64,000 nt of DNA from an uncultured Victivallaceae bacterium (GTDB lineage Bacteria > Verrucomicrobiota > Lentisphaeria > Victivallales > Victivallaceae), in contig CALXXL010000011.1 of NCBI GenBank assembly GCA_944392655.1, positions 3,924 through 67,923 of the forward strand, written 5' to 3'. The notes under the pieces are model-generated. The model had not been told where the DNA came from and did no database searches. It was given only the letters and a program-made list of their open reading frames with translations. A program made the translations under genes and the position numbers. This document shows, in pieces, positions 1-64,000 of this stretch (position 1 is the first letter of the stretch; the number at the start of each line of letters is the position of its first letter).

Positions 1-54
1 TGGCCTACAACAATTACATTTACAGGAAATCAGAATTCTAAAACCAATAATTTT

Positions 55-642
55 ATGTTATTTATAATATGTTTGATAACATTAGCAGGAGGATATTTAT
101 GGTTTCTATGCTGGCGCAATATTACACGGCAGTTGAATAAAAAAATGTATATACTGGGGATGACATGCGTTGGAATTTTACTTGCAATCCCAATTTACCT
201 AACTCCAATGTCATGCTTTTTATCAACCAAAATACCATTAGATTATTTCTCTTCAAAAACAAAAATGTTTCATGATATGTATAACACGGAACAATTGGAT
301 AAAATTATAGCAACAACTTCAAAGTCTGGAATTGTCAATAAAGAATTATTTATTGGCAAAAAAGATTTCTTTGAAATAGAATTCGCAAGGTATAATATTG
401 ATCATTTTGACTATATATATTATTTCCCGACAGAAACTCCTAACCTAATAGCAGATAAAAAAGCAAATTGGATTAACATATATAACAATGTATGGCTAAA
501 AGAGTACAAAAATAAGCAAGATCTACTACTCAATTATCTGTTCATGATTTTATACATACTTGTTGCTGTTATATCAGCATCAATATATATATATGTTATT
601 CTAGGCAAGCAATTGTATTGCAATATTATTAAATCCTCTTAA
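55..642 (+). CDS. hypothetical membrane protein, immunity-like small gene
   Basis: 195-aa ATG ORF. Hydrophobic helices LFIICLITLAGGYLWFLCW, ILGMTCVGILLAIPIYL and LFMILYILVAVISASIYIYVIL. Hairpin terminator follows directly. No family recognised. Confidence 0.5.
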   Translation: MLFIICLITLAGGYLWFLCWRNITRQLNKKMYILGMTCVGILLAIPIYLTPMSCFLSTKIPLDYFSSKTKMFHDMYNTEQLDKIIATTSKSGIVNKELFIGKKDFFEIEFARYNIDHFDYIYYFPTETPNLIADKKANWINIYNNVWLKEYKNKQDLLLNYLFMILYILVAVISASIYIYVILGKQLYCNIIKSS

Positions 643-663
643 CAAATATAAATGTTGTATTTT

Positions 664-690
664 ACCGCCCACTGTCGGGCGGTTTTTTAT
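664..690 (+). terminator. Rho-independent terminator
   Basis: Stem CCGCCC(665-670)/GGGCGG(677-682), 6-nt loop, T6 run at 683-688. Confidence 0.7.
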
Positions 691-697
691 TCAATTA

Positions 698-850
698 TCA
701 GTTTAGCAGTTGCTTAATCCACCCGCCATCATAAAAACAATCTTTCGATTTATTCTTTCAAGCACTTGACGTTGGACGATAGTTATGATATACTTTAGTA
801 TGTAAGTGTAGCCGGAAACGAGTGGAGATGCGGACGTGATTCTGTGGGAC
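698..850 (+). repeat. junction module copy A (AGCA dyad + promoter + Rhs-derived leader)
   Basis: Aligns by eye at roughly 85-90% with 4078-4227. Its 3' ~100 nt also aligns with 2850-2933. Confidence 0.8.
766..794 (+). promoter_or_regulatory. sigma-70 promoter, extended -10
   Basis: TTGACG(766-771), 17-nt spacer ending in TGA, TATACT(789-794). Confidence 0.65.
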
Positions 851-1834
851 AACAGTTATGTATACGCCACCGACCCGAATAAAAACGTGCGGGTTAAGCG
901 GTTCCCGGATGAATGGATGGGCAGCGGCTGGATTGAAGAGTTTTTCGACTACAAACCGTTCGGCGAACTGAAAAACTATGTCCAGTCTCCGCCGCGCTTT
1001 ATGTTCAGCAGTGAGGAATACATGCCGGAAACCGGTATGTATCACTATCTCTACCGCGCATACAGCCCGTCTCTCGCCCGATTCATCACCCGCGACCCGA
1101 TTGAAGAAGCCGGCGGCGTAAACCTCTACTGCTTCGTAAACAATAACCCGATAAGCAGGTGGGACATATGGGGGTTAGGAGATGGCAGAGAAAATAATGA
1201 AAACACATATAAACTAATCCAACTCACCCCTGAGTTCTGTTGCGATGAGTCTAAGGGCTATAAAGCAGATAACTGCGTATATATATATTTCTATTTGGCT
1301 GAAAGCAAGTGGCCGCATTGGTCTTGGGCAGAAAATTCTGACAACAACTACATTTCACATGCAGCACTAGGAGTGAATAATGACCTCCCAATCGGATTTA
1401 ATCCTAAGCTGACAATCGTTCCCTTTGAGTGGAATTTTAGATGGGGGTTGGGAAGCAGTATTATAAGAGAAAACCGCAAAGACATTGTTGCAAAAATAAA
1501 ATGTTGCTGCTTTAAAAATGAAGAAATTACTGCAATAAAAAATTATATCGAAAGCTATTTAGGTGCAGAAACCTATAAAGGAAAGGAATGGCTGATAAAC
1601 ACTAATAATTGTGCTACTTTTGTTTATGATGCACTTGCAAATAAAGGAGAAAATCCTATTAAAGTTACATGGGATAGTGATTTTTTATCTTGGGTGAATA
1701 GCTCTTGGGGAAATGTAGCAATGCGTCCAGAAGAATTACGGAGGGGGGTAATGCAATCCCGTAATTGCAAATTGTACGAAAAGGCAGACTCAAAGGATTG
1801 GTCAGGTTCTTTAGCGTTATATTCAGGAGAATAA
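836..1834 (+). CDS. orphan Rhs C-terminal tip: end of RHS repeat-associated core plus polymorphic C-terminal toxin domain (possibly permuted papain-fold LRAT/NlpC-P60-like)
   Basis: GTG start immediately after an in-frame TAG. FSSEEYMPETGMYHYLYRAYSPSLARFITRDPIEEAGGVNLYCFVNNNPISRWDIWGL matches the Rhs core-end motif (YRYY-P-GRF-DPIG-GG-NLY-Y-N-P-DP-GL). The downstream ~215 aa are unrelated to the core and contain SHAALG followed later by NTNNCATFVYDAL. Confidence 0.8.
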   Translation: MILWDNSYVYATDPNKNVRVKRFPDEWMGSGWIEEFFDYKPFGELKNYVQSPPRFMFSSEEYMPETGMYHYLYRAYSPSLARFITRDPIEEAGGVNLYCFVNNNPISRWDIWGLGDGRENNENTYKLIQLTPEFCCDESKGYKADNCVYIYFYLAESKWPHWSWAENSDNNYISHAALGVNNDLPIGFNPKLTIVPFEWNFRWGLGSSIIRENRKDIVAKIKCCCFKNEEITAIKNYIESYLGAETYKGKEWLINTNNCATFVYDALANKGENPIKVTWDSDFLSWVNSSWGNVAMRPEELRRGVMQSRNCKLYEKADSKDWSGSLALYSGE

Positions 1835-1838
1835 TATT

Positions 1839-2579
1839 ATGAGTTTCAAATCAATTCGCTTCGGGGTACTTGGTCTCGCAGTGCTTGTGCTGTTCGGCAT
1901 GGGCTGTAGTACGTCAAAGGATGAGTATGTTGAACATATACATGTATTTGAAAGCAATTGGGCACCTATACAATTACAATATATGCCTGTTGGCAACAAT
2001 ACTATACTAACCCTGGTTGACCATCAAAGCGAATTCCCTCCGATTGTTTGTGGAGTTAATATTGGCCCAATTGTTACCTACGTTAGCTCGTTATACGGCA
2101 TTAGTATCGCCCCATTTACAGCCCTATATCAACATAACGTAGGAGTAGCTATTTCTTTGCTTTGGTCCGGTAGTAGTAAAAGCGCACTTAATGCTGGAGT
2201 GATATTAGCGCCACTGCAATTATCTTGTAATATGTTGAATGCGGGAATAATCGGAGGATTTTTCAGTCTATATCAAGTCAATTACGGTGTTTCATTGGGA
2301 TTATTCAATGGCAATTTAACAGGGAAAGGAGCAAATTACGGTCTGCAAACCGGACTATTCAATGTCTCCCACATTAACAAAGGACTATCTATTGGCGTTG
2401 TAAATTATGCAGATTCTAGAGTGAAAGGTATTACCGGTTATCAGATTGGACTGATCAATATATGCGACGGATTAGCAATGCCTTTCTTTATGTTTTCCGG
2501 AGGAGGCGAAGAAAAGCCAAATATCGACTGGAGTAGTGAAATAACAGAAGAAGGCGATGAAATACTAAGACTAAATTAA
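1839..2579 (+). CDS. repeat-rich lipoprotein, candidate cognate immunity protein
   Basis: AGGAGA RBS, start 4 nt after the toxin stop. Lipobox LFGMGC. Degenerate G-x-x-x-G-L-x-N repeats (GVSLGLFNG, GLQTGLFNV, GLSIGVVNY, GYQIGLINI). Confidence 0.6.
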   Translation: MSFKSIRFGVLGLAVLVLFGMGCSTSKDEYVEHIHVFESNWAPIQLQYMPVGNNTILTLVDHQSEFPPIVCGVNIGPIVTYVSSLYGISIAPFTALYQHNVGVAISLLWSGSSKSALNAGVILAPLQLSCNMLNAGIIGGFFSLYQVNYGVSLGLFNGNLTGKGANYGLQTGLFNVSHINKGLSIGVVNYADSRVKGITGYQIGLINICDGLAMPFFMFSGGGEEKPNIDWSSEITEEGDEILRLN

Positions 2580-2595
2580 ATGACTGACAGTGGTA

Positions 2596-2645
2596 AAAGG
2601 TGTTACCAGGTATCAGATTGATTGGATTGATTAATATCTGCAACG
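2596..2645 (+). pseudogene. remnant of the 3' end of a second copy of the lipoprotein gene
   Basis: aaaggtgttaccaggtatcagattgattggattgattaatatctgcaacg is ~80% identical by eye to 2424-2469 inside the 1839-2579 gene. It has no ORF context. Confidence 0.5.
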
Positions 2646-2737
2646 AAGAAAACGCAAGATATCACTGAAACAATGGACTAATCAAGAAACAAAGCCAAAT
2701 GATGTAATCTGTTTATCTCATCACCCCAAAAACACCA

Positions 2738-2770
2738 AGACCGCCCGCTCCATCGGGCGGTCTCTTTTCT
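2738..2770 (+). terminator. Rho-independent terminator (member of a repeated hairpin family)
   Basis: Perfect 10-bp stem AGACCGCCCG/CGGGCGGTCT, 6-nt loop, CTTTTCT tail. Near-identical hairpins occur at 3947 and 6413. Confidence 0.7.
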
Positions 2771-2779
2771 GTTCGATTA

Positions 2780-2933
2780 CAGGTTTAGCATTTACTAAAA
2801 CGCAAAAAACCAAGAAATCAAAATTTCCCAGTTTATCATCGACAGCCGCTTGAAGTTGAATGATATTTATGATATACTTTATTGTGTAAGAGTAGCCGGA
2901 AACGAGTGGAGATGCGGACGTGATTCTGTGGGA
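2780..2933 (+). repeat. junction module copy B
   Basis: TTTAGCATTTACTAAA dyad (2784-2799), a promoter, and the leader gtaagagtagccggaaacgagtggagatgcggacgtgattctgtggga, which is identical to copy A except for one base. Confidence 0.8.
2850..2878 (+). promoter_or_regulatory. sigma-70 promoter, extended -10
   Basis: TTGAAG(2850-2855), 17 nt, TATACT(2873-2878), preceded by TGA. Confidence 0.6.
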
Positions 2934-2963
2934 TAAAAATTCTGTTTGTGATGAAATAATTTC

Positions 2964-3719
2964 ATGGAGCAGCTGAATATGATGATAAACCGATTTAAAC
3001 TTTGGTGGCCGCAATATGTTGTTATAACAGCAGCAGTATTTTGCGTCGTTATCTATTTTGTAACCCTTATGAACCCAACCACATTTGCATCGTTAAGACA
3101 CAAATTATGGCACAATACACCACAATATTTTCAGATATTATGGGCTCGATACTGGCTTGCTGACGATGACATTCCCATGGATGATCTGCTTATAAGATTG
3201 GCTGCCATAACTGTTGCCCATGAGCCATGGCGGGAACCTTATAATGACCAAATTAATGACATTTTACTTGATAAGGTGGAATCAAATGATGTGCTATATC
3301 AAGAATTCGTTCTGGAAAATTATTTTAACGGATCTATTATTCCCAATAGAAGAGCTCTTAAGAAAATATATAATGACTTTCAAAAAGCTAAAGAGCATTA
3401 TAACAGCAATCATTATAAATATGATGTATATTGCCGTGATTGCTACTGGGTTGAACTATTCGGAATTCTCCTGATAGCAGAAAATTACTCTTCCCCTCGA
3501 ATAAAAAATGTGATTAATGATCTTCATACCTATTCGGATGCGTTTGATGGTATAACTTACTCAGACGATCACACCACCTCTTTTGTAAGGCTAAACAACC
3601 TTGTTTATGATAGTACAATGGTATACCATCTATCTCGAATTTTTAGTCAAAAACAGAAAGAGAGACTAGAGAAAGTTCGGCTTGAGAAAGGGATGAAAAA
3701 TGGAATCAGAAGCTATTAA
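2964..3719 (+). CDS. hypothetical N-terminally TM-anchored protein
   Basis: 251-aa ORF, one TM helix (YVVITAAVFCVVIYFVTLM). No family recognised. Starts at 2979 or 2982 are also possible. Confidence 0.55.
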   Translation: MEQLNMMINRFKLWWPQYVVITAAVFCVVIYFVTLMNPTTFASLRHKLWHNTPQYFQILWARYWLADDDIPMDDLLIRLAAITVAHEPWREPYNDQINDILLDKVESNDVLYQEFVLENYFNGSIIPNRRALKKIYNDFQKAKEHYNSNHYKYDVYCRDCYWVELFGILLIAENYSSPRIKNVINDLHTYSDAFDGITYSDDHTTSFVRLNNLVYDSTMVYHLSRIFSQKQKERLEKVRLEKGMKNGIRSY

Positions 3720-3936
3720 AGAAATTAAAACAAAAGAAGACAACTATAAACGCAAACTCAGGTCATGCAGCCATTGCGGCAGAACACTTTCTGTTGCGGC
3801 GATTTTATGCCCCAACTGTTTTAGATTGTTCTATTTCAATATTGCCTTAGCTATGGTCATAACAGCATTTTGGCTGTCAATTATAGCTCTGGTCATATGG
3901 CAAGCCTTCCTGATTATATCCTGGAGCTTAAACTAA
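3700..3936 (+). CDS. small zinc-ribbon membrane protein
   Basis: 78 aa. CSHCG-x12-CPNC zinc-ribbon motif followed by hydrophobic FNIALAMVITAFWLSIIALVIWQAFLII. Overlaps the upstream gene by 20 nt. Confidence 0.5.
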   Translation: MESEAIKEIKTKEDNYKRKLRSCSHCGRTLSVAAILCPNCFRLFYFNIALAMVITAFWLSIIALVIWQAFLIISWSLN

Positions 3937-3946
3937 TATTATAGCA

Positions 3947-3978
3947 AGACCGCCCGTTCCATCGGACGGTCTTTTTTA
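3947..3978 (+). terminator. Rho-independent terminator (repeated hairpin family)
   Basis: AGACCGCCCG/CGGACGGTCT stem with one mismatch, loop TTCCAT, T6 tail. Confidence 0.7.
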
Positions 3979-4077
3979 TTCAATTGTAAGTTTAGCATTT
4001 ACTAAATTAAATAAACCAACAAAAATAAACTTATATTTTATAATTTACTAAATACATCACATAATCTTCCAAACCAG

Positions 4078-4227
4078 TCAAATTCAGCATTAGCTTAACC
4101 AGGCTGCACCCATAAAAAATAATCCTCCAATTTATCTCTTTCAAGGACTTGACGTTGTATGATATTTATGATATACTTTAGTATGTAAGAGTAGCCGGAA
4201 ACGAGTGGAGATGCGGACGAGATTCTG
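4078..4227 (+). repeat. junction module copy C
   Basis: Aligns with 698-850 along its whole length, including promoter and leader. The leader GTG is changed to GAG at 4219-4221. Confidence 0.8.
4149..4177 (+). promoter_or_regulatory. sigma-70 promoter, extended -10
   Basis: TTGACG(4149-4154), 17 nt, TATACT(4172-4177), preceded by TGA. Confidence 0.65.
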
Positions 4228-4374
4228 CAAAGTAATAATTATAAAATTCAGCACCGTGATGCACGTAAAAAAGGTATGACTCATTATGCTGTTCCGCATA
4301 ATCGCAATATAGATTATTCTTGCTATAAATACAGCATTAACGTCAATGATGATTTTGTGTCTTTACTCATATAA
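4195..4374 (+). pseudogene. possible toxin-gene scar: startless open frame continuing from the Rhs-derived leader
   Basis: The frame is open for 59 codons after the TAG at 4192-4194: PETSGDADEILQSNNYKIQHRDARKKGMTHYAVPHNRNIDYSCYKYSINVNDDFVSLLI*. The start-codon position is mutated (GAG). Confidence 0.3.
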
Positions 4375-4402
4375 TATTGAAATTTAATCACAAGAACACA
4401 CA

Positions 4403-4921
4403 ATGAAGCTCTTAATTAAATTTTTATTTTTCCTATGGGATAATATCAACCGGCTGGCGGCAGTTTTCGGCGTTTTACTGGTTTATTTGCATATTGCGCT
4501 ATTCATTTATGTCCAGTATACTGCCATATGGTATATCCAGAATCCTCAGCCAGGTACTCTTTATCTTGGTAATTGCTCCGGCACACAGGCGCTTTTTAGT
4601 CCTATCTTTCAAACGTGGGCCAATTTGATATTATTCTCCACCTGGAGCGATATTGCCAGACGGCTGATTGCTCATGACTTCAGTTGGCATAAAATAATAA
4701 ACCGTTTCCTCCTCTCATGGCAATGTCTGCTCCCCGTTCTATTCCTTATCGCGATATTTACATGGGTTGAATACTGTTACAGTGGAATAAAAATTGAAGT
4801 CGGACACGGCAACATATTCATTGAAACTATTTACCCGTTTATCTGGCATCTTATTATAGGCACGGGAATCATAACGCTTATCTATTTCAGGAATAAACGC
4901 AAACAGGTGCATGCTTTATAA
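4403..4921 (+). CDS. hypothetical multi-pass membrane protein (family A)
   Basis: 172 aa, 4-5 hydrophobic helices. Clear paralog of 16675-17181 (WDNINRLAAVFGVLLVY..ALFIYVQYTAIWYI versus WDNINRLAAIIGILLAY..ALFIYVQYTATWYI). Confidence 0.65.
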   Translation: MKLLIKFLFFLWDNINRLAAVFGVLLVYLHIALFIYVQYTAIWYIQNPQPGTLYLGNCSGTQALFSPIFQTWANLILFSTWSDIARRLIAHDFSWHKIINRFLLSWQCLLPVLFLIAIFTWVEYCYSGIKIEVGHGNIFIETIYPFIWHLIIGTGIITLIYFRNKRKQVHAL

Positions 4922-4932
4922 AATAAATTATA

Positions 4933-5484
4933 ATGAGAGGATATAATAAAATGCAAAAGTTACATGTATGGATTATTTTGTCCGCATTACTGACAGTCAC
5001 GACAGGATGTTGGGAACGGGAAAAAGTCGTCGTCCCGGAAGAGGTAAGAAGCGTAATCGCCATTCCTTCCGGCTATGAGGATTTTGATACTTATCCCGGA
5101 TTCAGAGATTGGGATCGGATCCCTTTGAAATACCCATATCAATTACACCGTATTGATGGAAACCCACTTTGTGACTTACAACGACTTTCGTCTCCACAAG
5201 GTGTTACGATATTCGGAAATAAAACTACTATTTTAAGCGATATAGAAATCATTGCTCCGGCAAAGGATTTTGCCGCGGTTGAAATGTCATTGGAAGATAT
5301 AAATCAGGGAGATAAAAAATTTGCAATTCTTTCGTACGAATCAGGCGAATGTGAATTTTTCTTAACTGAAGAAGAGATGTTTGAACACCTGAAAAGTCAA
5401 TATAACATTGCCAGAGAAGAACTTACTTTTTATACTTTTAACCAGTTGTTCCAATACTTTGAGGAGATAAGTTTTGAAAGGTAA
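4933..5484 (+). CDS. hypothetical lipoprotein (family B)
   Basis: Lipobox LTVTTGC. The likely true start is the ATG at 4951, after GAGAGGA. Paralog of 15728-16261 (VPEEVRSVIAIPSGYEDFDT..PLKYPYQL versus VPEAVKNAIALPSGDHDFDT..PLQYPYQL). Confidence 0.65.
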   Translation: MRGYNKMQKLHVWIILSALLTVTTGCWEREKVVVPEEVRSVIAIPSGYEDFDTYPGFRDWDRIPLKYPYQLHRIDGNPLCDLQRLSSPQGVTIFGNKTTILSDIEIIAPAKDFAAVEMSLEDINQGDKKFAILSYESGECEFFLTEEEMFEHLKSQYNIAREELTFYTFNQLFQYFEEISFER

Positions 5485-5577
5485 TGATGGACGGCAGAAT
5501 TGACAATTTACACTTTGCGCAGAATATTTTATTAGATTTCACAGATCCAATCAACATATAACTATGGGAAGGATATT

Positions 5578-6381
5578 ATGCTTAAATTTTTATCGTCGAT
5601 TTTTTTGTCGTGGGCGGTTATGACCACCACAATACCGGCGCAGGAACTTATTTTTGATGCTCCGGCTACAGAACAGGAAGCTATGATCGGAATTTCCAAC
5701 TTTGCTGCAATAAATGGTGCGCTATATCTTTCTCTCTATTATACTGTCCCTGAAAATTTTCGTCTCGCATTGATGGCAGATAGTATTATATCTTACACTT
5801 ATCCATTAGTGGAAACTTGCCATAACAACCCGGATTTCCAGGCGAGATATGAGGAAACATTTATAAAACTGGCCAAATTAATTAACTCCAATAAGCAGAA
5901 ACTGATAAAAGCCGGTATTCGATTTCATGGTCTCTCTATTGATTTGTCAATGCAAGCCTTGAAAAGCATGTTACCTGATGAGTATAAAGAGCTTATTCCG
6001 GGAGATGAACTGGATCTTTCAGAACCGGAGGAAGCATTGTCGCAGCCGGAAATGCTGGTTGCAAATTATCTTTGCTATGTGGGAGGGAATTCTTTCATTA
6101 AGTTAGTTGATTTACTGGAAACTATGCTTGCCAATAAAGTTGACCGAAATGAAATTAACCGGCAAGTCCTTGACATCGTAAAGGATGATTGGCGCATTGC
6201 CGCGCAATATCAATTGGTACTCGATCCAACGTTAAAAACATTAGCAGATCATGAAACCAATTCCATGTTCATCGAGTGTATGACACAGACTTGGAACTCT
6301 ATTCCGGAAGATGCAAAAAAAGATATTTTAAGCGACCCATTATTGAAAACGTGGATCGAAAAATGGCAGGAACGTTTATAA
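5578..6381 (+). CDS. hypothetical secreted protein (family C)
   Basis: GGAAGGA RBS, signal-like N-terminus. C-terminal motif DPLLKTWIEKWQERL is shared with 12885-13715 (NPVVKLWLEEWQERL). Confidence 0.65.
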   Translation: MLKFLSSIFLSWAVMTTTIPAQELIFDAPATEQEAMIGISNFAAINGALYLSLYYTVPENFRLALMADSIISYTYPLVETCHNNPDFQARYEETFIKLAKLINSNKQKLIKAGIRFHGLSIDLSMQALKSMLPDEYKELIPGDELDLSEPEEALSQPEMLVANYLCYVGGNSFIKLVDLLETMLANKVDRNEINRQVLDIVKDDWRIAAQYQLVLDPTLKTLADHETNSMFIECMTQTWNSIPEDAKKDILSDPLLKTWIEKWQERL

Positions 6382-6412
6382 TCAAAATGTAAACAAAATT
6401 AAATTTATATAT

Positions 6413-6454
6413 GCAACAAGACCGCTCAATATTGGGCGGTCTTGTTGCATTTTA
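6413..6454 (+). terminator. Rho-independent terminator (repeated hairpin family)
   Basis: 13-bp stem GCAACAAGACCGC(6413-6425)/GCGGTCTTGTTGC(6436-6448), followed by ATTTT. Confidence 0.7.
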
Positions 6455-6462
6455 CCATGATG

Positions 6463-6568
6463 AAATTCAGCATTTATTAAATAAAAAGGTCTCCCATGAT
6501 AATCTTGCTATTTTCCTCAGATAACCACTTTACGCCGGAGAATATTTATGATATACTCTATTGTGTCG
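6463..6568 (+). repeat. junction module copy D (partial, leader diverged)
   Basis: Has the ATTCAGCATTTATTAA dyad region and the promoter core atatttatgatatactctattgtgt shared with copy B. Similarity is lost after ~6568. Confidence 0.6.
6529..6557 (+). promoter_or_regulatory. sigma-70 promoter, extended -10
   Basis: TTTACG(6529-6534), 17 nt, TATACT(6552-6557), preceded by TGA. Confidence 0.55.
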
Positions 6569-6675
6569 AGCATAAAACAATGTTGATACTTTCTTTATGT
6601 AACAGTATTTGACTGGCAAAATTATTAATCTAAAATAAAAATTTTTATAAAATCAAGATCAGTGATGGAGCAAAA

Positions 6676-7119
6676 ATGACTTCCGCCAAACAGCGCAAAA
6701 TAACGTTATGTATCTACATTGTTGCCGTTCTTACAGGAATAATAGTTTTATTGGCATTCTATGTCTTTCAGAAAGGACCGTTTCTGTATTATAAGTTTGA
6801 AGAGAATCTTTCTTACAATGATATAAGATTTGAAAAACTGACTGATGACGCCAGAGACAGCTGTTTCTATATCCCGGTTGAAAATAAAAATGACTGGATC
6901 AAGTACCTTAAAACGCCTCCTCCTGAATGGCTGACCCCAGATCGCTGTTGCGTAATTGCCGTTGGAGCACCGCTGAAGAGCAGATTTGATGTTCTATGCC
7001 CGGCACCAAACGGCAAAATGATTGAAATGTACTACTTCTATACCGTACTGGGCCACAAAGATGGCAATATATATGTATACAGCTTCAAAAATAAAAATTT
7101 CATGTGGGGGCCATGGTAA
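6676..7119 (+). CDS. hypothetical N-terminally TM-anchored protein
   Basis: 147 aa, TM helix LCIYIVAVLTGIIVLLAFYVF. No family recognised. Confidence 0.5.
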   Translation: MTSAKQRKITLCIYIVAVLTGIIVLLAFYVFQKGPFLYYKFEENLSYNDIRFEKLTDDARDSCFYIPVENKNDWIKYLKTPPPEWLTPDRCCVIAVGAPLKSRFDVLCPAPNGKMIEMYYFYTVLGHKDGNIYVYSFKNKNFMWGPW

Positions 7120-7302
7120 ACCGCCATTCAATGCGGATAATACCCATATTTTCTTAATTGAAAAATCCATATAGCTCAACTTCAGATGGTCTTTCTATTT
7201 ACTTACAACTTCATCACTATTATACAACCTCATTTTTGAATAAATGGGAATGCAGAATAAAGTAATTTATCATAGTATGAAACTGGTGTTAAGGAGCAGA
7301 TC

Positions 7303-7410
7303 ATGAAATTCAATCTCTCATTTCTGAAGTTTAAATGCGAAGCAAAATATCTGCTTTTGCTTCTGCTGGTTTGGCTGATTGCCAATATTTTGGCTCTAAT
7401 GCTTGGCTGA
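7303..7410 (+). CDS. candidate 35-aa hydrophobic small protein (below the ORF-track cutoff)
   Basis: AAGGAG(7291-7296), 6-nt spacer, ATG at 7303. Translation is MKFNLSFLKFKCEAKYLLLLLLVWLIANILALMLG*. Confidence 0.35.
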   Translation: MKFNLSFLKFKCEAKYLLLLLLVWLIANILALMLG

Positions 7411-7439
7411 TGACATAATTGAAACTGGGATAACAAAAA

Positions 7440-8000
7440 ATGAAAATATTCTGGCAAAGGATATACTGGTATTTAAATACTTTCTGGGGTAAAGTTATTA
7501 TTGTAATGATGTTCCCATTAAGTTACATACTCTTTTACTATGTTATAACTAATGATTACACATTATATATAGCGACAACAGTTCCGGTAAGTGAGGTGGA
7601 ATTCCGCATTGACAGCTCTAATTATGTCTTCATTCCGGGAGAAGGAATGTTTTCAGAAGAAGAATTACAGCATATAAAGCAGGATAACAGCAATAATAGT
7701 TTTAACTATTACAATAATGAGGAGTTCGCTCCATTCCCGTTTTACAGATGTTCAATGCCAGTTCCTAAAATTGCCACTATTTCTTTTGTGGACAGTAATT
7801 TGCAGCGGCATAAATTGCAAACAGAACTGAATTTACCGGAATTCTTCTCAGGAACTATAATATTCGTAATTATTGAGAAAAATGAAGAGTTCTATCTGAG
7901 GCAATTTACAAGTTGGAATCCGTCGTTGAAATTTATGACATATAGAGATATAGAAAAATTCATTGCGGAAATCAAAAAAAATCCGGACTGCATTATGTAA
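7440..8000 (+). CDS. hypothetical TM-anchored protein (family D)
   Basis: 186 aa, N-terminal TM helix. Paralog of 8207-8809 (ISFVDSNLQRHKLQTELNLPEFFSGTI..EFYLRQF versus VTFLDSNSKQHKLETELDLSSYFHGTL..EFSLKQY). Confidence 0.6.
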   Translation: MKIFWQRIYWYLNTFWGKVIIVMMFPLSYILFYYVITNDYTLYIATTVPVSEVEFRIDSSNYVFIPGEGMFSEEELQHIKQDNSNNSFNYYNNEEFAPFPFYRCSMPVPKIATISFVDSNLQRHKLQTELNLPEFFSGTIIFVIIEKNEEFYLRQFTSWNPSLKFMTYRDIEKFIAEIKKNPDCIM

Positions 8001-8105
8001 TTTATATAACTTCGGCAAAATAGCATTAGTAATTTTATCTTCCGGCACAACGCAGTATTTAAATCGTATCTCCAATAAAATAACCTGTTTATTTATGGCA
8101 GGCTA

Positions 8106-8134
8106 TTGACTATAAAAGATATTTATGATATACT
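8106..8134 (+). promoter_or_regulatory. sigma-70 promoter, extended -10
   Basis: TTGACT(8106-8111), 17 nt, TATACT(8129-8134). The core gatatttatgatatact is shared with copies B and C. Confidence 0.55.
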
Positions 8135-8206
8135 TCACTATATAAATAAATGTAGATTAGGTGCGATAAAAATTATATACATAATATGTAATAAAATCGA
8201 TCATCT

Positions 8207-8809
8207 ATGCACAATTCATTAAAAACATTTTTCAACAAACCTGATGCCGCCGGAAAAAGACGCATGAAATTCTGGCTGTTCAGCCTTATTATTGTTTACA
8301 TTCTAGTGATAGGCTACGCCTGTCTGCTAAATGGCAAGCCACTTTACAGGTATGAATATAACCTATTTCTGACTACCAATGTGCCAGAACAGCTGAGCGA
8401 CGTATTTTTCAGGTTTTACCCTGATAAATTCATGTACCGCCCGGAAACAGGTCTCATGGCGCTTATGCCAATGGCTGAGTCTGAAGATACTGCAACAGTT
8501 GAGATATTTCAAGAAAGATTTTATACCTCAGATAAAAAGTTTTCAACCGAAATATTTTCTCTGCTGCCCATGCCGCCTCCGAAGAAGATAATTGTGACCT
8601 TTCTTGATTCCAACTCAAAACAGCATAAACTGGAAACGGAATTGGATTTATCCAGTTACTTTCACGGCACATTAGGTTTAATAATTTTTGAAAACAATGG
8701 AGAATTTTCACTGAAACAATACATTACCAGAAATCCGTTTAAGTTCTCAGATTTAAATGATAAAGACGTTGCCGTTATTGTGAAGGACCTGGAGGAGCCA
8801 TGTCTATAG
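8207..8809 (+). CDS. hypothetical TM-anchored protein (family D)
   Basis: 200 aa. Paralog of 7440-8000. Confidence 0.6.
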   Translation: MHNSLKTFFNKPDAAGKRRMKFWLFSLIIVYILVIGYACLLNGKPLYRYEYNLFLTTNVPEQLSDVFFRFYPDKFMYRPETGLMALMPMAESEDTATVEIFQERFYTSDKKFSTEIFSLLPMPPPKKIIVTFLDSNSKQHKLETELDLSSYFHGTLGLIIFENNGEFSLKQYITRNPFKFSDLNDKDVAVIVKDLEEPCL

Positions 8810-9144
8810 ATATTGATGAATTGCGCAGCATAATCAGCGAGGAAACCGGTAATCCGCTTAACAAAATTAAACCGGATTCTAAATTGGTATCGGAATTGGG
8901 CATCGGCGGTGATGACGGTTATGAGCTGATGGAACTTCTTGCCAACAAATATAATGTCGACTTAAGCAATATTGACTTTTATCAGTATTTTGGTGATGAA
9001 TCAATTTCGCCTATATATCTAATTATGAGTTCAATTCTGGCATGGCTGGCATTTTTTAACTTAATTCCGCCGGGCGAATACCCGGATTTAACGGTAAATG
9101 ATTTGCAGCAAATATTATTAACAGCTCCATCAAAGGGGAACTAA
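8800..9144 (+). CDS. ACP-fold-like small protein lacking the phosphopantetheine Ser (DUF1493-like)
   Basis: SELGIGGDDGYELMELLANKYNVDLSNIDFYQYF resembles ACP helix II/III, but the DSL Ser is replaced. The overall pattern recalls DUF1493 proteins of enterobacterial Rhs/CDI islands (from memory). Confidence 0.45.
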   Translation: MSIDIDELRSIISEETGNPLNKIKPDSKLVSELGIGGDDGYELMELLANKYNVDLSNIDFYQYFGDESISPIYLIMSSILAWLAFFNLIPPGEYPDLTVNDLQQILLTAPSKGN

Positions 9145-9256
9145 TAATTGAGTGTTTTTGTAATTTAACAGCAGCTGTCTTTACTCCAAAAACAAATAAT
9201 TACAACATATTGAAAAAAATAATATTTAATCTCTATATAACAAGGCAGATGAGCAT

Positions 9257-9646
9257 ATGTTCCAGAAAAAACACACGGTTACTTTTGTTACAGTAGCGAT
9301 ATTCGGTGTAATAATAGGCTTGATGCTGACATTACTGTATAAAGAGGCGACCAATCCGGAAAATTCATATCGGGCAAAAAATGAAAAGTATTTAAAGGAG
9401 AGGTGCGGTGCAATTATAATAGAATATTATCAAAAATATGGCACAATGCCTGAGTCTCTGGAGGACGCTATGGTTTGCCTCGATAGAAGACTGCCTCATC
9501 GTGGAGATTATTATGGTGGCTCTACTTCATATGAAAGAATCAATGATCACTCATTTTCTTTTATTGCATACGGCAAAAACGAAAAATATGATTTCGGCAA
9601 GGGAGACGACATTGTTGTAACATACGATACGGACAAATGGCAGTAA
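9257..9646 (+). CDS. GspG-like (pseudopilin-fold) protein with degenerate class III signal
   Basis: N-terminal hydrophobic helix without G-1/E+5 (HTVTFVTVAIFGVIIGL). IIEYYQKYGTMPESLEDA and FIAYGKNEKYDFGKGDDIVV resemble the GspG globular-domain motifs. Confidence 0.45.
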   Translation: MFQKKHTVTFVTVAIFGVIIGLMLTLLYKEATNPENSYRAKNEKYLKERCGAIIIEYYQKYGTMPESLEDAMVCLDRRLPHRGDYYGGSTSYERINDHSFSFIAYGKNEKYDFGKGDDIVVTYDTDKWQ

Positions 9647-9720
9647 GTTTATAATAATAAATCGGGCAGGAATAACTTAATGTCCGTTATATTTCTTAAA
9701 CATAGATTGCAGGCAGTCTT

Positions 9721-10227
9721 ATGATAAAAAAATTAATTCATTCCGCATTGGCGATATTCGTGATTTTAATTATCGCTTTTTCTGTTATCCGTTTGAATTA
9801 TTATCACCGCCAGGCACAAGCCTTTTTTGCCGCGATTGAGCAGACACTGGCTCTGCTTAATGATGAAGAAATGGGGAAATTTTCCTTTTCTCTACCCCAC
9901 GGAAACAAATTATTGTTTTTCACCCCGTACTGGCATGTCGAGTTATCGAACTTGGAAATAACTGAAGACGAGGCAGATAAAATTAACCACTTTTTCAACT
10001 GCCAGGACAGTGAATTCGGACTTATGTGGCTTAACGCCGACAACGATATTCTGGCGGTAAAATATGCGCTGGATATTTTACCAGACCTCGATCTGGTCAA
10101 GGCGGCAGCATTTATGCATTGGCAGGGCAATCATGATGGGCAAATTACTGTATGTATTAAAAAGTCCGGCGATCTGTTTCGATTTGCGGAAGATTATGTG
10201 AACAACAACTCTGAATATCAGGAGTAA
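9721..10227 (+). CDS. hypothetical TM-anchored protein
   Basis: 168 aa, N-terminal TM helix ALAIFVILIIAFSVI. No family recognised. Confidence 0.5.
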   Translation: MIKKLIHSALAIFVILIIAFSVIRLNYYHRQAQAFFAAIEQTLALLNDEEMGKFSFSLPHGNKLLFFTPYWHVELSNLEITEDEADKINHFFNCQDSEFGLMWLNADNDILAVKYALDILPDLDLVKAAAFMHWQGNHDGQITVCIKKSGDLFRFAEDYVNNNSEYQE

Positions 10228-10230
10228 ATC

Positions 10231-10662
10231 ATGGATGCAACAACAATTCTATTCATATTAAATAAGACTATTTTGCCATATTATATCTTTTTTATTCTGG
10301 CATTCATGATTGGAATAATATGTTATCTGAAAAAACATGCGAAGAGCCGATTGAAATATTATAGCATAATTATGGCTGTAGGCGCGGCGCTCGGCATAAT
10401 ATTTATAAATTGCACCAATGCTTTAAAAGTACCATATTTCAGCGAGGAAACGATGTTTCTGGAATTTTTCAGTATCACTTTATTATGCTTTTTTTATTTA
10501 ATCGAAACTCTTTTCGGCGGTGGAATGATGGTTGTAATATCTATAATCTATGGGCTATATGGAGCTTTCCTGGGCGCGTTTGGCTGCTATATATATGAAA
10601 TTATAAATAAACGACGAGTTAATAAACAAGCCGTAACCACTCCCACCCCGCCTTCGGAATAA
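10231..10662 (+). CDS. hypothetical 4-TM membrane protein
   Basis: 143 aa, four hydrophobic segments. Starts 3 nt after the upstream stop. Confidence 0.55.
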   Translation: MDATTILFILNKTILPYYIFFILAFMIGIICYLKKHAKSRLKYYSIIMAVGAALGIIFINCTNALKVPYFSEETMFLEFFSITLLCFFYLIETLFGGGMMVVISIIYGLYGAFLGAFGCYIYEIINKRRVNKQAVTTPTPPSE

Positions 10663-10713
10663 GTCGGAAGTTTTAATATTATTACTGAAATCCCAAACGG
10701 GAATACAATAATA

Positions 10714-11706
10714 ATGAAAAAAATGTATAAAACATTAACCGGTTTGGTCTTGGCTGTATTGTTGATATTGACCAGCTGGTTAATACTTGATATTACTCAA
10801 ACATATAATAAGGTGAAGCAACTCGCAGTAAACGAACTTTTACAGGAAACCATTGTCTCTGAACAAAATCTGGTTTACCATACTTTGAATCAGGATCTTT
10901 TGAAATCTGCAAGTAATGACAATATATATCCTTTTACCATCTATTCCCCTTCCATTGATATGTTTTTATATCTGTTGAGCAAAGCCCCGCCGGTATTTAT
11001 GGCTCAACTCTTTGTATCACCTGACAGTGCATTATTGAAACCGGATGATATAACATCTTTTGACGGCCGTCGCATCTCAGCAATAAACTGGAGCGAAAGA
11101 TCATGTTTATATATTGATAATATCGCTAAAGATGAGATTACCTCGGGATTTTTTACTTACTTAATCGCGTTTTCATTTTATATGTTAATCATAGCCGCTT
11201 CTCTGATTTTCTGGCGATTCGGTATAAAAAAATATCTGCCGTGGATGTTAATATTATTGATTTTCCCCATGTTTGCGCTCTTTATACATTTTATTTATTT
11301 CGGAGTGCCCAAAAATATTTTCAGGTCGACGCCATTACCGACAGAAATGGAATATGCCGAGATTCAAACGGTTGTTTCCAACGCACAACAAACTGGAATG
11401 CATGATTGCAGTTACGACAGAATATTTATCGGAGCTCCGCCGATGTTCAACGGTCGTTTTGCCAGAATAAAGTTATCCGATTTCGACTACTGGTATATTG
11501 CGGAAAGCGAACTGACGCCAATGCTTGATAAAAGCGCTTTGGCGCCGTCCGGATACAAAAATATTACACATGTCTATTACCCGGTATGGCGTAATATATT
11601 ACTAATGTTGACCTTTTATGTAGCAGGTGGAATCGGTTTTAATATTGTATTATGCCTAATCCTGTCTTTAAGCAGACGAAAGGAGAATACTGCTAAAAAT
11701 GAATAA
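10714..11706 (+). CDS. hypothetical multi-pass membrane protein
   Basis: 330 aa. N-terminal TM, central TM cluster (FFTYLIAFSFYMLIIAASLIFW, LPWMLILLIFPMFALFIHFIYF) and a C-terminal TM. Confidence 0.55.
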   Translation: MKKMYKTLTGLVLAVLLILTSWLILDITQTYNKVKQLAVNELLQETIVSEQNLVYHTLNQDLLKSASNDNIYPFTIYSPSIDMFLYLLSKAPPVFMAQLFVSPDSALLKPDDITSFDGRRISAINWSERSCLYIDNIAKDEITSGFFTYLIAFSFYMLIIAASLIFWRFGIKKYLPWMLILLIFPMFALFIHFIYFGVPKNIFRSTPLPTEMEYAEIQTVVSNAQQTGMHDCSYDRIFIGAPPMFNGRFARIKLSDFDYWYIAESELTPMLDKSALAPSGYKNITHVYYPVWRNILLMLTFYVAGGIGFNIVLCLILSLSRRKENTAKNE

Positions 11707-12511
11707 TGTAATCAACAAACAAAATCTCACTAAGCATCCTTTTATTGATGAATTGTTCTACAGTTTCCGTATCCGTAAGATTTTGCATAAACGCGATATC
11801 TTCACCGTGAAAAACAAATGGCGGGAAATCGGAATAGACTTTGACACCCAGTGTGTGCCGATATTCAATATTTTTGAATATTTTTGCGCCTGGAATTCTA
11901 TCGCATATTATCCGGACGACGAATTCAGCTGGATTGCAAAAAGCTATACAATTGACATGTTTGAGGTCAGTATTCTTATGGATTTGGAGGAACAATTCAA
12001 CGTCGAAATAGAGTTTAAAGAAAATATGACGATGGCGGATATTGTCCGCAGTATTTTGTCCGCTATGCCTCCTGACAGCAACAGCTCTATTCAGCAAGTC
12101 CAACTTAAAAAAGCCAATATCCCCAAATGGGACTCAAAGCTGGGTATCGTTGGGGGAATAATTTTCACCGCTGCCGGTGTGTTTTTTACTCTTACTTTAA
12201 TTACAACTAAAACCACCGCTCCGCATGACCACTTATTACCGTACAAGTATATATTAAGTATTATCACTATTCTATTCGGTATCGTAACCCTGCTTTACTA
12301 TTACCCCCGTAAACGTAAATCACTTTGGCTGTATTTGATTTATGGAGCACAATTTATTTCTGGAATAATTTTTTGCTATTTATCTTTTCAATACTATCAT
12401 ACGACATTGCTGAAAATACTCATGTTTCTCGCAGGAATTGTTTTCATTTGTGCAGGAATATTCCAGATATACCGGTTGGCGCATAAAATTTATCCCCCGA
12501 TAACAAAATAA
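11699..12511 (+). CDS. ACP-like domain (no Ser) fused to a 4-TM C-terminal domain
   Basis: TIDMFEVSILMDLEEQFNVEIEFKENMTMADIVRSI aligns with the ACP motif DSLDTVELVMALEEEF..I, with Asp at the Ser position. The C-terminal half is hydrophobic. Confidence 0.5.
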   Translation: MNNVINKQNLTKHPFIDELFYSFRIRKILHKRDIFTVKNKWREIGIDFDTQCVPIFNIFEYFCAWNSIAYYPDDEFSWIAKSYTIDMFEVSILMDLEEQFNVEIEFKENMTMADIVRSILSAMPPDSNSSIQQVQLKKANIPKWDSKLGIVGGIIFTAAGVFFTLTLITTKTTAPHDHLLPYKYILSIITILFGIVTLLYYYPRKRKSLWLYLIYGAQFISGIIFCYLSFQYYHTTLLKILMFLAGIVFICAGIFQIYRLAHKIYPPITK

Positions 12512-12539
12512 TAATATCCTGATTATTATTGCGGGACTA

Positions 12540-12568
12540 TTGACAAACGATTTCATTTATAATATAAT
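12540..12568 (+). promoter_or_regulatory. consensus sigma-70 promoter
   Basis: TTGACA(12540-12545), 17 nt, TATAAT(12563-12568). Confidence 0.6.
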
Positions 12569-12884
12569 TAACTATGGAGACTAGAGAACAAAGTATGAGC
12601 TGTATACGGTATGATTAAAATATTAATACCAACCTCAATTAACACCTCGACAATTTGTGGATGGTACAATGTCAAGGCGTTATCGCATAGTATATATACC
12701 GGCATCCGCCCCAGACTGAATTCAGCGACCAGTCTCAAGTTACAGGATCCGGCAATATATGGGCAAAGTTCTCTCTTGGTCAACCGGATCTTTACCTGGA
12801 TATATTTATTGAACGCAATTGTTTTGCTGGGATGTTTATTTATTTTACACATAAAAAAATTAATCTGTAGGGAGGAGTTTTATA
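12569..12884 (+). promoter_or_regulatory. long (~310 nt) structured 5' leader, possible cis-regulatory RNA
   Basis: No convincing ORF. Nested stems 12699-12707/12745-12752 and 12713-12718/12730-12735. Alternative pairing 12746-12752/12784-12790 is followed by CTTTA. Strong RBS GGGAGGAG at 12870-12877. Confidence 0.3.
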
Positions 12885-13715
12885 ATGAAATATTGTCTTG
12901 CCGGTCTACTGGTTTTGTTCTCACTCCAGTATCTTATTCTGTATGGAGCGGACATAACGCATTTTGATGAATACAATACCGGAGAAATGGTATCATTGGA
13001 TGAGTTTAAAACCGAATACAGCCAAATATTTTTACAGGCGCTGTCGGACGGGGCTATAAGCATGCCATATCCTGAATCAACTGCCGGAAACAGCGCGTGT
13101 ATAAATATAGGCTTCAGTATAGGACTATTATACGGCGCCAATCAGATTATGCCAGAGTGCAAAGAAGCATATATGCCGGTATTGGAAAAGTTTGCCGGAT
13201 TGCTCGAAAACGAAAAGGTAAAAGCGGAATTCGCCCCGCTTATGGAACATAAATTATCCGTTGCGATTTGTACTTTTTTCATCCTTAATGAAATGATGCC
13301 GGAGGATTATAAATGCCCGTTTGAAATCCCGGAAATCGGTTTCGTGGGAAAATCGGTATTAGCCGGATATACAGATATTACCCCGGCATTGGCCAGATAT
13401 ATCTATTTGGACAGTTATAATTTTGACCGGAAACTAGATGCGCTTGAAGCTGTAGCCACCGGCAAATATGACGAATATCAGCAAATTGCGGTTGAAACCG
13501 CAATGAGCTATCTGAATTTCGCCGCAAAACTGCAAATGATATTTGATCCGGAATGCGAACGGTTCGATTATGACGGCACGGAATCATCTTTTAAGATTAT
13601 TATGAAATTAGCCTCAAAAAACGAAGTGATACAGAAAGAGTTGGATGCCAATCCAGTAGTAAAATTATGGTTGGAAGAGTGGCAGGAACGGCTGGCGTCA
13701 CAACCGGAAGAATAA
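12885..13715 (+). CDS. hypothetical secreted protein (family C)
   Basis: 276 aa, signal-like N-terminus. C-terminal WLEEWQERL motif shared with 5578-6381. Confidence 0.65.
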   Translation: MKYCLAGLLVLFSLQYLILYGADITHFDEYNTGEMVSLDEFKTEYSQIFLQALSDGAISMPYPESTAGNSACINIGFSIGLLYGANQIMPECKEAYMPVLEKFAGLLENEKVKAEFAPLMEHKLSVAICTFFILNEMMPEDYKCPFEIPEIGFVGKSVLAGYTDITPALARYIYLDSYNFDRKLDALEAVATGKYDEYQQIAVETAMSYLNFAAKLQMIFDPECERFDYDGTESSFKIIMKLASKNEVIQKELDANPVVKLWLEEWQERLASQPEE

Positions 13716-13727
13716 AAGGCGTTTGTC

Positions 13728-14240
13728 ATGAAACAGCAGAAAATACTGCTATTGTCTTTCCCTGAAGCCGACGTCCCACGACATTTTATGTATAAATTAC
13801 CGGTTATTGGGTATAAGGCAAAAGCTCACAGGTATATCAGTGCTATTTTAAAGCAGCGAAATGAGGAAATGCTGACTGCTTGGGATGAGTATCCTATCGA
13901 TAAAGATAAATTACAAGAGATACGTAGCCTCATAAAATCTATGCGGGGGTTCTGTAATGATATTTTTCTGCCGCAGGATCCATTTATTGTTCTGGCATAT
14001 TCCGCAGTAGGATACGACGATTTTTATGAACCGGATATTATTAACGCAATATGCAGAATATTCGGCGATAAATTGCTGATGAGTAAATTAGACAGAGTGG
14101 TAAAATCTCTTGTCTGCACTGGAGGGCTGCCTCTCGTAGAACCGGCATTGCAAGATTCGTTCGGTGAAGCGCTGAATTTTATATCAGCATGTTGCAGTGG
14201 AGCAAATACCGACCTTGTTGAAGAATATTCTACAAGATAA
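13728..14240 (+). CDS. hypothetical cytoplasmic protein
   Basis: 170 aa, no hydrophobic segment, no family recognised. Confidence 0.55.
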   Translation: MKQQKILLLSFPEADVPRHFMYKLPVIGYKAKAHRYISAILKQRNEEMLTAWDEYPIDKDKLQEIRSLIKSMRGFCNDIFLPQDPFIVLAYSAVGYDDFYEPDIINAICRIFGDKLLMSKLDRVVKSLVCTGGLPLVEPALQDSFGEALNFISACCSGANTDLVEEYSTR

Positions 14241-14304
14241 AATATATTGTCAGCAAAATGCGTGACAACAATTACGAATCTTTAATCAATAATGAAATAA
14301 GAAT

Positions 14305-15207
14305 ATGAAAAATAAATCGATGCCGTCAACGAACAATCGAATGAAGCAATTATTGCTTCATGAGCCGGCTTTCTCAATCTACCTGGCATTGATGACAGCT
14401 GTTATGGGAATGTTGTTCGAAATAACAATCACACATATCGTCATAGGTTACTTTGGAATTATACTCGTTAATCAGATGCTCGTGCCGTGCATAGAAAAAA
14501 CTGATAGTGCAGATTTTAAGTTATCAATACTCCATTTTGCTTACAGATTGGTATTTTGCATAGCTGTTTATACCGCTTTTTTAATCGCTTCCCTTGGCGG
14601 GTTATTAGGCTTTCAACTTAATGACATACCATTGTCAATTATTACTGCACTTATAATCTTTTTTGCATGCAGTTTGATACTGGCAATTTTAAACAGAGTT
14701 ATTGCATATTACATCACACAGACTACATCCGGACAAATCAGTACAGACAAAGCCAAACTCTATTCCGGGTATGTCAGGGGAAAACGCGGAGTTAATATAG
14801 TTTATCTTATTTCCGTACTGCTCATTTTTACCGGAATTTTTAAAGCAATATGGGATTTCAGCAATCCAATCAGTGATAATCCGCACTCTATGAGTTTATT
14901 GGATCATAATGGAAAAGTAACGGTCGATGGCTACATAAATAATGGCACCCCCGTATATCAGAACTGGACCGCCAATTTAGCTGGCCTGGAGAATTTATCC
15001 TCCAGCGAAATTGACCGCATAAATCATTTCCTGATCGCCACTTTCAAACTTAATCAAGATGACGACCAGAATAATGACCACAATATTACCCTGTTCCCCG
15101 TATGTGCGGCGATAGATGAAAAAGGCAATTTGAATATTCTATATCATAACAACGATGGCAAGGTCGCAGTTTTGAATGATGATCTGCGACAATTGCTGCA
15201 AAAATGA
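14305..15207 (+). CDS. hypothetical multi-pass membrane protein with soluble C-terminal domain
   Basis: 300 aa, ~5 hydrophobic helices followed by ~110 soluble residues. Confidence 0.55.
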   Translation: MKNKSMPSTNNRMKQLLLHEPAFSIYLALMTAVMGMLFEITITHIVIGYFGIILVNQMLVPCIEKTDSADFKLSILHFAYRLVFCIAVYTAFLIASLGGLLGFQLNDIPLSIITALIIFFACSLILAILNRVIAYYITQTTSGQISTDKAKLYSGYVRGKRGVNIVYLISVLLIFTGIFKAIWDFSNPISDNPHSMSLLDHNGKVTVDGYINNGTPVYQNWTANLAGLENLSSSEIDRINHFLIATFKLNQDDDQNNDHNITLFPVCAAIDEKGNLNILYHNNDGKVAVLNDDLRQLLQK

Positions 15208-15235
15208 GAACTATCAAGTTAATCGGAAAATAGAG

Positions 15236-15703
15236 ATGAAAAATCTGCTGTATTTTATTTTTACCCTAACTTTATTGATAACGGCCGGATGTGATGAATT
15301 TAAAGAGCCGGAGATTTATCCGGAAAAGAAAATTTACGTCTCCGATCTGGATTATTTAATAAAGAGGGCGCCAATCTTTGAACACGCGATTAATTGTTCG
15401 TTCACCGAATGGAAGGTGCGGGTATTATCATCATTCCCGGTGCCCTCGCCAAACGACTTCAACTATTACATGGCAGGAATCGCATTTTTCCCGCCGGAAC
15501 ATATTAAAGAGCTGAAAGAAAATTACGAATGGAAAGAGTATCATGGCAGAATCGAAGCCTTCCCGCCGGAATACGCAGAATTGGAGTATTCGCAATGGCA
15601 GGCAATAGAATTTTCAAAATTATGCTATGACCGCCCAATGGATGGTCTTATTTTACTGTCAGAAGAAAACAATATGATATATTTCCATCTGCAACGCTAC
15701 TAA
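15236..15703 (+). CDS. hypothetical lipoprotein
   Basis: Start moved to the internal ATG at 15236 (MKNLLYFIFTLTLLITAGC lipobox). The track ORF start at 15176 overlaps the upstream gene. Confidence 0.55.
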   Translation: MKNLLYFIFTLTLLITAGCDEFKEPEIYPEKKIYVSDLDYLIKRAPIFEHAINCSFTEWKVRVLSSFPVPSPNDFNYYMAGIAFFPPEHIKELKENYEWKEYHGRIEAFPPEYAELEYSQWQAIEFSKLCYDRPMDGLILLSEENNMIYFHLQRY

Positions 15704-15727
15704 ATATAAACTATAGAAAGATATAAA

Positions 15728-16261
15728 ATGCGCAAGCTCTATATATACATTGCTTTAACAGCATTGCTGACGGCAATAAATGGTTGCGGAGAAAAAACCA
15801 CTGTCCCGGAAGCCGTGAAGAATGCAATCGCCCTTCCCTCAGGTGACCATGATTTTGATACCAATACGGGCAACAGGCAAGCCAGGCGCGTTCCGCTCCA
15901 ATATCCATATCAGCTGTCCAGTAATTACAATAGCAGCTCCGGCGATCACTGCATCCTTACAAAGATAACTCCGGATAAGGTAGTGGCAGATGCCATTCCC
16001 ACATCAACTATCTGGCTGAAAAATGTCGCTCCGTCAAAGGAGTTTGTGGCGTTTGAACAGAAAAGATTCTCTGATGCAATGCTTGATTATGACAGGTTTG
16101 GCATATTTTACTATGACACAGGCAAGTATCAGCTATTCTCAAGTAAAGCGGAAATTGCAGAAACGGTAAAAAACAGATACGGTATTTCAGAAGAACTGGT
16201 ATACTATTCGTTTGACGAGCTATTCCAATATTTTAAAGCGATAAATGCCGAAAGAGATTGA
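15728..16261 (+). CDS. hypothetical lipoprotein (family B)
   Basis: Lipobox AINGC. Paralog of 4933-5484. Confidence 0.65.
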   Translation: MRKLYIYIALTALLTAINGCGEKTTVPEAVKNAIALPSGDHDFDTNTGNRQARRVPLQYPYQLSSNYNSSSGDHCILTKITPDKVVADAIPTSTIWLKNVAPSKEFVAFEQKRFSDAMLDYDRFGIFYYDTGKYQLFSSKAEIAETVKNRYGISEELVYYSFDELFQYFKAINAERD

Positions 16262-16579
16262 ACGCCGCCACCCCCTGCCGGAACAAAATGACAAATATAC
16301 CCTGACCGTCAGCAGACAATATGTATCTTTTTCATCAGAGCATGCACTGTTCTTGTTGAAGCTGGAAAACGCTCTCAATAAAGCAGGTATAGACTATCAT
16401 TATTAATAGGCTCAGTAATCTGTCCCGAAACAACGACTAATGATATGCCGGAAGAACCATATTAAAAAATATTTATATCACTAATAGCCCGGCGTTTTTA
16501 AATCTAATTAAGCTATGCCTAAATGGTATTAAATCCTGAAAAAAACAATGTTTTCAGTCTGTTATTGTGACTTAATATA

Positions 16580-16608
16580 TTGACTTCACAAAATAACTAT
16601 GATATAAT
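16580..16608 (+). promoter_or_regulatory. sigma-70 promoter, extended -10
   Basis: TTGACT(16580-16585), 17 nt ending in TGA, TATAAT(16603-16608). Confidence 0.6.
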
Positions 16609-16674
16609 TAGGTTATAAGATGGTAATATTAGTACCGTAAGAAAAAAGTCTTTAAAGCCGGGAGACAGCGCATA

Positions 16675-17181
16675 ATGAAAGTTTTTTGTTTTTGCTGGGA
16701 CAATATCAACCGGCTGGCGGCGATTATCGGCATTTTACTTGCTTATTCTATAATTGCGTTATTCATTTATGTCCAGTATACGGCCACATGGTATATCAAT
16801 CCTCCTCAGTCCGGCATTCTCTTCCTGACTTCTGATACACATACATTTTTTAAGCCGATTTTTCAAGTATGCGCCAATTTAATATTATTTTCCACATGGA
16901 GCGATATAGCCCGGCGGCAAATTGTTCATGATCTTAATTGGCGTGAAATAATAAACCGTTTTTTCCTTTTATGGCAATGTCTGCTGCCGGCACTATTGCT
17001 TATCGCAATATTCAAATGGATTGGATATCTGTACAAAGGAATCAAGACTAATGTCGAATATGGCGATCTGTTCATTAAAACACTTTACCCGTTTATCTGG
17101 AATTTTGTTATCGGTATAGCGGTCATCACTGCTATCCACTTCTGGAATAAGCGCAAACAATCGAATAGTAGCACAAAATAA
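16675..17181 (+). CDS. hypothetical multi-pass membrane protein (family A)
   Basis: 168 aa. Paralog of 4403-4921, ~85% nucleotide identity by eye over the first ~100 nt compared. Confidence 0.65.
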   Translation: MKVFCFCWDNINRLAAIIGILLAYSIIALFIYVQYTATWYINPPQSGILFLTSDTHTFFKPIFQVCANLILFSTWSDIARRQIVHDLNWREIINRFFLLWQCLLPALLLIAIFKWIGYLYKGIKTNVEYGDLFIKTLYPFIWNFVIGIAVITAIHFWNKRKQSNSSTK

Positions 17182-17310
17182 ATTACAAGCAAGGAATAGA
17201 AAGACACAATTATGGTTTCCCATGTTCCTGGAAAGTGATGGCAGAACCTGCTTGCAGAAGAGATAAATAGTGAAGTAAAATCAGACAAATATTAAAGAAA
17301 GGATACAGGA

Positions 17311-17838
17311 GTGAAGTGGAGCTATTTTAGAATTTCATTCGGCAACTGGGTGATCATCATCCTTTTGGGCTATATTATTTATTGCATCAACTGTTCAACC
17401 CCGCAAATAGAGATTCAAATGCCGCGCAACGCGCTTGAATATGAGACGATCAGTAAATTTGTAGCGGCATCGCTGAACCCCGATCAGCTGAATCCGGCAT
17501 TGATTGTCACCAATGTATACCCGATAGGCAATATACCTGGCCTCTATCTCTTTTACACCTATCGCGATGACGGAATAAATCCCAAGGAATATGGCATATA
17601 TGTCGTCGACTACACCGGATATAGATATACCCCGGATGGCATTGCTCCTTTGAGATTTTCCGGTGGAATAGCTTTCAGCGAACCTGAGTTTATACTGGCT
17701 CAGAATCAACTGCTGGTTAATATCGACGTTTATTCGCAGGGAAAATTTCAGCAAACCCGACAAATTGATCTTACTCCGTATGTGGAAATATATTCCGCCA
17801 GCGAAAACGCGAAAAATCTTTTGAACGGGACACGGTAA
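17311..17838 (+). CDS. hypothetical TM-anchored protein (family E)
   Basis: GTG start. ISFGNWVIIILLGYIIY anchor. Tandem paralog of 17845-18378. Confidence 0.55.
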   Translation: MKWSYFRISFGNWVIIILLGYIIYCINCSTPQIEIQMPRNALEYETISKFVAASLNPDQLNPALIVTNVYPIGNIPGLYLFYTYRDDGINPKEYGIYVVDYTGYRYTPDGIAPLRFSGGIAFSEPEFILAQNQLLVNIDVYSQGKFQQTRQIDLTPYVEIYSASENAKNLLNGTR

Positions 17839-17844
17839 TAGGGT

Positions 17845-18378
17845 ATGAGGAAACTCCGTATTATTGGCAGAATTTCATTCGGCAACTGGGTGATCATTGC
17901 CATGCTGATTTTTCTGGTGTACAGCATAAATAATACGCCCCCTGCCCTGACCTATCCGAAGCCGCAGGATTACCGGCTCTGCCACGCGGTCAGCAAATTC
18001 ACCGCCGACTCGATTGAAACAGACAACGGAACCAGACACGGCATGATGGTTTCCGACATATATCCTATCGGCGACACGGATGGGCTCTTCCTGCTTTACA
18101 GCTATATTGAAAATGCCGCGCCGCCTGCCGTCGAGGTAAATATTGTTGATTACACCGGAGCCATCTATAATCCGCCAGGCATCGGACCGCACGCATTATA
18201 CGGAATGGAATCGCTATCGACACCACTGTTTGTTCAGATAGATGGTCGACATTTTGTAAAAGTATCCCAGCATTACCGCGGCAACCGTTATCCATTAATA
18301 GAATGTGACCTTACCCCATATATTCAGTTGTACAAATCAAGACACCATAAATTTGAAAATCAATTAAATTATAAATAG
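17845..18378 (+). CDS. hypothetical TM-anchored protein (family E)
   Basis: ISFGNWVIIAMLIFLVY anchor. Shared motifs YPIG..GL(Y/F)L(F/L)Y and VDYTG..Y.P.GI.P. Confidence 0.6.
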   Translation: MRKLRIIGRISFGNWVIIAMLIFLVYSINNTPPALTYPKPQDYRLCHAVSKFTADSIETDNGTRHGMMVSDIYPIGDTDGLFLLYSYIENAAPPAVEVNIVDYTGAIYNPPGIGPHALYGMESLSTPLFVQIDGRHFVKVSQHYRGNRYPLIECDLTPYIQLYKSRHHKFENQLNYK

Positions 18379-18388
18379 AGAAAAAACT

Positions 18389-19348
18389 ATGAAAAAATTT
18401 CTTATTTCAGTTGCACTATGCGCAACCAGTCTGGTCTGGGGAATTGATGTACAAAATATCGATGGCAAACTGGTATTTGAACAGGATAATAAACCAATTT
18501 CCCCCAATGTTGTATATACGGAGCCAAATTTATATTTTCTTAATTCGTTTGAAGAAAAACCCGTGCCGGAAGCGCCGACTTTCTGTAGATTATATCCCAA
18601 TCGGGTTGACACCGTATTCATGTATGAGCCTGATAGTAAAGATATTCCAAGCCTGATAGCACTTATAGGCGGATGCCGCTATCAAAGTGTCCTGGCGGAT
18701 GCACACAGATATTTTCGTAAAGAAAATAAAGGGTTCTCTTTCGATAACATATATGAATTAAATTCGAATGGATTTTTCCTGCTTTACAAATGCATAACCA
18801 AAGATGGGCGGGTAATAGAAGAAAAAGGGCTTGCTCAATCCAATAAAGAGCCGCTACCAATGCTCACGCCACAGAAAATTTCATTGCAGAAAGCAGAAGA
18901 ATATGATAAGCTATTATTTGACCACAATAAAGCGGCTTTGCGGAATTTGAAGAATCCAACCACTCTATTAAAGGACAAAGAGAGCAATGTGTTTATTGAT
19001 TCATATAAAGTCTATAATGACGTCATAGTATGGGATGTATGTTGGCGAAACCAGAAGGCTTTCTGGATCTTTGATTTCTCTGATCCGAAAACAAAAATAA
19101 AAGTTGAAGCATACGGCGAAGTTTATAATTTATTTTCACAGGTCGTATATAACGGTGATTATGATTTCTCGCAGATATCCTTTTTTCAAATCGGCGATGA
19201 TAAATGCACCGTTCGTGTAAAACGTACAGGGCTAATGGAGTTATCGGCAGATATTGTTGTTCACAAGAAAGATCATGCACTGTTATATTCTTTAGAACTG
19301 GATCCGGAAAACGCCGATTTTAAATTAATAACTCCGGAACAAGATTGA
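18389..19348 (+). CDS. secreted protein, family S (variable N-half, conserved C-terminal domain)
   Basis: Signal peptide MKKFLISVALCATSLVWG. C-terminal FIDSYKV..IVWDV.W.NQK.FWIFDFSDP..KIKVEAY...YNLFSQ..YNG.YDFSQI is shared with 19457-20413. Confidence 0.7.
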   Translation: MKKFLISVALCATSLVWGIDVQNIDGKLVFEQDNKPISPNVVYTEPNLYFLNSFEEKPVPEAPTFCRLYPNRVDTVFMYEPDSKDIPSLIALIGGCRYQSVLADAHRYFRKENKGFSFDNIYELNSNGFFLLYKCITKDGRVIEEKGLAQSNKEPLPMLTPQKISLQKAEEYDKLLFDHNKAALRNLKNPTTLLKDKESNVFIDSYKVYNDVIVWDVCWRNQKAFWIFDFSDPKTKIKVEAYGEVYNLFSQVVYNGDYDFSQISFFQIGDDKCTVRVKRTGLMELSADIVVHKKDHALLYSLELDPENADFKLITPEQD

Positions 19349-19456
19349 AATGTTACAACTTTATAGCTGTCGCTGACGGTATATATCTTAACACTTATGG
19401 ACAATAAAATTATAACAACTTAATTACACATTCTGTAATTCATCACAGGAGAAGAG

Positions 19457-20413
19457 ATGAAAAAATTTCTTATTTCAGCTGCACTATGCGCAACCAGCCT
19501 GGTCTGGGGAATTGATGTACAAAATATCGATGGCAGACTTATTTTTACACAGGACAATAAGCCGATTTCCCCCAACGCGGCGTATTATGATAACAATATA
19601 TATTTCCTTAATACATTCGGCGAAAAAACCATAATGGGAACTACTATGGTTGGTGGATTATTCCCTCAGTTTGTTGATACCGGATGGATTTATGAGCCCG
19701 GCAAAGATCAGCCGGGAATATCAATGTTTATCGCGACGCGTCGGGATAGCATAATGACTAATTCAAACAGATATTTATATTCAGATTCTAAACAGATTTC
19801 ATCACTCTGGAACATATATAAATTAACCGGGGAAGGATTTTTCCTGAATTATTCCCATACCAAAGAAAATGAGCAAGTAATAGAAAAAGAAGGTTTTTTC
19901 CACTCTATCGAAGAATCTCCGCTGGTACTATCAGCGCAAAAGATTTCATCACAAGAAGTCAAAGATTATGATAATTTACTATTTGAGTCCAACAAGTCAG
20001 CATTGTTGAATTTAAAAGATCCGGTATCGGTATTGAAAAATGAAGATTTTGAACACTTTATCGACTCTTATAAAGTAAAAGATGATATTATAGTGTGGGA
20101 AGTGCGTTGGGCGAATCAAAAGGTTTTCTGGATTTTTGATTTCTCCGACCCGAATATCAAAATAAAAGTTGAAGCATACGACGAATCCTATAATTTATTT
20201 TCACAAATGGCCTATAATGGCGGTTATGATTTCTCGCAAATAACATTTTACCGGGTGGGAAACGATAAATGCACCATTCGCGTAAAACGTAAAGAGCTGT
20301 TGGATTTATCGGCAGATATTGTTGTTCATAAAGACGATCATGCGCTGTTATATTCATTGCAGGCAGATCCGGAAAACGCCGATTTTAAATTGGTAACTCC
20401 GAAACAAGATTGA
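19457..20413 (+). CDS. secreted protein, family S
   Basis: The first ~90 nt are nearly identical to 18389-18480. The C-terminal ~350 nt are ~85% identical by eye to 18990-19348. Confidence 0.7.
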   Translation: MKKFLISAALCATSLVWGIDVQNIDGRLIFTQDNKPISPNAAYYDNNIYFLNTFGEKTIMGTTMVGGLFPQFVDTGWIYEPGKDQPGISMFIATRRDSIMTNSNRYLYSDSKQISSLWNIYKLTGEGFFLNYSHTKENEQVIEKEGFFHSIEESPLVLSAQKISSQEVKDYDNLLFESNKSALLNLKDPVSVLKNEDFEHFIDSYKVKDDIIVWEVRWANQKVFWIFDFSDPNIKIKVEAYDESYNLFSQMAYNGGYDFSQITFYRVGNDKCTIRVKRKELLDLSADIVVHKDDHALLYSLQADPENADFKLVTPKQD

Positions 20414-20417
20414 AAAT

Positions 20418-20783
20418 ATGTACAGAACAATAGGTCGTTCATTCCTTTTTGGGGCTTTTAACTGTCTGCTTGCGGCGGATCTATTGTGGTGGATTTTTAT
20501 CTGCACAAATTGGAGCCATACATTTTATCACTACGGATATGCGAATCCCGGAATGGTGAAATGGTTCGGACAGGTAGGACTTATTTGCCTGACCGGGAAT
20601 TGTATTTATCAAACTATTGCAAAAACTAAAATGAATACCAGAATAGTGTCGTCATTTGCAATCGCAGTAGTTGCCGCGCTCAGCATGTTCTTTTTTGTTA
20701 TAAACCAGGACGGATTCAGTGAATTTATCGATTTTTTCCTTCAATTGAGCATGGAAGGAGTGTATGATGGCATTGTTAATTAA
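20418..20783 (+). CDS. hypothetical small membrane protein
   Basis: 121 aa, 3-4 hydrophobic helices. Confidence 0.5.
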   Translation: MYRTIGRSFLFGAFNCLLAADLLWWIFICTNWSHTFYHYGYANPGMVKWFGQVGLICLTGNCIYQTIAKTKMNTRIVSSFAIAVVAALSMFFFVINQDGFSEFIDFFLQLSMEGVYDGIVN

Positions 20784-21108
20784 ATCAGGTTATTCTGCGG
20801 CAAATTTGTTTATGACCGCAGCAGGGTTCTGGTGGTTGAGCATAATAACGCATCTTCAACGCAATCTTAACGAGTACTATATTATTGCATTTTCGCTCCC
20901 CTGTTGGGAAAACGTATATCTTATTTTCAATGTAATAATGTATGTCTACCTGGGAATCGGCATTGTAACGACAATTTTGTTTTGGATAGTAAAACCTGAA
21001 TGGCGTTCAAAATTATTGCTGTACTCATGGATGTTTACCATCTCTGTTGTTTTAGTTATGTTACAATGGTTTGCGGCAAATTCAGGGAATTTATTCTGGG
21101 GATTGTGA
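20764..21108 (+). CDS. hypothetical small membrane protein
   Basis: 114 aa, 3-4 hydrophobic helices. GGAAGGAG RBS; the second ATG (20767) has the better spacing. Confidence 0.5.
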   Translation: MMALLIKSGYSAANLFMTAAGFWWLSIITHLQRNLNEYYIIAFSLPCWENVYLIFNVIMYVYLGIGIVTTILFWIVKPEWRSKLLLYSWMFTISVVLVMLQWFAANSGNLFWGL

Positions 21109-21115
21109 GTACACG

Positions 21116-22021
21116 ATGCAAGTAATAAAACCTTTCCTGTCTGCGATCATACCGCTACTGTTGACAGTAGCGGTAAATGCGGCAACTCCTCAAATAAATA
21201 TCGGGAGAGCGCTTATCATTGCGACAATACCGCCGGCGACAATGCCGGAACTGATTTTCCGGAGCAGCAATAAGCCCGGAGTTATGATTTTTAACCGTTC
21301 AACTTCTGATTTAAGACCTTTTTTCACTGTTCATGTTTATGAAAAAACTTTTTATTTACGACATTACTGGAGAGAACAAAATGCTTTTTCAATAACAGAA
21401 ATCTGGGGATATTTAGATGGCAATGTTGAACTTATCCGCCGCGCCTGTGCGGATATAACCACGCCTATACCTGCCAGAAAGCTATCCTGGCAATGCTATC
21501 CATTATGTAACGGGAATAACTTCTCACAAATCGCCCAACCTGATAGCGGAAACTCTCCGGAAAAGTTTGAGTATAAAGAGTTGAATGCGGAAGCAATACA
21601 GAAATACTCCGCGCTTTTGTTTGAATCATCACCATTAATCAAGCATCTGCCGGAGGATTTCACCGCATTCAACCGGAACTTCAAATTCTATCGGGTAAAC
21701 GATGGTCTCTTTGTCATCAAAAATGGCGATGGTTCCATCGTATACTGCTTTAACTTCACCTCTTCCAGTAATGTGTGCGAAATAGAAATCTATGTGCATG
21801 ACAAACTGATTATGCAAATAGCGTATAATGGCGGTTATAACATTTCCACCCTTACCTTCTGCAAATCGGAAGAAAATGACGTTGTGATACGAACCAGCCG
21901 TCACAACAATGATGAGCTATTAATGGAATGTATGGTTAGCACGGTTCCGGATAAGGCAGTATTGTATTCTAAACAACTTGAACTATATAATATAAATAAT
22001 TCATCAGAGGAGAAGAGATGA
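21116..22021 (+). CDS. secreted protein, family S
   Basis: Start moved to the ATG at 21116 (MQVIKPFLSAIIPLLLTVAVNAA signal); the track start at 21071 is TTG inside the upstream gene. The C-terminal half is nearly identical to 22873-23796. Confidence 0.7.
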   Translation: MQVIKPFLSAIIPLLLTVAVNAATPQINIGRALIIATIPPATMPELIFRSSNKPGVMIFNRSTSDLRPFFTVHVYEKTFYLRHYWREQNAFSITEIWGYLDGNVELIRRACADITTPIPARKLSWQCYPLCNGNNFSQIAQPDSGNSPEKFEYKELNAEAIQKYSALLFESSPLIKHLPEDFTAFNRNFKFYRVNDGLFVIKNGDGSIVYCFNFTSSSNVCEIEIYVHDKLIMQIAYNGGYNISTLTFCKSEENDVVIRTSRHNNDELLMECMVSTVPDKAVLYSKQLELYNINNSSEEKR

Positions 22022-22860
22022 AAAAATTTCTATTCACAATAGTTATGCTTGGATGTACCGCATTCAGCTATGGTACGGAAAAAAGCGTCACTTCAGAGGA
22101 AGAACAACTAAAACTGAATCAGCAATTGTTTCAGACATTCCGGCAATCCGGAGATATGGTTGAAATGAAACGCCTGATTGATATGGGAGCAGACGTAAAC
22201 TATACCGAACACTACCTGAATATGATAACGCTGGCAGTTTGGAGTAACGATATTTGCATGACGGAATTTCTGATTGCCGAAGGCGCAGAACTGGTCAATG
22301 GAGAAGGAGAAAATAATCTATTGGATTACGCTCCGAGTAACGCTATGGCGGAAATCCTTTACAATCACGGAGTAAATGACCTTAATTCAGCATTAATCAG
22401 CCAGGCAAAAAACATTCTGCTTGGGAAACATAACATTCATAAAAATTCAATTGAATTTCTGATTGAACATGGTGTCTCCCCCGATACAACCTGGCGAAAT
22501 GCGTGGTCTGTTATGCCACTTGCGCTATTAAGTACAACCAACGATAACGCGTATGAAACCATAAAACTGCTTTTGCAATATGGTGCAGATGTCTCGCCTG
22601 ACGCCAATATGATGACCCCACTGCATTATGCAGCATATAACAACAATCCGCAAACAATAAATTTACTCATTGATCACGGACTCGACGTTAATGCTCAGGA
22701 TAAAAACGGTAACACTCCATTACATTGTGCCAAAAGTTTTTTAAAGGAAAATCCACGAGTCATTAAGACTTTGCTGGGACGCGGTGCAGACCCCAATATC
22801 CGAAACAAAGAGGGCAAACTGTATTCAGAAATTACCCGGGAAAACTTAACTTTTCTGTAG
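22018..22860 (+). CDS. secreted ankyrin-repeat protein
   Basis: Signal peptide MKKFLFTIVMLGCTAFSYG. Canonical ANK repeats (TPLHYAAYNNNPQTINLLIDHGLDVNAQDKNGNTPLHCA, LLGRGADPNIRNKEGK). Confidence 0.8.
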   Translation: MKKFLFTIVMLGCTAFSYGTEKSVTSEEEQLKLNQQLFQTFRQSGDMVEMKRLIDMGADVNYTEHYLNMITLAVWSNDICMTEFLIAEGAELVNGEGENNLLDYAPSNAMAEILYNHGVNDLNSALISQAKNILLGKHNIHKNSIEFLIEHGVSPDTTWRNAWSVMPLALLSTTNDNAYETIKLLLQYGADVSPDANMMTPLHYAAYNNNPQTINLLIDHGLDVNAQDKNGNTPLHCAKSFLKENPRVIKTLLGRGADPNIRNKEGKLYSEITRENLTFL

Positions 22861-22872
22861 GAGATTAACGGT

Positions 22873-23796
22873 ATGAAAAAAATCATTTTTTCACTAGCTG
22901 TATTTTTCGGATATGCCGCGCTTTACGGTGCAGAATCAACTAATGTTGCTCCGGAGATAAAAATCTATGATTCCATGGTCACCATGGAAATTGGTCACAC
23001 CGGCAAACCGGAGCTTGTATTCACTCCGGGCATAATTCCCGGAATACAGTTATACAACCGCGATGCGGATGACAATCAGAGATTTTTTCTTGCATGGACA
23101 TCCATAGATTCATTTTTTATAACTCAACGCTTGCGCCACGCTCCGAAATATGATGATGTATTTACAGAAGGCGACTTCAACGGGAAACATCTGCTGGAAG
23201 CGACTTTCGTTGCCGGAGAACAGGCTGAAAATTATGATATGGCAATCTATCAGCGTTACAGATTACATGAAGCTGATACCTTTGCACTGCTTATGAAATA
23301 TCCCGGCAGATATAATGATCGGGAATACTTCCTGCCGCAAAATTCTCCGGAAAAGTTTGAGTATAAAGAATTGAATGCGGAAGCAATACAGGAATACTCC
23401 GCGCTTTTGTTTGAATCATCACCTTTAACAAAACAGCTGCCGGAAGATTTCACCACATTCAACCGGAATTTCAAATTCTACCGGATAAACGACGGTTTCT
23501 TTGTCATCAAAAATAGCGACGGCTCCATCGCATACTGCTTTAACTTCGCCTCTTCCAGTAATGTGTGCGAAATCGAAATCTATGTGCACGATAAACTGGT
23601 TATGCAGATAGCGTATAATGGCGGTTATAACATTTCCACCCTTACCTTCTGCAAATCGGGAGAAAATGACGTTGTGATACGCACCAGCCGTCACGGCAAT
23701 GATGAACTGATGACGGAATATGTAATTATCTCTGCACCGGACAAGGCAATCCTTTATACGCCGGAGATTGAACTTGATGTTGAAATATTGAGATAG
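22873..23796 (+). CDS. secreted protein, family S
   Basis: AGGAG RBS, signal peptide. 23341-23705 is >90% identical by eye to 21551-21915. Confidence 0.7.
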   Translation: MKKIIFSLAVFFGYAALYGAESTNVAPEIKIYDSMVTMEIGHTGKPELVFTPGIIPGIQLYNRDADDNQRFFLAWTSIDSFFITQRLRHAPKYDDVFTEGDFNGKHLLEATFVAGEQAENYDMAIYQRYRLHEADTFALLMKYPGRYNDREYFLPQNSPEKFEYKELNAEAIQEYSALLFESSPLTKQLPEDFTTFNRNFKFYRINDGFFVIKNSDGSIAYCFNFASSSNVCEIEIYVHDKLVMQIAYNGGYNISTLTFCKSGENDVVIRTSRHGNDELMTEYVIISAPDKAILYTPEIELDVEILR

Positions 23797-23877
23797 GCTT
23801 ATTGTATGAGAGGCGAATATCTGGAAGGAGATAATGAAGAATAACCATAACAATAATTTTTTCTCAAGGAGTTCTTT

Positions 23878-25116
23878 ATGAAAAGAACAATGGTGTGTTT
23901 AACAATTACTCTTTTTCTGACTGGATGTATTTTTAAGTCACCAACCAGAGCACTCGCTCAGGTTGAAAGGATTGAATTATATGGTGCATACAACAGCGGA
24001 TTGACATTTAATCAATTGGTTGAATATATTACTGAACTCAAGCCGGAGGAGATAGCCGCAATACAATCTATTGCAACCCCAGAGCATTTCTCCGTAAATG
24101 ACAAGGTAAGATATGCCTCGCCATTTGCGTATCTGAAGGTTTATCTGAAAAATGGTATGTCGCAATATTACGGTATAGATTATAATGCCGTTGAGGATAA
24201 ATTCATGCTATATTACTCGTCCGATATCCGCTCTATGCCTATTTCAGCATATACAATTTCAATCATTGATCCGGAGTTAAATAAACAAATAAAAAGAATT
24301 CTCACTCGCTACCCAGGATCCAACGGCTCAGGATATCAAAATATAATCAGCGCAATTTCCCGGAACAACTCTGATGAAAATAACAACAATAACAGAGCCG
24401 GTATAATCCCACTTTTATGGGCTGAAAATGAATTGCGTCCGGGTTTTGTTTTCCGCTCATCCTGCCCCGACAATACAAATGAACAATTTATTTTTATCTG
24501 GAAAGACGGCAATCAATATAATTTAATTTATAATCGGAACAGTAATTTCAAATGCATCTTCTCTTTTACTGATGATCTAAGCAGTTACACCATTGATTCC
24601 ACCAATGATTTTTCAAAAATACAGCACTTTTACCGGAACGATGTGATTTCATCCGCCATAAAAGAGCAATACTTCACTCCGGATCAAAATTTCCGGGAAT
24701 ACCGCATTGAACCGGAAAGGCTATCGCCGTTACCTCTCGCCCCTCAGGAGATGGGAAAATATATTTCGCCATTTTTTACTAATGAGCCAACCAGCTTGAA
24801 GCATATCGCTGATTCCGGTGATTTGGAACTTATGCAATACGGTGAGAATCAAATCGTAGTCAATGCAGATAATGGTATGATATACCGGATAGAGTTTATC
24901 CCGTCAAAAAACACCTGTCTTATAAGCGTAAAATATAACGATACAACTTTTATGCAGATATCAATCAAGGATAATCAGATTATTCAGCTTATCGGCAATG
25001 AACAGGAGGGTTTCACCCGTACTGAATTTGATAACTCCAGCTGTACTGTCAGTTATATAAACAACCATAACGGCGAGCGGATTTTACGCGAAACACATAT
25101 TAATAAACGCAGTTAA
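23878..25116 (+). CDS. lipoprotein, distant family S member
   Basis: AAGGAG RBS, lipobox LFLTGC. The C-terminal region (YRIEFIPSKNTCLISVKYNDTTFMQISIKDNQI) follows the family S C-domain pattern only loosely. Confidence 0.6.
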   Translation: MKRTMVCLTITLFLTGCIFKSPTRALAQVERIELYGAYNSGLTFNQLVEYITELKPEEIAAIQSIATPEHFSVNDKVRYASPFAYLKVYLKNGMSQYYGIDYNAVEDKFMLYYSSDIRSMPISAYTISIIDPELNKQIKRILTRYPGSNGSGYQNIISAISRNNSDENNNNNRAGIIPLLWAENELRPGFVFRSSCPDNTNEQFIFIWKDGNQYNLIYNRNSNFKCIFSFTDDLSSYTIDSTNDFSKIQHFYRNDVISSAIKEQYFTPDQNFREYRIEPERLSPLPLAPQEMGKYISPFFTNEPTSLKHIADSGDLELMQYGENQIVVNADNGMIYRIEFIPSKNTCLISVKYNDTTFMQISIKDNQIIQLIGNEQEGFTRTEFDNSSCTVSYINNHNGERILRETHINKRS

Positions 25117-25276
25117 TTTTTTAATAATAAAATAAAATCTCTTACCCCATGAAGGAGTTTAAAACAACTGTTTTTTTAAGGAATAGCAGTATAAAAATGT
25201 GGTTAACGTCTTTTTCGGTAATAAAAAATAATTTATCAAATTTTATAGTCGGAATTGTACTGTTTTCGTGCATTGA

Positions 25277-25753
25277 ATGGCTTGGCTTCTGATGGCGCTC
25301 ACTACAAATTGCTGTCAACTTGTAATATTCAGAGATACAGGCATATTACTGGTATTTTTCTTTAACATGGGATTAGGCAATTTACCTCTGTTGATAATCT
25401 GGCTTCTGGGACTGGAGTATTGGAACGGCATCGCCTATATTACCTTTAAAAAAATATTACCATACTGTAAATTATGCTCAAGCCGATATAAAGTAAAATA
25501 TGTGCCGCATCAGCCATTTCATAAATATTTGACCATCGGAGTAATATTTGCCCTCATAAGCTCATGCATCTCTCCATTTTTCAACTTGATCTTTCTTATG
25601 GTTTATCCGCCTTTCGATGAACCGGATAAACAAATCCCATCATTTTTAGGATTATATTTTACATGTGCGGTAATCTCCGGCCTGCTTTATGGAGTAATAT
25701 GGTTTATGCTGAATAAATACAAAGTAGTCAGGCAGCAACCATATAATCGATGA
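25277..25753 (+). CDS. hypothetical 4-TM membrane protein, possibly 5'-truncated by a 5-nt duplication
   Basis: 158 aa, no SD sequence. The upstream ORF 25149-25292 would fuse in frame if one copy of the tandem GGCTT (25279-25288) were removed. Confidence 0.45.
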   Translation: MAWLLMALTTNCCQLVIFRDTGILLVFFFNMGLGNLPLLIIWLLGLEYWNGIAYITFKKILPYCKLCSSRYKVKYVPHQPFHKYLTIGVIFALISSCISPFFNLIFLMVYPPFDEPDKQIPSFLGLYFTCAVISGLLYGVIWFMLNKYKVVRQQPYNR

Positions 25754-25808
25754 TCAGAGATAAAAAAACTGTACTTCTTAATTGAATTAAAGCCGCCAAG
25801 TTCCATAT

Positions 25809-26807
25809 CTAGAGGAAACGCTGGGAAATAAGTTCAAAACTTCCAGTATCAATATTGCGGTTCTCATCTATATCAAACTTTACTACCAGCTCAAGTGCAC
25901 GCCCACGGTAACGGCTCTCCACCATCGGTCGAACAAGAATAACAAAATAACCCGACTCTTCCAATGAGAAATTTTCCTGTATCCTGCTCCATAATCCAGC
26001 ATCCACCATCCCCAATGTGAACCCGAATGAACGACGGCGCTCGTATATATCTTCAAATGCCTCTTCGATATACTTTCTGCCATTTTCATCCGCTTCTGCA
26101 AGCTGATATATCAACTCCCGCGGTGCAGAAAACAGATTCGGCTTACCCTCTTGAACTTTAGACGACATAAACCAATTCTGCCGACCGAATTCATCCACAG
26201 GAAACAACTCAAACGCCCCAGGCACAACCATCAACTCCTCCGGATATACCGGAACACCGTTACGCGGGAGATTAATCTGGCCGATAGCCAGATATTCCTC
26301 CGTCTCCATCCCGCTGGTCCGGCGACTTTTATCGGAATCAATGTAATCAAGCAAACGTTCTTTCAGCTCCGCCTTGCGCCGCAATACCTCATAATCTTCC
26401 CCTTTCCGTTCCAGCTCCTCCAGCGTAGTCAGGAAATTTCCATCATTTACATTCAATCCGGAAAGATAATCCAATATGCGTACTTCAAAATAATATTCTG
26501 TCTCCGGCAATTGAAAATAATGCGGCTGATTGTCCGCTACAAAGCGTTCGTCCTGATCATAAACAATCTCATCTAACGCAACCCGTTCAGGATGCAACCG
26601 GAAATCGTTTATCAACTGCCATAACGCATGTGCCGAAGCACTTTCCAGTTGTAAAAAACCAATTCCGCTGCGGCTCTGCAACTGGGAACGGCTGAGCAAC
26701 GTTCCCGCCCACAGAGCCATCGCCGCGGTAACCAGCGACAATACCAGAAGAATCATCATTGCAATGATCAGTGCAGCACCCTGCTCGCTATCCCGGCGAA
26801 TTATCAT
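25809..26807 (-). CDS. gspK: T2SS minor pseudopilin GspK-like
   Basis: N-terminus EQGAALIIAMMILLVLSLVTAAMA matches the GspK pattern (QRGVALI..L, no E+5). Last gene of the pseudopilin run. Confidence 0.6.
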   Translation of the reverse strand: MIIRRDSEQGAALIIAMMILLVLSLVTAAMALWAGTLLSRSQLQSRSGIGFLQLESASAHALWQLINDFRLHPERVALDEIVYDQDERFVADNQPHYFQLPETEYYFEVRILDYLSGLNVNDGNFLTTLEELERKGEDYEVLRRKAELKERLLDYIDSDKSRRTSGMETEEYLAIGQINLPRNGVPVYPEELMVVPGAFELFPVDEFGRQNWFMSSKVQEGKPNLFSAPRELIYQLAEADENGRKYIEEAFEDIYERRRSFGFTLGMVDAGLWSRIQENFSLEESGYFVILVRPMVESRYRGRALELVVKFDIDENRNIDTGSFELISQRFL

Positions 26808-26810
26808 ATA

Positions 26811-27479
26811 TTACGGTTCCTTTTTCTGTATTGACGCACGCATGAACTCCTGTGCTCCGTTTATACGACGCAGGAAAATATCCTCTTCGCCATTTTGCCA
26901 GACAATCTTCATCAAAATCGCCGCCGGCAATACGTTTTCATACGATGACGGTTCCCATTCATCATACCATTCGATCCCGTCATTCTCAAAAACTCCGTAT
27001 TGCAGAGCAAGGCTTTCCACTCCGGTAGCCAGGATCTCCTCACGGATTGCCCTGGCCTCAGCCAGCAACAGTTCATCTTCAAGTTGCTCCGGGAAAAATA
27101 CTCCAGTGGAGGTACAGATTAACAGTTCGCCTCTTTCAGACAATTTTAAAAGAAAATAATTCAATCCAGGTGAATAAACCGATGATGAACGCCCGCGTGA
27201 ACAGGCAAAAAGTGATTCATTGGTACCCTCAAACACATAATCAGCCAAATTGTCGTTGGCTGGATCATCCCAGGTCATATCGGTTATATTACGCAGATAA
27301 TTATCAGCAAAATAACTCAATTTCAGCCGCTGCCGCATCCACTCTGTATTGCGCCCCATATTGCGCCATGAGATAACTACGGTTCGGAAACTCAGCGATA
27401 CTACGGCAAATACAATAACCATTATGGATATCGCTAACAGCAATTCAAGCAAGGTAAAATATTTACGGGATATTCTCAT
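26811..27479 (-). CDS. gspJ: T2SS minor pseudopilin GspJ-like
   Basis: Prepilin-type N-terminus RKYFTLLELLLAISIMVIVFAV. Size (222 aa) and position fit GspJ. Confidence 0.55.
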   Translation of the reverse strand: MRISRKYFTLLELLLAISIMVIVFAVVSLSFRTVVISWRNMGRNTEWMRQRLKLSYFADNYLRNITDMTWDDPANDNLADYVFEGTNESLFACSRGRSSSVYSPGLNYFLLKLSERGELLICTSTGVFFPEQLEDELLLAEARAIREEILATGVESLALQYGVFENDGIEWYDEWEPSSYENVLPAAILMKIVWQNGEEDIFLRRINGAQEFMRASIQKKEP

Positions 27480-27482
27480 AAC

Positions 27483-27866
27483 TCAGCGCCGTTGCATAAT
27501 CCGTTCAATCGCCACCGTTTTACAAACTTTACTCGAATCATCCAGCAACGACACCCGCATCATAACCAGTTCATATTGTCCAAGTTCAGAATCAATATCA
27601 TCAGGCAATGAATCTACGTCATCATACTCTACTTCCACCGAATATCCGGGCAATGTCAACAGCTCTTCCGGCAGGGACTCCGCCTCAGAGTCCAGCATAA
27701 AATATTCTGCCGCATTAATCAACTGCATATTTTCGGCATAATCGCGCACCGCGTTCGCACTGCGCATCCGCGCCATGGCGGCAGCTGATAATGCTCCGCC
27801 CAGTCCAACAGCAAATACCGCCATCGCCAGAATAACCTCAAGCAACGTAAATCTACTGCGTTTCAT
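27483..27866 (-). CDS. gspI: T2SS minor pseudopilin GspI-like
   Basis: Start moved to the ATG at 27866 (MKRSRFTLLEVILAMAVFAVGLGG). ~127 aa. Confidence 0.55.
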   Translation of the reverse strand: MKRSRFTLLEVILAMAVFAVGLGGALSAAAMARMRSANAVRDYAENMQLINAAEYFMLDSEAESLPEELLTLPGYSVEVEYDDVDSLPDDIDSELGQYELVMMRVSLLDDSSKVCKTVAIERIMQRR

Positions 27867-28503
27867 AAACTGAAACTCCCTCTTTAAACGGCGTATCTGA
27901 AACCAGCAGCGTTCCGTCAATCCGCGAAACCCGACCGTACTTTATCTGCTTATCCCGAGTCATTTGCCAATCAGCTCCACCCCCGGTGCCATCCGGATAG
28001 AATTCTGCAACCCACAAAGGAGTATCCAAGTCTTCCGCTTCTTCCATTATCACACTGCTGCTGTCAAATAATTTCTCCGGATCCAACTCATCAGCAAACA
28101 GTTCAAATTTTACTCCCTTGGGGAAGATAAACTTCCTCTTCCGGATCTCCTTCGGCAGGGCATCAGGAGAAAATTCGGGGGTGTCAGAATCGAATCTATA
28201 ACGCTCAACAACAGGCAATGCCCCATAATCCGGCTCGTCCAATTCAGGAATGGTGTCTATCGCTAAACTGTTCTCTTCCGGATAGTAGTTTATGACAAAG
28301 GTACGGTTATAAGTTACCGCCAGTTCGCGGGCAAGATTGTACAATGACTCAACCCGCCCGGAGGATTCACTCATTATTGCAAATACCGGCAGCTTGGTCA
28401 GCGCTCCGATCACCAGTGATCCGCTTATAACCATGATAAACAGCACCACCAGCAACTCAAGCAAAGTAAAATCACGACGGCGGCCGCTCATTACCACTCC
28501 CAT
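27853..28503 (-). CDS. gspH: T2SS minor pseudopilin GspH-like
   Basis: RRRDFTLLELLVVLFIMVISG N-terminus. Sits directly downstream of gspG. Confidence 0.55.
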   Translation of the reverse strand: MGVVMSGRRRDFTLLELLVVLFIMVISGSLVIGALTKLPVFAIMSESSGRVESLYNLARELAVTYNRTFVINYYPEENSLAIDTIPELDEPDYGALPVVERYRFDSDTPEFSPDALPKEIRKRKFIFPKGVKFELFADELDPEKLFDSSSVIMEEAEDLDTPLWVAEFYPDGTGGGADWQMTRDKQIKYGRVSRIDGTLLVSDTPFKEGVSVYETQ

Positions 28504-28525
28504 CCGTCACTCAACAGAGAATTTC

Positions 28526-28942
28526 CTACTCTTCCATATCGCTGCTGTAAAGATCAGCAGCATCACCTGTACCACCGGACTTACCGTCTGCCCCCCATGA
28601 CACAATATCAAAATCTCCCGCTTTGCCGGGAACAGATAAAACATAGTCGTTATCCCAGGGGTCTTTGGGCAGTTTACCATTCAGATACGGCCCATTCCAA
28701 CGGGTTTCATTATCTATATTGCTGACCAGAGCCTCCAATGAAGACGGATAATGCCCAACCTCCAGATAATAGTGTTCCACCGCATCCGCCAGCAATTTAC
28801 TTTCGCTCTTCGCACTCTGGACTTTGGCTTTCTTCATATAATTGAGATATGCCGGCGTCACCGCACCGGCAAGAATTACCAGCAACATTAGAACAATCAT
28901 CACTTCCAGCAGAGTAAATCTCTTCATGCCAACTCTATTCAT
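28526..28942 (-). CDS. gspG: T2SS major pseudopilin GspG
   Basis: AGGAGG then 6 nt to the ATG at 28942 (MNRVGMKRFTLLEVMIVL). LPKDPWDNDY and FDIVSWGADGKSGGTGDAADL match the GspG core and calcium-loop motifs. Confidence 0.85.
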   Translation of the reverse strand: MNRVGMKRFTLLEVMIVLMLLVILAGAVTPAYLNYMKKAKVQSAKSESKLLADAVEHYYLEVGHYPSSLEALVSNIDNETRWNGPYLNGKLPKDPWDNDYVLSVPGKAGDFDIVSWGADGKSGGTGDAADLYSSDMEE

Positions 28943-28955
28943 AAACAACCTCCTG

Positions 28956-30158
28956 TTAAAATTCGTTCATCTCCAAAATCGTAAGAAATACAGTAAGCAC
29001 CACCACCAGTATCACCAATGCCAGCAATACCAGCACCACCGGTTCAAACAATGCCAGCAAACGCTTAATCTGTACCTTGAGACGTTCTTCCTGAGCCATG
29101 GCAACCCGGCCAAGCATTTCACCTACTTCTCCGGATTCTTCGCCTACTTCAATAAGCTGCACCGTCTCATTATCCACAAACTGACTCTTCTTCATTCCCG
29201 CGGAGAGTTTACCCCCTCCACGCAGATCCGCCGGCAGTTGTGCAAAAGAGTTGCTTATCACCTCGTTAGTAATTGTACCAACGGCAATACGAATACTGGT
29301 AAGCAGCTGCACCTGACTCTGAAACAATATTGCCAACGTCCTGAAAAAACGGCTCATCTGCGATTTGATTATCAATTCACCCACCAATGGCAGACGCAAA
29401 ATAAATCCCTGTATTTTCAACCGCTTTTCCGGATCGGCATACGCCCGGCGCAGATACCATATCCCTCCGCCAATCGAAATGAACCACAACCACCAGTAGT
29501 CAATTATAACCCCGCTGATCCCAAGAAGGAATTTGGTTGCCCCTGGCAGTTCACGCCCCATATCAGTAAAAATATCCGCAAAAAACGGCAGAAAGAAGAC
29601 AAATATCGCCAGTATCACCAATACCGTGACACTCAGCAATACTCCGGGATAAATACTGCTGGTGACTAGGAAATCACGCAGATCCCGACCATCTTTCAAA
29701 AATTTATAGACCTCCTCAAGCACATTGGTCAACTCTCCGGACTCTTCACCTACTTCCGCCATACTTGAATAGATCACCGGAAAAAGTTTTTTCTCCTTCT
29801 TCAACAGCTGAGAAAAACGCTTCCCCTCATGCAAACCCCGCCTTAAATTCTCTACTACTTTCCGCTCTTCCGGATTTGATGAGCCGTCGTAAATAATCTG
29901 CAGAGCCCGGGGCAGTTGAACATGCGACTGCAATAACGGAACCAGTTTACCGGTAAATTCGCAAACATCAAATTTCTTCCGGCGGAATCCGCCTTCACGA
30001 AATACATTCCAGGCCGATTCATTTACATATATGCGTTTAAGAACAGTATAATGCCGGGTGCGAAGTTTCAACAACGCATCATCTTCGCTGTCGGCATCAA
30101 TATCCTGCACCCAGACTTTACCGGCAGAATCCGCTACTTTGTATTTAAACTGTCCCAT
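28956..30158 (-). CDS. gspF: T2SS inner-membrane platform protein GspF
   Basis: 400 aa with a duplicated GspF/PilC architecture: two soluble domains, three TM helices, motifs LPRALQIIY and EESGELTNVLEEV / EESGEVGEML. Confidence 0.9.
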   Translation of the reverse strand: MGQFKYKVADSAGKVWVQDIDADSEDDALLKLRTRHYTVLKRIYVNESAWNVFREGGFRRKKFDVCEFTGKLVPLLQSHVQLPRALQIIYDGSSNPEERKVVENLRRGLHEGKRFSQLLKKEKKLFPVIYSSMAEVGEESGELTNVLEEVYKFLKDGRDLRDFLVTSSIYPGVLLSVTVLVILAIFVFFLPFFADIFTDMGRELPGATKFLLGISGVIIDYWWLWFISIGGGIWYLRRAYADPEKRLKIQGFILRLPLVGELIIKSQMSRFFRTLAILFQSQVQLLTSIRIAVGTITNEVISNSFAQLPADLRGGGKLSAGMKKSQFVDNETVQLIEVGEESGEVGEMLGRVAMAQEERLKVQIKRLLALFEPVVLVLLALVILVVVLTVFLTILEMNEF

Positions 30159-30193
30159 AAATCAACCGCACACCAGTCCCAAGTCGCCGCGAA

Positions 30194-31777
30194 CTACATC
30201 TCCATCGCCACCCGGCGAACCTCATCCTCCGCCGTAATGCCAAGCTTCACTTTCTCCAATCCATCTTCCAACAGCGTTTTCATTCCGTTGGCAATCGCCA
30301 AACGCTCCAATTCACTGCTGCTGGCAGAACGATTGATCGCACTGCGAATGTCATCATTTACCCGCAATAGCTCAAATATCCCCGTCCGGCCGCTGTATCC
30401 CCAGCCGCCGCAACTGCCGCAGATATTGTCATTTATCCTGCCGGTTCCGCCGCATTGCGCACACTTGCGCCGAACCAGCCGCTGCGACAATACCCCGTAA
30501 AGCACCGACGACAAAAGAAAACTTTCAACCCCCATATCCAGCAAACGCCCTATCGCCCCCACTGCATCGTTGGTATGCAACGTACTCAGCACCAGATGCC
30601 CGGTAAGAGCTGCGTTTATGGCTATATCCGCGGTTTCGCCGTCACGAATTTCTCCGACCAGCACAATGTCCGGGTCCTGACGGACTATATGACGCAAACC
30701 ATTGGCAAAAGTAAGACCGATCTTGGGATTAACCTGTATCTGGGTCAAGTGCGGCAAACGGTACTCAACCGGGTCTTCAATCGTTATGATTTTACGGGAT
30801 GAGTCTGTAAGTTTGGAAATCACTGAATAAAGCGTAGTCGTCTTACCGCTGCCAGTAGGCCCGACCACAAGTATCATTCCATATGGCACATGAATAAGAC
30901 GGTCAAAGTCGTTCTCCATCTCCGGCAGCATTCCGATATTCTTAAGTTCAAAAGAAACCGATCCCTTGTTCAACAGGCGCAGCACCACACTCTCGCCTGT
31001 CAATGTAGGCATGGTGCTGATACGAATATCAATATTGTTTCTGGCTACCTGAATATTGGTTCGTCCATCCTGCGGCAAACGGCTCTCGGCAATATTTAAG
31101 TTCCCCAGCAGTTTGATTCGCGATACAACTGCAGCATGACTGGAAAGAGGCAGCGACATATAATCGCGCAATATCCCGTCAACCCTGAAACGTATCACTG
31201 TCTGATCACCTACCGGCTCAATGTGGATATCGCTGGCCCGCTGTTCCAGGGCAGCCATGAATATATCATTGACCAGTCTGACTGTTCTGGCTTCACCTGC
31301 CATACTGCGGAGAATTTCTTCCATCTCCCGGTCATCCGATTTGTTTTCAGCAGGTTCTTCATCCTCGTTCCCTGACTTGGCATTACGGATGGAATCCAGC
31401 AGATTGTGGCGCACCAGATAACACTCCGGCATTACATTGAACAATTTGCGCATCATATAAATATGACGGTCAAGATTATAAGGTTCAACGGCAAGCAATA
31501 CCACCCCGGCATTACGCCGTCCGGCAATAATGTTCCATGTAACAGAATACTCCTCCGGAATCTCTCCGGTAATCTTGAGATGTTTGAATTCGCTCTCTTC
31601 TGCTATCGGCACTCCGGAAGCCAAAGAGTAAGCCTGCAAGAGCTCACCTTCGGAAAACACACCGTTATTACACAGCTCCCAATCTGTTTTGGCCCGATCC
31701 TGACCGGAAATTTTTTCCGGATAATCAGGATATATGGCGCTTAACAGCTCACTCAGCCTTTTTTCATTCACCGGCAT
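30194..31777 (-). CDS. gspE: T2SS ATPase GspE
   Basis: Start moved to the ATG at 31777 (MPVNEKRL). Walker A GPTGSGKTTT, Asp/His boxes, tetracysteine CAQCGG..CGSCGG. Confidence 0.9.
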   Translation of the reverse strand: MPVNEKRLSELLSAIYPDYPEKISGQDRAKTDWELCNNGVFSEGELLQAYSLASGVPIAEESEFKHLKITGEIPEEYSVTWNIIAGRRNAGVVLLAVEPYNLDRHIYMMRKLFNVMPECYLVRHNLLDSIRNAKSGNEDEEPAENKSDDREMEEILRSMAGEARTVRLVNDIFMAALEQRASDIHIEPVGDQTVIRFRVDGILRDYMSLPLSSHAAVVSRIKLLGNLNIAESRLPQDGRTNIQVARNNIDIRISTMPTLTGESVVLRLLNKGSVSFELKNIGMLPEMENDFDRLIHVPYGMILVVGPTGSGKTTTLYSVISKLTDSSRKIITIEDPVEYRLPHLTQIQVNPKIGLTFANGLRHIVRQDPDIVLVGEIRDGETADIAINAALTGHLVLSTLHTNDAVGAIGRLLDMGVESFLLSSVLYGVLSQRLVRRKCAQCGGTGRINDNICGSCGGWGYSGRTGIFELLRVNDDIRSAINRSASSSELERLAIANGMKTLLEDGLEKVKLGITAEDEVRRVAMEM

Positions 31778-34241
31778 CGACGGCCTCCGCTGAATTACCG
31801 TCATTCTGCTCATTGGACTGCTCACCCGCAGCTTCAGGAACCCCCTCATTTGCCGTTGCATCACTGTCTGATGCAGCAGGAACAGAGACAACTTCACCTG
31901 CGGCGGACTCATCCTTAGGTATAAAGCCCCTGTCAATGAACATGCGCAGGTCATCTTCCGGTCTGCGACTGCTTTCCGGAGAGCTCATGACTTCACGCGG
32001 AATCATACCACGCTCAATCGCCTCTTCCCGCCGGCGGTTATAAGGCGCATAAATATTATTTTCAAATACATTGATCTCACGCAGAGAATCGGAATAACGC
32101 CGAACCATCTCTTCCAGACGGGTACTGTGATCTACCACGGTCGCGGTTATCAGCATCAATATCTCCGTACGTTCCGCTGAACGGGTTGAATCGCCCACCA
32201 GCCAGTTCAGCATCGGAACATCGGCAATCCATGGAATACTTGAAAGCGACTCTTCATCACGTTCCCGGATCAGACCGCCAACTACAATTGTCCGGCCATT
32301 GTGAATAGCAAGATTTGACTGGATTATGTCCTTCTTGATAATTGGTGTATCAAATCCGCTGGTTATGTTAGCAAGCGATTCCGAAATCTCCTGCCGTATA
32401 TCCAGAGAAACCAACCCGCTTTCACTCACGGTAGGAGTAACCTCCAAAATAATACCGGTATCTTTGTATTCGTATGAACGACGCATAGTAGTACCATCAG
32501 AATTAGTACTGTCAATATTGGCAATATCCGCAACCAACAACGGGACTTCACGTCCGACATTAATCTGAGCTTTCCACTGACTCCGCACTAAAACCTGCGG
32601 ACTGGATATGACTTTAAGTTTTGATTTACCAGCCAATGCCTTAATATATAAAAATTTACTGTCCGGATTATCAGGATCAACTATATTGATTTTTCCACCG
32701 AATTGTTCTTTCCCGCCTGATTCCAAATTCAAGTAGTCAGTACCGAACCCCATCTTTTCTCCACCAATCGTAGTTTGAGCATTCCACTCCATGCCAAAGT
32801 CAGTTTCATCTGTAAGTTCGATTTCTACAACCATAATCTGCAACAATACCTGCGGCGGAATAGTATCCAGTTTTTCAAGCACCGCACGCAGAATACTGTA
32901 TACCCGCGGCGAAGCCATTATCACCAGTCGGTTATATTCCAGGTTGGCGGCAATCCTGACCGGAAAGTCAAACAGCGTTTCACTGGTCTGCATAGCTTTA
33001 CCAGCTTCAGTTATCGAAACCCCGTTTACCTGACGGGTCGATTCACTCTTGGCTGGAATAACCACCCCTACCATATTCGGAAACAACACCGACAACTCCG
33101 TCACCAACTGAGCCGCATCACTATTTACCACTTTGTATATATATGCATTGGTCTGCTCATTATTCTCATTGGAATTGAGTACATCCACCCATTTGCGCAA
33201 CTCCGTAAGCGGTTCAACCGCACTGGCCGAAGCCACCAGCACCTGTAAACGATCCAAACTGACCAGATGAATCGCCCCGGGTTTACTGTCAACCTGCTCA
33301 CCTTCAAATATCTGGAATCCCAATACCGGCATAACCTGCTTCAGCTCTTCTTTCACCTTTGAAGCTGATACATCATTACACTGGAATACCACCCGGTACC
33401 AACCCTGTTTGTAACTGCGATCCAGCTCCGCAATAATTTCCAGAAGACGATTGACATTGTTCGGAGTATCTATCAGCAATAATGAGTTACTCTGCGGCAA
33501 ATCGTAAGCTGTAGCCTCTCCGGAAAGAAACGGTTTTATCTGCGGCAGCACACTGGTCGAAGTAACATATTTCATCCTTACGCTCTTCAACATCACATTG
33601 CCATCACCTGCAAGAATCTGCTGTGAACGCCCTACCGCATTCAACGGACGGATAGATAAAATACCATCACGGTATTCACCATAGGCATTGCACATCCACA
33701 GCAAACGCAGGAACAGATTCCAGGTTTCAGTCAACGAAAGTTCAGCGTGGAGCGACATGCTTACTGCCCCCTGGACTCCGCTTTCTATCGTATAACTGAA
33801 GTTCATGTATCCTGCGAACTGCGCAATAATTGTATTGATGTTGATATTGTCGCCATTCAAGTCTAGCTTTATCCGCTCTTCCGGATCACGGCCCGGGAAA
33901 ACACGCTCAAACAACAGTGAATCATTCGCATCTACTTTCTCCAGTGTCTCTTTACTGGGCAGCAGTTCATCATCACGCAGTTTTATCCGGTTCTCTTTCT
34001 TTATCCCGGTAACAACTTCACGCTCAATATCATCTATTGCATTGCTGCTTTTTACAGACGGAGCGGCAGGAAACTGCTTGGTGTCACTGATCATGCCGTA
34101 AGGAGTCGGTTTCAGCGTATCGTCGTGACTCATTTTTCTGTCGGACTCGCTGTTCAACAGTTTGTCTATGCTCTCACACCCCGCGGTCATAACAACCGCC
34201 GCAACCAATATCAATATCTGAAGTAAAAACCGCTTAAACAA
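31764..34241 (-). CDS. gspD: T2SS secretin GspD with lipoprotein signal and acidic C-terminal tail
   Basis: Lipobox VVMTAGC. Secretin C-domain (SSPQVLVRSQWKAQINVGREVPLL, IPWIADVPMLNWLVG, ERTEILMLITATVV). The last ~110 aa are D/E/S-rich. Confidence 0.9.
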   Translation of the reverse strand: MFKRFLLQILILVAAVVMTAGCESIDKLLNSESDRKMSHDDTLKPTPYGMISDTKQFPAAPSVKSSNAIDDIEREVVTGIKKENRIKLRDDELLPSKETLEKVDANDSLLFERVFPGRDPEERIKLDLNGDNININTIIAQFAGYMNFSYTIESGVQGAVSMSLHAELSLTETWNLFLRLLWMCNAYGEYRDGILSIRPLNAVGRSQQILAGDGNVMLKSVRMKYVTSTSVLPQIKPFLSGEATAYDLPQSNSLLLIDTPNNVNRLLEIIAELDRSYKQGWYRVVFQCNDVSASKVKEELKQVMPVLGFQIFEGEQVDSKPGAIHLVSLDRLQVLVASASAVEPLTELRKWVDVLNSNENNEQTNAYIYKVVNSDAAQLVTELSVLFPNMVGVVIPAKSESTRQVNGVSITEAGKAMQTSETLFDFPVRIAANLEYNRLVIMASPRVYSILRAVLEKLDTIPPQVLLQIMVVEIELTDETDFGMEWNAQTTIGGEKMGFGTDYLNLESGGKEQFGGKINIVDPDNPDSKFLYIKALAGKSKLKVISSPQVLVRSQWKAQINVGREVPLLVADIANIDSTNSDGTTMRRSYEYKDTGIILEVTPTVSESGLVSLDIRQEISESLANITSGFDTPIIKKDIIQSNLAIHNGRTIVVGGLIRERDEESLSSIPWIADVPMLNWLVGDSTRSAERTEILMLITATVVDHSTRLEEMVRRYSDSLREINVFENNIYAPYNRRREEAIERGMIPREVMSSPESSRRPEDDLRMFIDRGFIPKDESAAGEVVSVPAASDSDATANEGVPEAAGEQSNEQNDGNSAEAVDAGE

Positions 34242-34256
34242 TTATCCATCCTCCGG

Positions 34257-34796
34257 TTACTGTTTTTTCTCCACTGGAGTAAATTTCAACTGATCCTTCC
34301 CGACTGTACGGGACAGATGCATTTCAAATAAACCATCCGGCTTGCGGACGATTACCGATGTATCTTTTATCTCCACAAGAGTCACTTTATCCATTAAAGC
34401 GCCTCCAACCCGCAAAACACTGCCTTGGGTAAGTGCCGGATCCGCACCGGAAGGAATAAATACGGCACTGCCTCCGGAATTATCCTTGAATATAGCCGTC
34501 AATACGAAAGGCGGTCCCTCCTTCGCCCATGCTTCACTGCCACCCGCCTCAGCCTTGCCACGCTGAGGCGAAAATACTGTACGTTCAACTATTAAGTCAC
34601 TCCATGAACGCATCTGCTCCAGATTAGTCACCGTCCCGGAAACTTCCGGCACGCTTAATGCCAATGTTGTTTCACGCGGTTTACCGAAATCATAAAACAT
34701 CAGCAGCAATATCAGAAACAGCAGAACCGCAAGCACAATAAATTGAACTATTATCAATAATCTACGCATCATCACCCCAATAATTGCGTAATGCAC
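34257..34796 (-). CDS. bitopic periplasmic protein, GspC/PilP-like (no PDZ)
   Basis: One TM helix (LLIIVQFIVLAVLLFLILLLMF) plus a ~130-aa periplasmic domain. Sits directly upstream of the secretin. GTG start; ATGs at 34772 and 34769 are also possible. Confidence 0.35.
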   Translation of the reverse strand: MHYAIIGVMMRRLLIIVQFIVLAVLLFLILLLMFYDFGKPRETTLALSVPEVSGTVTNLEQMRSWSDLIVERTVFSPQRGKAEAGGSEAWAKEGPPFVLTAIFKDNSGGSAVFIPSGADPALTQGSVLRVGGALMDKVTLVEIKDTSVIVRKPDGLFEMHLSRTVGKDQLKFTPVEKKQ

Positions 34797-35358
34797 CGTT
34801 ACCGGTTACTACTACCACCTTCAATTTTCCCACCAAAGTAACATTGCCGCCGGACGGTTTCAAAGTAAGATTGTCCCAGAAAAATCTCGGCTGCGACAGT
34901 GACAACGCAATAATAAACTGACATACGTTACGCAATGGCGCCGCATCGGCATTTATATCCAGCTCATATCCAAGCACGCCGTTGGCAATCTGCACATCTT
35001 TCAGATTACCGGAGGTTCGCAGATTCACACCGCACTCAGCCGCAGTTGACTCCAATTTCTGCATAATTACCAGACGGGAGTCTTCTCCTTTGGTAAATAT
35101 CCAAACCTCATTCCTCTGCACCGAATTGTGCTGTAATGTCTTTAATTGCGCCTCTTCACGCTGCAATTGAGTACGCAATTCTTCATATTCCTGTGCGCGA
35201 AGACTGTAATTACGCAAGTCGGGAACCAGCTCGCGCCAGTTCGTATTCAACATCAGCACCACCAATGCCAATACCCCGAGAGCACCTACAACAATCAGCT
35301 TATTGCGGTTATCCGGATTCCGCAACTCTTTTCTCAATCTAACCCAAAGCAGTCTCAT
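34762..35358 (-). CDS. bitopic protein with coiled coil, GspM/PilO-like
   Basis: TM helix LIVVGALGVLALVVLML followed by a coiled coil (RAQEYEELRTQLQREEAQLKTLQ) and an alpha/beta domain. Confidence 0.4.
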   Translation of the reverse strand: MRLLWVRLRKELRNPDNRNKLIVVGALGVLALVVLMLNTNWRELVPDLRNYSLRAQEYEELRTQLQREEAQLKTLQHNSVQRNEVWIFTKGEDSRLVIMQKLESTAAECGVNLRTSGNLKDVQIANGVLGYELDINADAAPLRNVCQFIIALSLSQPRFFWDNLTLKPSGGNVTLVGKLKVVVVTGNGALRNYWGDDA

Positions 35359-36635
35359 TTCAGATCAGTATCCTTATTCCATACCACCTGAGCAGTGGAG
35401 CTTTTGTTATCCGCATTCTGAGTAGTCTTGGTATCCTCCGCCAAACGATATCCCTGTAACGTTGCCAGACGTTCCAAAAGTGCAATACGCTCACCTGTAT
35501 AGATGATCGTCGCACTTATTCTGTTGCCGGTACTGGCAAAACTCGTTACATACATATTGTCCGGCAGCAGCGACGTAAGACGGAAAAGAAAATTCAATGC
35601 CTCACGGTCACTGTTAAGATTTTCACAAAACTTTTGCAGCACAGCCTGCCGCCTTGCCAGTGTCTCACGCTCCTTCGCCACTTTTTCCAACATCGTCTGC
35701 GTTTCCAGTATGCGGGCGTTGGTCTCCACAATCATGTCGCGCTCCTGATACCAGATCTTGCCGATAAGAGCTATCAGCAACATAAAACAAACGACGCTCA
35801 TATATAAAATATTGTGCCGGAAACGCCGGAAACGCTGGCGGTGCAGGTCCGGCGGAAGTAATGGCTTCCGCCAATTCTTTCTACCCGAATTACGCAACAT
35901 CGCCGCGCCAAGCAGTACCGCCGATGGATATGCCCCGGAAATCGGCTGTTCACAATCCTTTAATTTCAGCCGCGGCGCAAGATCAGCTAAATGGGTCAGA
36001 GGCGGTGCAGAAGCATAACCTGCAACTATTGTGACACGCCTTAAGCCATCCTCTCCTGCCGGTTCCAAAATACAGTCCGGCTCGATAAACGGCAGAAATA
36101 TTTCCTGATTATCTAATTCCGTACCAATCGCCATAAATGGGTGCCACAGCATATCCGCTTTGACATTGGCCTTGCGCATCTCCCGGAATATCTTATCCAG
36201 CTGTTTATCCAGCACCGCCATTATTCTTACCCGCTGCTGACCATCACGCCGTTTTTCAAGCACATTATAGGTAAACTTGAGCTTTTTACGTGCCACAGGG
36301 AAACAGCTCTCCGAAGAGAAGGTTATCGCCTCTTCAAGTTCACGCCCCTCCAGGGGCGGAAAATAACGCTCGACAATCACGCACTCCGGCATATAACCGC
36401 CAAGCACCAGATAATCTTCTTCCCCAACCTGTATCTTCTCCAATATGGAGGTCAAGCGATCACCAAGTGTACGCTGCCCGGAAGTGTCACAGCAGCATGA
36501 GAGCAATTCAAGATCACCACCGAAAGTCATTCGCAGATAAACCGCATAGACCCGATACTGGTGATCCCAACTTATACTCCAGCAACTCTTGCTCATTCTG
36601 CGCCTCTTACCCCAATATTGAAAAATTATATACAC
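35355..36635 (-). CDS. GspL / PilM-PilN-like assembly platform protein
   Basis: ~280-aa cytoplasmic domain, TM helix ILYMSVVCFMLLIALIGKIWY, ~110-aa periplasmic domain. First gene of the operon. The ATG at 36596 is an alternative start. Confidence 0.45.
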   Translation of the reverse strand: MYIIFQYWGKRRRMSKSCWSISWDHQYRVYAVYLRMTFGGDLELLSCCCDTSGQRTLGDRLTSILEKIQVGEEDYLVLGGYMPECVIVERYFPPLEGRELEEAITFSSESCFPVARKKLKFTYNVLEKRRDGQQRVRIMAVLDKQLDKIFREMRKANVKADMLWHPFMAIGTELDNQEIFLPFIEPDCILEPAGEDGLRRVTIVAGYASAPPLTHLADLAPRLKLKDCEQPISGAYPSAVLLGAAMLRNSGRKNWRKPLLPPDLHRQRFRRFRHNILYMSVVCFMLLIALIGKIWYQERDMIVETNARILETQTMLEKVAKERETLARRQAVLQKFCENLNSDREALNFLFRLTSLLPDNMYVTSFASTGNRISATIIYTGERIALLERLATLQGYRLAEDTKTTQNADNKSSTAQVVWNKDTDLK

Positions 36636-36784
36636 TTAATGGTAATATATACATCTTTTCAACGCATTCAACCATAAAAAAAGTGCATTATCGATATTTT
36701 ACACAACTATTTTTCTCCGCCTGAACGATTATTTCCTCATTGCAGGTTGTATTGATAAAAATCCGCAGTTATATTATTTCTATT

Positions 36785-38767
36785 ATGGAAGATTACAATA
36801 AAATCCACGAAATGTCTCTCCAGGAACTGGTACAGTTGATTGAATATCACAATCAGCGTTACTGGGAGCTTGGCGAACCGGAAATCAGCGACGATGATTA
36901 TGACCGGTTGATGGTTGAACTGCGGAGCAGAGATCCGAATCACCCGCTTCTGCACTGGGTGGGAACTCAGCGTACAGCTTCTGCCGGAGGAAAAGTAAAA
37001 CTCGCCAAACCAATGCTTTCTCTGGACAAGGCTTATTCGCTTGAAGAGGTTGTCGAATGGGCTCAGAAATATATCCGTTCAAAAGATGAACTGTTGCTTG
37101 CCCAACCAAAATATGATGGTATTTCCGCCAACTTTGACGGTACAATTCTAGCAACCCGCGGCGATGGTGAAATAGGTGAGGACATATCGGATAAACTGCC
37201 TTTAATTGAACTTGAAGCTCCCAATTATACCGGGCAATTAAACCGTCCCGCCAGAGGCGAAATCGTTATCAGAAAAGACGACTTTGCCAATCTCTACTCC
37301 CATATTTACAAAAAAGGCGGAGGAGTATATAAAAACTCACGTAATGCAGTGGCTGGAATCATGGGATTGAAAGATATCTCCGATATGATCCGGCAGCATG
37401 CAAAACTTACCCTGGCAGATTATTCTCTTGTGTCATTCAAAATAAAATTCTCCGAACTCTCAGGTCGGTTTGCAGAGATTATCGAAACCGTTGAAGCACT
37501 GCCGTATCCAACCGACGGTGTGGTTTTTAAATTAGCTGATACGGCATACTCTGAATCACTCGGAGCTACCAGCCACCACCCGCGCGGACAGATCGCTTTC
37601 AAGTTTTCCGGCATACGCCGCAAAACAAAACTTCTGGCGGTTGAGTGGAGCTTCGGGAAAAATGCGCTTACTCCGGTCGCCGAATTGGACCCGGTTGAGA
37701 TAGGAGGAGTAACCATAAAACGCGCCACCTTGCATAATGCACAGAATATCATTGACATGGATATTCAAATCCATGATGAGGTTACCGTTGAACGGGCCGG
37801 CGACGTTATTCCATATATCGTTTCCCGTGAACCCGGCGAGGAAAGAATCAATGCCATGATAACCAACTGTCCCGGTTGTGGTAGTACGCTCGTGCGCCGC
37901 GGCCCGGAGTTATGCTGCGTCAATCCGGAGTGTTTTGAGACCAATCTGCAAAAGTTGACCGCCGCAGTAAAAAACTTCGGCATTGAACAATTAGGCGAGC
38001 CGACTATCAGAAAAATGATGCTCTCATTGGGAGTCAAAAAACTTTCCGACATCTTTAAACTGACTCAGAATCAACTGCTTAAACTGGACAATTTTGCTGA
38101 AAAATCTGCCGCAAATCTTTATCGTGAAATTGATACTGCAAAGCATGTGGCCGATTATCAATTCCTCGCTGCACTGAATATTCCCAATATCGGACTGGAT
38201 ATCGCAAAAATTCTTCTTAAACATTTCAAGCTGGAAGAACTTTCAACTCTTTCAGAAGATGAGTTGCTGAATGTACCTGGAATCGGCGAAAAACGGGCTA
38301 AAGCTATCGTAGAAATCCTGCACAGTGAAGCACAGGAAATAAACGACCTTCTTGCCACAGTCGAAGTATCCAAAACAGCACAAAACAGCAGCACGACCAG
38401 GCCAACCATATGTTTTACCGGAAAAATGCCGGAAAAACGTTCTTTTTATGAAAATCTCGCCGCCGAACATGGATATGAGGCGGTAGACAGCGTAAGCCAG
38501 TCTCTCTCTCTTCTGGTAACCGCCGATATCTCATCCAACAGCAGTAAAACCGGAAAGGCAAAAAAACTTGGTATTCCGATTGTGGAACTTCAGGATTTTC
38601 TCAGACAATTGTCCGAAAGCCGGACCGTCAAGGAACCACCCGTGCCTGAAGATAAAATTCAAAAGCCTACCGTCAAAGCTGATGAGTCCAATGTTAAATC
38701 AGAAGATGCCCCCCCAAAAGATAGCTTTGATGACGGTCTGCCGGAACAATTGACACTGGGCTTTTAA
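36785..38767 (+). CDS. ligA: NAD-dependent DNA ligase
   Basis: Start moved to the ATG at 36785 ([15 protein letters not shown]). KYDGIS adenylation motif, Zn finger CPGCGS..CVNPEC, HhH and BRCT regions. ~50-aa low-complexity tail. Confidence 0.95.
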
Positions 38768-40338
38768 ACCTCTTTACCACGTCCCGGACGGTACCAGTCC
38801 GGAGTAATGCCGTATTTGTTGATCTTATAGTGAATTACCCGACTGGACAATCCGAGATGTTTGGCCGATTGTGTAACATTGCCATTGTTGGATTTCAGCG
38901 CTTCAACAATTAATTCACGTTCAAATGAATTGACAAGAGTCTCAAAATCAACCGGTTCACCATTTCCAGGAAGATTGGCTGTCCCGGAAACTTCACCTGT
39001 CTGCAATGACGGCGGCAGATTATAGGCGCAAATCACCTCTGTCGTAGCTGTCAGCACCGCACGCTCCATGCAGTTCTCCAGCTCACGGACATTTCCGGGC
39101 CAATGATAACTCATAAGCATATTAATCGCCGGAGTGGAGATGCGTTTGATCTTTTTATTGTAAACTTTGGCGTATTTATCCAGAAAAAACTCCGCCAAAA
39201 GCATAATATCACAACGCCGTTTACGCAATTCCGGCAGATGAATGGGAAAAACATTCAACCGGTAATAGAGGTCTTCACGGAATTTTCCTTCCGCCATAAG
39301 CTGCTCCAAATTGCGGCTAGTTGCCGCAAGTATCCGGACGTCAGCATGAAGTTCCTGGTTGCTGCCAACCCGGCTGAATGTCCGCTCCTGAATAAAACGC
39401 AGAAGTTTTACCTGCACCTGCAAACTTATATCGCCTATCTCATCCAGAAACAGCGTTCCGCCGTCAGCCGCTTCCGCACGGCCAATACGACGGCTTACCG
39501 CTCCGGTAAACGCACCTTTTTCATGACCGAACAGTTCGCTCTCTATCAGATTATCCGGCAAAGCCGCACAGTTGACCGTCACAAATGGCTTGTCGCTGCG
39601 GTTGCTCCCTTTCTGAATTGCACGGGCAACCAGCTCTTTACCTGTACCGGATGCACCGCGGATCAGCACCGTGGCATTACTGGGCGCCACCTGATTGATC
39701 ATCGCATAAACCTGCTGCATCGTATTGCAGTTACCAATAATATCAGCCGGGCGACGGCCATGGGTCAACTCTTCTTTCAATCTACGGTTTTCCGCTAAAA
39801 GCTGATCCCGCTCCTGATAGTCCTGCAACATCACTGAAACAGCTTCCGCAATTATATTCGCCACTGTCTCCAACAGCCGGAGATGCTGCTCCAAATCAAC
39901 GCCCTGGGTTGTATCACAGTCGATACTCAATGTACCGATAACCCGTTCTTCATGAATTATAGGCACACAGATAAAGGCAATCGGCCCGCCGCCGGCCTCA
40001 ACCAGTTTTTTGTGAACTCCAGTACGGTTGAGAAAACGCGGTTCACGGGAAATATCAGGAATTATGCACGGCCTGCCACTCTCTGCCACCATACCGGTAA
40101 CACCTTCACCAAGATTGTATTTTCCACGTGCCCGGGCCTCTTCACTCAACCCCTGCGACGCTTCTATGTAAAAAGTGTCATTCTGCCTCAGAGTTATTGT
40201 ACCATGTATCAGCCCCATCTCCCGATAGAGAATATCGAGAACTTTACGTAAAAGTGTAGATACATCCCGTTCTTTTACCAGCGCAACACTGATATGATTC
40301 AATACCGATATGGCAAGTTCGTTATTATCTCCGTGCAT
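38764..40338 (-). CDS. sigma-54-dependent transcriptional activator, GAF-AAA+-HTH (NifA-type architecture)
   Basis: N-terminal GAF-like region, GASGTGKE Walker A, GAFTGA loop, C-terminal Fis-type HTH ([26 protein letters not shown]). No receiver domain. Confidence 0.9.
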
Positions 40339-40399
40339 GAGCTTTCCTGCAATAGTTTCAGTTTCAGGTAAAATAACGCTAAAACCGGATTAAGTCAAA

Positions 40400-41626
40400 T
40401 TACATATTCAACTTAATACGTTCAATCGCTTCAATTGTCCGGTTCCGTTCTCCAAATGCAGTCAAACGGAAACATCCCTCGCCACAAGGCCCGAAACCTA
40501 CGCCAGGAGTTCCAACTACCCCGGCCTTAGTCAAAAGCCGGTCAAAGAAATTCATTGATAACTCTCCCTCCGGCAGTTTTAACCAGATATAAGGCGCATT
40601 CTTTCCGCCATAAAGCTCCCAGCCCATGCTTTCCAATCCATTCCGTATAATAGCGGCATTTTCCATGTAATAGGCCACCTGCTCTTTAATCTGACGTCTC
40701 CCCTCATCTGAATAAACCGCTGCAGCCGCACGCTGTATAACGTACGGAACTCCGTTGAATTTGGTCGTCTGTCTTCTCAGCCATAATTGATTGAGCTCAT
40801 GGAGTCCACCATTACCATCGCTTACCATTACCGTATGCGGAATCACGGTATACGCGCATCTGGTACCCGTAAAGCCTGCGGTTTTGCTGAATGAACGAAA
40901 TTCAACCGCAACCTTTTCCGCCCCGGGGATTTCATAGATGGAACGCGGGAGATCGGCATCTGCTATATAGGCTTCGTAAGCTGAGTCAAACAGAATAACC
41001 GCTTTCTCTGCCAACGCATATTCGACCCAGCGCGTCAACTGTTCACGGTTCAATACAGTACCGGTCGGATTGTTTGGCGAACACAGATAAATCATATCGA
41101 CATGACAATCCGGAATTGCCGGAATAAAACCGTTTTCCGCTGTGCATTTCAGATAGACAATTTTTTCATATCGTCCGTTATTCATAACTCCGGAGCGCCC
41201 AGCCATGATGTTGGTATCAAGATATACCGGATAAACCGGGTCTGTTATCGCTACACTGCAATCGCCGGAAAAAAGCTCCTGAAAGTTGGCAACATCACTC
41301 TTGCTGCCATCAGATACAAATATCTCATCATCAGCAACAGCAATACCCCTTTTCCGGTAGTCATATTCGGCTATTGCTGAACGCAGAAATTCATAGCCCT
41401 GCTCAGGCCCGTATCCATGAAATCCATCTTTACTGCCCATTTCCCTGGAAGCACTGACCATCGCTTCCACTACCGCAGGCGCTAACGGCTGCGTAACATC
41501 GCCAATTCCCAAACGTATTATATCGGCTCCGGGATTGCTTTTTAAATAAGCGCCTACCTTACGATTAATCTCGGCAAAGAGATAACTGCCGGCAAGATTA
41601 AGATAATTTTCATTCATTAAAGCCAT
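40400..41626 (-). CDS. dapL: LL-diaminopimelate aminotransferase
   Basis: [30 protein letters not shown] and the PLP-Lys motif [17 protein letters not shown] match the DapL family. Confidence 0.85.
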
Positions 41627-41632
41627 TTTTCA

Positions 41633-42457
41633 TCAACTCCAATTACCGGAAAACACCTCTACCGCCGGCCCGGTCATAGTTACAATACCATTTTCCTTAT
41701 AAGAGATCATCAGCTCTCCGCCATCAAGTATAACCGTAACGTCGCGATCGGTTCTCTGCGTCAATACTCCGGCAACAACACTGGCACAGCTGCCAGTGCC
41801 GCAAGCCATGGTTATACCGCAGCCACGTTCCCAGACCCGCATACGTATTTTACCGGCATTGATGCGCTGTACAAACTCAACATTGGTTTTATGCGGAAAC
41901 ATCGGGTGACGTTCAATTCTCGGGCCCCAATCTTCCAGGGCAATCTGGGCAAGATTATCGACAAATATCACAAAATGGGGATTCCCCATCGATACGCCGG
42001 TACCGTACCATGTCCAGCCATTAACCTCCAGCGGAATATTAATTGCGGTATCCTCTTCATCACCCTGCATCGGAATCTCGCCGCGCAGAAGTCTGGCTTT
42101 CCCCATATTAACCTCAACCAGATTATCTTCGCCATCCAGCACACGCGGTTCCACAACTCCTGCAAGTGTCTCCAGCCGTACTGATCCGCCATCCGACATC
42201 CCGCGGCTTTTTAAATAACTTGCCACACAACGGGTGGCGTTACCGCACATCTCAGCATAAGTACCATCAGAATTAATTATGCGCATCTGAAAATCCGCCG
42301 TATCACTTGGCGCGATCAATACAAGGCCATCAGCTCCAATACCAAAATGACGGTCACACATCGCCTTGGCCAGTTCACGTTCATCATATATGGTCTCTTC
42401 AAAAGTGTTTACTATAACAAAATCATTGCCTAAACCCTGCCATTTTGTGAATCTCAT
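41633..42457 (-). CDS. dapF: diaminopimelate epimerase
   Basis: FTKWQGLGNDFV, active-site motifs CGNATRC and ACGTGSCA. 274 aa. Confidence 0.9.
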   Translation of the reverse strand: MRFTKWQGLGNDFVIVNTFEETIYDERELAKAMCDRHFGIGADGLVLIAPSDTADFQMRIINSDGTYAEMCGNATRCVASYLKSRGMSDGGSVRLETLAGVVEPRVLDGEDNLVEVNMGKARLLRGEIPMQGDEEDTAINIPLEVNGWTWYGTGVSMGNPHFVIFVDNLAQIALEDWGPRIERHPMFPHKTNVEFVQRINAGKIRMRVWERGCGITMACGTGSCASVVAGVLTQRTDRDVTVILDGGELMISYKENGIVTMTGPAVEVFSGNWS

Positions 42458-43893
42458 TTTTCCCCTCCTCCAAGGTAATTATCCACCGCATCGGCAACAG
42501 CACGGCCTGATGCTATCGCCCGTACAACCAAACTTGGTCCGGATACCGTATCGCCGGCAGCAAACACTCCATTTTGTTCAGTTACTCCGGCACAGGAACA
42601 TTTTACCCAGCCGCGTTCAGTCAGAGATACATTGAAGCGACCGGATAAATCTTCCGCCTTGAAGCCGACAAAACCCATCGCCAGCAATACCATATCAGCC
42701 TTAATCTCAAACTGACTGCCGGGAATTTCAGTGAATCTCAGCGGTCTGCCATCCGGCGAGAACTCCCATTCCACCCGAACCGCCTGTATCGCCTTGACGT
42801 GACCGTCTTTTCCGGCAAAACTCTTGGTCGCAATCGACCACTCCCGTTCACAGCCCTCCTTATGACTGCTGCTGGTGCGCAACATATACGGCCACATCGG
42901 CCATGGAGTTGATGGACTTCTCTTTTCCGGAGGTTTTGGCATAATTTCAATCTGAGTAACTTTGGTCGCCCCCTGCCGTAACGCCGTACCTACGCAGTCA
43001 CTGCCGGTATCGCCGCCACCTATAACTACTACCTCTTTCCCGAAAGCAGATAATTCCTGCGCATCATCTGGTGATTCTTCGCCCGAAACTATCCGGTTCT
43101 GGCGACCGAGAAACTGTAAAGCAAGATATATCCCTTCAAGCTCACGTCCAGGAATCGCCAGATCACGGGCATTGGGCGTACCCATAGCAAGAACAATCGC
43201 ATCATAATGACGTTTCAGATATTCCAGAGAAATATCCTTGCCGATATCCGCATTCACCACAAATTCGATACCTTCATCCACCATCAGCTGCAACCGGCGG
43301 TCTATTACACTCTTAGCCAGCTTGAAGTCCGGAATGCCGTAACGCAGAAGTCCGCCTATTTTTGCCGACTTCTCGTAAACTGTAACCATATACCCCATGC
43401 TGTTGAGCCTGGCTGCCGCGGCAAGACCTGCAGGACCAGCCCCTACTACCGCAACCTTTTTGCCATTGCGGGAAACCGGAGCATGAGGCTGAACATAACC
43501 ACGTTTAAAAGCCTCCTCCGTTACCAGATATTCCAACTGACGGATCGTTACCGGTTCCAAATCCAACCCCGCGGTACAGGCGCCTTCACACAATGCCGGG
43601 CATATCCGGCTGGTAAACTCCGGAAAACTGCTGGTATTGGAAAGCAATGCCCAGGCATCTTCAAACCGTTCCTCCATTACCGCCTTGTTGATCTCCGGGA
43701 TCACATTCTTTAAAGGACAGCCCATGCCATGACAAAACGGAATACCGCAACTCATACAACGGGAAGCCTGTTCCTTTAACACATCCAATGCCGGATGCAC
43801 TTCCACCTCATTGTAATCTTTCAAACGCTCCGCCACCGGACGGTAAACAGCATCCACTCTTTTGGTATCCAGAAAATTTCTATCTTTAGCCAT
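42454..43893 (-). CDS. gltD: glutamate synthase small subunit
   Basis: Start moved to the ATG at 43893, after AGGAGT. Fe-S Cys clusters (CMSCGIPFCH, CPALCEGAC). FAD/NAD fold VAVVGAGPAGLAAA. Confidence 0.9.
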   Translation of the reverse strand: MAKDRNFLDTKRVDAVYRPVAERLKDYNEVEVHPALDVLKEQASRCMSCGIPFCHGMGCPLKNVIPEINKAVMEERFEDAWALLSNTSSFPEFTSRICPALCEGACTAGLDLEPVTIRQLEYLVTEEAFKRGYVQPHAPVSRNGKKVAVVGAGPAGLAAAARLNSMGYMVTVYEKSAKIGGLLRYGIPDFKLAKSVIDRRLQLMVDEGIEFVVNADIGKDISLEYLKRHYDAIVLAMGTPNARDLAIPGRELEGIYLALQFLGRQNRIVSGEESPDDAQELSAFGKEVVVIGGGDTGSDCVGTALRQGATKVTQIEIMPKPPEKRSPSTPWPMWPYMLRTSSSHKEGCEREWSIATKSFAGKDGHVKAIQAVRVEWEFSPDGRPLRFTEIPGSQFEIKADMVLLAMGFVGFKAEDLSGRFNVSLTERGWVKCSCAGVTEQNGVFAAGDTVSGPSLVVRAIASGRAVADAVDNYLGGGEK

Positions 43894-43915
43894 TTTTAGT
43901 ACTCCTTTCCGGGGC

Positions 43916-46900
43916 TTATGCCTGTTGTATCCGGCGGTCAACCGCATTCGCGTCAGCCTTGCTCATACGGCCGAGAGCTTTGCGGTATTCAACCGGAAAT
44001 ACTTTTACAAATTTCGCCCGTTCATTTTCCCAGTCTTCAAGCATACGGCCGGCAAGCGGACTGCCGGTAGCTCCAAAATGTTCTTTGATAAGACCAAGTA
44101 ACTCGTCCTCGTCCGCAGTTCCCTTTGAGATATTCTCCAAGTCTACTGTTGATGTGTTACAGCGAAGGTCGAAGTCACCGTCATCGTCATATACATAGGC
44201 AATACCGCCTGTCATACCGGCCGCAAAGTTCATTCCTGTCCGACCAAGCACTACCACCCGCCCCCCGGTCATGTATTCACAGCCATGGTCGCCAACTCCT
44301 TCAACAACCGCAGTCATTCCACTGTTGCGGATGGCAAACCGTTCGCCAGCCATACCGTTAAGGAAAATCTTGCCGCTTATCGCACCATAACCGATAACGT
44401 TACCGGCAATAACATTTTCCTCCGCGATCAACGGCGCATCGGCCGCAGGCCGGATAATAATCTTGCCGCCGGATAAACCTTTGCCGACAAAGTCGTTCGC
44501 ATCACCTTCAAGCGATAACGTAATTCCGTGCGCCAAAAATGCACCGAAACTCTGTCCTGCGCATCCCTTCAAATTTATCTTTATCGTATCATCCGGCAAT
44601 CCGGCATGACCATAGCGCCGTGCAACTTCACTGGAAAGTCGCGTCCCGACGGTACGGGCAACGTTGTTGACCGTACAGGTAATCGTAACAGGCTGCTTAT
44701 TGGTCAACGCCGCTTCTGCCTGCGGTATCAGCAACTGTTCATCCAGCGTATCCGCCAGGCTTACCGGTTCACGATGCGTGCAGTGTAATGGAGATGCTCC
44801 GCCAACTTCCGCAAAGATTGCAGAAAAATCCAGATTATGCGCTTTCCAGAATTCTATTGCTTCATTGGTCTCCAAAAGATCAACTCTTCCGACCGCATCT
44901 TCCAGTTTGTGCAATCCAAGCGCTGCCAGATATCCACGCACCTCTTCCGCTACAAAGTAGAGGAAGTTTTCAATGTTTTCCGGCTTACCGGTAAAGAATT
45001 TACGCAATTCAGGATCCTGAGTTGCAACACCTACCGGACAGGTATTGCTGTGACACTTACGCATCATCAGGCAACCGAGACAAACCAGAATTGTAGTGGC
45101 AAAACCGAACTCTTCCGCGCCCAGCAGTGCACCGATAATCACATCACGCCCGGTTTTCAACTGGCCATCAACCTGAAGCCGAACCCGGTCACGCAGCATA
45201 TTCAGTCTCAACGTCTGCTGGGCTTCTGCCAATCCCAATTCCCATGGCAGACCAACGTGTTTGATACTGGATAGCGGCGACGCACCGGTACCACCGTCAT
45301 GTCCACTGATCAAGATAACATCAGCATGTCCTTTGGCCACGCCGGCAGCAACTGTACCAACACCAACTTCTGAAACCAGTTTTACCGATATTCTCGCCTG
45401 ATTATTGGCATTGCGCAGGTCATATATCAGCTGCGCCAGGTCTTCTATCGAATAGATATCGTGATGCGGCGGCGGAGAAATCAATGATACTCCGGGTATC
45501 GAATGCCGTACTCTGGCGATCTCATCATTTACCTTATACCCCGGCAATTGACCGCCCTCGCCCGGCTTGGCTCCCTGCGCAATCTTGATTTGCAACTCTT
45601 TTGCATTGACCAGGTATTCCGCAGTAACCCCGAAACGCCCACTGGCGACCTGCTTAATTGCACTGCACTTAGATACTTCTCCGGGTTTTACTACATATCT
45701 GGCCGGGTCTTCTCCGCCCTCCCCGGAATTACTCATACCGCCAAGACGGTTCATAGCCTGCGCAATCGTCATGTGCGCTTCAGGACTGATTGACCCGAAA
45801 CTCATTGCTCCGGTTACAAAGCGTTTCACAATTTCACTGGCCGGTTCGACCTCATCCAGCGGAATTGATTGACACTGTTTGAATTTAAACAATCCGCGCA
45901 ATGTACACAGATGCCGTTCCTGATTATTGATGTATTCAGCATACTTCTTATAAGCATTGCCATCATTGTTATACACCGCCTGATGGAAAAGTGTGATTGT
46001 TTCCGGATTCCACAGGTGATTTTCGCCGTCAAACCGATAGGCGTACTGGCCGCCGGATGGCAGAACTCTGCTCGGAATCTTTTCCGCCGCACGACAGCGG
46101 GATACAGCTTCCTGAACAACTCCGGCAAGACCAATCCCTCCGATACGCGAAGCCGTTCCGGTAAAGTAACGGTCTACAAGTTCTTTGCTTAAGCCGATCG
46201 CTTCGAAGGTCTGCGCCCCACGGAAACTGCGCAAAGTAGAGATACCGAGCTTTGACATCACCTTCAATAAGCCTTTGACTATGGCATGGATATAATTTTC
46301 TGTCGCTTTTGCTGCATCCGCGCCCGGAACCCGGCCCTGCTCAACCAGAGAAACTACACTTTCAAGCGCAACATAAGGATTTATCGCAGTAGCACCGAAA
46401 CCGAGCAGCAGTACAAAGTGCATCACCTCACGAGGCTCACCACTTTCTATAACCAGCCCCGCTGAGGTACGCAAATGGTGCTTAATCAGAAAACGGTTGA
46501 CCGCCGCTGTGGCTAAAAGCGCCGGAATCGGGATCTCGCCATCGGGCAGATTGCGGTCGCTCAGCACGATCACACTGCGACCGGCACGTATCTCTGCCGC
46601 CGCACGTTCGCCCAATTTTTCCAATGCCTCAGATAATCCACTCTCTCCTCTGGCGGGATCAAATCCCATCGTCAGCGTAGCCGCCTGGAAAGTTGGAACC
46701 ACGGAAGAACGCAAACGTTCCAGATCCTCATTGGTCAATATCGGATGCAATAATTTGACCAGATGTGCATGCCGCGGCGACTCTTCCAGAATATTGCCCT
46801 GATTACCAATATAGGTCATGGTACTCATGACCAGCTGTTCACGAATCGGGTCAATCGGCGGGTTGGTCACCTGGGCAAACAACTGCTTGAAATAGTTATA

Positions 46901-48484
46901 TAAAAGTTGAGGCTTACCGGAGAGAACCGCCAGCGCAGCATCGTTACCCATCGAGCCTACAGGTTCATTGCCAGACTCTGCCATCGGCTTCAATATTACG
47001 TCAATATCTTCTCTGGTATAACCGAATATACGCTGCTTTTCCAGCAAATCAGCACCGCTAACAGCAGGATTTACCGAATCAAACAGACCATGCAGCATAA
47101 TCCGGTTCTCCTCTACCCAGCGGCGATATGGCTGGGTACGGGCAATTCTTGTCTTGATTTCCCTGTCTGTACGGATACGGTGATTTTCCATATCAAGATA
47201 GATCATCTCTCCGGGGCCAAGACGTCCTTTGCGAATAACATCCGCCTCAGGCAGATCCAATACACCACTTTCTGAAGCAAGAACGAATATGTTATCCCGT
47301 GTAAGCGAATAACGTGCCGGACGCAAACCGTTGCGGTCAAGAATCGCCCCGGCATTGATACCATCCGAAAATGCCACAGCAGCAGGACCATCCCACGGCT
47401 CCATCAATGCTGAGTGATATTCAAAAAATCCACGTACGTCATTACTCATGTGGTAACTCTTTCCCCACGCCTGCGGCAAAAGCATCAGCATCGCGTGCGG
47501 CAGTGAACGCCCGGCCATTACCAACAGTTCCAGCATATTATCCAGAGAAGCCGAGTCACTTTGATTACCCTCAATCAGCGGCAAAAGCTTTTTGATCTCA
47601 TCCCCGAAAAGCGGCGAAGCAAAATATGGTTCACGCGCCCGCAGGAAATTTAAATTCCCACGCAGAGTATTGATCTCTCCATTGTGTGCCAGATATCGGA
47701 ATGGATGCGCCAGTGACCAGGTGGGAAAAGTATTGGTACTGTAACGCTGGTGAACCAGCACAAGTGCACTCTTAAAATCCGGACAGGCAAGGTCTTTATA
47801 AAACTTGCGCAACTGCGGAGCCAAGAGCAGACCTTTATATACTATTGAACGGGACGAAAAACTTACTATATAACTGTCTTCTCCATGCCCTTCAGCAATA
47901 AAGCGCTTTTCAATCATGCGACGTATAACATAAAGCTTACGCTCCAGAGCCATTCCGGATAATCCGGGAACAGTAACAAAACATTGCCGGATATCCGGCA
48001 GAGAAAGTCTGGCAGTGTTCCCGATACAGGAAGGATCAACCTCAACTTTACGCCAGAATTCAATCTTTCCACCCTCTTCGGCAATTATCCGGTTTATCAT
48101 AATTAATACACTGTCACATACAGCGTGTTCACGCGGCAGAAAGAACATCCCTACACCGTATTCTCCGGCTGGCGGCAACTCCGCTCCACCGGCAATATGC
48201 TTGCGGAAAAATTCATCCGGCAACTGAAGATACACTCCCGCGCCGTCTCCCGTTTCCGGATCACTTCCGGCTGCGCCACGATGCATAAGACGTTCAAGAA
48301 CCTTAACCCCCATCTCAACAATACGGTGAGCAGGAGTTCCATTCAAATCGGCAACCATTCCCACACCGCATGCATCATGCTCATTGTTAAACGAATAAAG
48401 CCCCTGATCCGGCATACGGAAAGCCGCTCCGCGGTTGGAAGAGAAGCCGCACTGTCGTACAGATTGTTGATCCTGATTCATCAT
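43916..48484 (-). CDS. gltB: glutamate synthase large subunit
   Basis: 1522 aa. Ntn-amidotransferase Cys (HDACGVGMV), FMN and GXGXG domains. Confidence 0.95.
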   Translation of the reverse strand: MMNQDQQSVRQCGFSSNRGAAFRMPDQGLYSFNNEHDACGVGMVADLNGTPAHRIVEMGVKVLERLMHRGAAGSDPETGDGAGVYLQLPDEFFRKHIAGGAELPPAGEYGVGMFFLPREHAVCDSVLIMINRIIAEEGGKIEFWRKVEVDPSCIGNTARLSLPDIRQCFVTVPGLSGMALERKLYVIRRMIEKRFIAEGHGEDSYIVSFSSRSIVYKGLLLAPQLRKFYKDLACPDFKSALVLVHQRYSTNTFPTWSLAHPFRYLAHNGEINTLRGNLNFLRAREPYFASPLFGDEIKKLLPLIEGNQSDSASLDNMLELLVMAGRSLPHAMLMLLPQAWGKSYHMSNDVRGFFEYHSALMEPWDGPAAVAFSDGINAGAILDRNGLRPARYSLTRDNIFVLASESGVLDLPEADVIRKGRLGPGEMIYLDMENHRIRTDREIKTRIARTQPYRRWVEENRIMLHGLFDSVNPAVSGADLLEKQRIFGYTREDIDVILKPMAESGNEPVGSMGNDAALAVLSGKPQLLYNYFKQLFAQVTNPPIDPIREQLVMSTMTYIGNQGNILEESPRHAHLVKLLHPILTNEDLERLRSSVVPTFQAATLTMGFDPARGESGLSEALEKLGERAAAEIRAGRSVIVLSDRNLPDGEIPIPALLATAAVNRFLIKHHLRTSAGLVIESGEPREVMHFVLLLGFGATAINPYVALESVVSLVEQGRVPGADAAKATENYIHAIVKGLLKVMSKLGISTLRSFRGAQTFEAIGLSKELVDRYFTGTASRIGGIGLAGVVQEAVSRCRAAEKIPSRVLPSGGQYAYRFDGENHLWNPETITLFHQAVYNNDGNAYKKYAEYINNQERHLCTLRGLFKFKQCQSIPLDEVEPASEIVKRFVTGAMSFGSISPEAHMTIAQAMNRLGGMSNSGEGGEDPARYVVKPGEVSKCSAIKQVASGRFGVTAEYLVNAKELQIKIAQGAKPGEGGQLPGYKVNDEIARVRHSIPGVSLISPPPHHDIYSIEDLAQLIYDLRNANNQARISVKLVSEVGVGTVAAGVAKGHADVILISGHDGGTGASPLSSIKHVGLPWELGLAEAQQTLRLNMLRDRVRLQVDGQLKTGRDVIIGALLGAEEFGFATTILVCLGCLMMRKCHSNTCPVGVATQDPELRKFFTGKPENIENFLYFVAEEVRGYLAALGLHKLEDAVGRVDLLETNEAIEFWKAHNLDFSAIFAEVGGASPLHCTHREPVSLADTLDEQLLIPQAEAALTNKQPVTITCTVNNVARTVGTRLSSEVARRYGHAGLPDDTIKINLKGCAGQSFGAFLAHGITLSLEGDANDFVGKGLSGGKIIIRPAADAPLIAEENVIAGNVIGYGAISGKIFLNGMAGERFAIRNSGMTAVVEGVGDHGCEYMTGGRVVVLGRTGMNFAAGMTGGIAYVYDDDGDFDLRCNTSTVDLENISKGTADEDELLGLIKEHFGATGSPLAGRMLEDWENERAKFVKVFPVEYRKALGRMSKADANAVDRRIQQA

Positions 48485-48530
48485 TATAACCCTTTTGTGT
48501 TTGTTGTTATAAAAAAACCAAGTTTATTTT

Positions 48531-48548
48531 TAGCATATTTCATGCCAA
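48531..48548 (-). promoter_or_regulatory. candidate sigma-54 promoter of gltB
   Basis: The minus strand reads TTGGCATGAAATATGCTA. GG and GC have the correct 10-nt spacing. Lies ~37 nt upstream of the gltB start. Confidence 0.45.
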
Positions 48549-48764
48549 TAGTTGAAATACATATACAACGGCTATACAATATATATAAAGATGAGCTGAT
48601 TCATACAATTAATACGCTATCGGCAACTGCCGGAGTAATGACACATTTTCGTATTCACAGGAATACAACTATTACATTTTTTTCATACCTGCAGTAATGA
48701 AAAACAGACAGAAAAGACGGAGAAAAATATTTTTTGAGCTCATTTCAAGTATCAGCCATAATAT

Positions 48765-48780
48765 TGGCACGGATATTGCT
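48765..48780 (+). promoter_or_regulatory. sigma-54 (-24/-12) promoter of glnN
   Basis: TGGCACGGATATTGCT matches the consensus TGGCACG-N4-TTGCW exactly. 57 nt upstream of the ATG at 48837. Confidence 0.7.
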
Positions 48781-48836
48781 ACATGCAGGTATATTCGCAA
48801 CTTAATGAACAACCTAAATCAAGGAGTATGGTTATC

Positions 48837-50978
48837 ATGAGTAATGCAGTTCGTCGTAAAGCTATAAGCGCAATCGCCGGAAGACCGGCACGCAACTATG
48901 CGGTTATGGCGGAAAGCGAAACCGAAATCTATGGTGAGGACGTATTCAACCTTTCCAGAATGCGTGAATCCCTGCCGAAAAACGTTTACAAAAAATTGCT
49001 CGCTACAATCAAAGCCGGCGAACCGCTGGATCCGGTTATTGCCGATGATGTGGCTAACGCAATCCGCCAGTGGGCAATCTCCCGTGGAGCTACACATTAT
49101 ACGCACTGGTTTCAGCCGCTGACTGGAGGGACAGCGGAAAAACATGATGCGTTTCTGGAACCGGGAGAAGAAGATGAAGCCATTATGGCTTTCTCCGGAA
49201 AGAATCTGATCGTCGGCGAGCCCGATGCATCCAGCTTTCCATCAGGCGGCCTCAGAGCCACCTTTGAAGCCCGCGGCTATACTGCATGGGATCCGACCAG
49301 TCCGGCATTTATCAAGCGCGGACTTAATGATGCCACTCTGTGTATCCCAACTGCATTTTGCAGTTATACCGGTGAAGCTCTGGATAAAAAGACACCGCTT
49401 CTGCGCTCCATACAGGCCTTGAACAAATCCATTATCCGCATGATGAAAGCCTTCGGCGAACCGGGCGACAAACACCCGGAAGTAACGCTCGGCGCAGAAC
49501 AGGAGTATTTCCTGATAGACAAGGAATTTTATCTTGCCAGACCGGACCTGGTTCAAACCGGACGCACCCTGTTCGGCGCTCCGCCCCCCAAGCATCAGCA
49601 GCTCGAAGACCACTATTTCGGCTCCATTAAACCAAGAATTCTTGCCTTTATGAGCGAAGTTGAAACCGAATTATGGCGTTTGGGCATCCCGGCTAAAACT
49701 CGGCATAACGAAGTTGCACCGGCACAGTTTGAAATTGCACCGGTTTTTGAAGAACTGAACCTTGCTGTAGACCACAATATGGTCATTATGGAAGTATTGC
49801 GGCAAACGGCTGAACGTCATAACCTGGTATGTCTGCTGCATGAAAAACCGTTTGCCGGAATCAACGGCTCCGGAAAACACAACAACTGGTCTATCTCATA
49901 CGGCAAGACCAATCTGCTCAAGCCGGGCAATGACCCGCATCAGAACGCTATATTCTTAACTACATTGTGTGCAGTAATTCAGGCGGTAGACCGTCACAGC
50001 GATATTCTGCGTTCGGCCACCGCCGGCGCTGGCAACGACCACCGTCTTGGCGCCAATGAAGCTCCGCCGGCCATCATCTCCATCTTCCTGGGAGAACAGC
50101 TGACTGATATTATCGATCAGATTGAAAAGGGCGAAGTAAAATCCAGCCGTCACGGCGATATGATGCGTATCGGAGTGGATACTCTGCCGCCGCTGCCACG
50201 CGACGCAACAGACCGCAACCGTACCAGTCCATTCGCCTTCACCGGCAATAAATTTGAATTCCGGGCACCGGGTTCCAGCCAGTCATGCGGTGGAGTAAAC
50301 GTTGTATTGAATACCATAGTTGCAGAATCTATTGACGAAATCAGCGCTGAACTGGAAAAATTCCCGAAAGAAGATTTCCTTGCCAATTTGCAGGCTTTGC
50401 TGCAGAAAATCATCCGTCAGCATAAACGTGTTGTATTCAATGGTGACGGATATACACAGGAATGGGTTGAAGAATCTGCAAAGCGCGGCTTGCCGAATCT
50501 GCGTACAACACCGGAAGCATTGCAGCCGCTTCTCGATGAAAAAAATATCGAGCTCTTTGACCGGTACGGTGTTCTTTCACCTAAAGAGATGAAGTCACGT
50601 TACGAAGTCTTTATGGAAGAATATGAACGTAAGATCCGTATCGAAGGCGAACTGGCATTGACTATGGCACGTACAATGATCTATCCGGTAGCTAACGAAC
50701 AGCTGAACAAACTATCCGGTACCGTGGCAGGCCTTAAGGCTGTCGGAGTAAACAATGGATTGCAAAGTTCGGTGAAGGCTCTGGATAAAATCGGCGTATT
50801 GACCGATAAACTCTGTGCTGATTCATGTGCACTTGAAGAAGCATTGCAGAAAAATTGCAGCAGCTCGGTAATTTCCGCTCTGGGAACTCTCAGAAGCACT
50901 GTTGATGAACTGGAAAAACTGGTTGATGACCAACTCTGGCCATTGCCCAAATACCGGGAAATGCTCTTTATCTACTGA
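48837..50978 (+). CDS. glnN: glutamine synthetase type III
   Basis: Start moved to the ATG at 48837 (AAGGAG + 10 nt). ~713 aa. GSIII-type length and motifs ([22 protein letters not shown]). Confidence 0.9.
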
Positions 50979-50989
50979 TAATAGAACTA

Positions 50990-51021
50990 TCCGCCGCCAA
51001 CATTGAATTGAACGCGGCGGA
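50990..51021 (+). terminator. hairpin downstream of glnN
   Basis: 8-bp stem TCCGCCGC/GCGGCGGA with a 16-nt loop. The T-run comes only ~12 nt later. Confidence 0.35.
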
Positions 51022-51065
51022 GATTCTCCAAGTTTTTCAATCGGGCCGGACAGATCAGACCGGCG

Positions 51066-51102
51066 GGACAGGAGACTGTCTCCTGTCCGGCTCGATATTT
51101 TA
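51066..51102 (+). terminator. probable Rho-independent terminator of glnN
   Basis: Near-perfect palindrome GGACAGGAGAC-T-GTCTCCTGTCC, followed by GGCTCGATATTTTA. Confidence 0.5.
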
Positions 51103-51140
51103 ATTCCAATAATGCCGGATCGCGCCCCCCTCTTACTATA

Positions 51141-53039
51141 ATGAGTGACTCTATTAAACACGAATGCGGTATCGTTTTACTAAGGTTATTGAAACCGCTT
51201 GATTTTTACCGCCGGAAATACGGATCGGTATTTTATGGTTTTCAAAAATTGTCCCTGCTGATGGAAAAACAGCATAACCGTGGTCAGGACGGTGCCGGAA
51301 TAGCCTGCATGGGATTGGATATTCCCCCTGGCAAACCATATTATCAAACTGCTAAATCAAATTCCGCCACACCTCTGAAAGATCTTTTTGATCAGATTCA
51401 CGATAAAATGGCAGAATTTATAAAAAATAATCACAATCGTCTGGATGATATAACCCATGTTAAATCTGACTCAGCGTTTTGTGGTGAAATATATCTGGGA
51501 CATTTACGCTACGGCACCTTTGGACGCAACGATTTGAATGCGTGTCATCCTTATGTAAAGGAGAGTGTGTGTCAATCCAGAACCCTGCTGATGGCAGGAA
51601 ACTTCAATCTTACCAACGTAAATCAGCTCTTTCAACAACTGATTCACTCCGGACATCACCTCTCAAAATATTCCGACGGCACCGTTATGCTTCATATTCT
51701 GGGACACTACCTGGAAGAGGAGAATAATATGCTGTTCCGGCGATATGCAAAACGTGAAATAACTGCCGGAGAAATTAATGCAAAAATATCTGATGAACTG
51801 AATCCTGCCAGAATTCTGTCCGGCGGATGTGCAAACTGGGACGGAGGATACGTTGTCGCCGGGCTCATCGGCAACGGTGATGCGTTCGTAATCCGGGATC
51901 CTCACGGTATACGCCCGGCATATTATTATATTGACGACGAAATTGCAGTGGTGGCATCGGAAAGACCGCCTATCCAAACTGCATTCAATCTGCAGACACA
52001 GCAGGTTATGGAATTGCCTCGCGGTAATGCTCTGATTATTAAAAAAGATGGAAAAATCAGTATCGAAGAGTGCGTACCGCAACTTTCGCCGGCAAGCTGT
52101 TCTTTCGAACACATTTACTTCTCCCGTGGCAATGATGCAGATATATATCAGGAACGCAAAGCATTGGGACGCGCTTTGACTGGAAATGTTCTGAAAGCGA
52201 TCAACTATGATCTGGAAAATACTGTTTTTTCTTTCATTCCCAATACCGCAGAAACCGGTTATCTCGGACTCAGAGAGGGGCTTCAAGAGTATTGCCGGGA
52301 AACCCAATATGACGATATTCAAAAACTTACTCCGGGCGATTCTGCCGGATTACGCCGTATTCTGAACCGGACAATCCGAACCGAAAAAATCGCAGTCAAG
52401 GATGCGAAACTGCGTACTTTCATCTCCGACAGTTCATGCCGCCACGATTTGATCGGCCACGTTTACGATGTAACTTACGGGGTAATAAGACCGGGAATTG
52501 ATAGTCTTGTAGTATTGGATGACTCTATTGTCCGCGGCGCCACCTTGCGCGACAGCATCCTGCGGATGCTCGACCGGCTTCAACCTAAGAAACTGGTAAT
52601 TGTTTCCACTGCACCGCCTATATGTTACCCCGATTGTTATGGAATAGATATGGCATCTCTCGGCGATTTTGTTGCTTTTGAAGCGGCAGTAAGACTGCTG
52701 CGCCGCCGGGAACGCACAGATCTGTTAAATCAGATTTATCAGGAAGCCAAAAGACAGCTTGATCTGCCGGATTATAAACAGGTAAACACGGTAAAAGCTA
52801 TTTATCAACAGTTTACGCATTCAGAACTGGAAGCGGAAATAACCGATATCCTTAAACCTGACGATTTGAAAGCTGATTTACAGATTATTTATCAAACATT
52901 GGATGCACTTAGATTATGCTGTCCACACTCAGCTGGCGACTGGTATTTCAGCGGGAACTACCCCACTCCGGGGGGCAACCGGGTGGTAAATCAAGCATAT
53001 GTTAATTATATAGAAGGTGTTAACGCAAGAGCTTATTAA
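51141..53039 (+). CDS. purF: amidophosphoribosyltransferase (long class II Gln-PRPP amidotransferase)
   Basis: Short propeptide then CGIV (Ntn Cys), NRGQDGAGI, PRTase motif VVLDDSIVRGATL. Confidence 0.8.
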   Translation: MSDSIKHECGIVLLRLLKPLDFYRRKYGSVFYGFQKLSLLMEKQHNRGQDGAGIACMGLDIPPGKPYYQTAKSNSATPLKDLFDQIHDKMAEFIKNNHNRLDDITHVKSDSAFCGEIYLGHLRYGTFGRNDLNACHPYVKESVCQSRTLLMAGNFNLTNVNQLFQQLIHSGHHLSKYSDGTVMLHILGHYLEEENNMLFRRYAKREITAGEINAKISDELNPARILSGGCANWDGGYVVAGLIGNGDAFVIRDPHGIRPAYYYIDDEIAVVASERPPIQTAFNLQTQQVMELPRGNALIIKKDGKISIEECVPQLSPASCSFEHIYFSRGNDADIYQERKALGRALTGNVLKAINYDLENTVFSFIPNTAETGYLGLREGLQEYCRETQYDDIQKLTPGDSAGLRRILNRTIRTEKIAVKDAKLRTFISDSSCRHDLIGHVYDVTYGVIRPGIDSLVVLDDSIVRGATLRDSILRMLDRLQPKKLVIVSTAPPICYPDCYGIDMASLGDFVAFEAAVRLLRRRERTDLLNQIYQEAKRQLDLPDYKQVNTVKAIYQQFTHSELEAEITDILKPDDLKADLQIIYQTLDALRLCCPHSAGDWYFSGNYPTPGGNRVVNQAYVNYIEGVNARAY

Positions 53040-53959
53040 CGCAATTGCCTGTTTTCACGAACAATCTCTTTTTCGGCGTAACGGAACAGCTTTTCCACTG
53101 TTGCGCCGTTTAATTTACATGACAATTCCACTTTGTTGTCAACGTTTATTACCTCAAGCGCTTTCAGGATCTCACTTTGCAGCATAATATCGCGCCCTAA
53201 AACCAGAGGAATGAAAGCTTGTATCAGCATTTTGGTATTCATTGCCATCGCTGATGCCATATTGACATCCTGACATACTGCTACACCAGATAAGTCGATT
53301 CCTCGCCCGGAGTCATCAACTGCCGCCTCAATTACTGCATTTTTAACTCCACGGAAGAACATTCCGATTACCGTATCGGCCGGACGGCCGGAAAATTTCA
53401 GAAAAGCCTTGCCGATATCTTTCCGGCAATCTCCTTTCCCTGATGCATTCAAGGCCGCTTCAACCCTTCCGCGATCACTTATCATCACAATATCATCAGT
53501 CACAAATGAAGATACCAGATCCATTTTACCACGGATTTTTTTATTCAGACTCTCCTGCGGAAAACGCAATGCCGAATGTCCATTCAACGACACCGGTATC
53601 AACTTCTCCTCCACAGAATCAGCTAAAATACGATTGAATGCAGTTTCCCCCATATCCCCTTGAACCAATATGGTGAAATCCGGACTGACAGTATCTCCAT
53701 TCCAGGTAAAAACTCCACGCTGTAACTGTTCGCTTATAGCGCTGAAATCATACTGTCCTCCGAAATGATCCGAAATTTTCCGGTTGAACTCTTTTATCTC
53801 CTTTTCTAATTCCGTACCACGCAAAGAGTCAAGATCCGCCTCAATCACAACCGCTGCTCCATCAGCAACAAAATCATATATTCCGGCGCCTGAAATCATC
53901 ATAGGCAACCATAGAGATATGGCAAATAATAACTTTATACCTGCTGCTTTCATTACCAT
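53036..53959 (-). CDS. hypothetical secreted protein (paralog pair with 53953-54888)
   Basis: 307 aa, signal-like N-terminus. Same length and C-terminal pattern as its neighbour. Confidence 0.55.
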   Translation of the reverse strand: MVMKAAGIKLLFAISLWLPMMISGAGIYDFVADGAAVVIEADLDSLRGTELEKEIKEFNRKISDHFGGQYDFSAISEQLQRGVFTWNGDTVSPDFTILVQGDMGETAFNRILADSVEEKLIPVSLNGHSALRFPQESLNKKIRGKMDLVSSFVTDDIVMISDRGRVEAALNASGKGDCRKDIGKAFLKFSGRPADTVIGMFFRGVKNAVIEAAVDDSGRGIDLSGVAVCQDVNMASAMAMNTKMLIQAFIPLVLGRDIMLQSEILKALEVINVDNKVELSCKLNGATVEKLFRYAEKEIVRENRQLR

Positions 53960-54888
53960 CCCTCCTCGTCATATTCAAACATATATTTCTGCTGTTCAAA
54001 GTTTTTCAATAACGCCTGCAAAATCCGCTCAAACAATTCGTCTGAAATCTCCAGGTCAAAATGCACCGCATTGTCTATCACGGTTATCTGCGGCGCCATC
54101 CTTAACTCTGCCGCGACTTCAGGCGAGCCGCCAAACAGCATACCAATGCCAAGATTATATACCGCATTCAACGCTGCCTGTATGTCCTTTATTTTTGTAC
54201 CGTGCCAGATACTGGTAAATACGATTTTTTCAGAATCAGCCGCAAGAGTCGCTTCAATATCTTTTACGCCGCCGAACATCAGATCGACAAAATCAGAACC
54301 GCTCTTTTCCGGCAGCTTTAATTTACAGTAAGCTATACCCGCTATCGTCGTATCTTTCAGCTGTTGCCCGGAGTATTCTTTCAGCCAGGTATCCAGTATC
54401 AATTTCCGGCCAGCAATAATTTGCTTCCCGTCCAGGAAAGCTATGACATAATCTATCTCCGACTCAGAAGCAACATTATCTTTTACCATGATTCGTGCGT
54501 CCGGAGCGTTCAACACTGTAAATAGGTCTGGCATTTCAGCCGCTGTACTGAGCAATCGCTCCTTTACCGGCTCCGGAAATTCAATCAGGACAATTGAATC
54601 ATCATGTTTTTCCCAATTGATTACCAATACCGCATAAGGCTGTAAATCATTCAGTTCAAAATGATATTTTGCAGCTTCATTACGTAAAGTATCAATAAAA
54701 AAAACGCCGTTCTCCCAAATCTTTTCAAATCGGGAGAACTGCGTACTTTCAAGTAATTTCCCTGTATCGACAACTACATAAGATTGAACCGATTCAGGTA
54801 TTGCCGGAGCTGCTGTCAAACAACTAAGCCCCGGCAATATTGTCAACAGCAACAGAAATAAGAAGTTTTTTCCAGTCCGGAAAGTCAT
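53953..54888 (-). CDS. hypothetical secreted protein
   Basis: 311 aa, signal peptide FLFLLLLTILPGLSCLTAAPA. Translationally coupled to aspS (stop/start at 54888). Confidence 0.55.
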   Translation of the reverse strand: MTFRTGKNFLFLLLLTILPGLSCLTAAPAIPESVQSYVVVDTGKLLESTQFSRFEKIWENGVFFIDTLRNEAAKYHFELNDLQPYAVLVINWEKHDDSIVLIEFPEPVKERLLSTAAEMPDLFTVLNAPDARIMVKDNVASESEIDYVIAFLDGKQIIAGRKLILDTWLKEYSGQQLKDTTIAGIAYCKLKLPEKSGSDFVDLMFGGVKDIEATLAADSEKIVFTSIWHGTKIKDIQAALNAVYNLGIGMLFGGSPEVAAELRMAPQITVIDNAVHFDLEISDELFERILQALLKNFEQQKYMFEYDEEGW

Positions 54889-56708
54889 TATTCCTGTTTG
54901 CTCTGCTCCTGCGCTTTTTCCATCTTATCCCGCTCTTTTTTAGGCAGAACGACCTGTAAATGCAGTTCACGCAACTGCTTGATTGTCGCCTCTGCCGGAG
55001 CATTCATCATAAGATCCTGCGCCTGCTGGTTGAACGGGAAAGCGATGACTTCACGGATATTGGGTTCATCCGCCAGCAACATCACTGTACGGTCAACCCC
55101 CGGAGCAATACCGCCGTGCGGCGGCGCACCGAGCTTAAAGGCATTGATCATGCCGCCGAATTTTTCATCCACAACTTCCGGAGCATAACCTGCAATCTCA
55201 AACGCCTTGTACATGACTTCCGGCAAATGGTTACGGATCGCACCGCTGGAAAGCTCAATACCATTGCAGACAATGTCATACTGATACGCCAGAATATCCA
55301 GAGGATTCTTATTCATCAACGCATCCATACCACCCTGAGGCATGGAGAAAGGATTGTGGCTGAAGATAATCTGACCGGTTTCCTCATCGCGTTCAAACAT
55401 CGGGAAGTCAACGATCCAGCAGAATTTGAATACATTCGGATCAATAAGTCCAAGCTGATTACCCAATTCCGGAATAACCGCACCGCCGACTTTCATTACT
55501 TCAGATTCCTTATCAGCCAGGAAGAAGAGTGCATCTCCATCTTCAACCTTGCCGGTAACTTTAAGCGCATCGACAATTTCAGGCGTAAGGAATTTAACAA
55601 TAGGACTCTTTACTTCGCCACCGTTCCAAATGATATATGCCATACCTTTTGCCCCGGCAGCCTGCGCAAATTTAATCATATCATCAAAGAACTTACGCGG
55701 TTTGCCAGCCACTTTCGGAGCGCGCATTGCACGCACTACTCCGCCATTCGCCACCACGTTGGCAAAAGCACTGAAACCGCAACCGGCAAAGTGTTCGCTG
55801 ACATCGACCATTTCAATCGGGTTACGCAAATCCGGCTTGTCCGAACCGAAACGGCGCATAGCTTCCCGATAAGGAATACGCGGGAACGGCGCATGAGTAA
55901 ACTCTTTGGTACTGAACTTGCTGAATATACGCTCAAACATCCCTTCGATAACCGCAAAGATCTCGTCCTGTTCAACGAAACTCATTTCAACGTCCAGCTG
56001 ATAGAATTCGCCGGGCGAGCGGTCAGCTCTGGCATCTTCGTCTCGGAAACACGGAGCAATCTGGAAATATTTGTCAAACCCGGCAACCATCAGCAGCTGT
56101 TTGAACTGCTGCGGTGCCTGCGGCAACGCATAGAATTTACCCGGATGCAAGCGGCTGGGAACAAGATAGTCACGCGCGCCTTCCGGTGAACTTGCCGTAA
56201 GAATCGGAGTCTGGAATTCATTGAATCCTATCTCCGTCATATAACGGCGCATCTCGGAAATAACCTGCGAACGCAATATGATATTGCGATGCAGGCGGTC
56301 ACGACGCAAATCCAGAAAACGGTATTTTAAACGCAAAGCCTCCGGAGCAGAGTCATCCTTGGCCACCTGGAACGGAATAACATCCGCCTCGCCAAGCATC
56401 TCCATCCCTTCTGCAACAACTTCAATTTCCCCCGTAGCCAAACGCGGATTTACCGTATTTTCCGAACGGGCAACCACTTTGCCGGAAAATGAAACTACTG
56501 ATTCAACTCGCCAGTGGTCAAGATCACGATAAAATTCACGCTCCGGATCAACCACTATCTGGGTCATTCCGTAATGGTCGCGCAGGTCAATAAAAATAAC
56601 ACCGCCATGGTCGCGCACACTGTGTATCCAACCGGCAAGCCGAACCGTCTTGCCAACATCCGCCTTGCGCAATTCTGCGCAGGTATTGGTTCTGTAAATA
56701 CTCATCAT
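54888..56708 (-). CDS. aspS: aspartate--tRNA ligase
   Basis: 606 aa. OB-fold N-domain ([23 protein letters not shown]), class II motifs ([14 protein letters not shown]). Confidence 0.95.
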
Positions 56709-56890
56709 CTACCGATTCAGTTTAGAAAGTTTATAAGATTACGATTATGTATAACTTAGCACAATTTTAGTTCTTTTCAATCAACATGGCTTATTTTTCA
56801 CTTTTTTCCGGATTTATCAGATAGGAAAAAACGACAATATGTGATATTTTAAAAATATATTGTCAATCTTTTCAAACAGGAAATGAAATT

Positions 56891-57556
56891 ATGAAAAACT
56901 ATATGATAAAAAAAGCGGTAAAACCGGTAAATTTTGCCGCATTGCTTTCCTCCGGAGTATGGGACGATGCCAATGTGGCAAAAATCGATAATTTCCGGGA
57001 AGAGAGCTCTTGTCATCACCCGGAAACAACGCTTAGAATGCTTTACAACAATGACGGCATTTTCGGCCGGTTTGAAGTAAAAGACCGTTATGTGCGTTGC
57101 GTCGCAGAAAAATTTCAGGATCCGGTCTGCCTCGACAGTTGCGTGGAACTGTTTATCGAACCCGCCGGAAATAATGGTTATATAAATTTTGAATTTTCCG
57201 GTGCCGGAGTATTTTTAAGCTCGCATATCAAAGATTCACGCCGTACAGCCGGCGGTTTTGCCGATTACAGAATGCTGACCAGTGAAGACGCTGCAGGCAT
57301 TGTCTGCGCTTCCACTCTGCCACGGAAAACCGATCCGGAAATAACCGATGATTTGACTTGGGAACTCGGTTTTTTCCTGCCTTTCACCGTTTTTGAACGG
57401 CTTGGTTTTGCGGCCCCGGAATCACAAAGCATATGGCGCGGCAATTTCTTTAAATGCGGCGATAAGACCTCCCATCCCCATTGGGCAAGCTGGAACCCCG
57501 TAGATGAACTCAATTTTCATCTGCCACGCTGTTTCAGCGAAATCATTTTTGAATAA
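56891..57556 (+). CDS. carbohydrate-binding family 9-like protein
   Basis: 221 aa. DSCVELFIEPAGNNGYINFEFSGAGV and WRGNFFKCGD resemble the CBM9/DOMON-like pattern (from memory). Confidence 0.5.
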   Translation: MKNYMIKKAVKPVNFAALLSSGVWDDANVAKIDNFREESSCHHPETTLRMLYNNDGIFGRFEVKDRYVRCVAEKFQDPVCLDSCVELFIEPAGNNGYINFEFSGAGVFLSSHIKDSRRTAGGFADYRMLTSEDAAGIVCASTLPRKTDPEITDDLTWELGFFLPFTVFERLGFAAPESQSIWRGNFFKCGDKTSHPHWASWNPVDELNFHLPRCFSEIIFE

Positions 57557-57590
57557 CTGATAAAACCGGAGGGAAAGTACGTTTGAACCG

Positions 57591-58292
57591 TCATTCGTAC
57601 TTTTCCAACGTTACTCCATCCATTTTCTGCACAAAAAAGGCCAGGTCTTCCTCTTTCCTGCGATGACGCAGACTTTTGATCATCATTGACACCCGGACAG
57701 AGTGTGGCGAATTGCGGGAAATGGAGTAATTCTCCACACTGTACCTGCCTGCCTTAATCTCAGCAAACAACTCTTCCAGCCGCTTTATCCCGTCAAGCGT
57801 CACAACCACCCGTATCAGCCGGTTATCTCCCCCAAACATCTGAGCCGCGAATTTCATAACCTCCAAACCGATCAAAGTCAATATCGTCGCCGCCAATGCC
57901 AACAGGTACATCCCTGCGCCGACGGCCAGACCTATTCCGGCCGCAGCCCATAAACCGGCAGCAGTCGTCAGACCGCGCACAAACTGCTTTTGCAATATAA
58001 TTGTCCCAGCTCCCAGAAATCCGATACCGCTGACCACTTGTGCAGCCATCCTGGCAGGATCAAATTTATCCGCCGGAAGATCGGAAAAGCCATATTTTGA
58101 GACAATCATTATTAAAGCACTGCCGAGACAGACCAGAAAATGCGTCCGTACTCCTGCACCTTTTGAGTGATACGCGCGGTCAATACCAATTACCGCCCCC
58201 ATTAATCCCGCCGCAATCAACCGCAATAAATAATCCCATTCCATCATCATATTCACTGCTCCATTCCTGTCTGACAAACTGTTATTCAGCAT
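57591..58292 (-). CDS. mgtC: MgtC/SapB family membrane protein
   Basis: LRLIAAGLMGAVIGIDRAYHSKGAGVRTHFLVCLGSALIM is the MgtC signature. Soluble ACT-like C-terminal domain. Confidence 0.85.
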   Translation of the reverse strand: MLNNSLSDRNGAVNMMMEWDYLLRLIAAGLMGAVIGIDRAYHSKGAGVRTHFLVCLGSALIMIVSKYGFSDLPADKFDPARMAAQVVSGIGFLGAGTIILQKQFVRGLTTAAGLWAAAGIGLAVGAGMYLLALAATILTLIGLEVMKFAAQMFGGDNRLIRVVVTLDGIKRLEELFAEIKAGRYSVENYSISRNSPHSVRVSMMIKSLRHRRKEEDLAFFVQKMDGVTLEKYE

Positions 58293-60117
58293 TTAATTCA
58301 CTGAATGACAATGGCTTGAACTCTTTTACCATTTTTCTGCGCATATCCGGGTCACATGAAAGATATTTCCAGCGTACAAAATCAAAGTCACACTCTCTGT
58401 AATTCTGCATCCATGGATACTTCAACCGGAATCTGATCGGATAAGACTCAAATATCCACGGTTGTTTCTCCATAAGAAGCGCAACCATTTTCTTATATAT
58501 TGCAGTACGTTCCGGTGAATCGGCCATCGGAAGTATTGTTTCAAACATCCGGTCAAACTCAGCATCCCGGAAATTTACCCGGTTGCTGCCTCCGGCATTT
58601 CCACTGTAAAAAAGCTGGAGAAAATTCTCCGCATCCGGATAATCTCCTGCCCATGAAAGCCGGAACAACTGCATCTCGCTCTGTCTTAATTTCTGAAAAA
58701 ATCTGGGCGAATTATTGAGCCGGTATTCCAATTCAATCCCGATCTTCTTCAAATCCCCCGCCATCATTTCCCCCAACTGACGATGCATAGGCGAGTTACC
58801 GTTAAGATCAAACGTCAGCTTTAATGGTGCCCCCGTCTCCGGATCAATCCCGTCCGGATAACCGGCAAGAATCATCTGCTCTTTTGCCGCTTCAACGTCG
58901 TAACGGTTATATTTATTTTGCATTTCAGGATCAAATCCGGCCACTCCGGGAGGCAGAGGGCCGGGAGCCGGAGCCATCTGCTGATTGGAATGAGCAATAC
59001 GGCTGTCCAGATTAAATGCCAGATTTATCGCCCGCCGCAAAGCAATGTTCTTACCCAACTTGGCATCATCAAAATTATATCCGATGTACTGAATCTCAAA
59101 TCCAGGCTGGCGCATCAACTCTATCCCGCGAGCAATCAATGCAGGAGCTATCGTACCGGACTTGGATAAGACCACATCCAGATTATCCTTGTCCAACCGG
59201 CTGATGTCCAGCTTGCCTTGTAAAAACAACATCCAACAGGTTAAAGGCTGACGGATGCTGTAACAAACCAGCCGGTCGGCCAGCGGTAGTTTTCTGGTAC
59301 GGTCGCTCTCTTTTTCAGCTTCCGGGAAATACTCCTCACGGAAATCCGGATAACGGTCAAAGATAATATGGTGATCCCTCAACCATTCTTTCAACATAAA
59401 TGGTCCGGAACCAACTGGATTTTCCGCAAAACCGTCACCGTAATACTCAACCGCCTTCCGTGATACTACGGCACTGCCAGGCATGGCCAGGATATAGAGG
59501 AATCGCGGATCAGGCTGTTCAAGGCAAATCTCAAACTGTCGGTCGTTCAACTTTCGTAAACCGGCAATTTCAACATCGTAAACGGAATAATCGTCTTCAG
59601 AAGCATCAAGAGTCATTGTCCGGAAGTTATCTATTCCGGCAATTTTTCCACGCACCAACCAATATGCAGAACTGTGCAGCCTGGCATCAGCCAGACGCAG
59701 TATTGAGAAAATCACATCATCGCTGGTAACTCTGCGGTCTTCAAGGTCATTGTCCCCGAAACAGCGATCAGGATGAAAATAGAGATCATCGCGCAAAGTA
59801 AAAATATAACGCTTGTAATTATCCTTTACCTCCGGCATCGTCTCCAGCATGGACGGCTTCAGAATATAAGGCCTCTTAATGTAATCATATTGCAGCAAAG
59901 TATCAAAAACCGTGGTCACTATATTACTGCTGGCCAGATCGGATGCAAGTACCGGATCCAGTGTCTTTACTCGTTCTCCGTCTGCAGTATACAGTATTAC
60001 TCCGGGAGAAGCACTTCCCTCTTTATGCTCTCCCCCGTATAAAATCCACAAGAGAACAACTGCAACGACAGCAAAAACTATCGTCAATATCAGTTTTTTT
60101 CTATCAGAATATCTCAT
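58282..60117 (-). CDS. ABC-type substrate-binding protein, family 5 (peptide/nickel type), no transporter partner in the window
   Basis: 611 aa, N-terminal TM anchor. SBP_bac_5-like motifs (TFTLRDDLYFH, GSGPFMLKEW, YIGYNF). Confidence 0.75.
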   Translation of the reverse strand: MRYSDRKKLILTIVFAVVAVVLLWILYGGEHKEGSASPGVILYTADGERVKTLDPVLASDLASSNIVTTVFDTLLQYDYIKRPYILKPSMLETMPEVKDNYKRYIFTLRDDLYFHPDRCFGDNDLEDRRVTSDDVIFSILRLADARLHSSAYWLVRGKIAGIDNFRTMTLDASEDDYSVYDVEIAGLRKLNDRQFEICLEQPDPRFLYILAMPGSAVVSRKAVEYYGDGFAENPVGSGPFMLKEWLRDHHIIFDRYPDFREEYFPEAEKESDRTRKLPLADRLVCYSIRQPLTCWMLFLQGKLDISRLDKDNLDVVLSKSGTIAPALIARGIELMRQPGFEIQYIGYNFDDAKLGKNIALRRAINLAFNLDSRIAHSNQQMAPAPGPLPPGVAGFDPEMQNKYNRYDVEAAKEQMILAGYPDGIDPETGAPLKLTFDLNGNSPMHRQLGEMMAGDLKKIGIELEYRLNNSPRFFQKLRQSEMQLFRLSWAGDYPDAENFLQLFYSGNAGGSNRVNFRDAEFDRMFETILPMADSPERTAIYKKMVALLMEKQPWIFESYPIRFRLKYPWMQNYRECDFDFVRWKYLSCDPDMRRKMVKEFKPLSFSELNAE

Positions 60118-61175
60118 TACTTGCTGAAGATCGGTGCAAGACGATCATAAGCTGTACGAATCAGACTTTCGGTTTCATCCCACGAAATACATTCATCGGT
60201 TATCGAAATATCCGGTGCCGGCTTTCCAACTGCCGGAATCTTCTGAGCCCCGGCCTGCAAATAACTTTCCAGCATTGTCCCGACAATTGCCTTTTCTCCA
60301 TTGGCAATCTGGTCAATCACATCCATAAAAGCAATTCGCTGTCTGGAGCACTGTTTTTTGGAGTTGGCATGACTGCAATCCACTACAACCACCGCCGGTT
60401 TCAATTTAGCCTTTTCCATTGCGACTTTTATGAATGCAATATGCTCAGCTCCGAAATTAGGCCCATTGCTTCCACCGCGTAAAACCACATGAGTGTAAGG
60501 ATTACCCTTGGTTCGGAAAATCCCGACATGACCATCTTCCAAAACCCCGATAAAACTGTGACGGCTGCGGGCAGAGCTTATCGCATCCAATGCAACCTGA
60601 ATACTACCGTCAGTGGCATTCTTAAATCCCACCGGCATAGAAAGACCACTGGCCATCTGGCGGTGCGTCTGTGACTCCGTGGTACGGGCGCCAATCGCCG
60701 CCCAGCTTACGGTATCAGCTATATACTGAACCAGAATAGGATCCAGTACCTCCGTGGCAACCGGCAACCCGAGTTCGACAATTTTCAGAAGCAGAGTGCG
60801 GGCCATGAATATACCGCGCTCAATATTGTATGAACCATTGATATCCGGGTCATAAATCAATCCTTTCCAGCCAACTGTACTGCGCGGCTTTTCAAAATAG
60901 GCACGCATAACAATATAGATTCGGTCACTCACCTCATCGGCTATCTTTTTAAGTTGTTTGGCATATTCAATAGCTGCAGCCGGTTCATGAATTGAACACG
61001 GTCCGACAATAATCATATGCCGTGGATCCCGACCGGTAAGAATATCTTTTACCACCTGGCGCGACTCTATCACCCGTGAAGCCGAATCAAGTGCAATCGG
61101 CAGCTCCGAGCAAACCTGCGCCGGTGAAGGCAACATGGTTAAATTTTCGATATTTACATTGGTTAATTTATTCAT
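60117..61175 (-). CDS. 3-deoxy-7-phosphoheptulonate (DAHP) synthase, class I
   Basis: IVGPCSIHE, KPRSTVGWKGL, DCSHANS motifs. 352 aa. The isozyme (aroF/G/H) cannot be assigned. Confidence 0.9.
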   Translation of the reverse strand: MNKLTNVNIENLTMLPSPAQVCSELPIALDSASRVIESRQVVKDILTGRDPRHMIIVGPCSIHEPAAAIEYAKQLKKIADEVSDRIYIVMRAYFEKPRSTVGWKGLIYDPDINGSYNIERGIFMARTLLLKIVELGLPVATEVLDPILVQYIADTVSWAAIGARTTESQTHRQMASGLSMPVGFKNATDGSIQVALDAISSARSRHSFIGVLEDGHVGIFRTKGNPYTHVVLRGGSNGPNFGAEHIAFIKVAMEKAKLKPAVVVVDCSHANSKKQCSRQRIAFMDVIDQIANGEKAIVGTMLESYLQAGAQKIPAVGKPAPDISITDECISWDETESLIRTAYDRLAPIFSK

Positions 61176-61328
61176 TTTGCAACCCCGGTTAAAATTTTTT
61201 TATTAATATATAGCAAAGGGTACTATTTTCAATATTTTCACAATAATTTTTAACCATCTCTTGATTTCAATTCCACAGAGAATTATATTTTCAAAAAAAA
61301 CGTAATCTGTACTGGTTTTCACAAATTT

Positions 61329-62969
61329 ATGAGACTGGCAACAAAATTCTCTTTATATACCGCGATTATATTTATTTTGCTGGTGGTTACCGGGGCAATC
61401 GCCTTGCTCTTCGGCATGCCTGAGCCGACAACAGAAATAAGTCATTCCGTAGAAGCACACTCTTCTTTAGGCAAATTGCATGTAGCGTGGGAGATATTGA
61501 TCAATAACCACACATTAATGGCAAAATTCATTTTTTACATAATCTCCGTAACAGGATTCGGTATCATTCTTCTTATGATGCTCAATTTGCGCCGCCTGCT
61601 GTTACGTCCGCTTCTTAAAGCAGTTGATTTTGCACTTAAACTTGCAGAAAACCAGTTCCCGCCTAAAATTGATAAGCCGGCAGGCAACAATGAAATAACT
61701 GAGCTTATTGATTCTCTGAATTTCATGCGCGACAGGCTGCAAAGTACTTTCATCAAACTGCAGACCAGCCATGAAAATGAACGCGATGCCAGATGTTCGG
61801 CAGAACTGCAGAACCAAATGAAGTCTGGCTTTATCAATTCCGCTATATCCGATTTCAACAGCGATATAGACGTCATAGACAACTATATGGAAATTTTACG
61901 AAAAAAGAGCTGTCACAATAAAGAAGATATCACTGTTTTTTCAGGGTTGCAAAAAGAATTGGCATCTCTTAAGCGCCGTATCGCTCAATTGGCGATTTTA
62001 AACTTGCTTGATTCATTCGAAAAAGAGAAAGTTGAACCGCAGAAGATTAAAAGCGCAGATTTTTTGGGCGAAGTTGTCCGGCTTAACGCCGCCCTTTTCG
62101 AGATTAGACATGTAAGAATCGAAGAAGAGTACCACTCCAGCATGCCTCCGCAGATTACCACCGATCCGGAAATTCTGAAATCTCTGTTATCAACTGTAAT
62201 ACTTACATTCGCCAATAATTCTGAAGACGGAGAAGCCTTAAAATGCAGCTGTTTCTGTCATGACAATATTATCTCCTTCTCTGTACGCGACACCAAACAA
62301 ACCAAACCACGGCAGCCATTGTTTGAGCAATATGAAAAATTCAGTTGCGGTGAACAGGATATTGCTGAAGCTGAGAAAACTTTGATTCCGCTTATTGTCA
62401 TGAACGAATGGATACGCATATTGGATGGCAGAATGGTGCTTATCAATGATAATCCAAACAGTAATCTTGAAGTTCAATTCCAGTTCAACGAATGGGATAT
62501 GGTTGATCATGATATCGCGCAGAATACCTTCTCAAGACGGTTATCAATTATTCCGGCGGCAGATCTTGCAGATGATGATTTTACTCCTTCTCCGGCAAAA
62601 ATTCTGACCGCCTGCTCAAATCATGCATATGGCTCCACCGTTAAGAAACTTCTTGAACTGGATCAGCATAAAGTACATTCTGCATCCAATATTAAGAACT
62701 TACTGCATGCTGCTGCCACAGAGAACTTTGACTTAATTATAATAGCTCTTTATATAACTAAGGATTCACTGCGGGATATTGTCCGCACCATTCATGACTG
62801 TAAATTGAATGCAAAAACACCGATTATGCTTATAACCTCAGAACCTGACTCTCTGCGCTGTGACATGCTTAAGCCTGGAGAAATTAAATATATTCTGAAG
62901 CGCCCAGTCAATTTTTCCGAATTAAGATTGATTGCCGGACGATGCAACTCCGGTGTTGATCCGTTTTAA
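61329..62969 (+). CDS. membrane HAMP-containing hybrid histidine-kinase-like protein with degenerate phosphotransfer sites
   Basis: Two TM helices, a HAMP region, a DHp-like region (FINSAISDFNSDIDVI, no His), a degenerate ATP-lid, and a receiver-like C-terminus (FDLIIIALYI, no Asp). Confidence 0.65.
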   Translation: MRLATKFSLYTAIIFILLVVTGAIALLFGMPEPTTEISHSVEAHSSLGKLHVAWEILINNHTLMAKFIFYIISVTGFGIILLMMLNLRRLLLRPLLKAVDFALKLAENQFPPKIDKPAGNNEITELIDSLNFMRDRLQSTFIKLQTSHENERDARCSAELQNQMKSGFINSAISDFNSDIDVIDNYMEILRKKSCHNKEDITVFSGLQKELASLKRRIAQLAILNLLDSFEKEKVEPQKIKSADFLGEVVRLNAALFEIRHVRIEEEYHSSMPPQITTDPEILKSLLSTVILTFANNSEDGEALKCSCFCHDNIISFSVRDTKQTKPRQPLFEQYEKFSCGEQDIAEAEKTLIPLIVMNEWIRILDGRMVLINDNPNSNLEVQFQFNEWDMVDHDIAQNTFSRRLSIIPAADLADDDFTPSPAKILTACSNHAYGSTVKKLLELDQHKVHSASNIKNLLHAAATENFDLIIIALYITKDSLRDIVRTIHDCKLNAKTPIMLITSEPDSLRCDMLKPGEIKYILKRPVNFSELRLIAGRCNSGVDPF

Positions 62970-63992
62970 GCATACACCACCACCCGGCAGGCCGATCAAT
63001 GCGATAAATACCAGTATCGGCCATACCACCATCCGGAAACGCCAGTCAAGATTGCCTGCCGGCAACAGCCAGAAGTATCCCAGAAGCAGCACTAATGCAG
63101 TCAATGCCTTGAATCTGCCGGCCAGAATCAGTTTGACAAATCCAATTATAATCAGAACAAGAACAAATCCATAACCGACAGTATATATAATGGAAACGGC
63201 AATAACAACAAATGAAGCATTGCCGAAATAATGGCTGATCGCAGCTGCAATCCCTTCTCTCCGCAATATATCCAACGTTCCCTGATTACCACAGGTTAGT
63301 CCCAGCCGTTCCCAAAGCGGTGTTATATCCGGCATCCAGAACCTCGGTAAATCCAACAGTTGGGAGTGCATAAATCCGGCAGGATGCTCAAGAATCCACT
63401 GCATTGCAAGTTTACCGGCCACTGCATCACGTTCAAACGAGTCTGGAGTGAGGTTTTCCAATGGCTTTGACAGCTCATTACGAACTTCGTCAAACGGACG
63501 GTCTTCAAGATATGATATTGCCCCGCCAACCTTATAAAAATAGTTGTAACGCCCCGAATGGGACGTATAAGCAAAATGATCAAATACACAATAGTTCCGG
63601 ACTGCCCATATTCCTGCAATCAAATTAGCCAATACAGCAAATGCCAATACTTTCCGCCATGAACATCTGGTCATGATAAGCCAAATTATTTCAACAATCC
63701 ACAAAAACAGTGCCGCCGGACGGATTGCCACTGCCACCGCCAACATCAATCCACTGTAAATCGGCATTTTACGCCGGATAAATTCAATGTTCAATAATAA
63801 GAAAAATATAAATACAATCTCGCTTAATGCCGAGCTGCTTAAAGCAATTATTCCGCCGGATAACCCCATAAATATTATCAGCCATCCGCGGGATAATCGC
63901 CATCCGGACGCACGATAGAGCATAAAAACAATTGTCATATAAAGAAAAATCAGATTAAGCCATAAATAACCTGTTTTTCCAAAAATCCGCAC
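62922..63992 (-). CDS. GT-C fold membrane glycosyltransferase-like protein (ArnT/PMT_2-like), probably 5'-partial
   Basis: Multi-pass membrane protein. VRNYCVFDHFAYTSHSGRYNYFYKVG resembles the PMT_2-family motif. The ORF start lies 8 nt from the window edge, so the N-terminus may be missing. Confidence 0.45.
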   Translation of the reverse strand: MRIFGKTGYLWLNLIFLYMTIVFMLYRASGWRLSRGWLIIFMGLSGGIIALSSSALSEIVFIFFLLLNIEFIRRKMPIYSGLMLAVAVAIRPAALFLWIVEIIWLIMTRCSWRKVLAFAVLANLIAGIWAVRNYCVFDHFAYTSHSGRYNYFYKVGGAISYLEDRPFDEVRNELSKPLENLTPDSFERDAVAGKLAMQWILEHPAGFMHSQLLDLPRFWMPDITPLWERLGLTCGNQGTLDILRREGIAAAISHYFGNASFVVIAVSIIYTVGYGFVLVLIIIGFVKLILAGRFKALTALVLLLGYFWLLPAGNLDWRFRMVVWPILVFIALIGLPGGGVCLKRINTGVASSGNQS

Positions 63993-64000
63993 AGCTACAG

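Follow-up and report, generated by a model that had tools for sequence, protein, structure and literature searches.

The window, the 64,000-nucleotide stretch analysed here, opens with an AT-rich array of 33 co-oriented ORFs (GC 0.38 versus 0.47 in the flank; coding density 87%), encoding small membrane or secreted proteins without enzymatic domains. Hydrophobic features mark most products: a segment at the N-terminus, several TM segments, or a stretch that leads into a cysteine. All plausible genes from 55 to 25753 lie on the + strand, and GC is 0.35-0.41 over positions 1-26000, compared with 0.43-0.50 in the remaining window. An original prediction, made from the letters alone, had described the region in these terms, as a co-oriented, AT-rich run of genes for TM-anchored, lipoprotein or Sec-signal products with scattered paralog families, and this description holds; six such families were found (4403 and 16675; 4933 and 15728; 5578 and 12885; 7440 and 8207; 17311 and 17845; 18389, 19457, 21116 and 22873, with 23878 as a distant member). 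Its count of ~40 immunity-like genes falls to ~32 candidate ORFs, and ORF 12611-12967 is probably spurious. The array also stops short of the predicted end at 25753: gene 25277-25753, a backbone gene, is kept beside the T2SS flank also where a relative's array differs, placing the array end near 25140-25225.

Table. Features of the array in window coordinates; for genes, the remarks include the basis on which an immunity function is considered.
Positions	Strand	Feature	Remarks
1-642 (ORF 55-642)	+	365-aa multi-TM gene, 3' part	L001 8710-9807, 100% identical
664-683	+	J1 terminator-like hairpin, T-run	
700-717	+	J1 box AGTTTAGCATTTACTAAA	
725-804	+	J1 promoter-like module	-35 at 766-771, TG, -10 at 789-794
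810-1177	+	Orphan rhs core stub	Homologous to main-Rhs residues ~1737-1859; GC 0.52
836-1834	+	Orphan rhs-CT ORF, 332 aa	Toxin domain 1178-1831
1839-2579	+	246-aa lipoprotein-like, LA_2272-type repeats	Candidate cognate immunity of orphan tip; NCBIfam NF047436
2736-2768	+	J2 terminator hairpin	
2807-2888	+	J2 promoter-like module	
2894-2936	+	J2 rhs core stub, 43 nt, toxin deleted	100% identical to L001 5240-5279, 7650-7692
2964-3719	+	Module 2 gene, 251 aa, N-terminal TM	Immunity candidate by post-stub position
3700-3936	+	Module 2 gene, 78 aa, zinc ribbon, 2 TM	
3945-3977	+	J3 terminator hairpin	
3989-4052	+	J3 box, two copies	3989-4006, 4035-4052
4106-4187	+	J3 promoter-like module	Strain-to-strain breakpoint; L034 17213 = window 4114
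4193-4227	+	J3 rhs core stub, 35 nt, toxin deleted	
4403-4921	+	172-aa 3-TM	Orphan immunity candidate; paralog of 16675
4933-5484	+	183-aa lipoprotein-like	Orphan immunity candidate; 91% homolog in same L052 module; paralog of 15728
5578-6381	+	267-aa secreted, family F4	Putative orphan immunity gene, cognate toxin absent here
6415-6453	+	J4 terminator hairpin	
6475-6567	+	J4 promoter-like module	No rhs stub
6676-7119	+	147-aa TM-anchored	Immunity candidate, array context
7440-8000	+	186-aa TM-anchored	Paralog of 8207; array context
8063-8144	+	J5 promoter-like module	Most diverged copy
8207-8809	+	200-aa TM-anchored	Array context; 64% homolog in L052 array, other order
8800-9144	+	114-aa ACP-like (DUF1493)	Pfam PF07377, E 2.5e-5; array context
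9257-9646	+	129-aa TM-anchored	Array context
9721-10227	+	168-aa TM-anchored	Orphan paralog of putative immunity gene of main DUF6973 toxin
10231-10662	+	143-aa 4-TM	Array context
10714-11706	+	330-aa multi-TM	Weakly similar to 365-aa immunity candidate (28% over 108 aa, E 2.5e-4)
11699-12511	+	270-aa, C-terminal TM segments	Array context
12540-12568	+	Sigma-70-like site TTGACA-17-TATAAT	12/12 consensus, no TG; not a junction-module copy
12885-13715	+	276-aa secreted, second F4 member	Orphan immunity candidate
13728-14240	+	170-aa soluble	Array context
14305-15207	+	300-aa multi-TM	Array context; 48% partial homolog in L052 array
15176-15703	+	Lipoprotein-like	Orphan immunity candidate; likely start 15236, 155 aa
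15728-16261	+	177-aa lipoprotein-like	80% homolog is second gene of 15176-homolog module in L053; paralog of 4933
16580-16608	+	Sigma-70-like site TTGACT-17-TATAAT with TG	11/12 consensus; not a junction-module copy
16675-17181	+	168-aa 3-TM	Paralog (63%) of 4403
17311-17838	+	175-aa TM-anchored	Tandem paralog of 17845; array context; 80% homolog in L052/L054
17845-18378	+	177-aa TM-anchored	Tandem paralog of 17311; array context
18389-19348	+	F8 copy 1, 319-aa secreted	
19457-20413	+	F8 copy 2, 318 aa	
20418-20783	+	Small 2-TM	Array context
20764-21108	+	Small 2-TM	Array context
21116-22021	+	F8 copy 3, 301 aa from ATG	
22018-22860	+	280-aa ankyrin-repeat lipoprotein-like	Pfam Ank matches
22873-23796	+	F8 copy 4, 307 aa	
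23878-25116	+	412-aa lipoprotein-like, last array gene	Distant F8 relative (hhalign probability 72%, E 3.5e-5)

Sequence upstream of position 1 is supplied by contig L001, which is 100% identical to window positions 1-11834; the related loci compared with the window are labelled L003, L034, L035 and L052-L058. On L001 a full-length rhs gene, encoding 2044 aa with RHS_repeat and TEN_YD-shell domains and a DUF6973 toxin tip, starts ~9.1 kb and ends 3.0 kb upstream of the window, so that an array standing apart from any full-length rhs, as had been implied, is not supported. Behind this main rhs come a 161-aa gene, a 576-aa orphan, the 365-aa gene whose 3' part opens the window, and the window's own orphan. 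From its place after the DUF6973 tip, the 161-aa gene (L001 6177-6662) appears to be the main tip's immunity gene. The 365-aa gene occupies an immunity position, starting 5 nt past the stop of the 576-aa orphan, and is probably the cognate immunity gene of that tip.

The window orphan opens with the last, conserved part of the Rhs core (...YRAYSPSLARFITRDPIEEAGGVNLYCFVNNNPISRWDIWGL), and NCBIfam TIGR03696 (Rhs_assc_core) matches it. Its core stub (810-1173) is 97% identical in nucleotides to the core end of the main rhs (L001 5240-5603) and 92% identical to that of the 576-aa orphan. The toxin belongs to a rare family found C-terminally on RHS proteins, with an invariant histidine and a near-invariant cysteine. 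Gene 1839-2579 starts 4 nt past the toxin stop and is 99% identical in L057; a degraded homolog follows the main tip of L052, itself 68-72% identical to the window's orphan tip. The TIGR03696 match and the L052 pairing bear out the earlier view of this block as an orphan Rhs tip with an immunity lipoprotein.

The next two blocks had been read as toxin-deleted modules, and we agree: both retain codons of the rhs core (PETSGDADVILWD), joined to sequence unrelated to it. The genes 4403, 4933 and 5578 also occur together in L052, there behind an intact orphan tip of 305 aa, with homology resuming exactly at window 4402 and the 4403 homolog (76%) starting directly past the toxin stop. A 98% homolog of 5578-6381 lies 10 nt past a 494-aa orphan tip in L035, an 87% homolog follows an identical tip on the main rhs of L053, and further F4 genes stand behind related tips in L003, L035, L053 and L058. 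For 2964-3719, no homolog adjoining a toxin was found.

Five junctions (J1-J5), and these only, share a promoter-like module of ~80 nt (CTTGACG-17 nt-TATACT with TG upstream; nhmmer E 3e-21 to 2e-11). The 12-mer TTATGATATACT occurs there in five exact copies (783, 2867, 4166, 6546 and 8123), all intergenic and on the + strand; the other 38 kb contains no exact match to it. The hexamers and their spacing are near-invariant over 15 copies of the module that have otherwise diverged, and in L034, L053 and L056 the module lies upstream of all short orphans. Seven like promoters had been predicted. Five are copies of the module; the sites at 12540 and 16580 are good consensus matches of another kind, the former identical in L035 and the latter retaining both hexamers in the divergent relative L054. 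The four related terminators were recovered as GC-rich hairpins followed by T-runs, and the box AGTTTAGCATTTACTAAA is present in five copies against 0.13 expected by chance. Junctions do combine terminator and promoter-like sequences, as proposed; past ~8.2 kb the array contains neither junction modules nor toxin remnants.

Could these junctions be the sites of an integron-like or rAID-like island, as originally proposed, at which a site-specific recombinase captures cassettes singly and independently of the resident rhs? The array has four features listed as hallmarks of rAID-1 (Ross et al. 2019), namely skewed GC, a co-oriented array (here of >30 genes), repeated intergenic sequences (here with promoter-like sites) and variation from strain to strain. 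However, no tyrosine recombinase or integrase was called in the window or in related loci reaching both flanks; of the two things sought by extending the contig upstream, the full-length rhs was found and the tyrosine recombinase was not called. Moreover, the array is headed by that rhs, rhs core sequence is part of the repeats, swaps take place at the core end, no attC-like structure is evident, the hairpins being plain GC stems with T-runs behind them, and the distal 17 kb lacks the modules altogether. We therefore consider capture by a recombinase very improbable, and the locus is not a new integron-like system.

Comparison of relatives accounts for the variation in terms of rhs. The orphan tip (282 aa) of L034 is 100% identical to the main tip of the window strain, and the 161-aa gene follows both (99% identical). 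Likewise, the 494-aa orphan tip of L035 is 100% identical to the main tip of L053, with a 5578-6381 homolog after each. Related tips (30-32% identity) on the L035 main rhs and the 254-aa L053 orphan are followed by other F4 members, additional F4 members lie directly after Rhs tips in L003 and L058, and the main and 256-aa orphan tips of L034, 43% identical, precede homologous genes of 267 and 262 aa. The pool comprises ~30 short Rhs tips whose core stubs are 71-96% identical and whose toxins differ (PF15607, PF10908, PF03782, PF05903 and PF22322). At one chromosomal site, with an SNF2 helicase gene to the left of rhs (four relatives; an MFS gene lies beyond it in L058) and a T2SS-like operon to the right, array length varies from ~5-6 kb in L053 through ~15 kb in L052/L054 to ~28 kb in the window strain. 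Position 17213 of L034 maps both to window -2366 (junction J0) and to 4114, the start of the J3 promoter module, placing at least one strain-to-strain breakpoint within a junction module. The expected turnover of cassettes between relatives is thus seen in array length, content and this breakpoint. Tip swaps at the conserved core end and homologous recombination are the behaviour of classical rhs loci (Koskiniemi 2014, PMC3967940), and the strain differences here, core-end swaps plus one junction-module breakpoint, are alike. The architecture of the locus, its tip switching, length polymorphism and junction breakpoint, and the co-variation of toxin and immunity families can all be read from these alignments. 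A contrast in GC between core, tip and immunity genes is typical of rhs loci; the values here are 0.48-0.52 for core, 0.32-0.37 for tips and 0.30-0.38 for immunity genes, with 0.47 in the flank.

What, then, is the long distal tail? Homologs or paralogs of 11 array genes are positioned directly after Rhs tips (55-642, 1839, 4403, 4933, 5578, 9721, 12885, 15176, 15728, 16675 and 23878). Gene 9721-10227 is 55% identical to the 161-aa gene, which follows the DUF6973 tip in the window strain and in L034; homologs (43%) of 12885 stand directly after the 254-aa orphan tip of L053 and the main tip of L058; and an 85% homolog of 15176 overlaps the stop of a 355-aa orphan toxin in L053. In L056 a 38% homolog of 23878 starts 2 nt behind a toxin stop; that toxin is related to the window's orphan tip, and the homolog is followed by a hairpin, promoter module and rhs stub. 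For ~19 of the ~32 candidates, those without a toxin-adjacent homolog, the basis is their place in the array, a weak link to a paralog, or domain class (2964, 3700, 6676, 7440, 8207, 8800, 9257, 10231, 10714, 11699, 13728, 14305, 17311, 17845, 20418, 20764, most F8 copies and the ankyrin gene 22018). The proposed profile search for immunity families gave no match to a curated Pfam Imm family from any array gene; ankyrin repeats are among the immunity classes of Zhang 2012 (Imm-ank).

It is conceivable that only the three modules of the first ~6.4 kb are Rhs-related, and that the distal block, especially 16675-25116, is an ordinary lineage-specific envelope or surface cluster co-oriented by chance. 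All ~20 contigs with the exact proteins share the tail from 6676 to 25116 gene for gene, as close strains might share such a cluster, and the tail lacks junction modules and toxin remnants; the F8 family is restricted to the window lineage (11 clusters among 5.8e9 sequences, no annotation), and in L055 unrelated genes lie between the ankyrin-F8 block and the T2SS flank. Yet the block is missing from L053 despite 97.6-99% identity of the flank proteins, and is shortened and reshuffled in L054. Its GC is as low as that of the rest of the array, the 412-aa family, distantly related to F8, is found between a toxin and an orphan junction in L056, 16675 is a paralog of a gene whose L052 homolog follows a toxin, and immunity proteins with ankyrin repeats are a known class. 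On balance an envelope cluster seems unlikely, and we infer that the tail derives from decayed modules; the remainder of the array is, as predicted, one of probable orphan immunity genes. Less plausible still, to the point of being barely credible, is the insertion beside rhs of a mobile element (prophage or ICE remnant) or of an island for anti-phage defence: low GC and a radical-SAM plus SNF2 gene pair inserted at the array end in L055 would fit, but PADLOC yields ankyrin-repeat matches only, no integrase, tRNA gene or Rfam match was found, and the products are small membrane or secreted proteins that lack enzymatic domains.

Taken together, we consider it highly likely, judging from sequence, that window positions 1-25140 are the distal two-thirds of one polymorphic-toxin locus of the Rhs type on the chromosome of an uncultured gut member of the Victivallaceae (Lentisphaerota). 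LigA is 99% identical to a protein of a Victivallaceae MAG, in keeping with the predicted non-Bacteroidales host of the PVC superphylum. The window holds one orphan tip, two deleted-tip stubs and ~30 probable immunity genes.

For toxicity, neutralisation, promoter activity and delivery route, we infer the following model. The main Rhs protein would deliver its C-terminal tip into competitors, while the adjacent immunity protein neutralises each tip and so protects the producer. No PAAR, VgrG or other Rhs secretion apparatus was identified, and a scan of the N-terminal 700 aa of the main Rhs gave no recognisable domain. Orphans keep the conserved, GC-richer core (~370 nt in short orphans, ~1 kb in long ones), and homologous recombination with the main gene could therefore swap the deployed tip. 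Modules may be gained, displaced distally and eroded, toxins going first and immunity genes staying, because these would protect against the same toxins fired by relatives. The ~25 further genes of the tail would then be orphan immunity genes from earlier modules, forming a heterogeneous polyimmunity array. With a promoter-like module of ~80 nt upstream of each short orphan module and a terminator hairpin wherever a 3' end is seen (J1-J4 and L056), immunity genes may have transcription of their own, separate from that of the main rhs. The missing upstream context, a full-length rhs and two toxin/immunity modules before the window, therefore makes this a classical main-rhs, orphan and polyimmunity locus, a large and tidy case of a type of bacterial warfare locus already known.

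All plausible genes between positions 55 and 25753 lie on the + strand, and the GC content of 1–26000 is 0.35–0.41 against 0.43–0.50 in the remaining window. The original prediction of a single-strand, AT-rich array is thereby borne out, as is its claim that paralog families are scattered through that array. The upstream part of the locus was obtained by exact look-up of the 332-aa product of one array gene, which led to a 121-kb ENA contig (L001) that is contiguous with window 1–11834 at 100% identity. At the head of the array this contig carries a full-length, main rhs gene of 2044 aa, with RHS_repeat and TEN_YD-shell matches and a DUF6973 tip, ending 3.0 kb before window position 1. The upstream extension that had been recommended as a check thus turned up a full-length rhs gene but no recombinase. 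The main Rhs core terminates in ...NNPVSRWDRWGL and is an RHS-associated core with the PxxxxDxxGL cleavage motif. Between the main gene and the window follow a 161-aa TM-anchored gene, an orphan of 576 aa (orphan576; an orphan being a detached Rhs core end with its toxin tip), and a 365-aa multi-TM gene, the 3' part of which is the window's first ORF.

The next orphan, orphan332, lies in the window. It opens with the conserved C-terminal part of the Rhs core, ending ...NNNPISRWDIWGL, and like orphan576 it matches NCBIfam TIGR03696 (Rhs_assc_core), in agreement with the Rhs toxin tip that had been recognized in the first block of genes. The core end at the start of this module is 97% identical to that of the main rhs gene and 92% to that of orphan576, and two more stubs of leftover core codons are present. 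Small genes begin 4–5 nt beyond the tips of both orphans, and about 32 genes lie downstream in the locus. GC content differs by part, with 0.48–0.52 in the rhs core, 0.32–0.37 in the tips, 0.30–0.38 in the immunity genes, and 0.47 in the flank. The core ends shared with the upstream rhs gene, together with this GC pattern, therefore identify the array as the distal part of a main-rhs/orphan locus and not a free-standing island. No domain is recognisable in the first ~650 aa of the main Rhs protein, no Pfam domain was found in its N-terminal 700 aa, and the alignment with the ortholog on L052 (a contig of a more distant relative) begins only at residue ~655. Neither PAAR, VgrG nor a signal peptide was seen for the main Rhs protein, and the loci contain no PAAR or VgrG gene.

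Coordinates of features in the window and on related contigs (window positions unless a contig is named)
Feature	Position	Strand	Remark
Main rhs gene	L001 31–6165		outside the window
N-terminal ~650 aa of main Rhs	L001 31–2130		
Box AGTTTAGCATTTACTAAA	700–717, 2782–2799, 3989–4006, 4035–4052, 6464–6481		just after terminator hairpins
Further box, junction behind the main immunity gene	L001 ~6700–6850		
12-mer TTATGATATACT	783, 2867, 4166, 6546, 8123	+	intergenic
Core end shared with main rhs and orphan576	810–1173		
orphan332	836–1834	+	
orphan332 toxin domain	1178–1831		218 aa
Non-coding gap	12512–12884		373 nt
ORF overlapping this gap	12611–12967		probably spurious
Non-coding gap	16262–16674		413 nt
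Three-TM gene	25277–25753	+	158 aa
T2SS/type IV pilus-like operon	25809–36635	-	GspK-like protein, pseudopilins, GspG, GspF, GspE, secretin, three small genes
LigA	36740–38767		
Nitrogen-assimilation neighbourhood	38764–50978		sigma-54 activator with GAF, DapL-type aminotransferase, DapF, glutamate synthase large and small subunits, type III glutamine synthetase
Radical-SAM and SNF2-family helicase genes	L055 3674–7460		inserted behind the last array gene, ahead of the 25277 homolog
Main rhs in two ORFs	L058 5259–11206		1581 aa and 401 aa; frameshift or assembly error

What kind of toxin does orphan332 encode? Its tip has no Pfam relative, PDB sequence and profile searches gave no credible match, and the family has only 15 representatives among 1.84 billion proteins, some of them C-terminal on RHS/YD proteins. 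His61 is invariant in the family, and Cys145, inside an N-x-PNCATF motif, is nearly so. One member weakly matches Peptidase_C92 (E 0.0028), a permuted papain-like amidase, and we propose with low confidence that the tip may be a permuted papain-fold hydrolase. The lipoprotein-like immunity candidates suggest that it would act in the periplasm. AlphaFold2 models of the toxin domain (pLDDT 36.6) and of F8, a secreted array family (pLDDT 48.1), were too poor for a fold search.

The array is tightly packed, with many intergenic gaps of less than 15 nt or overlaps. For 11 or more window genes, belonging to seven or more unrelated families, a homolog or paralog is located immediately behind a toxin tip. 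The array thus contains at least four tandem, co-directional and closely spaced genes of unrelated, putative immunity families, the arrangement by which Zhang 2012 recognized polyimmunity loci. Another ~19 array genes had no homolog seen directly beside a toxin; array context, a weak paralog link or domain class makes them immunity candidates, an assignment that is uncertain. The F8 family is present in five copies over ~6.7 kb, was confined to this lineage in a homolog search, and is tied to the 412-aa family of gene 23878 solely via a profile match (probability 72%). Searches of all array proteins against Pfam, NCBIfam and PADLOC returned ankyrin repeats, DUF1493, a zinc ribbon, the LA_2272 repeat, Rhs_assc_core and almost nothing else. 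The HMM search suggested for immunity families accordingly yielded little, with no SUKH, SuFu or Imm-numbered family detected by Pfam among the array proteins. DUF1493 was not used as evidence because we found no support for it as an immunity family in the literature, and a PADLOC match to PDC-M72A was accounted for by the ankyrin repeats alone. Rfam and tRNA scans found no Rfam elements or tRNA genes, and tblastn with ~25 known tips of the lineage found no toxin remnant in 1–26000 other than orphan332.

The content of the array varies among relatives at the same chromosomal site, where its length is ~5–6, 15 or 28 kb, and the cassette turnover foreseen in the original prediction is thus observed. 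Tip families co-vary with the families of the genes downstream of them. In addition, a tip that one strain carries as an orphan can occupy the main gene of another. L034 has four orphans, the fourth of which (orphan282) ends in a tip 100% identical to the main tip of the window strain, with the same 161-aa gene behind it. The tip of the single long orphan of L035 (orphan494) is 100% identical to the main tip of L053, and a 98% homolog of the window gene 5578–6381 starts 10 nt after it. The main rhs gene of L052 bears the orphan332 tip (68–72% identity), followed by a degraded homolog of 1839–2579.

Gain and loss of modules can be followed in the same series. A breakpoint at L034 17213 joins window position -2366, in junction J0, to window position 4114, where the J3 promoter module begins; compared with L034, the window strain thus carries an additional 6.5 kb of modules with junction sequence at either end. 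L053, whose T2SS flank proteins are 97.6–99% identical to those of the window, has an array of just ~5–6 kb, in which the main tip is followed by a 5578 homolog, orphan254 by a 12885 homolog, and orphan355 by homologs of 15176 and 15728, before the 25277 homolog and the T2SS operon. L052/L054, from a more distant MAG (LigA 82% identical), have a ~15-kb array in which many families of the window recur in another order; here an intact orphan305 tip directly precedes homologs of 4403, 4933 and 5578, and homology with the window resumes exactly at 4402. The tail of L035 is 99.5% identical in nucleotide sequence to window 5570–15569, whereas the main Rhs proteins of the two strains are only ~95% identical; the locus is a mosaic, which points to internal recombination. 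The tail is identical gene-for-gene across ~20 contigs holding the exact proteins.

Further pairs of tip and downstream gene came from other contigs. L056 contains the end of an orphan332-related toxin (E 4e-5, pairwise) and, 2 nt beyond it, a 38% homolog of 23878–25116, with a hairpin, a promoter module and an rhs stub coming next. L058 and L003 contain more members of F4, the secreted family of 5578 and 12885, directly after Rhs tips. The main rhs gene of L058 is split (see table). A homolog search with orphan332 retrieved ~30 short Rhs tips with a common core stub (71–96% identity) and different toxins. The window species is sparsely covered among reference genomes: apart from distant Rhs genes, a core-stub search of genome contigs returned a single 2.2-kb contig from a close relative, and a metagenome scan with the junction pattern only two 1.7-kb contigs, of which L056 was informative.

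The site itself is constant. The left-to-right order of SNF2 helicase, rhs and array is found in L034, L035, L052 and L058, with an MFS gene further left in L058, and in L053, L054 and L055 the array ends at the T2SS-like operon, which is the right neighbour in every relative examined. To the right of the window's array lie this operon, LigA (identity 99% with a protein assigned to a Victivallaceae MAG and 62% with that of Victivallis sp.), a DapL-type aminotransferase, DapF, GOGAT, GS-III and AspRS; the nitrogen-assimilation neighbourhood is ordinary chromosomal context. The array had been drawn as reaching 25753. Its last gene in that delimitation, AT-rich like the array, adjoins the T2SS operon in L053, L054 (partial) and L055 and is therefore assigned to the backbone, or is the oldest fixed gene, and not a variable cassette. 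In L055, radical-SAM and SNF2-family helicase genes are inserted ahead of its homolog, and insertions seem to favour the end of the array. An inversion was considered for the L055 SNF2 gene and rejected, since this gene is only a 34% identical paralog of the left-flank SNF2 and thus an insertion.

The proximal 8.2 kb of the array is distinguished by junction repeats in which a terminator hairpin and a box are combined with a promoter-like site and rhs core sequence. An exact 12-mer, TTATGATATACT, marks five intergenic sites and has no further exact copy in the 64 kb; it sits in a module of ~80 nt with CTTGACG, a 17-nt spacer and TATACT, with TG upstream. Four related terminator-like hairpins precede the promoter modules, and between them stands the conserved box, five copies of which compare with 0.13 expected and which might bind a regulator or act as a 3' arm for recombination. 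The box also occurs after the main immunity gene. Junctions J1–J3 run on into rhs core codons (PETSGDADVILWD), of which J2 and J3 retain just 43 and 35 nt, with unrelated sequence beyond. A profile of 15 modules (nhmmer) found no more copies beyond 8144, and most tail genes have no repeat between them. Seven promoters of one kind had been predicted: five are copies of this module, and those at 12540 and 16580, in the two long non-coding gaps with one near-perfect sigma-70 consensus site each, are strong consensus matches but not copies.

The short orphans share a fixed 5' boundary at core residue ~1737, preceded by a dedicated non-coding promoter-like module. These modules might be standardised exchange cassettes that operate without a recombinase, a speculative reading to which we give rather little credence. 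The 5' arm would consist of the ~80-nt promoter module and a ~370-nt core stub from residue ~1737, the payload of toxin and immunity genes, and the 3' arm of the terminator hairpin and the AGTTTAGCATTTACTAAA box. The two conserved arms would move toxin/immunity units between strains or species by homologous recombination, and expression of captured immunity genes would be secured by the promoter built into the unit, making the locus an rhs-based functional analogue of an integron in a phylum whose Rhs delivery would take a non-T6SS route. A true integron-like or rAID-like island, as initially suggested, fits poorly with a locus headed by a full-length rhs gene. No integrase and none of the integron hallmarks (IntI, attI with Pc, attC sites) were found in the locus, nor any recombinase or integrase among the called genes and Pfam matches of the window, L034, L035, L052, L053, L054, L055 and L058. 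The underlying observation is confirmed, and its interpretation partly supported.

The best reading of the locus is the classical Rhs model. The deployed toxin would be the tip on the main rhs gene, with the orphans as spare tips that could recombine onto it via their retained core homology, as demonstrated experimentally in Salmonella (PMC3967940). Retained immunity genes would guard against the toxins of relatives, the protection envisaged in the polyimmunity concept (Zhang 2012, PMC3482391). Orphan-specific promoters would drive the orphan modules, for which the internal rhs promoters of Salmonella are a precedent (PMC7043789).

How does the locus compare with known systems? Like the Rhs loci of Salmonella Typhimurium, E. 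coli, Dickeya and Serratia (Poole 2011, PMC3150448; Koskiniemi 2014, PMC3967940; Starsta 2020, PMC7043789), it has a full-length rhs gene with orphan tip/immunity modules behind it, each retaining part of the core, AT-rich tips on a GC-richer core, tips that are orphan in one strain and main in another, as main–orphan recombination predicts, and orphan modules with their own promoters (predicted here, internal in Salmonella). Unlike them, it resides in a Victivallaceae (Lentisphaerota) host, has no T6SS, VgrG or PAAR gene nearby, and combines a fixed 5' boundary with a non-coding promoter module instead of a promoter inside the core ORF; its toxin and immunity families are mostly unannotated, and its long run of downstream genes contrasts with the single orphan module of Salmonella Typhimurium.

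With the polyimmunity loci of Zhang 2012 and the variable Rhs-linked poly-immunity cluster described in Stenotrophomonas (vgrG6; bioRxiv 10.64898/2026.07.13.738213) the array shares a tandem layout of putative immunity genes from unrelated families, all in one direction and closely spaced, a content that varies among strains of one species, and a linked Rhs effector whose tip varies along with the array, but not the SUKH, SuFu and Imm-numbered families, and no T6SS context was seen. The rAID-1 clusters of Bacteroidales (Ross 2019, bioRxiv 10.1101/471110) are likewise big orphan-immunity arrays (up to 31 genes, >16 kb) with skewed GC and repetitive intergenic sequences, the latter confined here to the proximal part, and a presumed defence against the toxins of other strains. 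[quoted passage not shown] The present locus stands out by its host phylum, its array size, its families without annotation, and its short orphans, which share one 5' boundary and a dedicated promoter module.

The locus reveals no new mechanism. Its relevance lies in its host and its contents. Extended polyimmunity loci had been reported in Proteobacteria, Bacteroidetes, Firmicutes and Actinobacteria only (Zhang 2012, PMC3482391), and Rhs-linked arrays of this kind now reach Lentisphaerota (Victivallaceae), a little-studied gut lineage. The locus also supplies several unannotated toxin and immunity families, among them a rare toxin domain in which a His and the N-x-PNCATF Cys motif are conserved. 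Finally, the window strain, L034, L035, L053 and L052/L054 form a natural series of tip switching, module loss and array growth from ~5–6 to ~28 kb at one site.

Follow-up and report, generated by a model that had tools for sequence, protein, structure and literature searches.

Rhs loci in which a main gene is followed by orphan cassettes, formed through C-terminal displacement, have been described repeatedly (Jackson 2009; Poole 2011, PMC3150448; Koskiniemi 2014), including those of Snodgrassella alvi (Steele 2017, PMC5727410). In Salmonella Typhimurium, internal rhs promoters start transcription upstream of the PxxxxDPxGL motif, yielding immunity and a short core-plus-toxin product, for which a locus-stabilising role comparable to that of a type II TA module was proposed (Starsta 2020, PMC7043789).

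In an uncultured Victivallaceae bacterium from the human gut, a module of about 200 bp is repeated within the window, the whole stretch of 64,000 nucleotides analysed here, and it appears to be the cassette boundary of an Rhs toxin/immunity array. As in the displacement arrays, a large main rhs gene and its immunity gene are followed by truncated rhs fragments with core homology and their own immunity genes, the same toxin occupies the main or an orphan position depending on the strain, and orphaned immunity genes outlast the loss of the toxin. Known orphans mostly have no initiation signals of their own or depend on transcription from upstream. Here, by contrast, a non-coding module of terminator, dyad and promoter has been joined to the core, always at the same codon, and this fusion recurs in front of many cassettes, which predicted terminators insulate from one another. 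The phylum, Lentisphaerota, also differs, and no Rhs literature was found for it. Rhs orphan arrays are an already known kind of locus; the per-cassette expression signal predicted here is unusually tidy.

The predicted start upstream of PxxxxDPxGL, with core-plus-toxin and immunity as products, resembles the Salmonella case. The predicted promoter here, however, is non-coding DNA replacing the upstream core, is located about 350-380 nt 5' of the motif, and is followed by a putative GTG start with GGAG. The array is also similar to rAID in having short, low-GC genes in a single orientation, which include many orphan immunity genes, in its conserved intergenic motifs, and in its origin from a human-gut bacterium. 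It differs from rAID in that it has no tyrosine recombinase, is attached to a main rhs gene, has kept intact toxin fragments, has promoters of sigma-70 rather than Bacteroidales type, and belongs to another phylum. With integron arrays it shares serial co-oriented cassettes, parted by a recurrent short element, and a strain-variable content. Unlike integrons, it lacks an integrase as well as attI and attC, every cassette is predicted to carry a promoter where integron cassettes are typically promoterless, and exchange apparently proceeds through homologous recombination.

The array and its repeated junction

The main rhs gene, seen upstream in the related locus L001, encodes 2044 aa with RHS repeats, and on this basis it is placed some 3-9 kb ahead of the start of the window (position 1). 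The right boundary of the array, 25225, is where synteny with L127 resumes. The flanks of the array carry an SNF2 helicase on the upstream side and T2SS-like genes on the downstream side. At least 30 short proteins have the core part alone in common (71-96% identity), and their C-terminal domains differ. The coordinates are listed in Table 1; all promoters, terminators, SD sequences and the GTG start are consensus-level predictions.

Table 1. Positions of the array, its junction elements and its genes in the window.
Feature	Position	Strand	Basis
Orphan toxin/immunity array, co-oriented, low-GC (38% vs 47%)	1..25225	+	Composition
Predicted intrinsic terminator of preceding cassette, 3' of immunity-like gene 55-642	664..683	+	-14.2 kcal/mol, T-run
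Dyad A, TTTAGCA-GT-TGCTTAA	702..717	+	PWM score 21.5; pattern match
Predicted promoter A: TTGACG, 17-bp spacer, TG-n-TATACT	766..794	+	Pattern matches, promoter scan
rhs core fragment A, ending NNPISRWDIWGL (1145-1177)	809..1177	+	Identical to main and orphan-1 core DNA (L001:5242, L001:7652)
Variable C-terminal toxin domain of orphan Rhs-CT ORF (836-1834)	1178..1834	+	Homology limits
Candidate cognate immunity gene of cassette A	1839..2579	+	Begins 4 nt past toxin stop; putative function
Predicted terminator of cassette A	2738..2763	+	-20.1 kcal/mol
Dyad B, TTTAGCA-TT-TACTAAA	2784..2799	+	PWM, pattern match
Predicted promoter B: TTGAAG, 17-bp spacer, TG-n-TATACT	2850..2878	+	Pattern matches, promoter scan
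Core remnant B	2893..2933	+	13 core codons left
Cassette B, two genes (251 aa; 78 aa with zinc ribbon), no toxin	2964..3936	+	ORF list, Pfam
Predicted terminator of cassette B	3947..3972	+	Hairpin scan, fold
Three dyad units (3991 strong, 4037 weak, 4083 strong)	3991..4098	+	46-bp spacing; PWM
Predicted promoter C	4149..4177	+	Promoter scan; overlaps crossover zone 4114-4180
Core remnant C	4192..4227	+	GTG changed to GAG; 51-codon dead ORF next
Three orphan immunity-type genes (172, 183, 267 aa) behind promoter C	4403..6381	+	Strain homologs
Predicted terminator of cassette C, 18-bp stem	6411..6450	+	-31.2 kcal/mol
Dyad D, TTCAGCA-TT-TATTAAA	6466..6481	+	PWM, pattern match
Predicted promoter D: -35 TTTACG	6529..6557	+	Promoter scan; comparison with L004, L126
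Genes behind promoter D (147 aa, 186 aa)	6676..8000	+	ORF list, strain comparison
Predicted promoter E: TTGACT, 17-bp spacer, TG-n-TATACT	8106..8134	+	Pattern matches, promoter scan, alignment
First genes behind promoter E (200 aa; 114-aa DUF1493 protein)	8207..9144	+	ORF list, Pfam

From 5' to 3', a junction consists of the terminator of the previous cassette, one or more dyads, the promoter, a short leader of about 10-20 nt with an in-frame stop, and the core remnant. Alignment of nine modules extends the homology over the full ~200 nt, from terminator to core remnant, which is longer than the initial annotation had stated and bears out its view that the similarity is not chance or AT-rich background. 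The mean column identity is 64%, and the invariant columns lie nearly all in the -35 to -10 region. Copies A, B and C are 85-89% identical to one another over 97 nt, and the 29-mer GTAGCCGGAAACGAGTGGAGATGCGGACG occurs exactly three times against 0 expected. The 38 kb of housekeeping DNA in the window contain no copy of the module.

The hairpins at 664, 2738, 3947 and 6411 belong to one family (folds of -14 to -31 kcal/mol). The five promoters described earlier as near-identical are indeed so: all five, at 766, 2850, 4149, 6529 and 8106, are predicted to be of near-consensus sigma-70 type, with a TTGACG-like -35, a 17-bp spacer and an extended -10 (TG-n-TATACT). Their core ATATTTATGATATACT is exact at 2863, 4162, 6542 and 8119 and has one mismatch at 779; at up to three mismatches it has nine matches against 1.45 expected. 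In L004 and L126, the orthologues of promoter D have TTGACG as their -35. Promoter D has no core remnant downstream, and promoter E has neither dyad nor core remnant.

The dyad is a 16-bp element, TTYAGYA-NN-TRCTNAA, 60-63 nt upstream of the promoter in four of the five copies. The distances from AGCA to the -35 are 61, 63, 63 and 60 nt, as given in the initial annotation. All five exact matches to TTYAGYAKTWRYTNAA (702, 2784, 3991, 4083 and 6466) are in junctions, and up to one mismatch gives seven matches against 0.51 expected. The sequence at 8022, proposed as a fifth dyad, has only AGCATTAG in common with the others; its PWM score is under the threshold, and it fails to align with them. 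The dyad at 3991-4006 was taken for a truncated junction; it is instead the first of three units in an extended junction. This extended junction recurs in other strains (L004 5579-5809; L127 8010-8292), with the three dyads at 5621/5666/5712 in L004.

In copies A-C the last third, at the 3' end, is GC-rich and identical to rhs core coding DNA (QPETSGDADVILWD); both this and the nature of the region as an Rhs orphan toxin/immunity array had been overlooked. The core DNA at L001:5242 and L001:7652 reads ...TTTGGCAGCCGGAAACGAGTGGAGATGCGGACGTGATTCTGTGGGA, and the module is identical to it from AGCCGG on; the homologs P0002, P0003, P0006 and P0028 read FVWQPETSGDADVILWDNSYVY. The remnant begins at codon Q of FVWQPETSGDADVILWD, and its own sequence gives GGAG and, 8 nt on, the first in-frame start codon, GTG. 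In core fragment A, the CAG of the core has become TAG (809-811), and GGAG at 824-827 and GTG at 836 are probably its translation signals. The start codon is ambiguous, and gene callers in some cases picked a downstream GTG. ORF 836-1834 carries a TIGR03696 Rhs_assc_core domain (74.5 bits). The remnant ORF of B (2920-2976) stops 2 nt ahead of the ATG at 2979, and core remnant C has identical copies in L004, L130 and L133.

Exchange between strains and the role of the module

The promoter::core junction was also found in L004 (four copies), L005, L127 (two copies) and five further human-gut contigs. The same junction precedes at least seven different intact toxin ORFs and at least seven toxin-less gene sets. 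In L005, the main rhs ends in the CT type that the window carries as an orphan toxin (72.7% over 348 aa). A DUF6973 toxin and its 161-aa immunity gene occupy the main position in L001 and form an orphan cassette in L004. The window is a mosaic: 3948-4180 is similar to L004 5579-5809, and 4114-8095 to L004 13193-17135. The two segments overlap at promoter C (crossover zone 4114-4180), and one crossover maps inside the module promoter. Some other breakpoints between strains lie outside modules, such as window 5570 versus L126, at a toxin/immunity boundary. The examined breakpoints are at a terminator end, inside a promoter, in a core fragment and at toxin/immunity boundaries, and none is at a dyad.

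It is quite likely that the module is an inter-cassette junction which gives cassettes their own transcription and homology for exchange, and that its spacing is inherited. The low-GC co-oriented orphan cassettes sit behind the full-length rhs, and the junctions would let every cassette be transcribed as a separate unit. Expression would thereby extend to immunity genes that are distant from the main promoter and lie beyond terminators, and short core-plus-toxin proteins may be produced too, comparable to those from the internal rhs promoters of Salmonella. The promoter and core remnant at the 5' side of a cassette, together with the terminator, dyad and promoter of the next junction at its 3' side, would constitute flanking homology, through which ordinary homologous recombination could exchange, remove or duplicate cassettes. 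The fixed dyad-to-promoter spacing had been cited as evidence for a regulator. This argument does not hold, because the intervening 60 nt are themselves homologous in all copies; common descent would explain the spacing without implying independent selection on it.

A regulator is nevertheless compatible with the junction as an addition. It is possible, though rather unlikely, that a dedicated dimeric transcription factor uses the dyad as its operator and co-regulates all the cassette promoters. The dyad is a 7+2+7 palindrome, perfect at L004:5621 (TTTAGTA-TT-TACTAAA), whose half-sites are kept over at least 15 instances while the central 2 nt vary (TT, GT, GC, CC, TA). It forms a conserved island between non-conserved spacers, with no tandem repeat detected by Tandem Repeats Finder, and its matches are far above chance and confined to junctions. 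Its centre is at about -90.5 to -93.5 relative to the inferred start, and class I activators use such positions. The dyad is separable from the promoter, however: promoter E and those at L004:8195, L004:11605, L129 and L132 have none, and five dyads at L001 6768-6952 stand ahead of a 'long' orphan without the module promoter. It is degraded (TTTTACATTTACTTAA) or absent in the related species L005, no regulator gene is in or beside the array, and dyad spacings of 37-46 bp show no helical phasing.

The modules are improbable as inert relics of a single ancestral junction, copied by duplication and C-terminal displacement, with promoter-like and dyad sequences that persist only because the copies are young. 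In favour of this, the homology spans the module from end to end, many of the copies in other strains differ very little, and by itself the promoter hexamer pattern is frequent in AT-rich genomes (over 120 unrelated matches, roughly chance by estimate). Yet paralogous copies, at ~64% mean column identity, keep TATGATATA-T and most of the -35 invariant, and promoters are intact where the toxin, or even the whole core remnant, is deleted (modules B-E, L005:14951). In the more distant L134 (57% aa identity), TTGACT, a 17-bp spacer and TATACT recur upstream of an orphan whose core starts at the same VWQPE point, with an unrelated leader. The promoter conservation could stem from recent gene conversion instead of selection.

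Site-specific recombination at the junction, or at the dyad at cassette 3' ends, as in integron- or rAID-like capture, is very unlikely. The short low-GC genes in one orientation, the conserved intergenic motifs, the attC-like placement of dyads at the 3' ends of cassettes and the very different cassette content among strains all resemble such systems. Against this, a Pfam search of the array ORFs and immediate flanks revealed neither a tyrosine nor a serine recombinase, and the dyad, as its sequence reads, is unlike the R''/R' consensus of attC. What survives of the recombination site proposed in the initial annotation is a homology tract with a crossover in the promoter; neither a recombinase nor a site-specific breakpoint at the dyad goes with it.

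The end of a small mobile element (a MITE, or an IS with an outward promoter) inserted in the rhs core, or a structured leader RNA, might explain the several dispersed copies with a sharp right boundary at one fixed core position, but is hardly credible: these are not simple insertions, since the left of each module is an immunity gene end and never the upstream core half, no terminal inverted repeats or target duplications were seen, no copies at non-rhs loci with target-site duplications were found in ~150 kb of related loci and none at all in the viral contigs searched, Rfam gave no family above threshold, and the leaders fold no better than shuffles (z = +0.35, +1.10, -0.05).

Genes of the cassettes

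Homologs of the Rhs-CT ORF are alike over the first ~114 aa only, and its toxin domain has no match in PDB and Pfam. The N-terminus encoded by the candidate immunity gene of cassette A is 58% identical to the product of the ORF after the main rhs of L005. Homologs of the cassette B genes are absent from the other arrays compared. The L005 homologs of the genes behind promoter C come after the intact toxin P0020. In L127 the 267-aa gene among them stands behind the main rhs, and in L126 behind the orphan toxin P0028.

Layout of the Rhs orphan array

The repeated ~200-nt module forms the border between cassettes of an Rhs orphan array, and different cassettes and strains reuse it. The array occupies the window from position 1 to ~25.2 kb, where the GC content is 38%, against 47% elsewhere in the window, every gene is on the + strand, and almost no gene has a Pfam match. 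Searches of ~45 array ORFs against Pfam and NCBIfam returned a zinc ribbon, DUF1493, ankyrin repeats, Rhs_assc_core and almost nothing else. Beyond ~25.2 kb the window is housekeeping DNA (T2SS/pilus-like genes, DNA ligase, glutamate synthase, glutamine synthetase, and AspRS), and its T2SS ATPase shares 74-75% identity with proteins from named Victivallaceae MAGs, which places the organism among the uncultured Victivallaceae (Lentisphaerota). The initial annotation had considered that the module might be a generic strong promoter in front of housekeeping genes; within the window, this housekeeping part contains no copy of the module or of its dyad, the 16-bp palindrome upstream of the promoter. 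At the right edge of the array (25225-25800), the GC content jumps from ~36% to ~47%, synteny with the short array of the related contig L127 resumes at 25225, and a small hydrophobic ORF (25277-25753) precedes the convergent T2SS/pilus-like operon.

The 5' end of the locus is found on L001, a 121-kb gut-metagenome contig with the same locus (window position = L001 position - 9165). Upstream of the window, L001 encodes the full-length main rhs with YD/RHS repeats (2044 aa), a 161-aa gene, a 576-aa "long" orphan, and a 365-aa gene whose 3' end is the window ORF 55-642. Equivalents of the main rhs stand at the 5' end of the locus in L004, L005, L126, and L127, and all related contigs were derived from gut metagenomes.

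Coordinates of the array units, predicted promoters and dyads (window positions unless a contig is named)
Feature	Position	Strand	Description
Main rhs	L001:31-6165		2044 aa; RHS_repeat, TEN_YD-shell, DUF6973 toxin tip
Unit PA	766		orphan Rhs-CT 836-1834 and gene 1839-2579; then terminator 2738
Unit PB	2850		18-codon remnant; genes 2964-3936; then terminator 3947
Unit PC	4149		51-codon dead ORF; genes 4403-6381; then terminator 6411
Unit PD	6529		genes 6676-8000
Unit PE	8106		gene 8207 onward
Sigma-70-type promoters (predicted)	766-794, 2850-2878, 4149-4177, 6529-6557, 8106-8134	+	TTGACG-like -35, 17-bp spacer, TATACT with preceding TG
Dyad-type sequence form			TTTAGTATTTACTAAA
Dyad instances			TTTAGCA-GT-TGCTTAA; TTTAGCA-TT-TACTAAA; TTCAGCA-TT-AGCTTAA; TTTAGCA-GC-TACTAAA; TTTAGCA-CC-CACTAAA; others
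Dyad, perfect palindrome	L004:5621		TTTAGTA-TT-TACTAAA

Anatomy of the junction module

The promoters, described at first as near-identical, were all called by the consensus scan (5/5), each with a TTGACA-like -35, a 17-bp spacer and a TGnTATAAT-type extended -10 (scores 9-10 of 12 with the TG). The 16-mer ATATTTATGATATACT has exact matches at 2863, 4162, 6542, and 8119 and one mismatch at 779; at <=3 mismatches there are 9 matches vs 1.45 expected. Repeat finding bore out the repetition of copies A-C as three 97-nt copies (765-861, 2849-2945, and 4148-4244; 85-89% identical) and revealed a 68-nt family with five members. The hairpins at 664, 2738, 3947, and 6411 (-14 to -31 kcal/mol) are visibly one family, as had been proposed. 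GC-rich hairpins followed by a T-run, as in intrinsic terminators, were flagged by the terminator scan at 664, 2738, and 3954, while the hairpin at 6411, whose T-run is weaker, escaped the scan; no terminator was identified 3' of the PD unit (genes 6676-8000).

An alignment of nine junctions, taken from the window and from three further arrays, yields a ~200-nt consensus, which reads in order: terminator hairpin; ATTCAATTA-AAG; dyad; 12-20 variable nt; AAAAA-AATC-T-CAATTTATCTCTTTCAAG-AC; TTGACG, 17-bp spacer, TATACT; TTAGTATGTAAGA(T); (C)AGCCGGAAACG... The mean column identity is 64%, and the invariant columns are nearly all within the -35 to -10 interval (TATGATATA-T). The promoter hexamers alone are generic in AT-rich genomes, because the promoter-only pattern, scanned against genome contigs, matched >120 unrelated genomes, mostly Clostridia, with no Victivallaceae among the matches listed.

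The initial annotation correctly recognized the feature, which is real and well defined, but overlooked the coding nature of its 3' part. In copies A-C this GC-rich stretch (GTAGCCGGAAACGAGTGGAGATGCGGACGTGATTCTGTGGGA) is protein-coding rhs core DNA, with a 29-mer found exactly three times vs 0 expected. The N-terminus of the ORF 836-1834 is V-ILWDNSYVYATDPNKN, where longer relatives read ...FVWQPETSGDADVILWDNSYVY, and the DNA of the main rhs and of the long orphan reads ...TTTGGCAGCCGGAAACGAGTGGAGATGCGGACGTGATTCTGTGGGA. Module and core DNA are identical from AGCCGG on, with TAG in the module where the core has CAG, and window 810-1155 shares 85-94% identity with the cores of the main gene and the orphans. 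The ORF matches Rhs_assc_core (TIGR03696) with 74.5 bits (cutoff 32.5) and contains the PxxxxDPxGL-type core end, NNPISRWDIWGL, at 1145-1177, followed by a 218-aa C-terminal domain, a putative toxin, for which sequence searches returned no Pfam or PDB match. Among ~30 close relatives (71-96% identity) from the protein search, only the first ~114-145 residues are common and the C-terminal domains differ. The gene 1839-2579, a putative immunity gene, starts 4 nt past the toxin stop, so that core-homologous fragments each followed by a small, putatively protective gene are present as in Rhs orphans. The dead ORF after module C may be the 3' end of a P0020-like toxin (23% identity, E = 0.06).

Directly 5' of the core remnant, all promoter-fused copies carry a stop codon in frame, namely the TAA within GTAAG and in some copies TAG as well. 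The earliest start codon in this frame is the GTG of DAD-V-ILWD, preceded 8 nt upstream by GGAG, and core codons supply both; GTG is thus the inferred start codon of the orphan ORFs. L005:13053 has ATG in its place, but this copy is a decayed 32-codon remnant and carries little weight for the choice of start.

Two other readings of the module were examined and rejected. A structured leader or riboswitch was rejected, as three leaders fold no better than shuffles (z -0.05 to +1.10). The module is also not a copy of the main rhs promoter, because the upstream regions of main rhs in L005 and L126 contain neither module nor dyad. An Rfam search of 1-27 kb gave nothing at gathering score and only two sub-threshold matches, rteR sRNA at window 609-686 (35 bits vs gathering 72) and Hrs1 (25 vs 56); the former overlaps the 664 terminator and most likely represents the hairpin alone.

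Some variation in promoters was observed. The -35 of promoter D (6529-6534) is TTTACG in the window and TTGACG in the L004 and L126 copies, which are otherwise 96-99.5% identical; TTTACG may be a strain-specific down-mutation. Two more strong intergenic promoters are predicted inside the array, at 16580-16608 and 12540-12568. One consists of TTGACT, a 17-bp spacer and TG-n-TATAAT and has ATAACTATGATATAAT in common with the module core; the other matches TTGACA, 17-bp spacer, TATAAT perfectly. The flanks of both show no homology to the module.

Cassette exchange among strains and relation to known arrays

Four other arrays (L004, L005, L126, and L127) occupy the same chromosomal site, with an SNF2 helicase gene on one side and a T2SS-like cluster on the other, and are widely different in length and content. 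The same promoter::core junction stands before intact toxin ORFs of at least 7 different kinds (254-355 codons), as well as before 7 or more gene sets without a toxin. It is also present on five further human-gut contigs, and none of the viral contigs searched carries it. Toxins are found in the main or the orphan position depending on the strain: the orphan toxin of the window corresponds to the C-terminus of the L005 main Rhs (72.7% over 348 aa), and the DUF6973 toxin with its 161-aa gene belongs to the main rhs in L001 and to an orphan cassette in L004. In L005, the intact toxin P0020 is followed by the 172/183/267-aa genes that lie behind module C in the window; the 267-aa one comes after the main rhs in L127 and after the orphan toxin P0028 in L126. 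On the basis of these toxin-linked positions, the best reading of what lies behind modules B-E is a set of orphan immunity genes that retained their promoter when the toxin was lost.

Window 3948-4180 matches L004 5579-5809 (92%) and window 4114-8095 matches L004 13193-17135 (96%); these segments overlap in promoter C, indicating a crossover within the module. Other strain joints are just past the terminator (L130/L133 vs window 683) and at the toxin/immunity boundary (window 5570 vs L126). In L134, from a more distant lineage (57% aa identity), TTGACT, a 17-bp spacer and TATACT (2110-2290) precede an orphan Rhs-CT whose core starts at VWQPE, with a leader of ~130 nt unrelated to the module leader. 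This reuse of the VWQPE breakpoint hints at a functional domain boundary.

The module would turn each cassette into an insulated transcription unit, whereby immunity genes could be expressed however far they lie from the main promoter; short core-plus-toxin proteins are perhaps made too. Together with the ~345-bp core fragment, it would offer homologous flanks through which general recombination could swap, delete, and duplicate cassettes, a simple physical basis for rapid strain-to-strain cassette turnover in human-gut Victivallaceae. Orphan Rhs/CDI cassettes are usually seen as silent reserves, usable only after recombination into the main gene. The window cassettes each have a strong predicted promoter, a core-derived SD/GTG start and a terminator, and the survival of the promoter where the toxin was deleted points to selection for constant immunity expression, as a defence against the toxins of neighbours. 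As a compact sequence signature, the module also serves to detect such arrays in metagenomes.

Every feature by which sequence alone can identify Rhs main/orphan arrays arising from C-terminal displacement is present at the locus. No literature on Rhs loci in Victivallis or its relatives was found. Described Rhs orphans are usually without initiation signals or co-transcribed (Rhs array literature; Poole 2011, PMC3150448; Steele 2017, PMC5727410), whereas the window orphans have their own predicted promoter and start. The internal promoters of Salmonella rhs are situated within the core ORF, 89 nt before the sequence that encodes PxxxxDPxGL, and use a CTG start (Starsta 2020, PMC7043789); the predicted window promoter lies upstream of this motif, but in non-coding DNA that replaces the core. 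Like Bacteroidales rAID-1, the array has co-oriented short low-GC genes and conserved intergenic motifs, but the tyrosine recombinase gene that defines rAID-1 is absent from the array ORFs and the scanned flanks.

Several gene families within the array were observed. Three paralogous pairs with 75-92% DNA identity (4403-4921/16675-17181, 18389-19348/19457-20413, and 21550-21849/23340-23639) suggest duplicated or independently acquired immunity variants. An ankyrin-repeat protein is encoded at 22018-22860 (Ank_4, E = 2.5e-25); immunity proteins of polymorphic toxin systems repeatedly use the ankyrin fold. A DUF1493 protein (8800-9144), with weak acyl-carrier-like similarity, overlaps the end of the gene 8207-8809 by 10 nt, and a homologous pair of these two genes is present in L005 and L126.

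The dyad and its candidate roles

The AGCATT dyad proved real: the pattern TTYAGYAKTWRYTNAA has five exact matches (702, 2784, 3991, 4083, and 6466), every one inside a junction, and 7 matches at <=1 mismatch vs 0.51 expected. The supposed fifth promoter-associated dyad at 8022 does not belong to it, sharing only AGCATTAG, scoring below the PWM threshold and not aligning with the other dyads. Dyads come singly, in threes (window 3991-4098), or in fives (L001 6768-6952, before the long orphan; 37-46 bp spacing). The dyad at 3991-4006, regarded earlier as a truncated junction, is instead the first of three units (3991, 4037, and 4083; 46-bp spacing) of an extended junction that recurs in other strains. 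A simple 46-bp tandem repeat was ruled out, as Tandem Repeats Finder detected no tandem array in the multi-dyad regions, and the spacers are not repeat-like.

The fixed AGCA-to-(-35) distance was confirmed in four modules (61, 63, 63, and 60 nt); the dyad centre lies ~90.5-93.5 nt upstream of the inferred transcription start. The fixed distance had been taken as a sign of a shared regulator or recombination site. However, the spacing is constant because the intervening 60 nt are themselves homologous; common descent suffices, and judged from the junction alignment the spacing is not independent evidence of a constraint.

In the consensus TTNAGYA-NN-TRCTNAA the half-sites are conserved and the centre is free, so that the dyad looks like a candidate site for a dimeric protein. 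An operator function, as an addition to the cassette-boundary explanation, is conceivable yet rather doubtful: dyad and promoter are separable in both directions, the dyad is degraded in L005, and no candidate regulator gene lies near the dyads. Such a candidate operator opens the regulation of orphan cassettes to direct test. It is still less probable that the orphan cassettes form a coordinately regulated bank, in which a dedicated dyad-binding factor switches the promoters on and off and the short proteins are functional. Were it so, this factor would bind the dyads, up to five per junction, and the short proteins starting at the WQPE/VILWD boundary, which is reused in a lineage only 57% identical with a different leader, would act as TA-like addiction modules or as a plug-plus-toxin unit usable by the main Rhs; the locus would then amount to a "cassette system" that is driven by homology, needs no integrase and has a regulon of its own, in a gut phylum that has been little studied. 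A site-specific recombination site is unlikely, because none of the strain breakpoints mapped to the dyad and no recombinase was found in the ~45 array ORFs, which lack regulator domains as well in the Pfam/NCBIfam searches, or in the scanned flanks. Nor is the locus an integron: no integrase was found by Pfam, and the dyad, with its 16 bp, is shorter than attC requires and departs from the attC consensus, RYYYAAC/GTTRRRY.

The arrangement of dyads and promoters varies among junctions. Just 5' of the window (L001:6727-6974), the junction before the long orphan contains five dyads, 37-46 bp apart, without the module promoter, and this orphan begins with a Met inside the core (MSRLATL), which makes a second class of fixed breakpoint. 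At L004:5579-5980, a module promoter is spliced into the middle of this dyad array, directly after its -10 box.
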